Source: Callorhinchus milii (taxonomy: Eukaryota). From it: a stretch of 64,000 nt of DNA. Shown piece by piece: positions 1 through 64,000 of the stretch. A model generated the notes under the pieces. That model worked only from the letters and a program-made list of their open reading frames with translations. It ran no database searches and had not been told where the DNA came from. The translations under genes and the position numbers were made by a program. Position 1 is the stretch's first letter, and each line of letters starts with the position of its first letter. Where the stretch lies: assembly GCF_018977255.1 (NCBI RefSeq), contig NW_024704742.1, positions 78,866,001 through 78,930,000 of the forward strand, in the 5' to 3' direction.

Positions 1-828
1 ATAATATAATTATTTGGTCACTTAATCCATGACTGTTTGTGGGACATTGCTGTGCACAATTGGCTGCTGCGTTTTGCCCCAAAATTATATTATCAATTCA
101 CTTTATAGTATATTCCGTGAAACACTTTGAGACATCTTAACAACGTGATAAGGCACTATATCAAATGCAAGGATTATTATTCACTCACCACAGTAAATTA
201 ATTTGATCTCTTTCTGTATATTTCTGTGTTCACAAATCACAGATGTCCAACATGGCCTTAGAGTAGATTGGACTTTAAAAAAAAAGTATTCATAAGACAG
301 TGAAAAGGTTATTCACTGGGAAAAAAAAACTGTGAGTGACCATAAGAAACTTTAAAAAAGAAAGTTCAAAATAGGGATGAAAATTGCCGTTGTTCTGCTC
401 GACATTCAGTTAAGTGCCTCAGAGAATATTTTCAGAATATTGGCATGCAATAACTTGTTCGCTCAATTCCTGACAGAGATTTGTTTAAACAATAAGGGAA
501 GGTTTCTAACAAATAAGGATTGTTCAGTTTGCTTAATCAAAATGTGGGAGAATGATAGGCAGTTCCATTTGCAGTATTTATGCACTAGCAGTCTCCAAAA
601 GGTACCCTGTTCTAAGAGATAAGTATTGTGAATAATGCTCCTCGGTCTATATTGTGTCAGTAAATTTACAGGTACACTGTGATAGGAGCTAGAATTCGGG
701 CTGAAACAATAAAAGCCATTGTACCAGAAGATGGTTTCAAACTTTTAGCCATCCTATTCTTTCTGTGTGCAAACTCAGCATACTTGCTTAGTAAAGTAAT
801 ATGGAAATAATTGTATGGTAATTTGTGT

Positions 829-1245
829 GTCAGTTTGGCTCGGTTGGTAATACTCTCACCTTTGAATCAGAAGGTTGTGAGTTCAAACCCAATTTTGAGA
901 CTTGGAACTCATATAATCCAGGATGAAACTCCAATGCTATCCTGAAGGTGTGCTGCATTGTTAGAGGTTCTGCCCTTTGGATGAGACACGGTGCATGATA
1001 AAGATCCTGTGGCACTTTTTTGAAAAGAGAAGGCAGTTTCTCCTGGTGTACTGACCAACAGTTCCCCCCCAAATTGGTGATTCACTTCATGGATGTTTGT
1101 GGGACATTCCTTTATAGAACTTGGCTGCTGCATTCACCCACAAACCACACATTCACGTGATAACATATCCCATGAAAGGCTTTGGGATGTTGTCCTGATG
1201 TGAAAGGCACTATATCAAATGCAAGAATTATATCTTATTATTTAT
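829..1245 (+). mobile_element. Older long Deu-domain SINE (SacSINE1-like)
   Basis: tRNA-like head ttggctcggttggtaa...ggttgtgagttcaaaccc, central Deu-like block tgtttgtgggacatt...ttggctgctgc, L2-like tail. Relatives at about 11900-12498, 14480-14835(-), 17377-17800, 18670-19085, 21830-22205, 34800-35095, 48795-49260 and 61545-62000(-). Confidence 0.75.
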
Positions 1246-1771
1246 TTATATCAAATATAATTAATAAGCATTTAATATATGTAAGCTTTTAGAGATCAGG
1301 TGGGCTAAGCCCAAAGCCTTTAGGCTAATATGGTAAAAGTTATATTTTTGGCTCAGGGGAGCATGGATTTCAGTCTGCTTAGTCAGATAAATGCCGAGAA
1401 AGAAAAATGTTCATAGAAATCAACTAGCCTTGATGCACAACCTAAAATTTACAGAATAAAATCACATATTTTTCAAGGCTATAAAATAGCAGTGCTTGGA
1501 CCCTGAGTGGGTTCACCACTTACTTAAATAGGATACCACTTGGTAGTGCTTCTTAAGCATTTCTTAAATAGGTTAAGGAATGCTTTGAGGAATACCACAA
1601 AATTTACCTTTTTGTTCTTTAACGACAGCAAGAATTGTAACATTAAGATGTGCTTCCATTCTCTGCTCTTTTTCTTAAAATGTTTTGCTTGTGAGCCTTC
1701 AATATAGCAAATATGAACAGTCTGTTTCTTTCACTCTGTATTTACTATTGAGGATAGAATCCTGCCCTCTT

Positions 1772-2673
1772 AACAACAACAACAAAATTACATTTGCATA
1801 GAAACTTTCACTTCGGTAAGACATCCCAAGGTGCTGGACAGACAGAGTTAAGGACCCGAGCTAAGGGTCAGGGTGGGAGGTGGGGGGAAGGCATCGGGGG
1901 AAAGCAGGGAGATCAAAAGCACGGTCGAAGAGGAGGGTCTTGAGGTGGGTCTTGAAGGTGGCGAGGGAGGGGGTGAGACGGAGGGACTACGGGATGGAGT
2001 TCCAGAGTGTGGGTGCAGAGTGGTGGAAGGCCCTCCCGCCAATAGTGGGACGATCAAGGCGGGGACGTGAAGCAGGCCGGAGCCCGCTGAGCAGAGGGAG
2101 CGAACAGGGTGGAAGAGGGTTGAAGGTTGGAGAGGTAGGGGGAAGCAAGACCGTGGAGGGCTTTGAAGGTGAGGACCAGGATCTTGAACTGTATCCTCTG
2201 TGTGTTGGGAAGCCAGTGGAATTGGGCAAGGATAGGGGTGATAGGGTCACGGAGCCTAGTGCGGGAGAGGACACAGGCTACAGAGTTCTGGATGATCTGC
2301 AGCCTGTGGAGGGAGGACTTGGGGAGGCCGACAAGCAGTGAGTTTGCATAGTTGAGCCTCAATGTAATGAAGACGTGTATGAGGGTTTCGGTGGCCTGCG
2401 ATGTGAGACAGTGTAGGAGCCGGGCGACGTTGCAGAGGTGGGGGAAGGCAGAACGGGTCATGGCACGGATGTGGGGTAGGAAGGATAGTTGAGGGTCAAA
2501 CAAGGCGCCAAGGTTCTTGACTGGCTTAGTGAGGTGGAGTGTGCAACCATGGATGGTGATGCTGTCAGCGCCTGAGGTGAGGAGGTGCTGACAGAGCCAA
2601 TCAGGAGAGCGTCGGTCTTGTTGACGTTCAACTGGAGAAAGTTAGCTCTCATCGAGGATATGATGTCTGACAA
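1772..2673 (-). mobile_element. 5'-truncated L2 LINE (C-terminal RT region and 3' UTR), frameshifted
   Basis: ORFs 2054..2503 and 1987..2274 match the L2 ORF2 C-terminus. (caa)n tail on the plus strand near 1772. Confidence 0.9.
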
Positions 2674-4664
2674 AGGGTAACAGGTTACCCTCAACAATGT
2701 TTGGGGCAGGTTTATGTTTTTAACCTCCTCTCTTAATGAGTGTGTCATAGACCAGAAAACAATCAACAAGGTTAATACTGTTTGTTTGGTAGAATAGTAT
2801 TGCATCTATCAATTTATTTCCAGTCAGTCAGACATCTGACACACAACTGCTTACAAATCTCCTATTCCATAACTGAGAAAAGAAGCACTCGTTTGTCAGG
2901 TCTAGATTGTGTAATCTCCTCCGTGGATCTGGAGAAAGGGAAGTTAGAAACACATACACGTACACACGCCCTGCTTGCGTACACCAGGAACAGGGTAGTA
3001 GAAAGCAATCCCTCTTCCCATACAACTCAACAAGCATAATAATGATTCTTGCATTTCATATAGTGCCTTATCAGTTCTTCGAGATGTCTCAAAGTGCTTC
3101 ATAGAATAGACTGCAAAGTGAATTGACTGTATATTTTGTGGGTGAAATGCAGCAGCCAATTGCTCACAGCAGTGTCCCACAAACAGTCGTGGATTGAGTG
3201 ACCAAATTATTAATTGTTTATTTGTTTTTTGTTTGTTTGTTTATTTATTTATAGGAAGATAAATTAACTATTTATTTATTTGTTACAAATTTATTTGAAT
3301 CTGTGATTAAATAACTCAATTGGAATTTCTGATGCAACAGAAAGTACAATGATCACTTGTCAATAAAGAAGAAAACATGTTTCTCTAGGACTTAAATCTG
3401 TAAAGATTTCCAGGAGGATTTCAATCTGTGCACCAAGGAATCTCACAGAACTGTTCCCCAAAATGAGAAGGGTCCTATCAATAGCAATGTGGTTTATAAC
3501 CTCCATTTTGTGGAGGGGGATTTACCTTTAGAGTGAATGATGGTGCCTCTCCTAATAACAAACCTGCTGGGGAATAAAGAAGTGTATTTCCCCCTGGGCT
3601 ACAAGGAAATTAAGCATATCCTCCTACGGTATGAATCAGAAATCACATCCAGACTAATCACCATAACAGAAGAGGACTGTGTGCAAAGCATCAGTCATAC
3701 CTTCCATTGCTGCTATGACAAGCACATATTTGTGCTAATTATATAAATATATAATACAAAAAAAAACTCTCTTTTGCTGCTGCAGCTCTGGCCACAGGCA
3801 AAAACTGGTTTTCAGCAAACTATTACAATGATACTGAAACTAATCTCAGGGACAACAAAAATGCAGAACTGCCTGTGCACTCATTTCAACCCTCCATGAA
3901 TGTGATGTCAGGACTTTTTAAAAAAAGGAACAGGAACACAGGAAAATGATGTGTTCAAATTGGATTCCTTTTCCATTTACCATCTTCAAAAACCTCATCT
4001 TTTTCACTATTCCTTTAATCAATTTGTTTAAAAATAGAAAAAAAATCAGTCTGTCAACCCATGCTTTTCTCTATCTGTGAATTAACCACCTGACTGTCTG
4101 TGAAGAGACACTGTTGTGCACAATTGGTTGCCATGTTTTGCCCATAAAATACATAGTCAATCCACTTTACATTATATTCTGTGAAGCAATTTGAGACTTC
4201 TAAACAACATGATAAAGCGTATATCAAAATGCAAGGATTATTATCATTGCTATTATCAATACCCTCAAATCCACCTTTGTTTCCTACTTGCTCAGTAAGC
4301 CCTGTTGCTTTGTAAACACAACATTCATCTCATGTGGAAGGTATTATATCTAAGATAGTCACAAGAATATATTATTATTATGGATTATTATTTTGATTAA
4401 TAATAAGATCAAAAGGGAAGTTTAAGAGAATTTTCTTTTGGGACAAAGAATGTACTGCCAGAGATTTGAATGGAGATGGGAATATGTTAGGCGGTGATAC
4501 TGAATGAACAGCTTGCTCTGAGAGCCGGTGCAGAATCAATAGGCAGAATGATGTCCTCTGCATTGTTAAATTATATGATTGTATGATACAAGTGCAAATT
4601 GCTATTCAAGATTAGTTTGGGTTCAATCAACTCAAGTCAAGGCAGTTTGGGTTCAGTGTAAATT

Positions 4665-4836
4665 TGAGAATCAGGAACCCTAGCTAGCCTAAGGAGAGCG
4701 CACAGGTCAATTGTAGCTCTCCTGTTCGATACCCCAACTGAGATCTGCAACCTCACTATAGCCTGGACATTAAATCTAACATTTGGTTCAACTGCTCTTG
4801 GTAAATGTGCAGAGCTGTTGAATGAGCTGAGTCATT
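4665..4836 (-). mobile_element. Ancient SINE fragment resembling AmnSINE2-type elements
   Basis: Minus strand gatctcagttggggt...gagctacaattgacct...agctagggttcctgattc. A related fragment lies at 19120-19215. Confidence 0.45.
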
Positions 4837-7162
4837 CATTGTTTATCAAGTACTTCACTGGTAATATCAATAGATTGATTTTCATACAAAGATTTCATCA
4901 AAGGAGAGTTTAATTTATAGATTATTTATTGGTTAAATTATTTCTGAGTAAGTAAAAGTGAATTATCATTCAGTAAACCTATAGTGATTACATTACAATA
5001 TGTGATTTTATCATTCCTGATGCTGAATCAGACACTGGGGAGAAATGCCTCCTGGCCAAGATTTGCTCTGTTAACGAACACTCAGAGAATTCACAACTTG
5101 TTAAATTCTTAAACAGAGTTTTCAGTTTTGAAGCTGTTTTTCTGTACATTTCTTGTAAGAACTACACAAAATGGGCTTCAAAGTTAAAACTGAATTCACC
5201 ACCTCCCATATCCTGTACATTTTGAAAAGCAAAAACAAATTTATTTGTACAGTCTAAGGTTTGCACCTGAGCTGGGAGCCATAAACAACAACAACTTGCA
5301 TTTATATATCGCCCTTCATGCAGGGCAGCATCCCCGAGGGCCAACAGGCTGAGGACCATTGCTACGTTAATAGAGTAAATCTATATCCAGATGGAATTGT
5401 ACCTCACACATGCAGTAGCTGTCTATTTTAATACTCGCTGCTGGCTAGGAGAAGGACCTCAAACCTTCCCGATGCATTCCAGTTGTGTTCCAGATAAAGA
5501 GTTCAAACTCAGGATTGTCACTGCAAGAATGAAGGAATAGGTTGGGAACAATCTTTCCACATGGAGAATTATTAGAAAATGGCACACTTCGCCACAACAA
5601 GCTTGTGAGGTGGAAAGCATACATCATTTAAAAGGGAATTTTTAATGAATATTTGATGAGCAACGATACAAAAAGAAAAGTAAAGCATGGTTTGGGAAAA
5701 GAGCCAGGCATTGAGAATAGAGTTGTTAGCTCCAGGGAGTAGGTAGAAACAGCACAGGCTGGATGAGCTAAATTACCTACTTCTGAATTTATGTTTATGC
5801 AGCAACTTTCATGCCAGGAAGATGTTCCAAAATGCTTGGCACAGCTGGCTGGACAATCGACCTGGGGATGGGAGGTGAGAGGGCAGTGGGAATGGAAAAA
5901 ATGACCAAAGGTGTGCCCAAAAAGGTCAGATAGGGTAGGGACATGAACCAGACTGGTGCTCACTGAGCAAAGGGAATGACTGGGTCAGGAGGTTTGAAAG
6001 AGATGATGCAATTTTTATTAACCTAAGAAAATGAGATAGTATTCAATCACAAGCCCATTCCTTGTACTAGCCACACACAATGTGTCCAATTCCCACCCTG
6101 AACAGAGGCAATAGGAATGTGGAGAACTGTCAGTGAAGGGCAATAAACTGGGCTGGGAGGAAATGTAGGGAAAGTCAAGGCAGCAACATTGTGTCTGGTA
6201 GAGTGATGTGTTTGTCTGGAGAGGTGGCTGTCTGATAGAGAACTGGTGCCATATCACTAAGGATGCTGCAGAGTTACTGGCTGGAAAAGAAACAAAGAAC
6301 TCAATTATTCCAGTGATGGAAATGGTGTTGTGTGAAATGTTCAGCCAGGCAAACTTAGTTATTTAAGGCTTTTCAGTGACCTCACTCTGTCTCATGCACT
6401 GAGGGGAAACAGATGGTTTTGTCATGGTTTTGACAACGGGGGAAAAACTTCTTAGATATAGAGTGCAGCCAACCTTGTGTCACGTGCTTGTACTCTTGTA
6501 GAACAATGAAAGGTATCAGGCTTCAACTGTTTGCTATCAATGTGCAAAACAGTAGCTTGGGTTCATGAATCTGAGTAAGTCCTGCTCTGCTGCTGTCGGC
6601 AGAGTTGAGTTACTTCAACGCATTGTTTTACCTGTTGATTTGCTTTCATGAACTCTTTTACTCTCAAATCAGACAGAAACAGTTAAAGACACAAGATTAT
6701 GAAAGAGGCTCGGATAAGAGGCCCTTTGGCATATTTGATCAACTTGACACAAAACCCTGCAGAAATGTTTTATTTCAAAGCCTCAACGGATCAACAAAAC
6801 AGCTTCCAACCAATGTTTTCAATGCAGAAGATAAGACATCTTGTTCCCAACAGGGACAAAAACCTGGAAGCACATGACTGATATACAGTTATAGCACAGA
6901 TGACCTCTCTTTACACCCGATTCCTAGTTGTGAGATTGGCAGGAGTTGAAGCAATATTTTCCATTACTTGGAAGAATCCAAAATTTTAAAGAGCTCCTGT
7001 GGCCATGAATATGCACTCCATGTGTCCTTATGATGCAGTTGGAGATTGAAGAGGAGGTGAACCCTTAATAGCATCTGAACCCATCAGACATTCAAATTAT
7101 TACTTGATAATTGGCTGCTGTGCTCAGTATTCAAGAAACAGCTTAAACAAACAGGCTCTTTA

Positions 7163-7430
7163 TAACATCAACAACAACAAAATTACATTTATAGAGCACC
7201 TTTCACGTTCGGAAGGACGTCCCAAAGCGTTGAATGGTCAGGGGCCCGAGCATGGGGGAGAGGTGGTGTAGAGGTGAGGGAAGGCAGAGATGTGGGAGGG
7301 CGACCAAAGGCACAATCGAAGAGAAGGGTCTTGAGACTGACCTTGAAGGAGGCAAGGAAGGAAGTGAGGTGAAGGGACCGTGGGATGGAGTTCCAGAGTG
7401 TGGGGGCAGAGAGGCTGAAAGCAGGTCAGA
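7163..7430 (-). mobile_element. L2 3'-end fragment
   Basis: Reverse complement of the LWNSIP region, 3' UTR and (ttg)n tail. Confidence 0.8.
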
Positions 7431-7431
7431 C

Positions 7432-7609
7432 CACTCAGCAGGTCAGGCAGCATCTATGGAGAAAGGAAAGTGCGTCAACTTTTTGGGTCCCCAACCCTTT
7501 GTCAGTTCAGTTCTAACAAAACGTTGTGGACCCGAAACACTGACTCACGTTCCTTTCTCCGTAGATGTTGCCTGACCTGCTGAGTGTTCCCAGAGATTTC
7601 TGTTTGTTT
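7432..7609. mobile_element. Palindromic Penelope-like element remnant with two decayed hammerhead-like cores
   Basis: cactcagcaggtcaggcagcatctatggagaaagga...tcctttctccgtagatgttgcctgacctgctgagtg forms an approximately 155-nt fold-back. It resembles the common chondrichthyan Penelope pseudo-LTR palindrome (from memory). Confidence 0.7.
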
Positions 7610-7949
7610 GAGTAATTTATGATGGAATGTGTGATCATTGTCAAGGAAACTCTGCATTTTTATGTGAAGACTATTACGTTAATAATCCTTATATTTGATA
7701 TGGCGCCTTAGCACATCATCGAAAAGTATTGAAAAACATTGCACAGAATATGTAGCATACTTGCAGGCATACGCAACAGCCAACTTACATCCAATAATGT
7801 CCCACAAACAGCCATGATGTGAATGACCAATTTAATTTGGCTGATTATTTTCCAGGATACCAGGAGAAATCTGGTTCTCTTTTTAAATAGGCACCTTCAA
7901 CAATAGAGTGCCTCTGCATACTGTCAGCCTGGATAACGTGAGTTCAAAG

Positions 7950-8545
7950 TCCTTCCTCTTCTATATGCTCCCTCTTGGTGATGTCATCTGGAGACACGGG
8001 TTAAATTTTCTCATGTAAATTTCTATTTCTGCTCCTCGAGCTGTGTCTCCAGGTCCTCTGATGTTCTGTCAGCTTGTTTGGAAGACGTTAGGTCCTGGAA
8101 GCACGTGAACCTCCTGCAGATGAATTTTGACAAGATGGAAGCCATACTCTGGCTCCCATCAATGTTTTCTCTCTTGCGGCTCTGACCTCCTGAAGCCTAT
8201 CCCTCAGACTCACCGAACCATTGTGTAACCTAGACGTCAGATTCGACCCTCAGTTGTCCATCCTACACCACATCCGATCCCTGACCAGGACTGCTTTCCT
8301 CCACTTTCCTCATATTACCTGCCTCTAACCGTACCTTACTCCAAATACAGCTGAAGCCCTCGTCCATGTGTTCGTCTTCTCCTGCCTCGACTACTCAAAT
8401 GCCCTCCTCACTGGTCTCCCCAGCTCCATTATCCACAAAATCCAGTTAATCCAAAACTCTCCTACATGCCTCAAGCTCTGCCACTGTCAAGCTCTCTGAG
8501 ACATGGCACTGGGTGAGGGGTGCTATATAAATGGAAGTTGTTGTT
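7950..8545 (+). mobile_element. Old decayed L2 fragment (RT C-terminal half)
   Basis: Degenerate matches to [11 protein letters not shown], AExLVHxF..SxLDYxN and IQNS, plus a tataaatg..ttgttgtt tail. Confidence 0.75.
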
Positions 8546-10062
8546 AATTCATTGGCCTTGAGAGAGTGCAGATTTCAGCACCCAGCCCCTCCTTCCCCCT
8601 CTCCACACACACCCCATCCCCAAAATAAGCAAGAGCCTGAGGTAGCGAAAAAAGAGGTAGCATGAGGACCTGAATAGAACAAATAATAAAATAATAATTC
8701 TTGTATTTGACAAAGCACCTTACTGTATCCTCTAGGTGTCTCAAAGCGCTTCTCAAGAAAGTGTAGTGACTGTGTATTTTATAGGCATTTACGGCAGCCA
8801 ATTTGCACACAGCCAAGAAATGAATGGCCAATTTTTGTCAGGGGGTTTGCTGGCAAGGACACCGGGAGAAACTCCCTTCTCTTACCTGCAGGTGTGTTGC
8901 TGCCACTCGCTAGTTTACATTGCCATTACTTTATGTTGGGGTAAACTAAACAAAGTTGCAAATTTAAGCTCAAATTTCCCAGTCACCTAGGCTGAGATAA
9001 AATATTACTAAGAAAGATTTCAAACTTCTCAGCTGTGAAACGCTTGGAGCTTATCCCCTTCCCCCATCCGTGGAAACAATTCATTCTGGGGCTCAGCAGG
9101 AAGGGATACTCTTGACATAGGTTCTGAGATCCATCAGCAAGAAACTCTGCGGGAAATCGTGCTGATTGGCAGTCTCTCCTTTTGTGGATGCCAACCGGGA
9201 AGGGATTCTGAGCTGGAATGTTTCAGCAGGAACTAAACATAGGGAGGCATTGACATGGATTGTTTAATATGCTCAGCACACTCTGTAGAACATCTTCATT
9301 CAAATAGCTGCTATTTGAAGTCGTAAAGCAAGCTGTTGTTTCAGCTAGCTTTCTTCCCCGGCTCTCTATCTATTCCCTCCTGTCTGTGTGGCTGTATTTA
9401 CTTTCTATTCCCTTTCTGTTTGATCGAATATTTGATAGTCAAGTCAGTTTTCATGTTATCTTTTTTGTGCGGGGATGAGGGGTAGAAGGTAATGTAAGGA
9501 AAAAAGTATGAAAGTAATAAGATCATGTTTTTCTTTGCCCCCAAGCAAAAATCTCAGAGCAAAACTATTATTACTGGCACTCAACCACCACAGGCCAAAA
9601 ACTCAAATAGGTGATTCAGGCCACGACATTGAGGTCAGTGAGGGGTGTTCATCTCTGGTCCATTAGTATTGATCTGAACAGACACAATGAATTTATAAAT
9701 TTAACAAGAAAATTAGACCCAGTGTCATGAAACATCCGAATGAATTCCAAGTACTTACAACGACAACAACTTGGATTTATATAGCGCCCTCCACACCGGA
9801 CAGCGTCTCAGAGCGTTTTAAAGCACTCGGAGCACTTAGTCGACTGAAGTCACTTCCATTCATCCCAGAGTTCCTCTGACTCCCTCCCTCCCTCACCTCG
9901 TTTAAGATCCGCTTTGAACTTGCCTTCGGTCATCTTTCCCCTCTCACCTCCCTCGGCTCCCAACCCCAGCTTGGGTTCCAGGGAAGTATTAAACACCTTG
10001 GGGAGTCCTTCAGACAATTAAAGGTGCTATATAAATGTTAATTTGTATGGCATTTTATTTAT

Positions 10063-10274
10063 ATGCTCTGCAATGGCAGTGAGTACTGCCTCTGCACGAC
10101 GCCATGGTGGAGACATGGCCCTGGAGGATCGGAGTTTACCTGGCCAACAACACGGATGCCATGTCACACCTCCTGACCTTCCACCAACCACTTACTGAGC
10201 GCATCTTCTCTTTCTTCAGCATTTGCTTCGGTGACAGTAGCACTAACGCTGAGACCTGTGATCCCCGCACCTAA
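10063..10274 (+). pseudogene. Decayed fragment of a TRIM/butyrophilin-type B30.2 (SPRY) domain C-terminus
   Basis: Translates as MLCNGSEYCLCTTPW, frameshift, then VETWPWRIGVYL-ANNTDAMSHLLTFHQPLTERIFSFF...NAE. This follows the SPRY consensus L.NG.EY...T.P...PR.IGVYL[DYE.G.VSFY]N....MSH..TF...FTE....FF, with the bracketed block deleted. Confidence 0.55.
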
Positions 10275-10409
10275 CCCCAAACCTGGGTCATGATCCCATC
10301 TGTGCCCCCAGCCCCTATTCCTGCCCCCAATCCCACCCTTAACCCCACAAACCCCACCCCTAATGCCCCCTAACCTCGCCCTGGACCATGATCCTCACCC
10401 CCACTATTA

Positions 10410-11073
10410 AATCCTTGCTCTCTCTACCTGTGACCTTTTAAAATCCTACCCACTCCCTCCCCTTGGTAGGCACTGGCCTGCTTCACGTCCCTTGCCCTGT
10501 CCATTCCACCATCAGCAGTCAGACCTTCAGCTTTTCTGTCTTCCTTCTTCACCTCACAGTTTCTCTTGTCTCTTTCAAGGTTCATCTCAAGAACTTCCTC
10601 TTTGACCACCCGTTTAGTTACATTTCTCCACCCCATTGGCCCCCACTCCTCTGAATCTAAATCCCCATCTTAGATGTTGCGGATTCCTGTAGCTCAGTGT
10701 TTACAGCACTCGCTTCACAAGCGAGAGACCTGGGTTCAATTCCTGGCAGGGCGAAACCTTGGGCAAGTTTCCTCACTCCACATGCCTGATAATAATCCCT
10801 CAAGAAAAAATACTAATAAAATTGATCACTTCAATTCATGACTGTTTGTGGGACGCTGCTGTGCGCAATTGGCTTCCGCGTTTTGCCCACAAATATACAG
10901 TCAATTCACTTTACAGTATATTCTGTGAAGCGCTTTGAGACGTCTAGAAGACGTGAAAAAGCACTATATCAAATGCAAGGATTATTATTATAGATACAAA
11001 CTTTGAACTGTTGAACACGTTACGACATCCTCCCAACTTGAAACGCTCAATATAAATGCAATTTGTTGTTGTG
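10410..11073 (+). mobile_element. L2 3' fragment interrupted by a SINE at 10681-10991
   Basis: LLHVP.P...TI motif, then the L2 tail tataaatgcaatttgttgttg after the SINE. Confidence 0.7.
10681..10991 (+). mobile_element. Young tRNA-Ala-derived SINE (full length)
   Basis: Head ggattcctgtagctcagtg...ggttcaattcc, Deu-like block, L2-like 3' end, (att)n tail. Confidence 0.9.
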
Positions 11074-11632
11074 TGGGCTGATTTTGTTTACATTGGGTTG
11101 ATTATTTTACCAGTAAATGTTTCATATCAGATGCAGAAGACCATTACCACCCCACCCCGCCCCCATATAGTTGAAGAATGATAATTTTAGGTCATCTTCC
11201 TCATTTATAAGCACCAAATAATATGCAAATATTTTAAGCAAAATGTACAATTTATTTGACAATTTTTTGTTGGGGGAGGACAGGTACCTTTTAAACAACT
11301 GGCTAGCTTGCAGAACTGGTTACTACATTCTTCAAACTGTGCGGCTATTATAAACGTCTTAAAATCATTTATTGCGTGCTTTGCATTTTTATGTATCTTT
11401 AGAGACTTAAATTACAGGTTATTTATTTGAACAGGGATCTCACTTTTTGCATTCTGTCATATTACACAGAAACATATACAATTTCTGGGCAGGAGGGAGG
11501 CAATTTGGCACATTTTATCACTCCTGTTTTTTTTAATTGCCCTTTTTTAATTAAGCTCCCTATTTCTTTTCTATTTATCCCACACCCCTTAATGATTCCA
11601 TCACTCGGGACTTGAATGGCCCTAAATGAAAC

Positions 11633-11810
11633 ACTGTGCTCACTGATTGGGTAATGCAGTAAAACAATCCACTGGGTGTTCACCACTGGGTTTGAATCCT
11701 GATGGGTCAGATGGGATGAAAGTCTGCTTCATCTGTTCCCCACAAGAGTTCATTATGAAACATGGGTTTGAGTAATCTCTTCCCAGCGAACAGTAGCAAA
11801 TTGCTCATAG
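11633..11810 (+). mobile_element. Ancient tRNA-headed SINE resembling LF-SINE
   Basis: Ordered blocks gctcactgattgggtaatg, cactgggtttgaatcc, gaaagtctgcttcatctg and ttatgaaacatgggtttgagtaatctc parallel the remembered LF-SINE 5' half. Not verified by alignment. Confidence 0.45.
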
Positions 11811-12726
11811 TGAGATGCTGCTTCTCTCTTTGGCTTTTTTGCATGCTTTATTGGCATTTGCAAATAGCAAGTGACATTTTTGTGAATATTGCAGTTTAGG
11901 TGTCAGCCTGCTCAAATGATCTCAGCTCCAAGTCACAAGGTTGTGGGTCAAACCTCATGTAGGGCCTTTGACTTCCCAGTCCAAGCTAACTCTCCAGTTC
12001 AATAATGGGATTGCATTGTCAGCGGTGTCCTCCTTCAGCAACAAACAACAACAACAAATTACATTTGTATAATGACTAACATGTCAGGAGAACGTCCCAA
12101 GACCCAGGACAGTTAGGGATCCGCAGCCGAGCTGGTGGTTGGGATCAGGAGGGTGACGGGCAGGGAGGGTAAGGGTAGGAGGGTGACCGAAGGCACGGTC
12201 GAAGAGGAGGGTTTTGAGATGGGTCTTGAAGGAGGCAAGGGAGAATTAAAAGTTAAACTGAGGTCCTGTCTACCTGATCAGTTAAAGGTTCCTTGGCACT
12301 ATTTGAAAAGAGAAGGGATTTCCTCCCCGTGTCCTGGCCAACAAACCTTAGATAAAATTGATCATTCATTTCACGATTGTTTATGAAAATTAGCTGTCAC
12401 AAATATATAGTCACTACATTTTATAGTAAATCTTGTGAAGTGCTACGAGACATAAACAACATGATAAGGTGCTATATCAATTGCAAGGATTATTATTGAC
12501 AAATTTTTGGCAGTTGAGAAGGAAAGTTGCAATTAACACGTCACATCCAGTTTACAAATCTTGCAGGAAAATCAACCCAGGTACAGTTGAGTGATCTTCA
12601 AAATGTGGGATTAAATCATATTTGTGGGTAAACAGTGTTAGTAACAGAACACAATGAATGGCAAAAGGCAGTATGCGTTATGATAATAAACACTTGTGAT
12701 AATTATCATATAATTTACTGGATTTT

Positions 12727-13765
12727 TCTTTTTCCAGTGTCATGAAAGTCACAGCTAAAGAACAATTTTGTGACAGCTGAGCTCATCATTATTGAGCCAT
12801 TGATAATGGCCGTATAGAGCCTTATAAGGAATACTCTATGCTCAGGCAACTGTTGAACACATTCTGATAAGGTCAACTGCTGGAGTCATGTAGCTCAATG
12901 GTTAGAGCACTTGCTTTGCAAGCGAGAGACCTGAGTTCAATCCCAGGCAGGGTGAAACCTTGGGCAAGTTTCCTTACTCCACACACCTAATAATAATCCC
13001 TCCAAAACCAAAACAATAATAAATTGTTCATTTTCAATCTACGACTGTTTGTGGGACATTGTTGTGCGCAATTGGCTGCCGCGTTCGCCCACAAATATAC
13101 GGTCAATTCACTTTACAGTATATTGTGTGAAGCGTTTTGAGACGTCTAGAAGACGTGAAAAGCACTATATCAAATGAAAGGATTATTATTGTTATTATTA
13201 TTTTCTTGGCTGCTCTCCCCCTCCCCTCACTTGCAGCCTTGTGCTACTTGATGCTAACACTAATAAGTGCACACTGCAATGTCTTCTCTCCATTTCTCTC
13301 ATGCACAAAGTTAAGATAGAGCAGATAGTGCCAGATCAAGATTATATAGATACAAAAACGGCAAGGATCAGAAAGTAATTATTCTGCCTCAGTGGAATTC
13401 CGAGTTCCGAGAATTGAAGAGGAAATAAATAAAATAAATAAAATGCAGCTTTGGTTTTCGAGTAACCAAAGAATAACAGTAATTATTTTGAAAAGTCAAC
13501 ATATTAGTTCTGTTTTAAAAAAAACAGATGGTGATTTTGTCAGCACTGCACTGACATTTCCCTGTGTTTTCTCATACTGTGAAACGATAGCTCTCCCAAA
13601 GCATGGGAACAGCAGTTGACCTTATCAGAATGTGTTCAATGGTTGCCCGAGCATAGAGTATTCCTTATAAGGCTCTATACAGCCATTATCAATGGCTCAA
13701 TAATGATGAGCTCAGCTGCCACAAAATTGTTCTTTAGCTGTGACTTTCATGACTCTGGAAAAAGA
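12727..13765. repeat. Long inverted repeat, arms 12727-12882 and 13610-13765 (about 156 bp, roughly 95% identical)
   Basis: Direct reverse-complement comparison of the two arms. Confidence 0.92.
12882..13202 (+). mobile_element. Young tRNA-Ala-derived SINE (full length)
   Basis: Near-identical to the copies at 36049 and 48300. Confidence 0.92.
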
Positions 13766-14169
13766 CACATGGTTGTGAAAACCAGGCACTGAAATCGCCA
13801 ACTGGAATAGGTCTCCACTAGGAGTAGAGAATGGAAAACATTTGGATTATTTTCATGGGTTTTTATGTCTGAACAGGGTTTAAATCCTAAACCTAATTAA
13901 TTTTGTTGTTGCTTGTGTAGAAGAATTTTGAATTTTCAATGCTGGATGTCAGGTTTCATTTTAAAGCAACCTGCTCTGTAAGTGCCCGCAGCCTCACAGT
14001 CTGACTCGCTTAGGGCACTGCCTCATCATCCCTCCAAGTTCAGAGGCAGCTCTGGGTGCAATCGAGTTTGACAAGACGTTTTATTTGGACACAGGAGCAG
14101 TTAACAGACAATGAGGCTGATTCCACACTCCAGTCACCAGAACAAGGCTTCAACAAAGTATGGAGCAAG

Positions 14170-14478
14170 TCATTGGGGGTTGGAATCAAGAGGGGTGGAG
14201 GGTAGACGAGGTGTGAGGGGAGCCGAAGCATGAACAAAGAGGAAAGTCTTGAGACAAGGGAGGGATCGAGGCAGTGGGATTCCGGGATGGAGTTCCAGAG
14301 GATGAGGGCAGAAAAGCTGAAGGCCCGATCACCTATGGTGGGGCAGGCAGAGCAGGGGACATGAAGCAGACCATTGGCCACCGAGCAGGGGGAGTGGACA
14401 GCTTGGTATGGTGTTAATACGTCACAGAAGTAGGAAGGAATAAGGCCTTGTAGGTTTTAAAAGTGGGGACGAGGATTC
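14170..14478 (-). mobile_element. L2 3' fragment
   Basis: ORF 14040..14381 contains LLHVP...PTIGDRAFS...LWNSIP. Confidence 0.8.
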
Positions 14479-14590
14479 ATGTCACCTGAATAGACGGGAC
14501 GTCAGTTTAATGTTTCATCTGAAGGATGCACCTCTGACAATGTAGCATACCCCCCAAACCCTAGTACTGCAATGGAATGGCAGTATAGAC

Positions 14591-14739
14591 CAGTGTTGGT
14601 CAACCTATGCCCATGGGCTGGAAGTAGCCCATGGGCTGTGAAGAAGCGGCTCCTGAATATTCACACAAGTGTAGTTGAGGCATATATTCAATCAAGGAAA
14701 TTTATTTTGTTGACCGACCATAAAGGTTAGCCACCAGTC
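14591..14739. mobile_element. hAT (Charlie-like) MITE with 8-bp TSD GTATAGAC, inserted in a minus-strand Deu SINE
   Basis: Termini CAGTGTTGGTCAACCT ... AGGTTAGCCACCAGTC (11/16 inverted match). Identical GTATAGAC at 14583-14590 and 14740-14747. Confidence 0.8.
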
Positions 14740-16791
14740 GTATAGACTATATGAGTTTGAAGTCCCAACGTGGAGTTTTGAACACACAACCTTATAACTC
14801 ACATGAGAAAGTGTCACCAACTGAGCCAAACTATGCACTTATACATCCTCTTTATGTCTGACGCAATGTTGACATCAAGAATACACCTTCAGTTTTCTGG
14901 TTGTATTTCATAGAATCGTAAAATCTTAGAATTACACAGCACAGAAGGCGACAATTTGGCTCATCATGTCTGTGCCGGCTCTTTGAAAAGAGCTATCCAA
15001 TTCAATTCCACTGCCCCGTACTCTCCCCATAGCTCTGCAAATTTATCCTTCTTAAGCTGTCTTTGAGTTGAAAACCCAAATATTAACAATATATACTCGC
15101 TCTAACAAAGTGGACAGTAAAAGCAGGGAGAAGGAAAAAGAAAAATGAGAGAAACGCATGAACATGAACAAAATGGGTGAGGATAGGCTAAAATAGCATG
15201 AAATTAAGGGGGAAAAAAGGGAATAAGAGATAGTACAAGGAAAAAAGGGGTGACAAGGTAAGCTCCAAGTAAGGTTTATTTTTACAAACCAAAATTGTGC
15301 TTCTTGTAGTGGATTTGGGTTAATAATATTTCAGTAAGTTTATTGGTGTTTTATGGAGTGCCAGAATGACTTGAGCTGAAAACATAAGCAATTGATTGGT
15401 CCATAGAAGTTACCACAGAACTACTGTCAGACTAAGTAACAATAAATAATCTTGCATTTTGATATAGCGCCTTATCACATTGTTGAGACACCTCATCACC
15501 TCAATTGCAACCACCAAAACGTTACATTGATATAGCACCTTTTATATAAGGTAACATCTCGGAGTGCTTTGCAGGTAGAGTTGAATACTTATGATGATGG
15601 GGGAGAGAGATGATCATAGGCAAGTCGAAAGATGTAGGATTTGAAGTGGGATTTTAAGACATTAAAAGAGGGGTAGTGAGATAATGATAGAGGGAGGGAG
15701 TTCCAGAGGTTAACAGTGTAGGAACTGAAGATTCGACCACTGATGGTGGAGTGCAGATTGAGGGAGATGAGCAGCAAGCACATCATGTTCTCACACTGTA
15801 ACCACTAAGCAAAGAGAAAATCAGGTGGTTGTGAGTGCTCGACTCAGCTGGACAAAGTTAAAGGAGTTTATTGCGACATTTAATGTATCGGTCAGATGAC
15901 ATGCTGTAATCTGGGTTGCCAATGCACATAATTAGGTACCTTTCAGCAGAGTCTGCTCCCTGTGCAGCTGTTACTTCAGCGGGACGATCTTAGTTTACTG
16001 CCAGTTAAAATACTGGTTATGCAGCCACATGCTCATCATTGGACCTGCCAGCAATGCAAATCCATTTATTTCTTGGTAACAGTCTCAAGTCTCGGAGATA
16101 GCATAGAGCTGCCAGCGAAAAGCAGCATATAATTATGAGGGATTTGTCAACTCCACTTCGGTTATATAGAAGACTGGGCTATTCCCCACAGTGCAAATCA
16201 CACAAGATGCGGACAATCCTGCAAAGATAGCTTTGGTCTCAAATGCTCCTCCTCGAGTCCAGGACAGTGATGGGAGTGGCAGTGATAGGAATATAATAGT
16301 CAACAGCTCTCAGTGATTGTGCCACCAACAATGCTAAATCTCTTATTATTGGCTTAGCCCCACATTCACCTGCATTTCTTAATTGGTAAATACAATGCCA
16401 GAATCCCAGTTGTCTTCTCAGGAAAGTTACTCATTCCAGTTTCCCAGAGATCAATTTACATTACTCTGCCATTTTGGAACCTATTTGGTTAAGTTTGTGA
16501 TTTTTAAAGCATTCTTTCTTTCGCGTTCCTGGTCTGCAATGCTCAATTTGCCACCAAGCACTGGGTTTACTTACTAACTTAAGCATGAAAGAACCCAAAA
16601 CAGCTGAAATAACGGTTTCATTGTGTCTGCCACATGCAGAAACCCCAACAGCACAATACACTTACAAGTATCAAAACCCAATTTGCACACATGTATGTCA
16701 CCTAAACATGGACATTTCCCTGTATCTGGAATGGAGTGTATGTTCTCTCCCTGTGTGCTCTCTACTAACCTAATTCTGAAGAACGTTACAT

Positions 16792-17139
16792 TATAATAAT
16801 AATAATCCTTGCATTTGATATAATAATAATAATCCTTGCATTTGATATAATAATAATAATAATCCTTGCATTTGATATAGGCTTTTCATGTCTTCTAGAC
16901 ATCCCAAAGCACTTCACAGAATGTACTGTAAAATGAATTGACTGTATATTTGTGGGCGAACGCGGCAGCCAATTGCGCATAGCAGTGTCCCACAAACAGT
17001 CGTAGATTGAAAATGACCAATTTATTATTGTTTTGTTTTGGAGGGATTATTATTAGGCGTGTGGAGTAAGGAAACTTGCCCAAGGTTTCGCCCGGCCTGG
17101 AATTGAACTCAGGTCTCTCACTTGCAAAGCGAGTGCTCT
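16792..17139 (-). mobile_element. Young tRNA-Ala SINE with triplicated 3' end
   Basis: Reverse complement of the SINE consensus. The unit taataataataatccttgcatttgata occurs three times at 16794-16878. Confidence 0.9.
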
Positions 17140-18283
17140 TGTTGAGAGCCAGTGGGCTTGGGGACCCCAGTGTTGGGGTACTCCTGGAGTTTAATCAGCT
17201 AAATCCCATGCAGCTTGCCATTGAGAACACTGTTTGACAAGCTTCTCACCACTTGTCTACCTAGAATCACCCTACTGCATTAGGGTTTGCTTGCAGGACT
17301 GACAGGAGACAAATGGGAAGAATCCCTGCTCCCAGTCAACACCTCCAAGTTCTTCTTAGTAGGAATTGTGTCTCTATCAGCCTGGCTCAGTTGGTAGAAC
17401 TCTCTCATCTGAGTCACAAGGTTGTGGGTTCAAGCCCCAAGTCAAGTCTTGAAATTCATGTGATTTAAGCAGACTTTTTAATGGAGTGTTGTGGGGGGAT
17501 TTGCATTTTAGAAGTGTCGACCTTCTGATGAGATATTAAACCGAGGTACCGTCTGCCTCTTCAAGTCGACATTAAAGATCCCATGGTGCTGCTCAAAAAG
17601 AGAAGGGAGTTTCTTCCAGTGTCCTGGCCCACAATCCCCCAAATAAAATTGGTTGTTTAGTTCATGGCTGTTTGTTGGACATTGCTGCATTTGCCCCAAA
17701 GACACACAGTCACTGCAATTTACAATATATCATGTGAAGCACATTATGACATCCTCTAGATATGAAAGGTGATATGCCAAATATAAGGATTATTATTATT
17801 AATAAGTACTGCATGCCAATCTAAAACCGTTGTATCACCCACAAAGCATGTGTAGCCCTCCACTTCAACAACAACAACAAAATTGCATTGATAATAGCGT
17901 CTTTCACATTGGCTTTTTTTTCACCTGTTATTCTGAGCAGAATCGCTGCTCCTTATGTCTTTAGCCCTCCATTCATAGTCTGTCTGGAGTATTGCATCTG
18001 CTTTACATCCTCTCCCAAAAGTTAAGACAGTGCTATGTTGGCAGAGCCTTTCTTAGTTTCACACATTTTAGTCACATTTTCTAGGCAGTCGATGAAGCTG
18101 TCCTGAATTAAGGAACAGTGTTAAGTAATGAATGGATAATGTATTTATGATAATTGCTTTTCCTCCACAAAAATAATTTGAAGCCTACAACACAATACAA
18201 TTTTCAACACAGTGTTATATAACGCCATTCAGGGCTTCACACAGCTAAGATCTATCAACTTTATTTCAAGGTCAGTCACTAAC

Positions 18284-18446
18284 CAGGAGATGTTGAAGGT
18301 TCTTCCACATGACTTGTTATGAAATGACAGCAGCTTTGTTTTTCTTGTGGACTCTGAGGCCTCCAAATGTCGAATGGTATTCCATTCAGCGATATATTAT
18401 GAAGGCATCCCGTGAAATTTCTTGTACTTAACATGGCATGATTCAG
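18284..18446 (-). CDS. Internal exon of laminin alpha-like gene: end of LG domain and linker, LNHAMLSTRNFTGCLHNISLNGIPFDIWRPQSPQEKQSCCHFITSHVEEPSTSP
   Basis: Acceptor ttcttgttcttcag and donor gttagt. 163 nt, phase 0 in and phase 1 out. Canonical LG terminal motif F.GCL..I.LNG. Overlaps ORF-track 18279..18518. Confidence 0.88.
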
Positions 18447-19119
18447 CTGAAGAACAAGAACAGGAATGTATTGATAAAATATCAAATAGCCTTTTAATTT
18501 TGGCTTTGCTGTCACCAATTATCTGCATTCCTCTTGTGAAAATGCTGACTCCTGCTTTGTGAAATTTTCCACTCAACCAACTACTTATTCATCAAATGCA
18601 AGCATAGGCAGTGAGCATTGTGCATGAACTGTTGGGAACATTACATTTTCGACCAATATAATAACGTGATATCAGCTTGGCTGAGTCAGAAGGTTGTGGG
18701 TTCGAGCCCCACATCGGGACTTGGGATCACATAGTCTAAGATGACACTCCAATGCAGTGCTGTGTGGGGGGGGGGGGTGGTGTTACATTGTTGGAGGTGC
18801 CATCATGTTAAATTGAGGTCCCTTCTGCCTGTTCAGGTGGATGTTAAAGATTCCATGACACTGTTCAAAAACTGAAGGGAATTTTTCTCGGTGTCCTAGC
18901 CAACAATCCCGAAAATAAAAATTGGTCATTCAGTTCATGACTATTCGTGGAAATGCTGTGCACAATTGTGCTGCTGTGTTTGCCTAAAATACAGTCACTC
19001 CATTTCACAATAAAGCCTGTGAAGCACTTTGAGAAGTCCTTCTGAAGAGATAATGTGCTATACCAAATCCAATTATTATTATTAGGGTTATTATAATACT
19101 GTCCAGTAACCAGGATTAG

Positions 19120-19215
19120 TAGTTTAGCTCATTTTCTCTGCTCTAGCCCAAGGACACTGAGGCCAATTCTAATGCCGGGTTGGCTTTGTGACTGAGATGA
19201 ACAACCTAAGCAGTA
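19120..19215 (-). mobile_element. Ancient SINE fragment resembling AmnSINE2-type elements
   Basis: Minus strand catctcagtc...agaattggcctcagtgtccttgggctagagcagagaaaatgagcta. Confidence 0.45.
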
Positions 19216-19242
19216 ACAAACCTAATCAAATTAGGTTGGTGT

Positions 19243-19588
19243 GGAATCCTGCAGCTCAGTGGTTAGAGCACTCGGCTCGCAAGCGAGAGACCTGAGTTTG
19301 ATTCCGGGCAGGACAAAATGTTGGGCAGGTTTCCTTACTCCACATGAAGTAGGAACCAGTTGTTAGTCGATTGGTGGATTGCTTTTCCGGAGGTAATAAT
19401 TCCTTAAAAAAAAATCGCTCACTTCAATCCATAACTGTTTGTGGGACACTGCTGTGTGCAATTGGCTGCCGCTTTTCTCCCACAAAATGTACAGTCAATT
19501 CACTTTACAGTATATTCTGTGAAACACTTTGTGACGTCTCGAAGACGTGATAAGGCGCTATATCAAATGAAAGGATTATTATTATTAT
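19243..19588 (+). mobile_element. tRNA SINE, longer (older) subfamily with extra internal segment
   Basis: Same head and tail as the young SINE plus aagtaggaaccagttgttagtcgattggtggattgcttttccgg, which the young copies lack. Confidence 0.85.
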
Positions 19589-20904
19589 TCATTTGACACT
19601 TGGACCCCTGATCAGTATGTACAAATTTGGCACTGAACAATGCACATCAGAGAGGTATCACTCAATCTTTTTTGACAAATGATTGTATTTTCAATTGTTT
19701 TGAATTTTACTTTGAGATGTTTTGATGTGATAAAAGTGTGATCACTCCTATCATCACTTTCAGTTTTTCAATGTCTAGAAAATAAAGTCCATAGGATATG
19801 TCACAGTACTCAATTCTGTGCTTTTGTGTTTGTATGTATCTGTGTGTGTGTCTCTGCTTCTCTAACATGTACCTACCTGCATCGGAGCTTGCTTCTCACA
19901 TTGCTGGTTTAAATTGTGAACCTCATTATAATGGACAGATCTAAAATTTTACTTCTGGATGTGACCCTGAAGCATATAAAGAGGCCTGAAGTTATCCAAG
20001 GTTCAGATAAGCAGATTGGAGTGTGCTTAATACACTTTTCACTCAAATTGCTATTCTAAAACTGACACAAACTGTGTTCAGTGATGCTTTGGCACCATAT
20101 TTCTACAAATTTTATTGAAAGTATAATAACATTTTATCTGACAAAATTGTTATCTTATTGTCTGCTATGATTTACTTTGGTTCAATCAGTTCTTTTGGCA
20201 CTATCAAAGAGTTATGCATAAATTTTAATGTTACATAGATTAGGTTCAGCCTCTGTCCCATTCATGTCCTCAGTGTTCTGGGAAAATGTATTACAGAATA
20301 TTTCAATTCAACTTTTCAGATTTTCTTAAGATTTCTAATGGGCTTTTGACCACCACTTAACAGTCTTCCACTGCTCAGTGGCCAGAGGTTAGTTGCAAAA
20401 GCTTGTCACTGACATATGCATTCAGTGTTTAGGCATTGCAGGTCACTGGTAATGAATGATAAGTAGACAGACTGTGGCTTCTCTTGAGATCAATGCCTGC
20501 AGTTCCTGATTCTGAATTGAAGTGCTCACTCTTCTTTTGTACAGGATATCTCTGGACTAATGGCGGTAGTTGTCATCCACTGAACCCTCGAAGTCTGCTG
20601 GCATTCTAACTGTTATGTCACCTTCCCACACGATTCTCTGTTTCTCTTCTGCGATTTTGCACTTCCACGACCAAACAGCTCATAAATATTCATACATATC
20701 ATGGTTTTCTCTTTCCTAAATGTAAAATAGTGTGGGGGAAACGGCAGGGGAGTGGATCTAAACAGATGCCTCTTACAGAGAGTCAATATGATACAAAGGG
20801 AGTGGAACTAAAGAGATATATCTTACAGAGAGTCGTTACGGATACAATGGACTGAATTGCCTCCTTCTGTGCTGAGAAATAAGCTTATGATTTCTAAGCA
20901 TCCA

Positions 20905-21610
20905 GGAAAGATTGGGAGAGACAGAAAGATTGAGAGACAGGGAGAGGGGGAGAGAGATGGGGGGAAGGGAGAGAGAGGGGGAAGAAAGGGGGATTTAGAG
21001 GGATTGAGAGAGGGGGTGAGAGAGAGAGAGAGAGAGAGAGGATGAGGGTAGGGAGAGGGGAGGAAGGAGGAATGGATTGAGAGAGTGGGAGGGAGAGGGG
21101 CGAGAGAGACTGTGAGAGACGGGGAGAGAAAGAGTGATTGAGAGCGAGGGGGAGAAAGTAATTGAGAGGGGAAGTGAGCAAGAGAGAGATTGAGAGCGAG
21201 CGTGACAGGGGAGAGAGTTGTTAGAGAGAGAGATTGTGAGAGGGAGGAAGAGAGAGAGGAGCGTGTGTCTGTATGTGAGAGTGTGAGTGAGAGGGGAGAG
21301 AGAAAGGGAGAGTGGGAGAGAGAGATTGTGTGAGAGGGGGAGAAGAAGAGTGATTGAGAGAGCAATTGAGAAGAGAGATTGAGAGGGAGTGTGAGAGGGG
21401 AGAGAGAGTTGTAAGAGAGTGTGAGAGGGAGTAAGATAGTGAGGGAGATAGAGAGAGCAGAGAGTGATCTAGAGAGTGTGAGATGGGAGAGAGTGTGTGT
21501 GAGAAAGTGTGCGTGAGAGAGAAGTGTGCGTGAGAGAGAAAAGGGAGAATGATTGAGAGAGAGAGAAAGAGAGAGAGAGAAACAAAAAGAGTGAGAGAGA
21601 GGAAGAAGTG
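20905..21610 (+). repeat. GA-rich low-complexity / degenerate (GA)n microsatellite
   Basis: About 700 nt almost entirely G and A, with recurring gattgagag units. Confidence 0.95.
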
Positions 21611-22442
21611 AGGAGCAAGGACAGACACCGAGTGACGTGATGTGCCATGCAGTTTCCTCACAGAAAACTCCTTTTCCCCAGTGAAAAATCTCTCTATGTC
21701 CTTCAGTCAAATAAATGCATGCTTAAATTAATGATTCCATTAATAAGACGTCCAGCACTTGATGTGACCTGGATCATTAATCGTTACCTTCCTTTCCTAA
21801 GCTTGGTTAAAAGATTAAGTGTGATAGGACTCTTGGCTCTCACTTGTGGATTCCATCCCCTTGTCAGGATGTTGAACCCATAATGTAGCCTGACACTCCA
21901 ATACAGGACTGGGATTTAATTATATTGTGGAAGTCCTTTGTATAAAACATAAAAATCAAGATCTGTCTGCCTGTTAAGGTGGATATTAAATATCCCATGG
22001 TACTACAGTATTTCAAAAGAGTAGGGAGTTTCTCCCAGTGTCCTAGCCCCAAATGAAACTGATCACTTACTTTATGGCTGTTTGTGGGACATTGTTGTGA
22101 GTAAATTGGTTGCTGTGTTAGTCTACATAATACAGTCACTATACTCTATGGTGAATCTTGTAAAGTGCTTTAAGAAGTCCACCTGATATGAAATGCAAGG
22201 ATTGATGCTATAATCATTGGTTGCAGAGAATGATTACCTCAATATCCATTAGTCTAGCTCCAGTAGCTGTTGGGGTGATACATGCCTTTAGGGCACAGTT
22301 GTTTGTAGTGTAACAAACTCTGTATTGTGTTGAACAATGTACATTACTAATTAATAAATGGATATTTCTATACTAGTTTTCAGAACATAGCAATTCATCA
22401 CATACAGACAAGCTCAGCACTTGTCCATATACTGCTCATTAC

Positions 22443-22590
22443 CTTCATATTTCCTATGATTCCTCCTATGTAAACGGTGGAGGTTGGGACCAGCAGGAGG
22501 TATTTGTCTAATGTATTTTGGCTTCCGAATGCTGAATGCGATCTCTGTGACACCATTTCTGTTACTTTGATTGAACCTTCATGTCCAAAC
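22443..22590 (-). CDS. Internal exon of laminin alpha-like gene: LG domain, (R)FGHEGSIKVTEMVSQRSHSAFGSQNTLDKYLLLVPTSTVYIGGIIGNMK
   Basis: Acceptor gaaattgcag and donor gtaatg. 148 nt, phase 2 in and phase 0 out. RFG..GS..V.EM and YIGG motifs typical of laminin alpha LG1. Confidence 0.9.
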
Positions 22591-23626
22591 CTGCAATTTC
22601 AATCATAATGATATGAGAATAGCTTCAGACTTAAAATAGTCAAAAATAATATATGGAGTTAAATAACAGTTTTTTTTTTAACCCCGCATGTTGATGAATT
22701 TCTTCTAAGGTTTTTATGGTGATACTGTAGATTTTGTTTTAAGTCTGCAGAAAAAAGCTTTTGGAATTTCACTAAGATTTTAAGATGAGTTGTGTTAATT
22801 TACTCTCCAAATTCCATCAATGACTCTACAAATGCATGGAATTGTCATTTTGGTTTTGATAATCTAAGCAAGGTGATGGGCCTCCGCATGTGTCAGACAC
22901 CTGACTGACCCTAAAAAAATGATGGAATTTTGGGCCCAAACTCGTGCTGAATCTGTTGCAATAGACTGACTAACCACTAGGGGCAGTGACTCACTGCTTC
23001 TCCCCAAGAGTGACTCCAATTTTTACTCTGATATGCAGCCATCCAGGGCTTTACAACTTTCAACAACAAAATTACATTTGTATAGCGCCTTTCACGTCAG
23101 GAGGACGTCCCAAAGAGCAGGGGAAGGACTCAAGTATTTTTTTCTCTCTTGCCCATAGAGTGTTAAGTAAACGATTGCATTGTTTTAATACTTATTTTAG
23201 CATGTGGAGACCCTGACCTCAATTCGGGACCTCAAAGAGGTGTATAATATTTTAAAGGGGATTGACAAAGTGAAACCAGAACAATACTCTAGGATGCAAT
23301 AAGTCAGCAGAACAAGAGGACACAAAGTTAATGTGGCAAAGGGCAGTTTCGGGACAGATACCATGATGTTTTTTTTATTTAGACAGTAATTAATAACTGG
23401 AACACATTGCCAGGAAAACTAAATATATTTAAATTTAGAGTAAATAATCTCACCATTCTATGAACAATGAGAAGTATTTCTCACAAGATGTATTGGACAG
23501 TCTAGAGCTGGACGTGTACACGTCATTGTACATTGCGCAAATGGCATTGCGCATTCCTGCTTTTAAGGAGACTGTCGATTATGAGTTGTCTTGGTGACTT
23601 CATGCTTATTCTGAGAGATACTTTAC

Positions 23627-23759
23627 CTGTTAGCATTGATCTGATACCACTTCTCTTGCTGAAGTCTAACCAGGCTGATTACTGTGACGACAAGATTAGT
23701 CATTCCAAATCTGAAGTGCAGCAACCCATCGATCAGCTCCAGTCCCAAGAAACCTTTCA
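23627..23759 (-). CDS. Internal exon of laminin alpha-like gene: LG domain, (V)KGFLGLELIDGLLHFRFGMTNLVVTVISLVRLQQEKWYQINAN(R)
   Basis: Acceptor aatatcttcag and donor gtaaag. 133 nt, phase 1 in and phase 2 out. LG motifs FL.LEL.DG.L.F and KWY.I...R. Confidence 0.9.
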
Positions 23760-24237
23760 CTGAAGATATTATACAAATAACAATGTGTTCACATTTAATG
23801 CATTGCTAGAAAAAGTACACAGACTCATTTGTTTCTTAATAAACTCCGAGGGCTGCAAGCATTTGCAATGGGATTTTTACCATGTGAGCTATTGTGGACT
23901 GGAAGGAATGGCGGAAGCTGAAATAATGTTTCCTTGCTTCCAGTATCAATGCCCTTGATTTCCTATTAATTTACACGGAATTGCATAAAATGATAGTGCA
24001 CAAAAACAGGCTATTGTGGCCCAACCAGTCTTTGCTGGTGTTTGTACAGGTTACCAAAAAGCAACCCTATTATCTAAAAAAATCATAATTTGTTTAAGTC
24101 TTATTAGACATTGTAATGGTATCATGACTTTTTGGTCACCCTGTATATCCACTTGAGTCCCATTGCCCTCCCTATAACCCCTATTCTCTTCTTCCTTAAG
24201 TTTGCAACAAGATTCCTCTAAAATATATTGATGCTCT

Positions 24238-24697
24238 CTTCCTGGAGGGACGCATCCTGCTTACCTAATTCCAGAAAGTGTCAGGAGCAGATGCTTGGGG
24301 ACCCCAGAGTGTGTGTTGGGAAACTGCAAGAGCCTAACCAGCTAAAATTGTATAGCTTGCCATTGCTATTGCTGTCTGGCAAACTTTCCATCTGCTTGTC
24401 CAGCTAGGGCCAACCTACTCATTAGGGCTTTGATTTGCAGGCTTAACAGGATCTGAGTGGGATGACTCCTTGCCCCGAGTGACTGCTCTGCCCTTCCAGG
24501 TTCTGCCGATGAGCCCGGCTGGCTGTGCTGTTGTCAGCAGCGCTCTGGAAGACTACGGACCTGCTTGGCTCAGGAACTGGACTATCGAGACTGCAACAGA
24601 GAGCTGGCTCGATTCTGACATTCCGTTGCCAGGCACGTCACCTTGGAGCCAATTCAGCTCCAAGAAGACTCCACTTACCTCACCCCAAGGAGCATAG
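24238..24697 (+). repeat. Unclassified interspersed repeat, longest of five copies
   Basis: Shares cttggggaccccagagtgtg...aaccagctaaaa...tagcttgccattg with 17156-17342(+), 30505-30730(-), 37281-37502(-) and 52201-52345(+). Confidence 0.8.
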
Positions 24698-27600
24698 TCA
24701 CTAGTCGGTCATTTGACATTCGACAAGTGTGGGTTTGAGCCCTTACTAGGTCTATGTCACAAGCTTGACCTGCATTGGGACCTTGTTGTCCTTAAAGAGG
24801 GATGAGCATGACCAGAGTCCTTAACCCTGAAGTAAATAAATAGACAAGTTAAAACATCAGGAGGGTGACAGTGCCAGCAGAAAGAAGACATCATGAGAAG
24901 GAGAGAATAGAATATAAAATATTCTGAACGACAATGTGAGGGCTTTTCAAACGCCCTGACAAGTAGATTGCTGCTGCTGATTCTGCAGTGAGGTATCATT
25001 ACTCAGACTCCTAGTTCATAGTTTCTGCTGTATTTCATTTGAAAAAGGACCGAATTGCCAAATGAAAGGGCCAAGCTCATGATTTCCTGAAGTCTCCCAA
25101 GTCTTGAGGTGCCAATGCAACCCAATATAAAAAAAGGCTGTGACAGTATCAGTGACAAAAATGAGTTCACAATGTCAGAATCATCAGATTGTATTGCAAT
25201 TGTATAGCACACTCTCCCATGCTTCATTTTATCCAATCTGAGTCTGAAAAGTTTTGATGATGAGCACAAGGGAGAATGCATTACAGTGTGAGGCTCTTTG
25301 TTCCCATGGGATCTATTGAGATCCTCACCACCTATCAGTAGCTCTATATTGCAATGGTTCACAGTAAATTCAGTGCTTTAGTTATCGTATTTAACATTGA
25401 TAATTCTGGAACGTTGCAATTTCCACTTGATAACTGAAGACGAGTGTGAGCCTATCCCTGACTCCTCTGGCAGGGTTAAGAATGGAATTGGGGATCACTT
25501 AAACAGTTTTGCAACTACTTTCAACTAACCCCTTTTCTACATGTCCACATTCCACATGGTTTCAACTTGGGGTGGGTGTAAAAATACAACTGAAGCCTCA
25601 CTTAGAAAAAATTAGGAACTGATTTTCTAGACCATACATCTGATTTTGCAACTAATTTCAACTAACCTCCTTTCTACACTTCCCTCATTGCAGATGGTCT
25701 CAATTGATCACGCGCTTTGAAAGAAAATCCCAAGATATTGATACATTTGAACTTCCACTATAATGTGTATCCATGAGATTGGACTAAGTTTTAATTGTAC
25801 ATAATGCAGGATGCAGGCCTAATCAATAGGTACTGAGCACTTGGAACAAGCAGATACAGTTGTACCCTAGCAAGACTTTGAATACAAAGTTGGTTAACTT
25901 GTCTGCTGTCTCAAACCATAAGTGTATCAAGTTGCTTTAAGTCATTTTGACTCTGACTTAATGTAAGACTTTGAGGTGTTGTCAATTGAATGTTTGTGAC
26001 CAATAAATGGCTCAATTGAACTGTTTTTGAGTCGTCATTATTCCCTCGTTAATTCAAACGGGATACTGTTTTTGTCTAGTCACTGGAATGTTAGGTACCA
26101 CCTCCGTGACACTTTACTGCAGGATTGTGACACGAATCTGGACCAAAGATTGTGGCACCACCATGATACGTGGCATTTTAGTGCCACTTCATAGGATACC
26201 AGCTCTACTCAATCTGAAATCTTTGGACTCACTTCAGGTAGACAAAGAGAAATTCTAGACACAGTTGTTAGCCACTGTATCAGTAAACATTCTCTTCGCA
26301 CTCAGCAAAGCTACCGATAAAGCAACAATAACTTGCATATATATATTAGTTTCGCCCACAAAATATACAGTCAGCTCACTTTACAGTGTAGTCTGTGAAG
26401 CGCTTTGAGACGTCTTGAAGATGTGATAAGGTGCTTTATAAAATGCAGATATTATTATTACTATTCACTTGGGGTAATGTCTCAGAGTGCTAAAGCAGAA
26501 GCTGAAGCCCAAGAGAAGGTATCTTATAGCCACTGCAGGGGTGTAAGCTGCCTTCTCTTGGGTTTCACCTTTAAGCAATCCAAGATGGTAAGCTAAGCCT
26601 CCTTCTATGCATCTTTCCAAATTCTTATTCAATATGAATTTCCAGCGAACTCTAGGAATTCATACTGGATAAGAATTTGAAAGATGCAGAGAAAGAATTA
26701 TTTAGCATATTTAAATCAATAAAGTGAACGTCCATTCCTTCGGCCACACCTGCAATCGAAATAACTTCTCAATAAAACTAGTACACACAATGGTACAGTG
26801 GAAGAGAGCTTAATTGGGCACAGCAATGGGTCACAAACAGTCGTAGTTTGAATGCCCAAATTCTTTTTTTTTGAAGGGATTATTACACCAGGAAAAAACA
26901 ATCCACTTTACTGTATATTCTGTGAAGTGCTTTGAGACGTCTTGAAGATGTGATAAGGTGCTATATGAAATGCAGGTATTATTATTATTAGTAGTATTAT
27001 TATTCATTTGTAGTAATGTCTCAGAGTGCTAAAGCTAATTGGGGAATAACAAGGGAGTTCCTACTTACTGCTAGGTGAACAGAGGCGTGTGGAATGAGGA
27101 AAGTTGCTCAACGTTTTGCTCTGTCCGGAATCAAACCCGGGTCCTCTCGCATGAGAGGTGAGTGCTCTAACCATTGAGATACATGACTTCACCTGTATCA
27201 GGAACTTACCTAAATTAGATCTCAGATACAAAATATACAGTCACTAACTTTATAGTAAATCCGGTGACACACTTTGAAATATCCTCCTGATAGAAAGTCG
27301 CTCTATCAAATTATTATTATTATTATTATCTCTCCAGTTTATGCTACTGGTTCAGTCTTATAAACACAAACTTCTTATCCAGACAAGATAATTATCCAGA
27401 GATCCAGATAATTTCTTATCTAGTCTTATCCAAATTTCTTATCCGCACATCTTAAAAGAGAGCCTTGACTTCACAGCGCAACTTTACTCTGACACAGGAG
27501 CCTGCTATGGATAAGTAGACACATGCAGATGCACAGCAGTCTGCTAAACAAGTGATCAACAAAGTCTCTTTCAATCCTAAACAGCAAGTCCTGAGCATTG

Positions 27601-28178
27601 TTACATTTGATGTGCATGTGGGTGGTTCTGCCTAAAAGCACTTTAAAAATCCAAATGCCATGTGAATTCATTTGTTTGCTTTGCCTGATGACATTTACAG
27701 GCATCTCTGAACATGTTCTTTGATTTATTTGACTCATTAAGTGACATTAGTGCAGTACTAAGTGGAATTAATTTTGTGTTTGTACTAACAGTTAACTTTT
27801 GTTGCTTAAAAATGTTCTAAAGGGTGCAGCTAATGGCTGTAATTTTGCATTAGTGTCACAAGTTTGAAGAATATATGAGCTAAATAAAGTTATTCAAATA
27901 TAAATGTAGCTTAAGTGGATTCACTCAACACTCCCTAGTGAACTAGTGACCCCCTCCCACCCATTCCCTGAATACATTTACTGCCATTATTACACAGTTC
28001 AGAACTTTACAGCTGAGGGCTTAACTTGGCTCAAAATCTAAAATACTGCCCACAGAAATTAAGTTTTCTCCCTCAGTTTTTCAACATTTTATGTCAATCG
28101 ATTTCTGCTTAATAAATGTAAACCCAAAGCAATGCTCTTGGACACACTCAGATGGCAGAACAAGAGTGCACAGATTTT

Positions 28179-28443
28179 AATAATAATAATAATAATAATC
28201 CTTGCATTTGATATAGCGCTTTTCACGTCGGGAGGACGTCCCAAAGCGCTTCACAGAACACACTGTAAAGTGAATTGACTGTATATTTGTGGGCGAACGC
28301 GGCAGCCAATTGCGCACATCAATGTCCCACAAACAGTCGTAGATTGAAAATGACCAATTTAATTATTGTTTTTGGTTTTTTGGAGGGATTATTATTAGGC
28401 GTGTGGAGTAAGGAAACTTGCCCAAGGTTTCGCCCTGCCTGGA
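28179..28443 (-). mobile_element. Young tRNA SINE, 5'-truncated
   Basis: Reverse complement of the consensus from the (att)n tail to ccaggcagggcgaaacc. Confidence 0.9.
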
Positions 28444-28444
28444 A

Positions 28445-28675
28445 AGTTTAAAGTTGCAACAGGCAATTTCAGGCCTGACAGCGGGAAGTATTTCTTTACT
28501 AAGAGGGTAATTAATGAGTGGAACAAATTACCAGGAAGAGGAGTTGAGGCCGGAATACTTGACTCATTGAACAAAAGCAACTTTGTGCTGTGATGGGAGG
28601 ATGATACGGTAGATATTCTGCAAAATGAGATCAAATAGGCCAAAAGGTCTTCTTCATCCAAACCAATTTTGTGAT
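28445..28675 (+). mobile_element. CR1 LINE 3' fragment
   Basis: Translates YFFTKRVINEWNKLP, followed by a CR1-like 3' UTR. Confidence 0.75.
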
Positions 28676-29169
28676 ATTCAAAAGAGGGTTGGCTTACCCT
28701 GGGTAGAGTGCACATCATACAATACTGCACCAAACAAAGAAGAAACTCACCGCTAATTTGGTTTTCACCCAGTGCTTACCTCAGATTTGTGTCTAAAACA
28801 CAATTATTTATATTGGATTTTCCAATATTTTTGCCAACTCCCAAGAACTTTTCATACACCCAACCACTTTGCAGAGTGGAGTTCCTACGCATTGCGTCTG
28901 ATTGACAGAGGGAGTAACCATCTGTGAAACAGAATCCTTATTAAGGAATCCAATTAAATAACTCTCTGGGCTTTAGACTATAATCTCAGAGTTTGAAGTG
29001 TAATTTATCAATTCCCTACTTTATGGAAGTTCAAAGAAAGATCCCAAGAGATTTTCTGGTTTCACCCCATTAAATGGTTTCCTACGTCCAAGTATAACCA
29101 GAGTATCCTTCATCCCACCTCACTTGGGGCCCGAAGGACAGTGTCCAAGCAAAAGTTCACATCTACCAC

Positions 29170-30385
29170 AAACAAACAACAACTATACGAAGTTGTATAG
29201 TGGCTTTCATGTTGGGAGGACATCCCAAGGCGCTGGACAATCAGTGTTTCGGACACAAGCTGGGGGTCGGGGGGCAGGGGGGAAGGAGGGTGATTGAAGG
29301 TACAGTTGAATAGGAAGGTTTTGGGTCTTGAAGGAGGCAAGGAAAGGGGAGAGGTGAATTGATTGCGGGATGGAGTTCCAGAGAGTGGGAGCAGAGTGGC
29401 TGAAGGCCTGTCCGCCAATGGTGGAGCGGGTGAAGCAGGGGATGTGAAGCTCTCATCCAGGACCTGATGTCTGACAAACATTCTGTCAGGACAGCAGTGG
29501 TCCTGGAGTCAAGGGTAGAGGTACAGTTGTGTGTCTACCGCATACATGTGATCCCGTGTCTGTGGATGATGTCACCTTGAGGGAGCATATAGATATTGAA
29601 GAGGAGGGGACCAAGGACAAAGCCCCGAGGAATGCCGGACGAGATGGTGCGGGGGCTAGAGGAGAAGCTGTTTGTGGAGATGATGTGTGAGAGGTACGAT
29701 CTGAACCGTCATGTACAGAACCATGAAGGTTGAGGTGACAGGAGAGGCAGTGAATGAGGATAGAGTGGTCGATGGTGTCAAAGGCAGCAGAGAGGTCAAG
29801 GAGGACGAGGAGGCAGAGGGAGCCCTGGTAGCAGATGGATAAAATGTCATTTGTCACTTTGACCAGGGCTCTTTCTGTGCTGTGGGTGGCACAGAAACCC
29901 GATTGAAGGGGTTTGTGAAGGGAATGGTGGGAGAGGAAGGGGCGAAGCTGGGAAGCAACAACTCATTCTAGAACCTTGGAAAGGAAAGGGAGGTTGGCGA
30001 TGGGGTGGTAATTTGAGAGCAGGGATGGGTCCAGGGAGGGTTTTTAAAAGATAGGAGTGATGACGGCCGTTTTTAAAGGGGTGGAAATGATGCCAGTCGA
30101 CAGGGAGAGCTTTATGATGTCTGCGAGTAAAAGGGCAAGGAGGTGGAGCTGGGAGGTAAGGAGAGGGTTAGGGATTGGGTCGATGGAGCAGGTTGTCTAT
30201 TTCATGTGGGTTATAGTGATGGTGAGAGTGGAGGAGGCCACAGGTTCGAAGGTGTGGAGGGTGGAATGGGTAGGGACTGGTGTGTGAGGGGGAGATGGGG
30301 AGGGGGTAGTAGACCGAAGGGCAGAGGCAGCTGAGCGGATCCCCTCGATTTTGGTTTTGACGATGTCCAGCATCGCCTCGCAGTT
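29170..30385 (-). mobile_element. Decayed, internally deleted L2 copy
   Basis: ORF 29486..29857 contains TNDIL...[16 protein letters not shown]. 3' tail near 29170. Confidence 0.88.
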
Positions 30386-30821
30386 GGCATTGGAGGAGAG
30401 GATGGGGGAGGTGTGACCTCTGATACTGAAATAACAATTGTACTGAATGCCCTCGTATCTTCCATCTAATACCTTGAGAAACCCCTCTTAAGCTACGCAG
30501 AAACCCACAGTGATGACAGCAGTCAGCCTGACTCATCAGCAGGAACTGAAGGGATAGACCAGTCACTGGGAAAGCGATCCTTTCTACTTGAGCTTGCTGG
30601 TGTATGCAATGGTAACCTGCCTGGTTTTAGCTGGTTAAACTCTAGCAGTACTTAATGTCCACTTTGGGGTTCCCAAGCTTTGCCTCTTGCAAACCTGTGC
30701 CTACATTTTCCAGCATTAGCTTAACAGGTGAGAGAGTGTGCACTTCATTCTAGAGAAAGGGAAAAATCCATGCAGAACTATCAGAAGTTTGGTATATATT
30801 CTTAAGTATGGTGATGGGTTT

Positions 30822-32582
30822 CCACATTTTCCACTACGCGCCAACATCATTAACCTCTCCTTGTCATCTGGCACTGTTCCTTCCCCCTCAAAACAGCCAC
30901 TATCATCCCCACCTTGAAGAAACCTTCCCTCAATCCATCAGAGCTATCCAGCTACTGGCCCATCTCAAATCTCCCTTTCCTATCCAAGGTCCTTGAGAGA
31001 GCCATTGCCTCCCAGCTTCACTCTTTCCTCTCCTCTCACTCCCTCCATGAACCTCTCCAATCGGATTTCTGTGCTGTCCACAGCACGGAAACTGCTCTGG
31101 TCAAGGTCACAAACGACATCCTGACCACGTGTGACCAGGACTTCCTCTGCCTCCTCGTCCTCCTTGACCTCTCCACTGCTTTTGATACCGTAGACCACTC
31201 AATCCTCTTCCACTGCCTCTCCTCCCACCTTAATTGTCAAGGTTCTGTCCTTGACTGGTTCAGGTCCTACCTTTCACACCGCCTCCACTTTGTCACGACA
31301 AACGGCTTCTCCTCCAGCCCACGTACTGTCTAGTGTGGTGTTCCTCAGGGCTCTGTCCTTGGTCCCCTCCTCTTCACCCTCTACATGCTCCCCTTGGTGA
31401 CGTCATCCGCAGAAATGGGGTAAACTTCCACATGTAAGCGGATGATACCCAATTCTACCTCTCTGCTTCCACCCTGAACTCCAGGACTACTGACGTCCTA
31501 ACCGACTGCCTGTCCGACATCAAGTCCTGGACGAGGGCCAACTTTCTCCAACTCAACGTCAGCAAGACTGAGGCCCTCCTGATTGGCTCGCGCCAGTGCC
31601 TCCGCACCTCAGGCGCTGGCAGCATCAGCCTCCACGGCTGCACACTCAACCTCACTAAGCCAGTCAGGAACCTGGGTGTCTTGTTTGACCCTGAACTGTC
31701 GTTTCTCCCCCACATCGGCGCCATAACCGGCACTGCCTACCACCACCTCTGCAATATTGCTGGACTCCGCCACTGCTTCACCCCTCAGGCTGCCAAAACC
31801 CTCACCCACACATCAAGGCTTGACTACGGGAACTCCCTCTTCATTGGCCTTCCGAACTCTTCCCTTCACAAGCTGCAGATCATCCAAAACTCTGCAGCTC
31901 ATGTACTTTCATGTACTCGCTTTGCAAGTGAGAGACCTGAGTTCAATTCCAGGCAGGTCAGGGCGAAACCTTGGGCAAGTTTCCTTACTCCACACGCCTA
32001 ATAATAATCCCTCCAAAACCAAAAACAATAATAAATTGGTCATTTTCAATCTACGACTGTTTGTGGGACATTGCTGTGCGCAATTGGCTGCCGCGTTCAC
32101 CAACAAATATACAGTCAATTCACTTTACAGTGTGTTCTGTGAAGCGCTTTGGGACGTCCTCCCGACGTGAAAAGCGCTATATCAAATGCAAGGATTATTA
32201 TTATTATTATTATTATTTCATGCACCAGGCACCGCAACCCATCACTCCCACCCTCGCCCGACTCCACTGGCTCCCCATTCCCCAGCGGATCGAGTTCAAG
32301 ATCCTCGTCCTCACCTTTAAGGCCATCCATGGCCTTGCCCCCTCCTACCTCTCTGATCTGCTGACTCCCGACCAAACTGCCCGCTCCCTCCGTTCATCAG
32401 GCTCCGGCCTGCCCCATGTCTCCCGCCCGACCCGCCCTACCATCAGTTGCCAGGCTTTCAGCCTCTCTGCCCCCACACTCTGGAACTCCATCCCACGGAC
32501 CCTTCGCCTCGCTTCCTCCCTTGCCTCCTTCAAGGCCGGTCGTGAAAGGCGATCTATAAATGTAATTTTGCTGTTGTTGTTG
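30822..32582 (+). mobile_element. 5'-truncated L2 copy with stops and frameshifts, interrupted by a SINE at 31913-32215
   Basis: ORFs 30914..31333, 31681..32001 and the tail of 31971..32591 match L2 ORF2. Ends in (ttg)n. Confidence 0.92.
31913..32215 (+). mobile_element. Young tRNA SINE, slightly 5'-truncated, inserted in L2
   Basis: Consensus SINE from actcgctttgcaag to (att)n, flanked by tttcatgtac and tttcatgcac. Confidence 0.92.
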
Positions 32583-32832
32583 TCACACTAAGAAAATACT
32601 ACCATGAACACACACTGGTATAAAAGTTTATATGGATTGGTTTGTACCTCCTGTTCTGTGCCCACACAATTTTATCTGTGAGTTTAAGGGCGTTTGAATT
32701 ATCATTTAGAGTTGAGTATAATTGCTACACAGAGACTTTGTGATTGTACATTAATATCCCGCTCAATAAACCTTGGCACTTCTTGTGCCTTCACACACTT
32801 ATTTCAGTAAATATGTCCTGAATATAGACCAC

Positions 32833-33007
32833 CTTGATCAGCCTGGTTTGTGTCAGACAAGTAGAAGACAAGACCATCCGCGATGTTGGTCGATATCATC
32901 AGTGTGAGAGTGTTGAACAGAAACGGTGTGGCTGTGGGAAACATCCTGGGCAATTCTGTAACGGTTGCTCCATCAAAACGTACCGGCCCAATTAACGTCC
33001 TGGAAAC
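32833..33007 (-). CDS. Internal exon of laminin alpha-like gene: start of laminin G domain, VSRTLIGPVRFDGATVTELPRMFPTATPFLFNTLTLMISTNIADGLVFYLSDTNQADQ
   Basis: Acceptor gttttgctgtgatggcag and donor gtggtc. 175 nt, phase 0 in and phase 1 out. LG motifs V.FDG, NTLTL, T...DGLVFYL. Confidence 0.88.
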
Positions 33008-33677
33008 CTGCCATCACAGCAAAACACAGAGAGTTAGAGGAACAGAATATTAATGGGGAGTGTGAAGAACACATTGTGTTCATCCAAAGTCGACTTTGCT
33101 ATCAAAACCGCCATAAAATTGGTAGCAATTTTCAATAGATTTATGCGGATCATCTCATATTAATAGTCAATTTCATGGGTAGTGCACAAGTGTAAATGGC
33201 TCCCATTAATGACGGCGGGTGAGTTGTGATGAAATACGAAGCTTACTGGGGACACAAAATTGGCTGATTATAATTCTAATACCAATAGTAAAATAAATCT
33301 TTTTTTTTATTTGAATGAAGAGCATCCATACCGAGTTAAGGAGGAATACCGAGCAATTATTATTATTATAATTCGCGAAACTGAATTCTTTTAACAATTT
33401 GCCATAGATTTAAGAAACAGCTTACCCACCTCTTATCAAATGCACTGGCCATTGAATATCCAACTTATTCCATGAATAGCTCGCAATAGTAATTTTAATC
33501 CATAAGACTGTTTTAAAATTACGATTCGCCCACTTCAAGACTCAAGACTGTTGATTTAGGTGGGTGATTGCACGATTGCTAGCAGTTCACAGATATACAC
33601 AACAGTTCCCTGAACTAACAGGTTTTCAATGAAAGTCTCACATTGGGACTGTTGTGATCCCACATCATAACTGAAAT

Positions 33678-34722
33678 TGTAAATATATGTTAAATTGTAT
33701 AGTCAAAAGCATTATTTTAATCAATGGTTAGAAATGCTTATGTTGGATAGCACTATTTTAATTAATGGTTAAAAATGGTTATGTCAGCTAGAAAAATGTC
33801 AACATGACTTGTTTAATACAGCTGAAGTTTGTTGAAGATGTTTTTGCATAACAAATTCATGTTAGTGTTAAAAATGTTTTCTATAACAATTCAAGTTTTA
33901 GAACAATTCTGCAGATCATAAGCTTAGAAAGAAGTTCTTCTATAACAATAACAATTCTGCAGATGTAGTAACAATTCCGCAGGTTATATTTTATTATTAT
34001 TTTTATGTGAGATTTTGCATTCTCTTCCTGACTGTGGAAAATCGTTTATAAAAGATGTATGGTTGAACTATATTTTGTACAGTTTAGGATACAGCATATC
34101 AGCTGCTGTCCACACAAGAGCCATCTTTCATGTGATAATATGCAGTGGTGAAGCAAATGTGTTGTCTTCAGGGTAAAAACCTGTCATGACTTGGACTATT
34201 CCATCGTTTCATCAACTTTCGTTGATTCCAGTAATTTCAGAAAGAAGGAAAGCTAACATGACTAACAGGATTGCTGAAAACTTTTGGAAAGCAACAGGAG
34301 GAGAAGAATAACAGTGTATAACAACTGCGAAATAAAGTACACAGCTCAGCTGTACACCATTGAAGATTCAACTTTGACTTTGTAATCAACGAACCAAGCA
34401 AGAGGTTTCAGGTCTGAAGCAAGAGACTTTTTGTCTAATGCAAGACTTTTGCCTGCCGTTTGTGAACTTACCAATTGACGTTACCAAAAAAACAAAGATT
34501 CGAATGATTTATGGACTGACCAACTACTAATTCTGTTACTTTGATACGGACATGTGTCTATGCTATTGATCTGTCTGTTGTATTTGTGATAATTGAACTA
34601 ACAGATTTTACATTTCTTATTAAGTAAAGAATTTTTCAAAGCATAAGTTGCTGAATTTCTGTTGTTCTCTGTTCTCGGGTCCTTAATTAAAGGAGGGCTA
34701 GCAAGAATAAGCTGGTTTTACT
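33678..34722 (+). mobile_element. Possible solo LTR
   Basis: About 1 kb non-coding block starting TGTAA, with short internal repeats, TATA-like and AATAAA/AGTAAA motifs. No partner LTR or TSD confirmed. Confidence 0.25.
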
Positions 34723-36048
34723 ATAATAATAATAATAATAATCCTTGCATTTGATATAGCATTTTTCACAACTTCTGGACGTCTCATTGTCCAAAACACA
34801 ACAGGACCTCAGCTCATAATCCAAATGGACACTCCAGTGCAGTCGTGGGAGAACTCTGAATTGTCAGCGTTCAGAAAATCCCATGACACTATTTGAAAAG
34901 AAAAGGGTTTTTTCCTGGAGCCCTTGCCAATAACCCTGCAAGTAAATTGATCATTAACTAAAAAACTGTGAGACTTTACTCACTGGATGCTAAAGTTGCC
35001 TAAAACTATACAGTCACTGCACATTACAGCAGTGTTTTGAGACATTTTAACATTATAGACATTCTAACAAATGCAATGATTATTCTTAGGATTATTAAAT
35101 ATAGTCTCACTAGCACAGGAGAGCTGACCACTACTGTTAAAGCTGCTCCCATTCCTGACTGCTTTAAAAAGGATATAGCAGCTTGTAAATAGTGAGCACA
35201 CAACATATATATGCAGCAGTTTAATGAGGTTTTATGCTGCAAGCATAAGGCAAAGGCAACAACAGCTGCTTAGATAGAGAACATTTAAATGATAATCACA
35301 GCAGTTTCCCGTTGCAAGTTAAAGCAAAAAGTATTTTCCTTGTCAGTCTTATGTCACTTGTGTACTCTTCAATATTGTGTTTGCTCATCAATGCTGACAA
35401 TTGTTTACCCATCAATAGAGATCTTTGTTTACTATCAATATCTCTTTCACTTTTACATGTTAAATTGCATTCAGTGTTTTTGACGTGAAAGGGCTAACTG
35501 CTCGTGCAATATTGAGAAAAAATGTCGGCAGTTTATAAAACTTCAACAACTTCATCCCTTTGATAGAGGTAAAGCACAAACTCTGCCACATGGCTGAAAA
35601 CTATCTTGTTAATACCCTCCACTGCATTAGTGCATTATCATGACATGGTCCAGGAATGTCAGTCAGCCTATTCTCTATAACTAGGGAAAAGAACATGAAA
35701 ACACTTATGGTAATTATACAGTTGAATTGATTGTTTTTATATGATTCTGTTATCTCTGCTTATCTTGAACACAGGCATATTTAGTTGTGCATTTGAATTG
35801 GCAAGACAGAGTTACTGAATGTTGCAGCACAGAAACGAGACACTCAGCCCATCAAGCCTGCAATGGTACTTTTTTCCACATGAGTCACCCAGTCTAATTT
35901 CACTCTCCTGCTTGACCTAAAAGTTTGTTGTGTGATCTGTGTCCTGGTACAATGTTACAGGTGCTGCACAACCACTGGCTTTATTTCGGAGAATCAGACA
36001 TGGAAATGACATGCATGGAATATTATTTCACACACTAACTTCATTTGT

Positions 36049-36377
36049 GGAGTCCTGTAGCTCAGTGGTTAGAGCACTCGCTTTGCAAGCGAGAGACCTG
36101 AGTTCAATTCCAGGCACAGGGCGAAACCTTGGGCAAGTTTCCTTACTCCACACGCCTAATAATAATCCCTCCAAAACTAAAAACAATAATTAAATTGGTC
36201 ATTTTCAATCTACGACTGTTTGTGAGACATTGCTGTGCGCAATTGGCTGCCGCGTTCGCCCACAAATATGCAGTCAATTCACTTTACAGTGTGTTCTGTG
36301 AAGCTCTTTGGGACGTCCTCCAGACGTGAAAAGCGCTATATCAAATGCAAGGATTATTATTATTTTATTATTATTAT
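36049..36377 (+). mobile_element. Young tRNA-Ala SINE (full length)
   Basis: ggagtcctgtagctcagtggttagagcactcgctttgcaagcgagagacctgagttcaattcc head with A and B boxes and a TGC anticodon-like loop. Confidence 0.93.
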
Positions 36378-36689
36378 CCATATTAAGCTTCCCAAATCAG
36401 GTAAATACTGTAATGCCACAAAGATAGCTGGAGACCTAGAAACATCTAGAACAGGCACTGTGATGTGCATCTCTCTGTCTTGTCATTTTTAATGGAGATT
36501 TTCTAAACATAATTCTTGGCTTTCTTCCAACACCTAACCTCTAATTGAGTCTGAAAGAAAGATGTCTTTCAATAGCTCCAGAGAGATTATGGAAAACAAA
36601 CAGCTTAGTCAAGGAATAATAATTTAAACACCATTTTATTCTCTGTGCTAAGACTGGCGGGTTAGATTTTTCAAGGTCAAGCAAGCACC

Positions 36690-37280
36690 CTTGGTGTTTG
36701 GTTCAACCCTTAGCTTTCTTTCCTCTCTTCCCTCTCAATCGCTTTCTGAGACCTCTGTCCTGTATCTTTCTCACATTGCCCATCTCTGTCCCTATCTCAC
36801 CCTCAACACTAACAAATCCCTCATTCATTTCTTCATCACATCCAGACAATACTTTACAAAGCCTTCTTATTCGGTCTCCCCAGCTTTACTATCCCCGAGT
36901 TCCAACTCATTCAAAACTCCACCACTCTGCACAAATCTCTGTTTGCTCATTACCCTGTCCTCACCAGGCTCCACTGATTTCCATTGCATTATCTTGAAGA
37001 TCTTCAACTTCACCTATAAATTCCTTCACAACCTCATCCCTTTCTACCTTTGTGATCTTCTCGAGCTTAACTCTTCTGCCCACCCTTTCCTATCGACAAT
37101 CTTGGTCTGCTGTGTATTTTCCTTACCCATTCCACACATTTTACCATCAGCAGCCAAGCCTTCAGTTAATTTGGCCTCAACATCTGGAATATCCTCTTCA
37201 ATCCTTTTTGGCTCTCCACCTCTCACTCTCTCTCTCTTCAAAAAATGGCAAAAAAAAATGTTCGACCATGCCTTCGGTTG
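36690..37280 (+). mobile_element. Old decayed L2 C-terminal fragment
   Basis: ORF 36691..37284 has remnants LIHFFITSR, LKIFNFTYKFLH and FDHAF. Confidence 0.7.
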
Positions 37281-37509
37281 CTGAACTGGCTCCAAGGTGA
37301 CATGCCTGACAACAGAATGTCTGAATTCGAGCCAGTCCTCTGCAGCAGTCTCAGTAGTCTGGTTCCTGAGCCAGCAATATCAATGGCAAGCTATGTGTTT
37401 TTAGCTGGTTAAATTCCAGTATTACTCTAACACACACTCTGGGGACCCCAAGCCTTGACTCTTGCCAACCTGCACCTAATACTTTCTGAAATTAGGTAAG
37501 CATCTGGAA

Positions 37510-37915
37510 AACAAAAACCTAAACGGGATAGAGGAGCAAAGGGATCTTGGGGGACACATACACAATTCACTAAAAGTAGCAACACAGGTTAATAAGGCCA
37601 TAAAAAAGGCAAACCAGGCATTGTGGTTCATTTCTAGAGGGATGGAAATAAATAGCAGGGAAGTTATGGTAAACTGCTCTAGAACCTTGGTTAGACCACA
37701 CTTAGAATACTGTGTGCAGTTCTTGTCCCCACATTATAGATGGGATTTCGATGTATTTAAGGGGAAGCTGGATTGGTACATGAGGGAGAAAGGAATAGAA
37801 GGTTATGTTTGAAGGCTAAGTTGAGAAAGGGCAGGAGGAGGCTAATGTGGAGCATGAACATCGGCATAGACCAGTTGGGCCGAATGGCCTGTTTCCCTGC
37901 TGTATATTCTAATGT
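37510..37915 (+). mobile_element. CR1 LINE fragment (internally deleted)
   Basis: RTLVRPHLEYCVQF motif and CR1 3' UTR gggccgaatggcctgtttcc. Confidence 0.85.
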
Positions 37916-38529
37916 AGTCTAATGTATCTCTCCGGGGAGAGAGTGTGCATTCCATTCCAGCAATCTATCTCTGGGATTCCCATTTGTAGGTGGAATACAT
38001 AGAATTCTCAGTTTGGTTTGGATACTCTTGAACGGGGAAATAGGATTCGCATGTGTCAAACACCAGGTTGACCAAAACAAAAATCCCCCCCCAAAAAACA
38101 AGAAGATAGGTCCTATGGACATTTAGTTAAGATTTTAAACAGATTTTTAAAATATGCAACATGAAAGAACTTGTAGTTTTATTGCAACTTATCACATACA
38201 AACATCTCAAACTACCAAATAAAATAATGGGTCTTCTTCATCCAAATGTCTCTTGTTACCTTCCAAGATAATGATGATAATATAATGAGATAATACTCCA
38301 CATCTTCCACCCAGCCCACCTTATCATCAGCGGTCGGGCCTCAGCCTCTCTGCCCTCAATCTATGGAACTCCATCCCACACTCACTTCCCCTCGTCCCCT
38401 CCCTTGTCTCTGTCAAGGCCTGTTTCAAGACATTTTCTAGTCAAATCCCTGACTGTCCAGCACCTTGGGACATCCTCCTGATATGAAAGGTGCTATACAA
38501 ATGTAATTTGCTGTTGTTGTTGAGATCAT

Positions 38530-38784
38530 CCAATTGTATTTGAATGAAGACGGCCCTTCGGCCCATTGGATCTCATTCTTTCAGGAACCACCCTACCATC
38601 CCTTCATCACTACATCAAGCTGTTTATTAAATGAGTCCAATGTCCTGGCCTCAACCACCCTTCCTGGTAACCTGTTCCATTTGTTTATTACTCTCTGGGT
38701 AATAAAACTACTTCTTGGCATTTGTCCTGAAATTACCATTTGCAACTCGAAACCTGTGCCCTTTTGCTCTCCTTGTCCAAATTT
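38530..38784 (-). mobile_element. CR1 3' fragment
   Basis: Minus strand translates TQRVINKWNRLP. Confidence 0.7.
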
Positions 38785-38921
38785 GGAGAGGTGATGGACT
38801 TCCTCAGGTCTAAAATCGGTTGCCTACGTCTCTGCTATCTCCCTCCCCAGTTTTTCCATCTCTCCTCTTCAGCTTTCACTCACTCCTCCTTCTGCACTCC
38901 CCCCCCCCCCCCCCCCCCCCC

Positions 38922-41900
38922 AGGGCTCACATCAGAGCCCACTATGGTCCTGTTGGGTTCGATGCCCCAATCTGCGGGATAATGCCATCCACCTGACCGC
39001 TCGCTCCCGGTCCCCGCGTGCGCACTATGGCTGCCGCTTTGACCCGAGCCCCCTCACCCCCTCCCTCCCTCCCCCCTCCTCTCTCCCCCCAAACCCTCCC
39101 CCCTCTCCATCTCTCCCGCTCTCTCCTCCTCTCTCTCCGTCCCTCTCGTCTTCTATCCCCACTTGACCCTCCCACAACCTCCCTCTGTTCCAGTCTGGGA
39201 ATCCTCCGCCGGGCTCACCGCGGCACTCGGCGTTGGCTGTCCAGCAGCAGCCACACCGACTGCCCCATTCCCCACCACTCTCGCCAGCCACCCCGGACAC
39301 AGACCCGGGGAGTCAACCTCTCCTCCCTCATCCCCATCTCCCCCACCCCTGCCTCACAACCTGGACCCCCCTCCCCTCCCACACACCCTTCTGTCAACCG
39401 CTCCCTCCACATCGGACTGCAAAATGTCCGCTCCCTCTGCAACAAGGCCCTGGTCATCAACGATCTCATCCTTGATGAGAACGTTGATATCATGGCCTTG
39501 ACAGAAACGTGGCTCACCCCAGGCGACACCTTCCCCCTCACGGAGGCCACGCCACCCGGCTACACCTCCCACCACATCCCCCGCCCCAACCGCCGTGGCG
39601 GTGGTGTTGCCCTTATCTCAAGGACACCACTTGCCCTATCCCCCTACTCCTCTGGCTCTTTCCCCTCCTTCGAGCACCTCACCCTCTCCCACCCCTCATT
39701 CCTCTCCCTTAAAATCCTCCTCCTCTACCGGCCCCCTAAAACCTCTCCCACCTTCATCTCTGACATTTCAACACTCCTCACATCTCTTTGCCTCTCCTCT
39801 GATCGCCTCATCATCCTGGGCGACTTTAACCTACACTTCACCCCCTCCTGCTCCATCTCCACAGACTTCTCTTCCCTGCTCTCCTCACTCAACCTTTCCC
39901 TACACATAAACTCCCCCACTCACAGTCACGGCCACCCACTCGATTTGGTGATCACCCGGGGCCTCAGTGTCTCGGATGTCACTATTACCGACAAGGCCAT
40001 CTCCGACCACTACTTCATCTCCTTCACCACCTCCACCCCCCTCCCCACCTCCACCAGACCCACCACCATCTTCTACCGCCCTTGGAAGAAGTTACCCCCA
40101 CAATCCCTAACCGATGCCTTGGAGTCCTCTGAACTCCTCTCCCTCTGGCCTTCAACCCTCACCGACCCCTCTTCTCCTCTCTCCCTCCTCCACAATATCC
40201 TCTCCTCCACACTCGATACTCTTGCCCCCATCACTTCCCGCACTGTCTCCTACTCCCGCTCCTCCCCCTGGTACACCACCCACCTCCGCTCACTGAAATG
40301 CCAGGTGCGGGCTGCTGAGCGCACCTTTGTCAAATCCGGCTTAACGGTCCACCGACAAATCTGGCTGGACCTCCTCAAAATTTACCGCTCCACTCTAGCC
40401 TCGGCCAAGTCGTCCTTCTACTCCAGGATAATCCTGGAGGCGAAGAACAACCCCAGGCTACTGTTTTCCACCACATCCCGACTCCTCCGTCCCCCCCGCC
40501 ACCCCGCGCAGGTCATCTCCTCCAACCTTCACTGCGAGGAGATGCTGGATTTCCTTGAATCCAAGATCAAGGGAATCCGCTCCGCGGTCACTTCCCCTCC
40601 AACTTCCACCCACCACCCACCCCTTCCCTCCCACACTCCGACTCCTACCCATCCTCCCCTACACACCTTCGTACCCGTTTCCCCACCCTCTGTCACTGAA
40701 CTCATCCTATCCCTAAAACCAACCACCTGCTCCCTTGACCCCATCCCCACTCCACTCCTTATCTCCCAGCTCCATTTTCTTGCCCCACACATCACTGACA
40801 TCATAAACCTGTCCCTCTCCTCTGGCTCTGTCCCCATTCCATTAAAAACTGCCATCATCACGCCCACCCTGAAAAAACCCTCCCTTGATGCGTCGCAGCT
40901 ATCAAGCTACCGGCCCATCTCCAACCTCCCCTTTCTCTCCAAGGTCTTGGAAAGAGTTGTCGCCTCCCAACTGCGCTCTTTCCTCTCCACCCATTCTCTT
41001 TTTGAACCCCTTCAGTCAGGTTTCCGTGCTGCTCATAGCACAGAAACTGCCCTGGTCAAGGTCACCAATGATATCCTGACCATCTGTGACCAGGGCTCCC
41101 TCTGTCTCCTCGTCCTCCTCGACCTATCGGCAGCATTCGATACGGTCGACCACGCTATCCTACTCCACCGCTTGTCCTCCCACCTCAACCTTCAAGGCAC
41201 TGTCCTTGAATGGTTTAGCTCTTACCTTTCCCACCGTCTTCACTTCGTCTCAACGAATGGCTTCTCCTCCACCCCCCGTACTGTCTCATGTGGTGTCCCT
41301 CAGGGCTCTGTCCTCGGTCCCCTCCTCTTCACCCTCTATATGCTCCCCCTCGGTGACATCATCCGCAAACATGGGGTTAACTTCCACATGTATGCGGATG
41401 ACACCCAACTCTACCTTTCCTCCTCTACTCTCAACTCCACGACCACCGATGTCCTGACAGCCTGCCTGTCCGACATCGAGTCCTGGACGAGAGACAACTT
41501 TCTTCAGCTCAACGTGCGAAAAACCGAGGCCCTCCTGATTGGCTCACGTCAGCGCCTCCGCACCTCAGGCGCTGACACCATCAGCATCCAAGGCTGCACT
41601 CTCCACCTCTCAAAGCCAGTCAGGAACCTCGGCGTTTTGTTCGACCCTGAGCTGTCCTTTCTCCCTCACATCCGCACCACAACTGGCACCGCCTTCCATC
41701 ACCTCCGGAATATCGCCAGATTACGGCACTACCTCACCCCTCACGCTGCTGAAACCCTGGTTCACGCCTTTGTCACCTCAAGGCTGGACTATGGGAACTC
41801 TCTCCTCGCCGGCCTTCCCGGCACCTCCCTCCACAAGCTGCAGGTCATTCAGAACTCTGCAGCTCGTGTACTGTCCCGCACCAGGCTTCGGGACCACATC

Positions 41901-42438
41901 ACTCCCACCCTCGCTCGCCTCCACTGGCTCCCCATCCCCCAGAGGATTGATTTCAAGATCCTCATCCTCACCTACAAGGCCATTCACGGCCTTGCTCCCT
42001 CCTACCTCTCCAACCTACTATCCCCCTACCTACCTGCCCGTACCCTCCGTTCCTCTGGCTCCGGTCTGCTCCACGTCCCCCGCCCCAACCGCCCTACTAT
42101 CGGTGGTCGGGCCTTCAGCCTCTCAGCCCCCAGGCTCTGGAACTCCATCCCCCAGTGCCTTCGCCTTGCTTCCTCCCTTTCCTCCTTCAAGGCCGGTCTC
42201 AAAACCTTTCTCTTTGACCGTGCCTTCAGCTCCCCTCTCGACTCTCTTCCTCCTCCTCGCTCCCTCCCTTCCCTCCCCTCACCCTGACCATTTCCCCCCT
42301 CCTCTCTCCCTCCCTTCCCTCCCCTCACCCTGACCATTTCCCCCCTGCTCGGGTCATGACCCAACTGTGCAGCGCCTTGGGACGTCCTCCTGACGTGAAA
42401 GGCGCTCTATAAATGGAATCTTGTTGTTGTTGTTGTTG
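38922..42438 (+). mobile_element. Young L2 LINE copy (short 5' leader, ORF2, 3' UTR, (TTG)n tail), antisense in an intron of the laminin-like gene
   Basis: Intact ORF2. The 3' end gcgccttgggacgtcctcctgacgtgaaaggcgctctataaatg plus (ttg)n is shared with other L2 copies in the window. Confidence 0.92.
39018..42287 (+). CDS. Intact L2-clade LINE ORF2 (AP endonuclease plus reverse transcriptase), 1089 codons from GTG or 1086 from the ATG at 39027
   Basis: APE motifs LQNVRSL, ALTETWL, GGGVAL, LYRPP, LGDFN, SDH. RT motifs [56 protein letters not shown]2-type C-terminus LHWLP..RI.FK and LWNSIP. No stops or frameshifts. Confidence 0.96.
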
Positions 42439-43394
42439 CATCTTCCAACACCTGTCTCCTCTCTCATCTCGTTCATAGAGCCCACCACCTGTTCCCTTCA
42501 TCCCATTTCCACAACACTCCTGTCCACCCAGCTACCTCTTCTGGCTTCCCTTCCAACTAATGTAATTAATGTTTCCCTCTCCAGTGACACAGTTGCTTGT
42601 CCTCTTCCTTTCAAAACTGCTGTCTCCTTGAGAAACCCTCAGTGGATCCCTCTGTTCTCTCCAGCTACTGCCCCTTTTCCAATCTGTCCTTTCCTCATCA
42701 AGCTGTTGGAATGAGTCAGTGCCTCCCTTTTAATCTGAGTTCTTCCCCACTCACAGCATCAAGAATGGCCTGACCAAGGTCACCAATAACGTTCTCTCCA
42801 TCTGTGACCAAGGCTCTCTTTATCCCTCTGTCCTCCTCGACTGCTCTGCTGTCTTTGATAACATTGACCACACCATCATCTTTCACCATGTCTCCTCTCT
42901 GCTCCACCTCCATGATTATATCCTTTCCTTTGTATCGCTCTTATTCCATTATCTTCACTTCATCTTCTTCAATACCTCCTCCTCCTCCTGCCTGCACAAA
43001 GTTGCCTGCAGCATTCCTCAGGGCTCTATCGTTGGTCTTCTTCTTTTCACTATCTATTTGTTCTTCCTTGATGACATCTTAGGCATAGAGTCCACTTCCA
43101 TATGTATCCAGATGACACCCACCTCTATATCTATGCCTGCTCCCTTCACTTTAGGACCACTGATATTCTGACTCATTGTCTGTTAAACATTAAGTGCTGG
43201 ATGAGGTCTAACTTTCTATACCTCAATATTGACAAGACCGAGGGCCTCCTTGGCTCTCAACAGCACCTACTCACCTCAGACACTGACTACATTGATCTGT
43301 TTGATCAGGTGCTCACTCCACCTCATGTATTTGGTGTTGAGCCATGGTGTCTTCATTAGCTCTGCATTCCCACACCTTTGCAACATCATCTGAT

Positions 43395-43992
43395 TACCAT
43401 AAAATCATACAGCACTGAAAGAGGCCATTCGGCCCATCGTGTCTGTGCCAACTCCTAAAAGAGCAATCTAACTCAATCCCACTGGCCCGCCTTCTCTCCA
43501 TTGCCCTGCAATCTTGTCCTCCCCAAACACCCATTTATTTCTCTCTTAAAAGTTGTTATTGAATCGGCTTCCACTACCCTTTCAGGTAAATTGTTCCAGA
43601 TCCGAACAACTCGCTGGGTGAAATTTATTTTCCTAACCTCCCCTCTGTTTCTTTTAACAACTGTAATCTTGAAAACCTCTATTAAATCCCCTCTTAATCT
43701 TCTCTGCTCGAGGGAGAATAATCCTAGTTTCGCTAACCTTTCCTCATAATTAAGGTCCTTCATTCCTGGTACCATCCTGGTAAACCTCCTTTGCACCCTC
43801 CCTCTCCAATGCCCTAACATCTTTCCTAAAGTGCGGTGCCCAGAATTGAACGCAGTACTCCAACTGAGGCCTAACCACCATTTTATAAATATTCAACATA
43901 ACCATCTGACTTTTGAATTCTATGCCCCTATTTATAAAACCTAGTATCCCGAATGCTTTTTTAACAGCTTTATCTACCAGCTTTATCTACCT
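43395..43992 (-). mobile_element. CR1 LINE 3' fragment inserted in old L2
   Basis: ORF 43473..43820 VQRRFTRMVPGMKDLNYEERLAKLGLFSLEQRRLRGDLIEVFKI...FTQRVVRIWNNLP. Confidence 0.9.
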
Positions 43993-44994
43993 ATCCACCT
44001 TAGCAAAATTAGGATTATTCTCCCTAGAGCAGAGAAGATTAAGAGGGGATTTAATAGGTAGATTATGCCTCTACCTTTCTCCCAAGGCTGCTGAGACCCT
44101 CATCAAAACATTCATCACCTCCAGGCTCGATTACACCAATGACCTTTTCATAGAACTCCCTACAAAAGCTGCAGATCATCCAAAACTCTGCAGTCGGTGT
44201 TCTCTTCTGCACCAGGCTCCATAAACCCATTCCTCCATCCTCACTGCTCTCCACTGGTTCCCAAACTGTCATGAATCAGGTCCCCTGCCCCACCATCAGT
44301 GAGCAAGCTTTCAGCCATTCTGCCTCTGCTTCATCTGAGAGTCCCTCCACCGAGCCCTCTCCCTCTGCCTTCAAAACATATTTTAAGACCTATCTGGTGC
44401 ATCTGAATGCAAAATATACAGTCAATTCACTTTACAGTATATTCTGTGATAAGCTTTGAGACTTCTCGAAGATGTGATAAGGCCATATATCAAATGCAAG
44501 GAATATTATTATTATTATTTACATTTACAGTGTCTCATCCACCTCTTTAACTACTGGAGAGTAGCCTTCTCAGCTTATGACTCAGTGAGGAACTAATTTG
44601 TCTTACACACTGATTTAATAATCTAAACTATTTCAATAGTCACATTCATCTCAATAATGCATATTTTATGTGATCCATCTTTACTCCCAATATAATTAAT
44701 AAGCTTACAAGTTCCTTGCTTAAGTTCCCAGATGAGCAGCCTTCCAACCCAATTCTTTTGTTCGAACCAATCCTCTGAGCTCCAAAATGCAAATTCTGCA
44801 TTGGTTACGGATAAATAATTCAGCTTATATTTTTCAAGGTGTCCTCAGTGGGTTGTTGAGAACATTTTGTCTAGAGAACTTTTTTGTAGTTTTTTTATTT
44901 CAGTTTTCTATTCCCAAGTTTTCTATTTTAGGTAGTTTATCCTTAATGTAAAGAGAATAGCAATATATATTTTTCATATACAACCCAACCTGGC

Positions 44995-45550
44995 TCTAAA
45001 CTTGCTCTGTTTCACTGAGCCAGTAGCAAACCTTGGCTTGTTGTTTGACCTTCAACTCTTCTTCAAATCCCACATCCGTGCCATAATCCATTCTGCCTCT
45101 CCCACTTCTGCAACATTGCACAGCTCTGCCACTGCCTCTTCCCCAGGCTGCTGAGACCCTTATCCATGCATTCAACACATCCAGGCTTGATTATGCTAAC
45201 TCCCTGCTTGCCGGTCTTCTCGACTCTTCCCTCCACAAGATGCAGATTATTCATAATTCTGCAGCTCATGTCCTCTCCCACATCAGGCTCCATCATCTTA
45301 TCACCCCCACCCTCGCCCGACTCCACTGGCTCCCCATCCCCCAGAGGATAGTTCAAAATCCTCCTCACTTTCAAAGCCCTTTATGGCCTTGCTCCTCGCT
45401 AGCTTTGTAACCTGCTAACTCCATAACAACTTGTCCAGCATCTCCGCTTAGCAGACTCTGACCTGCTCCACATCCCCCACTTTGTCCATCCCACCATTGA
45501 CAGTCAGACCATCTGCCTCTCTGCCCCCACCCTTTGGAAATCCATCCCAC
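44995..45550 (+). mobile_element. Decayed L2 C-terminal fragment, followed by an oppositely oriented L2 fragment (45570-45705)
   Basis: AAETLIHAF, RLDYANS and [12 protein letters not shown] remnants. Confidence 0.8.
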
Positions 45551-48299
45551 AGGCGAGGTGGAAAGATTCTGGGCCCGAGTTCCGGATAATAGGGACAGAA
45601 AAGCTGAAGGCCTGGCCGCCAATGGTGGGATGGGGCAGGGGGGGGGACATAAACAAGCCAGTGTTCACCGAGCGGAGGAAGTGGACAGGTCAGTTTGGTG
45701 TTCATAGGTCACCTGATTTGATCATGAATGTGTTTTGGGAAAGGCACAGTTAGTCTGATGAAGGAAATAGGGTGCAACAGGACTGCCACAACCTGGCTAA
45801 AGAATGGCAAAACTTTATTGGGTTGACCTCAGTTTCCCATATGTAGTGGCTTTCTAGAATGTGCTGTGTTGTCATTCAGAACAGATGAGCTTTTTTCCCC
45901 CAATACATAATAATTTGGGATCAAATTTTAACAGGAAGTAGAGTAGTAAATAGCAGACATGGGAAGAGATTGAAAATGTATGAAAGATCTTCAGGGTATT
46001 ACCAATTTTATTTTTTATAGCCCTGTGTGATGACTTGGAAACCTGGATTTGAAATAAGAAAGGTAAATCGATTTTCTCAGGTAAAAAAATCATTCCAACT
46101 ATCTACTTTCCCATTGCATCTCAAACTGTATCACTGCTTAGGCTACACTTTTCTGACCTAACTGCTGAATGGCACATGAGAGCACTTGCAGAACATATGG
46201 AAGAGGTTTAAAAATGTGGCTCTCACGCAGACCTCCACATATAAATGAAATTAATTTTTAATAATCTTATCATTTCATGTAGAACCGTATCATATCACAA
46301 GCTGTCTCAATACACTTCACAGCCTTCAGAAAGGTAGCTGCCTTAAAGGGTTCCAAACAGCTGTGCCGCAAATTATTTCCCAGGAAAACCTTAATACAGG
46401 GTAATTTGCGTTCTGTGCGCGTGAATCTCTATGGGATAACAAAACCAGCACAATAGCTAATTAGAAACTGTTTTCACATCGAGCTGACTGTGGGCCAATG
46501 TATTATACAATATAATAACACACCCAACGTCTCTATCTCTGCCTCAGTTCATTCCATACATGTCTTTCTGGGCTACTGGCATCATGAATGGACTATGGCC
46601 TGATACTAGATGAAACCTGATTTATCCGAGTTGCTGCAAGCTGGAGGTCAGACAAATCTTTAAGCGGGTTAATGTAAAGCTAGGATCAGTACAACAGAAT
46701 ACAGTCACTACACTTTACAGTAAATCCTCTGACATGAATGGTGCTATATCAAATGCAAGGATTATTATTCTTAAAATACAATGTTATAGATTTGTGCTCA
46801 GCATGTTGAAGGATGATAGGCAATGTATGTGCTGTTAACATGCCTTATGCAATAGTAAAAAGCTGTGTATATATATATGGTGCCAGTGTTACTCTTAGGT
46901 TGGCATAATTTCCCACAGAATTCAATTCATCCCACAACAGGTGGCAATGTGAGGCCATTTTCATTGGATTTACGGCAGTGCTGTATCTCTAACCCAAACT
47001 ATTACAAACAACTCACAGGAATTTGGCCAAGTAACTTTTTTCCAAACAATCTTAATGAACTCCTCAAATTATGGGACCAATCTAAAATCAAGTTTGCTAT
47101 GCAGTGCATGAAATCTTGACCCTATGTGGTTGTGTTTCAGATTTCCAGCATTTGCGCTTTCCCTTGCACCTCTGTGGAACTCCAAATGCCTCCCATTTAG
47201 TTCAACTCCTCATGCTGCATTTGAACCTGCAACCTTTTGAAATATAAAAACGTTTATCGACTGGGCCAAGCTGACCCTTCTTGATGATGAGTCTAGAGTT
47301 GAAATGTGCACTGATTATCTCAAAACTTCGAGCTCTATAGGTACAGAAATCGAAATAACTCTACAGAAAAGGAATCCATAGTTGAAAAGGATAGGATTAA
47401 CACTCAACAGTGCACACCTATAATTTATAACATTGGATTTCCGTTAATTCCTATTGTGTTCTTTTCAGGTCACTCTATTTGGAACAATACATAACATGCC
47501 TGTTGTATGCATATATGCTATGCATGTACACACACATTAATTGGTTTGAGAAGTGCTGTGGATAAAGAGGAAGCTGGCTCTTCTTATAGGCAATGCCTTC
47601 TGGAGGTGCAAGAGAATTTACAGATACAGAACAACAATAGAGCAGTTAGTTGTCTGGAGGCAAGCCAAATATTTCAAGAACACATTTGCAACAAATGCAT
47701 CCATGGAACACCCACTTGGAATGAAATGCCATCATATATATTTTGCCAGGTGAAGGAAAGGTGGGAGAAGAGGGCTCAGTTGCTGCAGATATTACCTCCA
47801 CAGCAATGAGCATTTCTCAATTTATTATGTGAGAAACAGTGTTACTCTTCTTTCAGAAATATACCTGCAGTGCTTGATGAAAGAAAGCATCACTATGCTG
47901 CACATACTAGAATTAATATAGTGTTGACAGCTTAATAGAAACAGTGTTTTATGTTCATGGTTACATCTTGTTATGTGTGTATGTATCTGTCACAACGCAA
48001 GTGGAGTGTTGTGCTGTGATGCCAAACAAGTGTTTCATTCAGCAATGCAAATTATGATTCGTGCTGCAACAATTATTATTAAAATCTTCATTTAAATGCA
48101 ATCCAATACATCTGAGAAGGGGGTAGGGAATGGAGTCACAAACCAAAGGAAGATTAAAGAAACTATTTCTGTTTCAAAGCACTGAACAAGCACACAAAAG
48201 AAATTCACAGTTGAAAAGGAGAGGGTTAAAATGACTAAAGCTCAGTTTGTGGTCAGAGGATAAACCTACTTTTTAATGTATGACTGAGCTAATGCTAGT

Positions 48300-48622
48300 G
48301 GAGTCCTGTAGCTCAGTGGTTAGAGCACTCGCTTTGCAAGTGAGAGACCTGAGTTCAATTCCAGGCACAGGGCGGAACCTTGGGCAAGTTTCCTTACTCC
48401 ACACAGAGCCTAATAATAATCCCTCCAAAACCAAAAACAATAATAAATTGGTCATTTTCAATCCATGACTGTTTGTGGGACATTGCTGTGCGCAATTGGC
48501 TGCCGCATTCGCCCACAAATATACAGTCAATTCACTTTACAGCATATTCTGTGAAGTGCTTTGGGACATCTAGAAGATGTGAAAAGCGCTATATCAAATG
48601 CAAGGATTATTATTATTATTAT
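48300..48622 (+). mobile_element. Young tRNA-Ala SINE (full length)
   Basis: Near-identical to the 36049 copy. Confidence 0.92.
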
Positions 48623-49494
48623 AATACAAATGAGGAAGCTGCCGAGTTTGATTCCTGGTCAGAGTTAACTAAGTTGATATTAGCTACCTATTGATAAGCT
48701 ATTGATCTTCTATCTGGTGACCACTTCTGCACAGTAAGTGGTTGTAAAGACAGGCACAACCACTATGCTTACAGCCAATTATTTTCCAGGAGGGGTCAGC
48801 CTGTTTCAGTTGCAAGTACTTTTGCCTCGTAGTCATCAGAAGGTTGTGCATTCAAATCCCATGTTGGGATTTTGAACTCACATAGCCTAGTCACATAGAA
48901 TGGGCATATAGAATGACACAGGCTGTCATTTTTGTGTGGTGCTGGAGGACTGTTGCATTGTTGGAGATATCATCGTTTGAATGAGATGTTACACTAAGGC
49001 CCATCTGCTTGTTTAGATGGCCATTAAACATCCGATGCCACTCTTGAAAAAGAGAAGAGAGTTTCTCCCAGTATCCTGAAAACAATTCTCCAAATAAAAT
49101 CAATCATTCACTTCTTGGCTGTTTGTGGGACATTGCTGTGAGCAAATTTTGTTGCTGGGTTCACCCACAGAAGACACAGTCAGAATACTTTACAGTAAGT
49201 TAATGAAGTGCTTTGAGACATCCTCGTGACATGAAAAGCACTACAACCAAATGTAAGGATTAAACTCCTGTCTCTTCTTGAATAGTGCCATGAAATCATT
49301 AATGTCGATCTGAACAGGCAGGTGAGACCTAAATTGAACATTTGATCTGAAGAACAGCACTGACAATGTAGTTCACTTCTTTTTTCTGGCTCAACTCCTA
49401 CTATATAGTGGGAACCTCACTGACTCCTCACACCTTGATTTTAACAATGCCTACTTTGCTGGCCTTCCCAGCTCCACCATTAATAAATAAAAAA

Positions 49495-49775
49495 GGATAT
49501 TGCAGCGATTGAGAGGAGAGGGGATGGAGGGACTGGACTATGAGGAGCAATTAGATAAACTGGGCATGTTCACACTGGAGAAGAATAGGTTGAGGGGTGA
49601 TATGATTATGGTCTTTAAGATTCTGAAGGGAATAGACAACATAGACCATGACAATCTTGTAACATAGTAGAACCAGAGAACACGGCCTACGACTGAAGGG
49701 GGTAAACCCAGAACAAATCTGCAGAAACACTACTTCAGTGAGAGAGTAGCAAGCTTATGGAACAGGCTCCCTATG
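49495..49775 (+). mobile_element. CR1 fragment
   Basis: LDYEEQLDKLGMFTLEKNRLRGDMI...FSERVASLWNRLP. Confidence 0.8.
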
Positions 49776-50010
49776 ATGGTTACAACGAAGGCCACAGAGA
49801 GGCTTTGTGGTGGTTGTGATCAGGAAAGGGTCACACACCTGGCAAGGGTGAAGCTGACACATTTGGCTGCTTTATTACCTTAATCCTAATCAGCAGTGGG
49901 AATGATCCATTTTTTGCATGACCTAACCCTGTGACTCATTCATTCACTGTATGATGGAACATCTCTGTGATATTAATTTTCCTCCCATCCACATGTAACC
50001 ATGTGGTTAC

Positions 50011-52163
50011 AGAGGAGAATGTAAAGTTAAACAGAGAAAAGTACAAAATGGAGGTCAAATAGCTAGGACATATAATAACACAGAAAGGGTTAAAAATGGA
50101 TCCAAAGAAGGTTGAAGCAATAACAAAAATGCCAGCACCTCAGGACGAATGGAAATGGTAAACTGGCTAGCGCAGTTTATCTCGAATGTGACAGAATTCA
50201 TGGGACCTATAAAGGAATTGGTCAAAGCAGATAGTGAATTTTCCTGGGGGAAAAACAGCAGATGGCATTCAATAACATGAAAGAAGCTATTACAAAAACC
50301 CCTGTATTAAAGTTTTATGACAAAAGATACAGTAAAGATATCAGTAGATGCAAGAAAACAGGATTAGGGCAGGTTTATGGGTGGCCTTAATATAAAAAGA
50401 GGAAGTATTTGCTTAAGCATCATGAGCGGGTATTGTCAAAAACAGAACAAAACTATGCACAAATAGAAAAAGAGTGTCTCGAGTTACTTTTTGTGTGTGA
50501 GAGATTCAAAAGATAATAAAGAATGATCACAAGCCATTAGACACATTTTTTAAAAAAGGCCTCAACAAAACACACCTGAGGTTACAAAGAATGTGTAGAA
50601 ATATGAAATAGGATTGAAATATAAACAAGGAGAAAGTTTCTATGTAGGAGATACACTGAGCAGAGCAATGAGTCAAAAAGGAAATGAAGAAGTTAAAAGA
50701 CTAGAAAAGGAAATAGTAATGACCAAGAGATAGCAAAAGCAACAAAACAAGAAAAAGATCTAAAAGAAGCCACAAGTAGAGATGTAGTAATTGCAACCAT
50801 CAAGAACATATTACAAACTGGATGGCCTGAAAACAAGAAAGATTCTCCAGGGTAAGTTAGACCATAGTGGGAACACAGACAGGAGTTCTTTCAATAAAAA
50901 GGAAAAAAGTATAGAGGGGAGAGAATAGAAATACCAAAGAAATTAAGAGAGACATTTATGAAGAAGATACATGAGGGATACTGGGGAGTGGAAAGAGCCA
51001 AGTGAAGTGCTAGAGAAATAGTATTCTGGCCCAGCATAAATAAACAAGTAGAAGACTACATGGAGAAATGTGACATAAGGAGAATCATGAGCCAATCATG
51101 CAGCTTTAGAAACCATAGCAAGCTTGGCCAAAAGTAGGAACAGACTTGTTTTATGACAAAGAAAAGAACTATCTAGTAGTTGTGGATCACATGTCCTGTT
51201 ATTTTGAATTACCTGACATGATGGTAGAAATGGAGATTTTTGCGTGGTATGGAATACCAGAAATAGTTATAAGCAACAACCGACCACAATTTGTAAATGG
51301 TCAATATAGGAAATTTTTAAAGGTTTGGGGAATTGGACATAAAGCACAGAACAGCATCCGTGGGATATCCACGGAGCAACGGGATGGTGGAGAGTACAGT
51401 GGAAACAATGAAGAAAACGTTGAGGAAAGCAGAAAACGCAAAAGAAAATGAACATTTAGCAATTTTAATGTACCAAAACACACCAAAAGAGACAAATGAA
51501 AGATCACCGGCAAAAATTTTAATGTCAAGACGATTAAGGGACAGATTAATATGCGGAGAAAACAGATTAAACCGCAATAGCAAAGAAAGAATAGAAATCC
51601 AAATCAAAAGGGAGAAGTAAAAGAGAAAAGCTTTGAAATAAAGGAAACGGTATGGTTCAGAAAGAAGAGTATCAAAGCAGAGGGGTGGATCAAAGAGAAA
51701 ATAGTGAAACCGGATAAACAACTAAGATCATATTGGATAAACCAGATAAACAATCAAGCTCAATAGAGGAAACCGGATTCAGAAGAACATTGTGGGAGAT
51801 GAGAAAAAGAGCTACGGAGGACAAGGAAGATCAACAACAAGAGATGACCAAAGATGGACCAGAGGAAAGAGAGACAAAGTGGACAAGATTGGGAAGAGAG
51901 ATTAAACGACCAGCAAGATTAATAGAATGTTAAAGAAAAACATAAAAAAGGAAGATGTTGGATATTACTTTAAGAGTAAATTGACAATTAACAAAAGGGC
52001 CAATAAGAAGAAGGCCAGGAAGTACAAAAGGCCATTGGGAGTGGGACGAAATGTGTGATTTAGAGTGGTGGATTATTTAGAATTTGGATTGACAAATAAA
52101 GAAGCTACTAACACACCCTTGATTTGGATTGAGTTATAACGCACCATGCATCCCACCTACACA
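50011..52163 (+). mobile_element. Decayed Ty3/Gypsy LTR retrotransposon: pol (RT end, RNase H, integrase), polypurine tract and 3' LTR
   Basis: Frame-broken motifs LGHIITQKGLKMDPKKVEAI, QNYAQIEKECL, DHKPL, DTLSRA, IHEG..GVE...FWPSI, KVGTDLF, YGIPEIVISNN.PQF, YPRSNGMVE. Purine tract aaaaaaggaaga directly before TGTTG at 51956. LTR has AATAAA and ends ..CA at about 52161-52163. Confidence 0.9.
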
Positions 52164-52462
52164 TGGAAATTTCCACGTATTGGAGTGAATTATGCACACC
52201 ATCCCTGGAGGGACACATCCTGTTTTCCTAAATCCAGAGAAAATTAGGCTCAAATTGTCTTGGGGCCTCCAGAGTGTGCGTTGGAATACTGCTGGATTTC
52301 AACCAACTAAAACGGCATAGCTAGTCATTGACAAACAGTTTCAGAGGTCTGCCCACACAAGCAGAACTCATTGATCTTAGCAAATCATTGATCTGAGGTT
52401 AGACAAAACTTCAAAGGACTAATTTGGTTGGAGGTGTGAATAAACACTACCATTGTCTTTGA

Positions 52463-53450
52463 TACAACAACAACAAATTACATTTGCTACAGTCAGGGAT
52501 CTGCATCTGAGCTGGTGGTTGAGATCAGAAGGGGTGGAGGGCGGGGAGGGTAGATGTAAGATGATGACTGAAGGCATGGTCAAAGAGATAGGTCTTGAAG
52601 TAGGCAAGGGAGGGGATGAGGCAGAGGGACTGTGGGATGGAGTTCCAGAGGTTGGGGGTAGAAAGGCTGAAGGCATGCCCACCAATAGTGGGGTGGGCAG
52701 GGTGGGGGACATAAAGCAGGCCAGAGCCCACTGAGTGGAAGGTGCAGGCAGGTTGGTAGGAGGTTAGGAGGTCACAGAGATAAGGGGGAACAAGACTGTG
52801 GAGGGCTTTGAAGGTGAAGACCAGGATCTTGAACTGTATCCTCTGAGTGATGAGGAGCCAGTGGACCTGGGCAAGATAGGGGTGATAGGGTTGCAGAGCC
52901 TGGTGCAGGAGAGGACATGGGCTGCTGAGTTCTGGATGATTTGCAGCCTGTGGAGGGAGGAGTTGGGGAGGCCGACAAGCAGGGAGTTTGCTTAGTGGAG
53001 CCTGGATGTGATGAATGCCTGGATGAGGGTCTCAGTGGCCTGCGGAAAGTTGCGGAGCTGGGCAATGTTGTGGAAGTGCGGAAAGGTGGAGCTGGTCATG
53101 GCACGGTTGTGAGGGATGCAGGAAAGTTAAAGTTCGAACATGACGCAGAGGTTTCCATATTGGCTCTATGAGATGTAGAATGTGTCCATGAAGGGAGATG
53201 CTGTCAGCGCCCAAGGTATGGAGATGCTGATGGGAGCCAAGCAGGAAGGCCTCGGTCTTGTTGACATTCAACTGAAGAATGTTAGCTCTCATCCAATACT
53301 TGATGTCTGACAGGCAGTCTGTGAGGACAGTAATGGTCCTGGAATCAAGTGTGGAGAAGTAGATTTGGGTGTCATCCGCATACATGTGGAAGTTGACCCC
53401 ATGTCTACAGATGATGTCACCAAGACGGAGCAAGTATATGTTGAAAAATG
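52463..53450 (-). mobile_element. 5'-truncated decayed L2
   Basis: ORF 53032..53460 contains [15 protein letters not shown] 52525..52731 contains LWNSIP. (caa)n tail at about 52465. Confidence 0.9.
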
Positions 53451-54706
53451 AGACAATCATAAGGCCTTAGCTAATTTGCACCTGAGTTTGATCTGTTTGG
53501 ATAAAGTACTCTACTAGATACATTATTGAATGCAAGTGTTTTTTTTGCCCACCCACTCTCTTCCCCCCCAACTCACACAATCATTCACAGTAATTTAATA
53601 GTTGTTTTTTTTATGAAAAATATTATCATGCCCAATCTCAAGAGAACATAATTCCAATTGCAGCAAAAAATATTATTTTGAGCTTCCTACCTGAGACTGC
53701 TATAGTAGTACTGAATCAGGCTCACTAAGAATGTATCTCTACCTCAGCTCCACAGGACAATCCATAATGAGATTTATAATATCTCCTAAGAGGCATTGAG
53801 AACAATGTTCAGGTGAACTTCTCAGACTGTATACTAATTTCAATTGCTAAGTATCGTAAAGATGCAGCTACATAACCTAAGACTGTTAGGCAAGGCTGAC
53901 AGCTAGTTATCAATCAACATCGACTGAATCCTAGGTTGTTTTATTGGATATTCATTAAAGGGCAACTCCTTGTAAACCATATAGACATTTTACAATGTTT
54001 ATGTATGTTGATACTGGAATAAAGCACCAGAATAAATATCCCATTACTAGCTACCACCTGCTGGATTACAGTAATTTTATTATAATTGAAAATAAAAAGA
54101 AACTGGTAAGGTGTGGTAGATAAAACTGCTTCCTGAATAACTAGTTGCAATTGTTGTAAAGACATTTGCCTACAAAACACAGTTATTCCACTTTGCAGTA
54201 ATTCTGTGAAGTGCTTTGAGACATTTTCCCACCTTGAAATTAGGCTGTATCAAATGTAAGGGTTATTCTTATCTTAATTTTGTAAACATCTATCAGATCC
54301 GATGAAATCTACCTTCCCTTCATCATTACTTGGATGTACTCATCACTAGATTAGAGGATAATGTGTGCATCAATTCCAATAGCCATGTGCAAAACAGGTT
54401 ACGATGGCACTGAGTCTTTGAGCAATGCCTTCCTTGTAACTGCTAAAATTTTCTTTGAGCTGATCCTTTGACTGGATATGTAACACAATTGGTTTTAATT
54501 TACCAGTTGTGCAAACCATGTTCAATCAGATGTTTGTAGAGTGAATTTCCGGTGATAAATATATAATCAACAATCAATGGGAAATGGTTGCAAAATCACC
54601 TGAAATCCTTTTTCAGAAGTTGTTACTGCTTTACACATGCTTAACCCAAATTGCAAATTAGATACCAAAGTTACTTAAGCATTAGACGAGTTCAGGATGT
54701 GCTCAC

Positions 54707-54849
54707 CTGTTCAACAGTTTCTAGTGATGATAAGAAAGAAGCAATCTTTGAATTCAGCGTGGTTCTCATAAGACGGATTTTACCAGATGACTCTGTAGCC
54801 TGAGACAAGGAGATCTTGGATTTGCTGAGTTCAGATGTTAAATGATCCA
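54707..54849 (-). CDS. Internal exon of laminin alpha-like gene: end of coiled-coil region, (x)DHLTSELSKSKISLSQATESSGKIRLMRTTLNSKIASFLSSLETVEQ
   Basis: Minus-strand acceptor ttttttcacag and donor gtgagc. 143 nt, phase 1 in and phase 0 out, open. Heptad-like helical peptide that joins in frame to the exon at 33007. Confidence 0.75.
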
Positions 54850-55183
54850 CTGTGAAAAAAAGCATCAGAAAATTTTCAATGCAAATGTGGAAGAAAAAAG
54901 TCAAACTAAACACAATGATTGATGATAGCTGCAACATGGAACATTGGAATATCTGGATTTTATTATTGTAATGTTGCTGTGATATGCTGCAGTAACATTA
55001 TTAGTGGCACAGAAATCATGCACCCCTTCTCCCCCTCCCTATTCCATTAGTGACAAGGTAGAATGTTTTCAAAAGCTCAAGCATGTTTGCAATAAACTAC
55101 CATGTTTGCAAGAGCTTGTAGGAAGTTAGCATGTTTGAATAATCCAGCACGTTTACAACGCACTAGCATATAGCTATCAAAAG

Positions 55184-55495
55184 TGGAGTCCTGTAGCTCA
55201 GTGGTTAGAGCACTCGGAGACCTGAGTTCAATTCCAGGCAGGGCGAAACCTTGGGCAAGTTTCCTTATTCCACACGCCTAATAATAATCCCTCCAAAACC
55301 AAAAACAATAATAAATTGTTCATTTTCAATCTACGACTGTTTGTGGGACATTGCTCTGCGCAATTGGCTGCCGCGTTCGCTCACAAATATACAGTCAATT
55401 CTCTTTACAGTGTGTTCTGTGAAGCGCTTTGGGACGTCCTCCCGACGTGAAAAGCGCTATATCAAATGCGAGGATTATTATTATTATTATTATTA
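55184..55495 (+). mobile_element. Young tRNA SINE with the anticodon-arm segment deleted
   Basis: Reads cactcg|gagacc instead of cactcgctttgcaagcgagagacc. Flanked by tatcaaaag and tattaaaag (possible TSD). Confidence 0.9.
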
Positions 55496-55949
55496 AAAGA
55501 GTATATGAGGAATATGAGCATCAGACAAGATTAATAATAATAACACTTCTTGCATTGCATTCAATGTAGCGTCTTTCATGTGGGGAGGACATCTCAAAGA
55601 GCTTCACAGGATAAACGGTAAAGTACAGTGACTGTGTGTTTTGCAGTTGATAGAGTGTAATGAAGTCCAGGGAGATTTGGAAATGACATGAGGATCTAAC
55701 CCAAAAACAAAATGTACTTAGGAATAAGGCAATTTTTATCGCCAAGTCTAAGTTCGACCTGAAATTTTCCATCCTTTCAAACTTTGCAAAGGTTAGATTT
55801 TAGTTAGTCTGGTGTAAGGGATGTGCAGTCGTTCATTCAATCAGCAACTGACCAGGCATTGATAGCTCAATTGACTAATGGCAAGTACTCTTAATATAGA
55901 CCCATTTTAAACACCTTGGAGTCAATTAAATGACTATCATTTAATGAAA

Positions 55950-56240
55950 TGCCTCTGTTTACCCAGCAGTAAGTAGGAACCCGGTTGTTACTCAAATGGC
56001 GTATCGCTTTCTGGGCATAATAATCCCTCCAAAACAAACAAGCAAACAATAAATTTGATCACTCAATCCATGACTCAATCCGGGACATTGCTGTGCGCAA
56101 TTAGCTGCCACATTTTTACACAAAATACAGTCAATCCACTTTACAATATATCCTGTGTAGTGCTTTGAGATGTTTCAACGACATGATAAGGCTCTGTATC
56201 AAATGCAAGGATTATTATTATTATTACTATAATTATTATT
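55950..56240 (+). mobile_element. Longer-subfamily SINE fragment
   Basis: gcctctgtttacccagcagtaagtaggaacccggttgtt, then the Deu block and (att)n tail. Confidence 0.8.
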
Positions 56241-57914
56241 AAATGGGCATGGGTAAAAATTATACCTGGGAAATGCTTTCATTTTCCTGATGACAAGGAA
56301 TGCCAGTTTGCCCTGTTCACTAGTCTTCTTTATCATTTATCTTCTTCTTCTATACTAATAAAATAACAATATCTGCCTGCGCTTCGAGAAGGATCTCAAT
56401 AACTGATTGATGTAGAGACATAATTTATACCTCATCGGAAGGTCTTGCATCTGGGAGTGACATGGGGATATTTGTTTTCAGGTATCTCCTATCGCTCATG
56501 AGTTATTTTTAGTTTTGCAGCTACACCTAATGGCCGACTAGTCAAAGTGGCGCTGTGGCATTGTGCGTCACAGAGCACCTACGTATGTACGCACACACCA
56601 CACACTACACACAATTATGATGGAATGGCAGGAAATTTCTGAGGCTACAGTCCCACACCTGATGGCCACGTCGACTGAATCTATGGCATCCTGCTTCACA
56701 GAGCACACACGTAGTCAAGCAGAGGGATCAAAATAATGAACACAGACGAAGCTAAGCCATGGCAACAACAATAAAATTAAATTTTTAAAGCGCCGAGTCC
56801 TCCCACAGGAGGATATAAGTATAAAGATCAAATGTTTATCTGTGTGTCAATCTACATTCCACATTGGATCCTTTGGTTGCAAGCAAAGCTGCAATAGGTA
56901 CAGCGAGGACAATATAAAATACAGGATTTACGATAACTGAATTCTAAAAGTTCTGACTCCAAAACTATACTGAATTTACTCCTTAGCTGAAATGGATAGC
57001 ATTAGAAAATACGATCAGCAAAAAAAATTGCTTAAAAATTTCTGTTCTTCTATCTGCTCTAAAGGTGGGGAAACGGCCAGTAAAGTGAGTACGATGTATT
57101 TCCAAGATAATTTCACCACCCACAGGATCAACATTTCACATGTGCAAGACATTATTTTGCACAGTAAACATGTGGGTGTAGATATGAAGAAGATGGATGG
57201 TGCAACTCAGAACCAAATGGAACAACACCCTAAGCCCACGCAACCTTCATTTTTCAAGAGTAATGAATGTCAAATTCACTTGAAACAATCTATATAAAGG
57301 ACATTAAAATTTTAACATGCATGTCTGTAAAACAGGACTGACTATCAATGAACTGAAGCACATTTTAAATATACTAGAGTGAAGCTAATAAGGCAATTCA
57401 TTTTCTTTTGAATGTCTTTGAGCAGGCATTTCCATAACAGTGCCTCAGGATCCTTACGTTCCTAATATTTTTTGCTGATTAAATCCTTCTTAAATAATTT
57501 CAGTCAATACATCCTTTGTAATCATCAGAATAAAAACCTTGCACATATATTTGTCATCTCTTCTGAGGTCAATGAAATTCACTGTAAGAGTAGTACTTCA
57601 AAAATTATTAATTGGGCTGATGTAATGCGTAATACCCTGGTCAAAATGTAGTCACCGGTGATATTGTAAGTTATTGGAAATTCTACCCTGGTCATTGTGT
57701 GTGGCGTGGGGGTCGTCTGTCAAACATTCTGCTTCATAACAATAATAATAATAATCCTTGCATTTGATATAGCGCTTTTCACATCTTCTAGACGTCTCAA
57801 AGCGCTTCACAGAATATACTGTTAAAGTGAATTGACAGTATATTTGTGGGCGAAATGGGGCAGCCAGTCGTGGTTTGAAGTGACCAATTTTATTGTTGTT
57901 TTTTTCTTAAGGGA

Positions 57915-58195
57915 TTATTATATTAATTATAGATTATTGTGATATTAATAATATAATAATTATGATATTAATTATACATGATTGTGATATTGATTATATA
58001 ATTATGATATTAATTATACAATCATGATATTAATTATTGATGATTATGATGTTAATTAAGGTAATAAATATATTATAATAAGTTCAATATAATAAATGTG
58101 ATATTAATTATAGATAATTATGATGTTAATTATATACTAAATGTGATATTAATTATATATTATAGCAATATTAATTATAAATAATTATAATCATG
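57915..58195. repeat. AT-rich minisatellite (unit roughly tatgatattaattata(ga)t)
   Basis: About 10-12 degenerate copies of gatattaattata. Confidence 0.85.
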
Positions 58196-60189
58196 GATTG
58201 CAGAGTCTAAGGGATCGCACTACAAGTTTGCAAGAGGTTGAATTAAAATGAGGATCAGCTCCATATAAATAATAATAATAATCCTTGGGTTTGATATAGC
58301 GCTTTATCACCTCTTCGAGACTTCTCAAAGTGCTTCACAAAATATATTGTAAAGTAAATTGACTGGATATTTTGTGAGTGAAACTCTGAAATGTCATGAT
58401 GTCTGGAGTGGACAACTTTAATGCTTCAGGCCCAACTGCTTTGCAATGTTGGATGGTGAGAAGGGCGGTGAACCTCGCATGTTCACCGATCACCAGCTAG
58501 ACACGACCGAGATGTAGAGAGGGAGAGAATTTATGTCAATTGCTAATATCACATGTGACAACAATCATATCACCTGTTCCATCTTTCACACCATGGTGAT
58601 TCTAATCGCTGAGATTTCTCATTTAATTTTAATAACTGTCATTGATCTCCACGGTTCACAAGACTTGAAGAAAAAATTCCCTGCATTCCATAAGATTTCC
58701 TTAAACTGGTTCTGTTCACATCAGAACCACATCTCTTCACATCGCTGAAGCACCCATTAAGTAGCTGGACATTTGCATCTGAGAGAACTTTATCTCTGCT
58801 CTCACTAATAGTCCAATTAGAGCTGCCGAATGCAATTTAGTTGAAAAGAAACGTCAATTATGATGGAATGGCAGGAAATTTCTGAGGCTACAGTCCCACA
58901 CTGTCTTCAGGACACATGATATCTGTTTGCTTATAGACACAAATCAAAAGAAAGATTCAGAATGCATATCAATCTTATCAGCTTCATACTGAATGAGTAA
59001 TAAAATATCTCCTTTCCTTTCACCACATGTTTTGATGACTATACCAAGTGTTGTTAAATGTTGTTAAACATTACATATAATTTAAATTAAATAAATTAGG
59101 AAGGGAACTGATTGGTACAGAACTTTTGCATATGATCCTTTTACGTTAGGAAATAGATCAGAGCCAAACTCAGGCTGACAGTGTCAAAGTTTTCTCTCTC
59201 GTTTGGTCCAAAGATCACAGATGTAAGGAGTTAGTGTCATTTCAACCCAGTTCTTACAATCAATAATAAGAATAACCCCTGTATTCGATATAATGTCTCA
59301 TTATGTGCCAGTTGGTAGCATGGTAGAATCAGAAGGTCACGAGTTCAACCCATGTCAGGAATTTGAACTCACAGTCTAGGCTGACATTTTAATGCAGTCT
59401 AGGGTTGGGTTGAAATGTTAGAAATGCCCTTCTTTCGATTTTTCGGAATTTCTAAAAAAATTAATAAGTGAATTCTGATTAAAGTAGAACGATTCCTATA
59501 TTTTTCCCTAACCTAATATTCAAGCATCTTACATTCATTAACCATGTATTATATCAAACAAACAGATGTTGGTACAAATTATCTAGGAAATATTTCCAAA
59601 TTGGTTATAGATCTTAATGAGCAATTCATGGTGCGTGCATCCATGAATTTGTTTAACAAACAGATGTTGTTGCACCGTATTTAGTGCTTACGTTTGAATT
59701 CCAAAAATGTTTGAAAACAGTTTTTCAAATCAATCTGATGAATTTAATAATTTATTGCTCTCAGACTTTGTTCATAAAGTAGTGTGAAACTATTTTTAAA
59801 AGAAAATAAGAATAATTGATGGCAAGAGAAAACGATAAGCACATGAGCAGCAAAGATAAGCACCTGAGAACCACATAAACATAAAGAATTCTGACAGTCC
59901 AGTGCAGTGGTAGAGTGCTTTGCATTATTAGAGGTGCAGTATTTTGGGTGAGATGTTAAACTGAGGTTCTGTCTGCCTGTCAAGATGGTTTGAAAAGTGA
60001 ACAGAGCTTCTCTCAATATTTTCCCAAATAATTTCACTCCTTGGCTATTTGTGGAATATTGCTATGTGCAAATTGGCCACTGCGTTTGCCCACAACATGC
60101 AACAGTCACACCACTTACACAGTATATTCTGTGAAGCACTTTGAGGTAACTTAGCAATGTGAAAAGCACTATAACAAATGCTAGTATTA

Positions 60190-61035
60190 GGCAGATTAAG
60201 TGAATGGACAAAACTATGGCAGATGAAATTCAATGTGGCTAAGTGTCAGGCCATTCAATAGGAATCCAAAAATAGCAAAACAGAATATTTTCTAAATGGT
60301 GAGAAACTAAGAACTGTGGTGGGCCAAAGGGATTTGGGTGTCCATGTACGCAAATCACTAAAAACAAACTCACAGGTATAAAAAGTTATCGCAAAGCTAA
60401 CGGGCTGTTGGCCTTTATCTTAAGCGGGCTGGAATATAAAGAGAGGAAATTATGCTTCAACTGTATAAAGCCTTGGCCAGACACCATCTGGAGTACTGCA
60501 TTCAGTTTTGGGCACCACATCTCAGGAAGGATATATTGGCTCTGGAAGTGGTACAGTGCAAATTCACCAGAATAATACCAGGGCCTAAAGCATTAAATTA
60601 TGAGGACAGGTTGCATAAACTTGGTCTGTATTCACTTGAGTTTAAGAGGTTGAGGGATGATCTAATTGAGGTTTTTAAAATAATAAAGGGATTCAATAGG
60701 GTAGATACAGAAAGACTATTTTCTCTAGTGGGAGAATCCAGAACAAGGGAACATACTCTTAAAATTAGAACTAGGCCAATTAGGAGTGAAATCAGGAGGC
60801 AGTTTACACCCAAAGGATAGTGGAAATCTGGAACTCTCTCCCCTGAGAGGGTGTGGGTGCTGGATCCATTCAAATTTTCAAGACTGAGGTGGATAGATAT
60901 ATGTTATGGAAGGGTATCAAGGGATATGGGGCAAAGGTGGGGGATTGAAGTTGAGATACCTGATTTTAGTCATGATTTTATAGAATGGCGGAACAGGCTC
61001 AAGAGGCTGAATGGCCCACTCCTGTTTCTCTGTTT
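60190..61035 (+). mobile_element. CR1 LINE 3' portion (RT C-terminus and 3' UTR)
   Basis: ORF 60452..60820 LYKALARHHLEYCIQFWAPHLRKDI...YEDRLHKLGLYSLEFKRLRDDLIEVFKI. Confidence 0.92.
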
Positions 61036-63787
61036 TAATGATTATTATTATACTGCAGAAAGTGTGTATACTCATTTCAACCCTGAATGATTATAAACAA
61101 ATAATAAATCAAAGTCGATAGTGCTGACTTTACCAGAGTGCTTATGGCCTGGTCTTACGATAATTTATAAGTCCATCAGGAAATGCAAGAAAACTAGAAA
61201 TTACAGGATGAGTAATATCCATCCCTCCACATCAGCTAACTCTAAAGACTAACCATTGCGTCAAATTTACATTGGAATTTGTGAACTAGTGTAAAAATCA
61301 CTGACATCAAAAAGCAAAGGATGAGGGAGGATAGATCAATATCTGATAAATTGGATTTCAAACCAATCTAAAACATTTTTCCGGCAATCTGTGAAAGCTA
61401 TCATACTTTATGGTTTTCATATTGTCTAGAACTGTGAATTCACTCAGTTACAATCGACATTGAAAACATGGAATAGGGAGAGAAATGCAGTATGTGATTT
61501 TATGATTATCACTGGCAATAATTATCAGAAAGAAAGAACTTTACAATAATAATTATTGCATTTTATATTGCACCTTATCACATTGCCAAGATATTTCAAA
61601 GCTTTACAGGACATAGGACAGTGTCCTTTATAGGACAGTGTAGTGACTGTATATTTTGTGGGCGAATGTGTCAGCTAATTCACACACAGTAATGACCCAC
61701 AGCCATGGAGTGAGTGACTAATTTTATTTGGGGAATTGTTGGTCAGGACACCAGTGAAAACTCTTCTTTTTGAATCGTGCCATGGGATCTTTAACATCCC
61801 TCTCACAGGCAGATGGGATGTTGATTTAACATTTCATCCGAAGTATGGCATCTCTAACAATACAGCACATCCCCAGGACTACATTTGAGTGTCAGCCTAG
61901 ACTATATGGTTTCCTGGCCGAGGATCGAATTGACTACATGGGGCTTGAATCCACACCTTCTGACTCAGAGCAAGAGTGCTTCTAACTGAGCCAGGTTGAC
62001 ACACAAACTAGTTCATTTAAAGTCAGAAGTATCCAAGAACTCAGAAGTAATGATTGTGCAGTGTAGTGACTGTTTTGTTTTACAATGTTTTGTAAGCCAA
62101 AGAATATGCACTCATATTGATGACTGTTCTTTACAATTACAATACTACTTATCAAATATTATTTAGCTGCTGCACTCTTCAGTTACTGATTCACGGGAAG
62201 ACTAGAGGCCAGTGGGATTCTATTGTAGAAGAGGCAAACTTTGAGTGATTTCTCCCTTCCTGCTTTAATTAACTTATTAATATTTTGAAATGAAGGAGAA
62301 AGCCAACCTTTAACTGAAATTGGGAGATAGTAGGGAAAACAAGCTTTAACCTCTGCAGCCTCTACTGGTTATGTGTGTGTTTGGCAGCCGGGTGAGGAGA
62401 GGTTGGGCTCAGCTGCGATGAATAATAGTCACGGTGAGGGGATGGCGTGGAGGGGAGGAATTGGTGCACAAACAGCTCCTCATGGAAATCGCACCCTAGA
62501 GAGGCTGGGGACCAGAAGCGGAGGCATAGGCCAGTAGGGAGAAGAATTACAAAAAAGGACACAAATTATTTAAAAATGGGGATAAAAGGTTTGGTAAATT
62601 GAATTGCTGCATTAGCTTATAATGTTGACACCAAAATTTATTATACCAAGATTTTGAAAAGATGTATAGTTTCAATCCCCACTCCCTCCCCTTACTTTCT
62701 GATTTCTTCTGATAAAGTATTTCAATAACACCCATATATTTGGCACAGAATGCTAACTCTACAGATTTTTACAGAATCTATTGACAGAATAGATGTTTAT
62801 GAAAGTGAGTGAGATCAAAGCAACACTGCAGCCTTGCATGCTAATTTACTGTAACAGCAACCCAGGGTTTGTTTGAGCAAGGTTTCATGTTGGCACAAGC
62901 ATATTCTTTTAAAATGACAGTGACAGAGAAGCAGTTTGGTTGCAATTAGTTTTCAGTCTTGAGAGAAGGTATCTCAGAGGGGATCTTATAGAGTGTAAAC
63001 AAAGTTTAAATGCAATTAATAAAGTAACAATACTTTGAGATGCACCAAGACAGTAGATCAAGGGGGCACACTAAATGTTCTGTTCCCAAATTGTCCTTTT
63101 ACAAAAATGGGGGAAAAGGGTTAATTGAATTACTGCATCAGTTTACAATCTTGGCATTGAATCTGATGCAATCAAAGTTTTGAAAAGATGTATGGTTTAA
63201 ATCCCCTCTCTCCCTCTCCCCTTTCCTCATTCCTTCTGATGAAGGATTTCAATAACACCAAATACTTTGTACAGAATGCTAACTACTGTTTTTAATAGAT
63301 AGAATAGGGCAATTTGAGGACAGAAAGCAGGTTTGCTTTTACTCAGAGGGTAATGAGTGCTGCTCTTTATTTGCTCTACTCTCAATATCCTTTTTTGCCT
63401 TCTAATTCTAATATAAATGTCCAGTAATTCCTTAGGGAGCCATAAAGGATGAATCTCCCTTCAAATACTTACAACAGTTCCATCACACTTGGCATTTCTA
63501 ACTTTGCCTGTAACTTCAATAGAATCATAAATTAATACCAAAGGAAATGGCTTTGATTCAGATCGCATTTAATCTTATTCAATGCAAAACAGTCTAAACC
63601 CTTCAGAGTGACAAAATTACTCAAAGTATAATTGTAGATTGCTTCATGGTAATCAAAAATAATAGCAAAACATCAACAGATTGAACAGAACTGAAGTATA
63701 TCACTGATTTACTCTAAGATCTCAGTCTTGATTTATTTCTGGTCAACCACACATCGAAATCCATCACTATGCATAAGAGTAACTAAC

Positions 63788-64000
63788 AATAATAATCCTT
63801 ACAGTTGATATAGTGCTTTATCATTTCAATGAAATACCTCAAAGCGCTTCACAGAATTCACTATAAAGTGAATTGACAGCATATTTTGTGGATGAAATGC
63901 GGCAATCAATTGTGCACAGCAGTGCCCCACAAACAGTTGTGGATTGAGTGACCAAATTATTATTTTTCTTGAGGGTTAATTACTCCCCGGAAAGCGATTG
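63788..64000 (-). mobile_element. SINE (longer subfamily), runs off the window end
   Basis: Reverse complement of the SINE tail and Deu block. Similar partial copies at 1-180(+), 3037-3215(-), 4095-4245(+), 8690-8880(-), 57740-57920(-) and 58268-58385(-). Confidence 0.8.

What the first reader, a model, noticed from the sequence alone, without database searches (positions are those of the whole stretch)
18284..54849. Hidden, divergent laminin alpha-like gene reconstructed from five exons
Seen: five minus-strand GT-AG exons with chaining phases (1/0, 0/1, 1/2, 2/0, 0/1), across introns of about 21.7, 9.1, 1.0 and 4.0 kb. They give a stop-free peptide of about 254 aa: a coiled-coil end followed by a full LG domain. 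Knowledge: a coiled coil leading straight into LG1 is laminin alpha architecture. NTLTL, RFGHEGSIKVTEM, YIGGIIGNMK and FTGCL..LNG recall LAMA1/LAMA2 LG1. However, the usual WDLGSG strand is replaced by FRFGMTN, the domain starts GPVRFDG, and the linker has an adjacent CC pair. Inference: this may not be a canonical LAMA1-5 orthologue but an extra laminin alpha-type paralogue kept in this lineage, possibly with different receptor binding. I found no further exons in 1-18283 or 54850-64000, so the gene extends beyond the window.
Basis: partly seen in the sequence, partly recalled or inferred. Interest (0 to 1): 0.75.

Follow-up and report, generated by a model that had tools for sequence, protein, structure and literature searches.

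The report
Sixth laminin alpha, ancient lost lineage
This fish genome carries a spliced sixth laminin alpha-type gene that is not a copy of the five known vertebrate alpha chains but the counterpart of starfish, ribbon-worm and jellyfish proteins, so an old branch of the basement-membrane toolkit survived in at least one vertebrate.

Summary
The five exons are real: GT-AG, phases chain, 253 aa without a stop, and contigs of a probable RNA run are spliced. They encode the end of a coiled coil and LG1. Fourteen more exons downstream complete LG1-5 (1035 aa). A signal peptide, LN, LE, LF, L4, coiled coil and a MAM insert lie 0.73-0.88 Mb upstream on the same strand, in order.

Five canonical alpha loci lie elsewhere in the genome. 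LG1-5 and LN trees both group this gene with 'laminin alpha-like' proteins of starfish and jellyfish (LG also ribbon worm), at 99-100 support. AU tests on LG1-5 reject placement in LAMA1/2 or LAMA3/4/5. So it is an old third alpha lineage, not a vertebrate duplicate. No other vertebrate member was found.

Open points: whether one transcript spans the 734-kb gap, and whether the chain forms trimers. Window 1-30544 is probably a false haplotype duplication. An earlier scan note (e1-7932030) described the MAM stretch without linking it to LG domains. Fahey and Degnan 2012 could not be read.

The parts
54707..54849 (-). Exon: last part of the long-arm coiled coil (47 aa), phase 1/0. Aligns weakly to starfish P0033 residues ~2024-2069.
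   Evidence: score reached by 6 of 200 shuffles. X1 contig 7 is consistent with splicing of this exon to the next.
32833..33007 (-). Exon: end of the coil and start of LG1, phase 0/1. Lies outside the duplicated segment.
   Evidence: weak match to laminin alpha-1 in PDB 5mc9 (E 0.07); one match in the genome.
23627..23759 (-). Exon: LG1 core strands, phase 1/2.
   Evidence: Pfam Laminin_G_1 E 0.0026, below cut-off; spliced to the next exon in X1 contig 2.
22443..22590 (-). Exon: LG1 middle, phase 2/0.
18284..18446 (-). Exon: LG1 end with the family CC pair and the LG1-LG2 linker, phase 0/1. Continues into the LG2 exon at G000:C1:78861637 (second copy at 78825382).
   Evidence: X1 contig 1 leaves the genome at the donor.
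1..30544 (.). Upper copy of a ~36-kb tandem duplication (99.1-99.4% identical, 30-N gap between copies) holding exons 3-5 and, just below the window, the first LG2 exon. Probably two haplotypes assembled in series.

Best explanation
The exons belong to a transcribed, spliced gene for a secreted laminin alpha-type chain of a third lineage. This lineage is separate from alpha1/2 (with insect wing blister) and alpha3/4/5 (with insect LanA), and also has members in an echinoderm, a nemertean and a jellyfish. The gene runs on the minus strand of G000:C1 from ~79,801,195 to ~78,789,518 (about 1.01 Mb). Domain order: signal peptide, divergent LN, ~4.5 LE, LF, ~4.5 LE, L4, ~7 LE, coiled coil with a MAM domain inserted, LG1-5. 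SHOWN: the exons, open frames, domain order, orthology of both ends to the same invertebrate proteins, and splicing around LG1 in one run. INFERRED from how laminins work (PMC11260871, passages): the chain is secreted, winds its ~600-residue coil with a beta and a gamma chain into a heterotrimer, offers its LN to the laminin polymer and anchors through LG domains. LG4 lacks the two aspartates that LAMA1/2 carry at the calcium site, so it probably does not bind alpha-dystroglycan there. The MAM domain would form a knob on the long arm and add a new adhesion or dimerisation surface. LE counts between domains are taken from the starfish protein; not all exons of the fish gene were fetched.
For: (1) The C-terminal model has 19 exons with chaining phases and 1035 aa to a natural stop. 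phmmer gives P0033 (Acanthaster) 356 bits, P0003 (Lineus) 325 and the best canonical chain 152. (2) The N-terminal model has 11 exons and 609 aa without a stop. Best-domain scores are 442 (P0033) and 315 (P0034, Sanderia) against 138 or less for others; for LN alone 129 and 61 against 42 or less. (3) LG1-5 trees group query, starfish, ribbon worm and jellyfish at 100/100 (LG+G4, 13 rows) and SH-aLRT 100 (mixture model, quick tree, 25 rows); without the jellyfish the support is 100. AU p values: 9e-6 inside vertebrate LAMA1/2, 4e-14 inside LAMA3/4/5, 8e-10 with alpha1/2 plus wing blister under the mixture model. (4) The LN tree gives the same group at 99/99. (5) Shared family motifs, such as the LG4 'LRI(N/H)DF' strand followed by 'R-D/E-Y-x-x-N'. 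(6) Five strong Laminin_II loci lie on C2, C3 and C18, none here. (7) LE exons match P0033/P0034 in collinear order. The last upstream coil exon found ends in phase 1, and window exon 1 starts in phase 1, with no overlap in protein position. (8) Spliced contigs.
Against: The link across the 733,982-nt gap between 79,654,832 and window exon 1 is not shown by any read. I saw about 121 kb of it, and about 65-75 residues present in the invertebrate coils are unaccounted for. Most coiled-coil exons cannot be placed by score: only the 79,663.8-kb exon aligns clearly at its expected position, and the first coil exon's best local matches fall elsewhere in the coil. The query has a long branch in the trees. 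By pairwise score on LG1-5 the jellyfish protein is no closer than bee wing blister (BLASTP 161 vs 164 bits; 20% identity). For the window peptide alone, Bombina LAMA1 ties with Lineus (63 vs 62 bits) and has the higher whole-protein score (133 vs 104 for starfish). Pfam Laminin_N, Laminin_I and Laminin_II do not detect this gene or P0033/P0034. RNA support is one run of one study at depth 6-8, and that run is RNA only by the tool's guess. Trimer formation was not tested.
Confidence: 0.72

Rival explanations
1. Same ancient lineage, but the gene has split. The upstream unit (LN to MAM to coil) and the downstream unit (short coil plus LG1-5) are transcribed apart, giving an LG-less chain and a small LG1-5 protein.
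For: 734-kb gap, whereas the other introns seen are under 23 kb. No coil exon in the 109 kb above window exon 1. The Lineus model P0003 starts near P0034 residue 1885, about where the upstream fish part stops.
Against: The two parts are on one strand, in order, non-overlapping and phase-compatible. Starfish and jellyfish have both in one protein. Window exon 1 is an internal exon with a good acceptor and no signal peptide. The Lineus start may be an annotation cut.
Confidence: 0.15
2. One compact gene whose halves are held apart by an assembly error (mis-scaffolded or inserted sequence). The biology is as in the best explanation, but the giant intron is not real.
For: The same gene already shows one assembly fault, the 36-kb haplotype duplication beside a gap.
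Against: No gap of 10 or more N in the 100 kb fetched above the window. About 613 kb of the interval were not seen.
Confidence: 0.08
3. A fast-evolving vertebrate duplicate of LAMA1/2, pulled to invertebrate long branches.
For: Parts of LG1 resemble LAMA1 (NTL-x-L, RFG). The query branch is long.
Against: AU tests reject it under both models. LN and LG give the same grouping independently. Identity is higher to starfish (27% LG, 40% LN) than to any vertebrate LAMA (18-20% LG). The short arm has LF plus one L4 rather than two L4.
Confidence: 0.03
4. A decaying gene: transcribed, but no longer making a working chain (broken by a real exon 3-6 duplication, or by lesions in unseen exons).
For: If the tandem copy were real and spliced through, the phase-0 end of exon 6 would meet the phase-1 start of exon 3 and shift the frame. 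No other vertebrate member was found. The branch is long.
Against: 30 of 30 exons in the two joined models are open with intact splice sites. The duplication looks like two haplotypes.
Confidence: 0.07

Closest known systems
Acanthaster planci 'laminin subunit alpha-like' XP_022095830.1 (P0033); Lineus longissimus 'laminin subunit alpha-2-like' XP_064620727.1 (P0003); Sanderia malayensis EP00794_P009566 (P0034)
   Same: Same clade in the LG trees, and in the LN tree for starfish and jellyfish (the Lineus model has no LN). Same domain order. LN and coil are missed by Pfam. Shared LG4 motifs; the CC pair after LG1 is shared with starfish and ribbon worm.
   Different: The fish gene has a MAM domain in the coil; Pfam lists none in the three invertebrate proteins. 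LG identity is only 20-27%. These are automatic annotations, and I found no study of them.
Vertebrate laminin alpha3B/alpha5 and insect LanA
   Same: LN-LE-LF-LE-L4-LE-coil-LG1-5 order; similar cysteine counts between LF and L4 and after L4 (39 and 55 in P0033 vs 41 and 57 in alpha5).
   Different: About 44 cysteines before the first globular insert against 93-96, and a much shorter LF region. Separate clade, AU p 4e-14.
Vertebrate laminin alpha1/alpha2 and insect wing blister
   Same: 44 cysteines before the first insert. Best canonical scores for LG1-5. The model of P0003 matches alpha2 LG4-5 with TM 0.80 by target length.
   Different: First insert is LF-type, not L4. No cysteine ahead of LG1. 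LG4 calcium-site aspartates are replaced. AU tests reject membership.
Laminin beta/gamma-like chains (Fahey and Degnan 2012, as described in PMC3516229 sections 13 and 20)
   Same: An old laminin type said to be absent from ecdysozoans, urochordates and vertebrates. A short arm with both LF and L4 is recalled for this type, not read.
   Different: PMC3516229 places netrin-G inside that clade, and this LN does not group with the genome's netrin-G-like LN domains. This gene ends in five LG domains. No beta/gamma-like sequence was on hand for a direct test.

Membership tests
Laminin alpha chain (works like) | Five tandem LG domains at the C-terminus, directly after a coiled coil | tested here: met
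   19-exon model and alignment; Pfam finds 5 LG in P0033, P0034 and P0003; AF2 model of P0003 shows a long helix then five beta-rich domains.
Laminin alpha chain (works like) | Signal peptide, LN, LE arrays and L4/LF short arm | tested here: met
   The LN is divergent (no Pfam Laminin_N hit on C1; about 40 bits to alpha1 LN). Signal peptide judged by eye. Belongs to the window exons only if one transcript spans the gap.
Laminin alpha chain (works like) | Continuous ~600-residue long-arm coil in one polypeptide | tested here: inconclusive
   Coil exons found before and after a MAM insert and in the window; 36.6 kb of the first half and 613 kb of the gap not fetched.
Laminin alpha chain (works like) | Assembles with beta and gamma chains into a heterotrimer | not tested
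LAMA1/LAMA2 orthogroup | LG1-5 falls in the alpha1/2 clade | tested here: not met
   AU p 9e-6 and 8e-10. The LAMA2 row was a partial one from this genome.
LAMA1/LAMA2 orthogroup | Two L4 domains; Pfam Laminin_I/II coil | tested here: not met
   One Laminin_B hit here against two domains at each of C2:115.86-115.88 Mb and C3:30.57-30.63 Mb; no Laminin_I/II hit.
LAMA1/LAMA2 orthogroup | LG4 calcium-site aspartates for matriglycan binding | tested here: not met
   The two aspartate columns of the LAMA1 and LAMA2-like rows hold other residues in the query and the three relatives. Which columns form the site is recalled; the calcium-dependent mode is in PMC11260871 (passages).
LAMA3/4/5 orthogroup | LG1-5 falls in the alpha3/4/5 clade | tested here: not met
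   AU p 4e-14.
LAMA3/4/5 orthogroup | About 11 LE domains before a long LF region | tested here: not met
   LF starts after about 4.5 LE in the fish model; 44 vs 93-96 cysteines.
Laminin beta/gamma-like | LN groups with netrin-G | tested here: not met
   LN tree, 17 rows with partial netrin rows; deep branches are weak.
Laminin beta/gamma-like | Domain architecture as defined by Fahey and Degnan 2012 | not testable with these tools
   Paper not held; supplement of PMC3516229 not readable.
Invertebrate 'alpha-like' clade (P0033, P0003, P0034) | One clade in both LG and LN trees, with shared motifs | tested here: met
   Only three non-vertebrate members were found.
Other LG proteins (usherin, agrin, perlecan, neurexin) | LG domains flanked by FN3, EGF or Ig domains rather than a coil plus five LG | tested here: not met
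   Architecture. Foldseek ranks neurexin first on the multi-LG model, but with TM 0.16 and 15% identity.

The most novel reading that the evidence does not exclude
One ~1-Mb gene makes a ~3,200-residue laminin alpha chain of a third lineage that dates from before the cnidarian-bilaterian split. It was lost in insects and most vertebrates but kept in this cartilaginous fish, where it gained a MAM domain in its long arm. It forms laminin trimers unlike the known isoforms, not anchored through the LG4 dystroglycan site.
Probability: 0.5. Interest if true: 0.86.

Novelty: new variant of a known kind. Interest (0 to 1): 0.76.

Why it matters
Vertebrates are described with five alpha chains (five clades in ten teleosts, PMC9504374, passages), traced to two ancestral types (the two-type scheme is recalled). 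A sixth chain from a separate pre-bilaterian lineage means three alpha types reached the jawed-vertebrate ancestor and one was later lost, apparently in most lines. It gives a vertebrate setting in which to ask what that chain did, whether a coiled coil tolerates a whole MAM domain, and whether a laminin can anchor without the LG4 dystroglycan site. It also shows that annotation can miss a 1-Mb matrix gene: no protein close to the LG2 exon was among 1.84 billion representatives. Other sharks, rays, lampreys and amphioxus may therefore hold unannotated copies.

Tried and rejected
- Exon 2 alone found no homologue among 25 candidates and only a weak PDB match.
- The ESM Atlas gave only generic LG and LE clusters.
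- Netrin-G link: I first took the top LN matches at C16:9.94 Mb and C20:8.59 Mb for netrin-G. Reading them showed netrin-1-type exons, and the LN tree does not join this gene to the netrin-G-like rows. Rejected.
- Missing coil exons: the jellyfish coil as query gave 1 irrelevant match in the genome. A three-sequence profile and composition filters over 78.921-79.030 Mb and a read through open frames in 79.643-79.651 Mb found nothing convincing.
- No listed holder was on record as RNA. Absence of listed exon contigs in X2 is no evidence.
- The careful 25-row mixture tree did not finish; its quick tree is reported. Trees used 25, 13 and 11 rows chosen from about 65 fetched laminin-type proteins. 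No full LAMA2, beta or gamma chain was available.
- The AF2 job folded the Lineus protein, not the fish one (pLDDT 70.5, pTM 0.41). It confirms only the domain type.
- A real tandem exon duplication was considered and judged unlikely.
- Literature: nine searches listed no paper on a sixth vertebrate alpha chain or on this clade. Fahey and Degnan 2012, the echinoderm adhesome paper and a laminin LG4-5 glycan structure paper were not held; the first two may already describe invertebrate members.
- Look-ups of earlier scan notes by sequence, by words, nearby and in relatives gave nothing.
Full report
1. Observation. The window is G000:C1:78,866,001-78,930,000 of a 992-Mb genome. Earlier scan notes call this genome elephant shark; I did not test the species. 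The five exons are at window 54849-54707, 33007-32833, 23759-23627, 22590-22443 and 18446-18284 on the minus strand. All have AG/GT ends and chaining phases, and give 253 aa without a stop. In one search, contigs of run X1 (RNA by the tool's guess, depth 6-8) join exon 3 to exon 4 directly and leave the genome at the exon 5 donor and at the exon 2 acceptor. This is one run of one study; nothing over an exon was listed for X2.

2. Downstream. In the 100 kb fetched below the window, fourteen more exons continue the frame through LG2-LG5 to a stop at 78,789,518. The model has 19 exons and 1035 aa, and every phase chains. Window 1-30544 and the LG2a exon are present twice, 99.1-99.4% alike, either side of a 30-N gap. 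The four duplicated exons are identical over 704 nt. I took 31 of the 40 variant rows shown (those at 18047-26803; 19 more rows were not shown). At 22 of these 31, the two other runs that cover the introns (X3, X4) carry the letter of the second copy. Listed contig depths are alike inside and outside the segment (X3 6.7-11.3 vs 11.4; X4 6.2-11.3 vs 9.2), and one X3 contig spans the boundary. The tool warns that depth is no copy number and that contigs drop variants, so this points to two haplotypes assembled in series without proving it.

3. The canonical genes are elsewhere. Of 41 Laminin_II matches, five are strong: C2:115.84, C3:30.54, C3:35.08, C2:117.97 and C18:14.95 Mb; none lies at this locus. 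The first two loci have LN and two L4 domains, and MAM hits lie 0.2-0.4 Mb away, as expected for the LAMA1-PTPRM and LAMA2-PTPRK neighbourhoods (recalled). C3:35.1 has LE and LG hits but no LN hit, as LAMA4. The gene here is a sixth locus.

4. Relatives. An exhaustive phmmer search of the 86-aa LG2a exon against 1.84 billion representatives gave 7 hits at E up to 0.001. One of the 7 is named as a laminin: Lineus longissimus XP_064620727 (P0003). No vertebrate protein close to the exon appeared, not even this organism's own, so absence may reflect annotation rather than loss. With P0003 as query, proteins of similar length gave 25 others at 20-27% identity, mostly LAMA4. Longer proteins gave 33, led by Acanthaster XP_022095830 (P0033, 449 bits) and a Sanderia jellyfish protein (P0034, 238 bits), ahead of bee wing blister (202) and vertebrate chains (149 or less). 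These two searches scored only about 8,000 word-sharing candidates each. The fish LG model scores 356 and 325 bits against starfish and ribbon worm, and at most 152 against canonical chains. Against this reading, the jellyfish protein is no closer by pairwise LG score than wing blister, and for the window peptide alone LAMA1 ties with Lineus.

5. Upstream. LE and L4 hits lie on the same strand at 79.743-79.779 Mb. They match P0033/P0034 in order, best for four or five of the seven pieces fetched, while canonical chains score best on the L4 piece and one LE piece. The starfish N-terminus located LN exons up to 79.801 Mb. Eleven exons give 609 aa without a stop: a hydrophobic start, LN, LE1-5 and the start of LF. 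The first coil exon follows the last LE at 79,734,687. A MAM domain follows (Pfam 29.5 bits at 79,688,843; further exons by eye), and then three more coil exons to 79,654,832. An earlier scan note (e1-7932030) had described this MAM-in-coil stretch as a laminin-type gene; I confirmed the MAM and the coil after it. One of these coil exons aligns clearly to P0034 1776-1838 (0 of 200 shuffles as good). Counting on from it, the upstream part ends near P0034 1888, and window exon 1 starts near 1963. The phases fit a direct splice, but 65-75 residues are missing and the gap is 733,982 nt, of which I saw about 121 kb. So both ends are orthologous to the same single invertebrate proteins and lie in order without overlap, but one transcript is inferred, not shown.

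6. Phylogeny. In LG1-5 trees the query groups with starfish, ribbon worm and jellyfish at 100/100 (13 rows) and SH-aLRT 100 (25 rows, mixture model, quick tree). It stays with starfish and ribbon worm when the jellyfish is left out. Alpha3/4/5 with LanA forms its own group; alpha1/2 with wing blister is weaker (81/85, unresolved). AU tests reject the query inside vertebrate LAMA1/2 (p 9e-6), inside LAMA3/4/5 (4e-14) and with alpha1/2 plus wing blister under the mixture model (8e-10). The LN tree gives the same group at 99/99, with weak deep branches and no link to netrin-G-like rows. The trees are unrooted and the query branch is long. However, identity to starfish is higher than to any vertebrate chain (27% vs 18-20%), which long-branch attraction would not give.

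7. How it most likely works. By architecture it is a secreted basement-membrane chain. Laminin LN domains polymerise, the coil binds three chains, LG1-3 with the coil end binds integrins, and LG4 binds matriglycan through a calcium site (PMC11260871, passages). I infer the same frame for this chain, with three differences. First, the short arm mixes features: about 4.5 LE before the first insert as in alpha1/2, but LF then L4 as in alpha3/5. Second, the LG4 aspartate columns of LAMA1/2 hold other residues in all four family members (which columns form the site is recalled), so dystroglycan binding there is unlikely. Third, a MAM domain interrupts the fish coil, near where the starfish coil has a proline- and glycine-rich break, so the trimer would carry a knob on its long arm. 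The LN loop that reads PLE-x-GE in canonical alpha chains is only partly kept, so polymerisation is uncertain. Trimer partners, binding and tissue were not tested. I put the old third lineage at about 0.9, one transcript across the gap at about 0.75, and a working trimer-forming chain at about 0.7 overall.

8. What is known. Teleosts have five alpha clades (PMC9504374, passages). PMC3516229 (sections 13 and 20) reports a beta/gamma-like laminin type absent from vertebrates, with netrin-G inside it; this gene fails the netrin-G test and has LG domains. [quoted passage not shown] PMC10381214 (passages) counts five to eight laminin genes in echinoderms without typing them. The supplement of PMC12549020 lists five alpha-named Nematostella genes, one called NvLamA-like, without sequences. 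PMC4582122 and PMC12749355 (passages) added nothing on extra alpha types. Nine searches listed no paper on this clade or on a sixth vertebrate alpha chain. Fahey and Degnan 2012 and the echinoderm adhesome paper were not held, and may already mention invertebrate members.

9. Verdict. Real, spliced and not a LAMA1-5 orthologue. It is a new variant of the laminin alpha kind: a vertebrate survivor of a third, pre-bilaterian lineage with a MAM insert. Interest 0.76.

Noticed in passing
window 38997-42354 (+): A 1,096-codon stop-free frame in a GC-rich stretch inside the 21.7-kb intron, probably a young LINE-type retrotransposon. Its 3' 1.4 kb is 97.6% identical to an inverted copy at G000:C1:78,823,526-78,824,920.
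   Followed up: no
G000:C1:78,824,894-78,896,544 (window 1-30544 and below): A 36-kb tandem duplication around a 30-N gap, probably two haplotypes. Similar identical LG or MAM exon pairs occur at C1:138.03/138.04 Mb and C2:124.97/125.00 Mb, so the assembly may hold more such false duplications.
   Followed up: partly
P0003 start vs G000:C1:79,654,832: The annotated Lineus protein begins at about the coil position where the upstream fish exons stop. This may be chance, or a conserved very large intron or second promoter.
   Followed up: no
L035 (C5:25.80 Mb, identical copy on C67) and L036 (C12:15.91 Mb): Two netrin-4-like LN exons that group together, suggesting a second netrin-4-type gene in this genome. 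The naming is mine, from sequence likeness.
   Followed up: no
G000:C624:43,389-48,028 (-), C1077:14,645, C1136:10,897: LE and LN hits on small contigs that are not assigned to any placed laminin or netrin gene.
   Followed up: no
window exon 5 and LG4 exons: The fish LG1 lacks the extra cysteines that starfish and ribbon worm have in LG1, so one cysteine of the CC pair may be unpaired. LG4 has two cysteines absent from the relatives.
   Followed up: no
window 20906-21612 and 57913-58188: A GA-rich microsatellite tract and an AT-rich 22/45-nt minisatellite.
   Followed up: no
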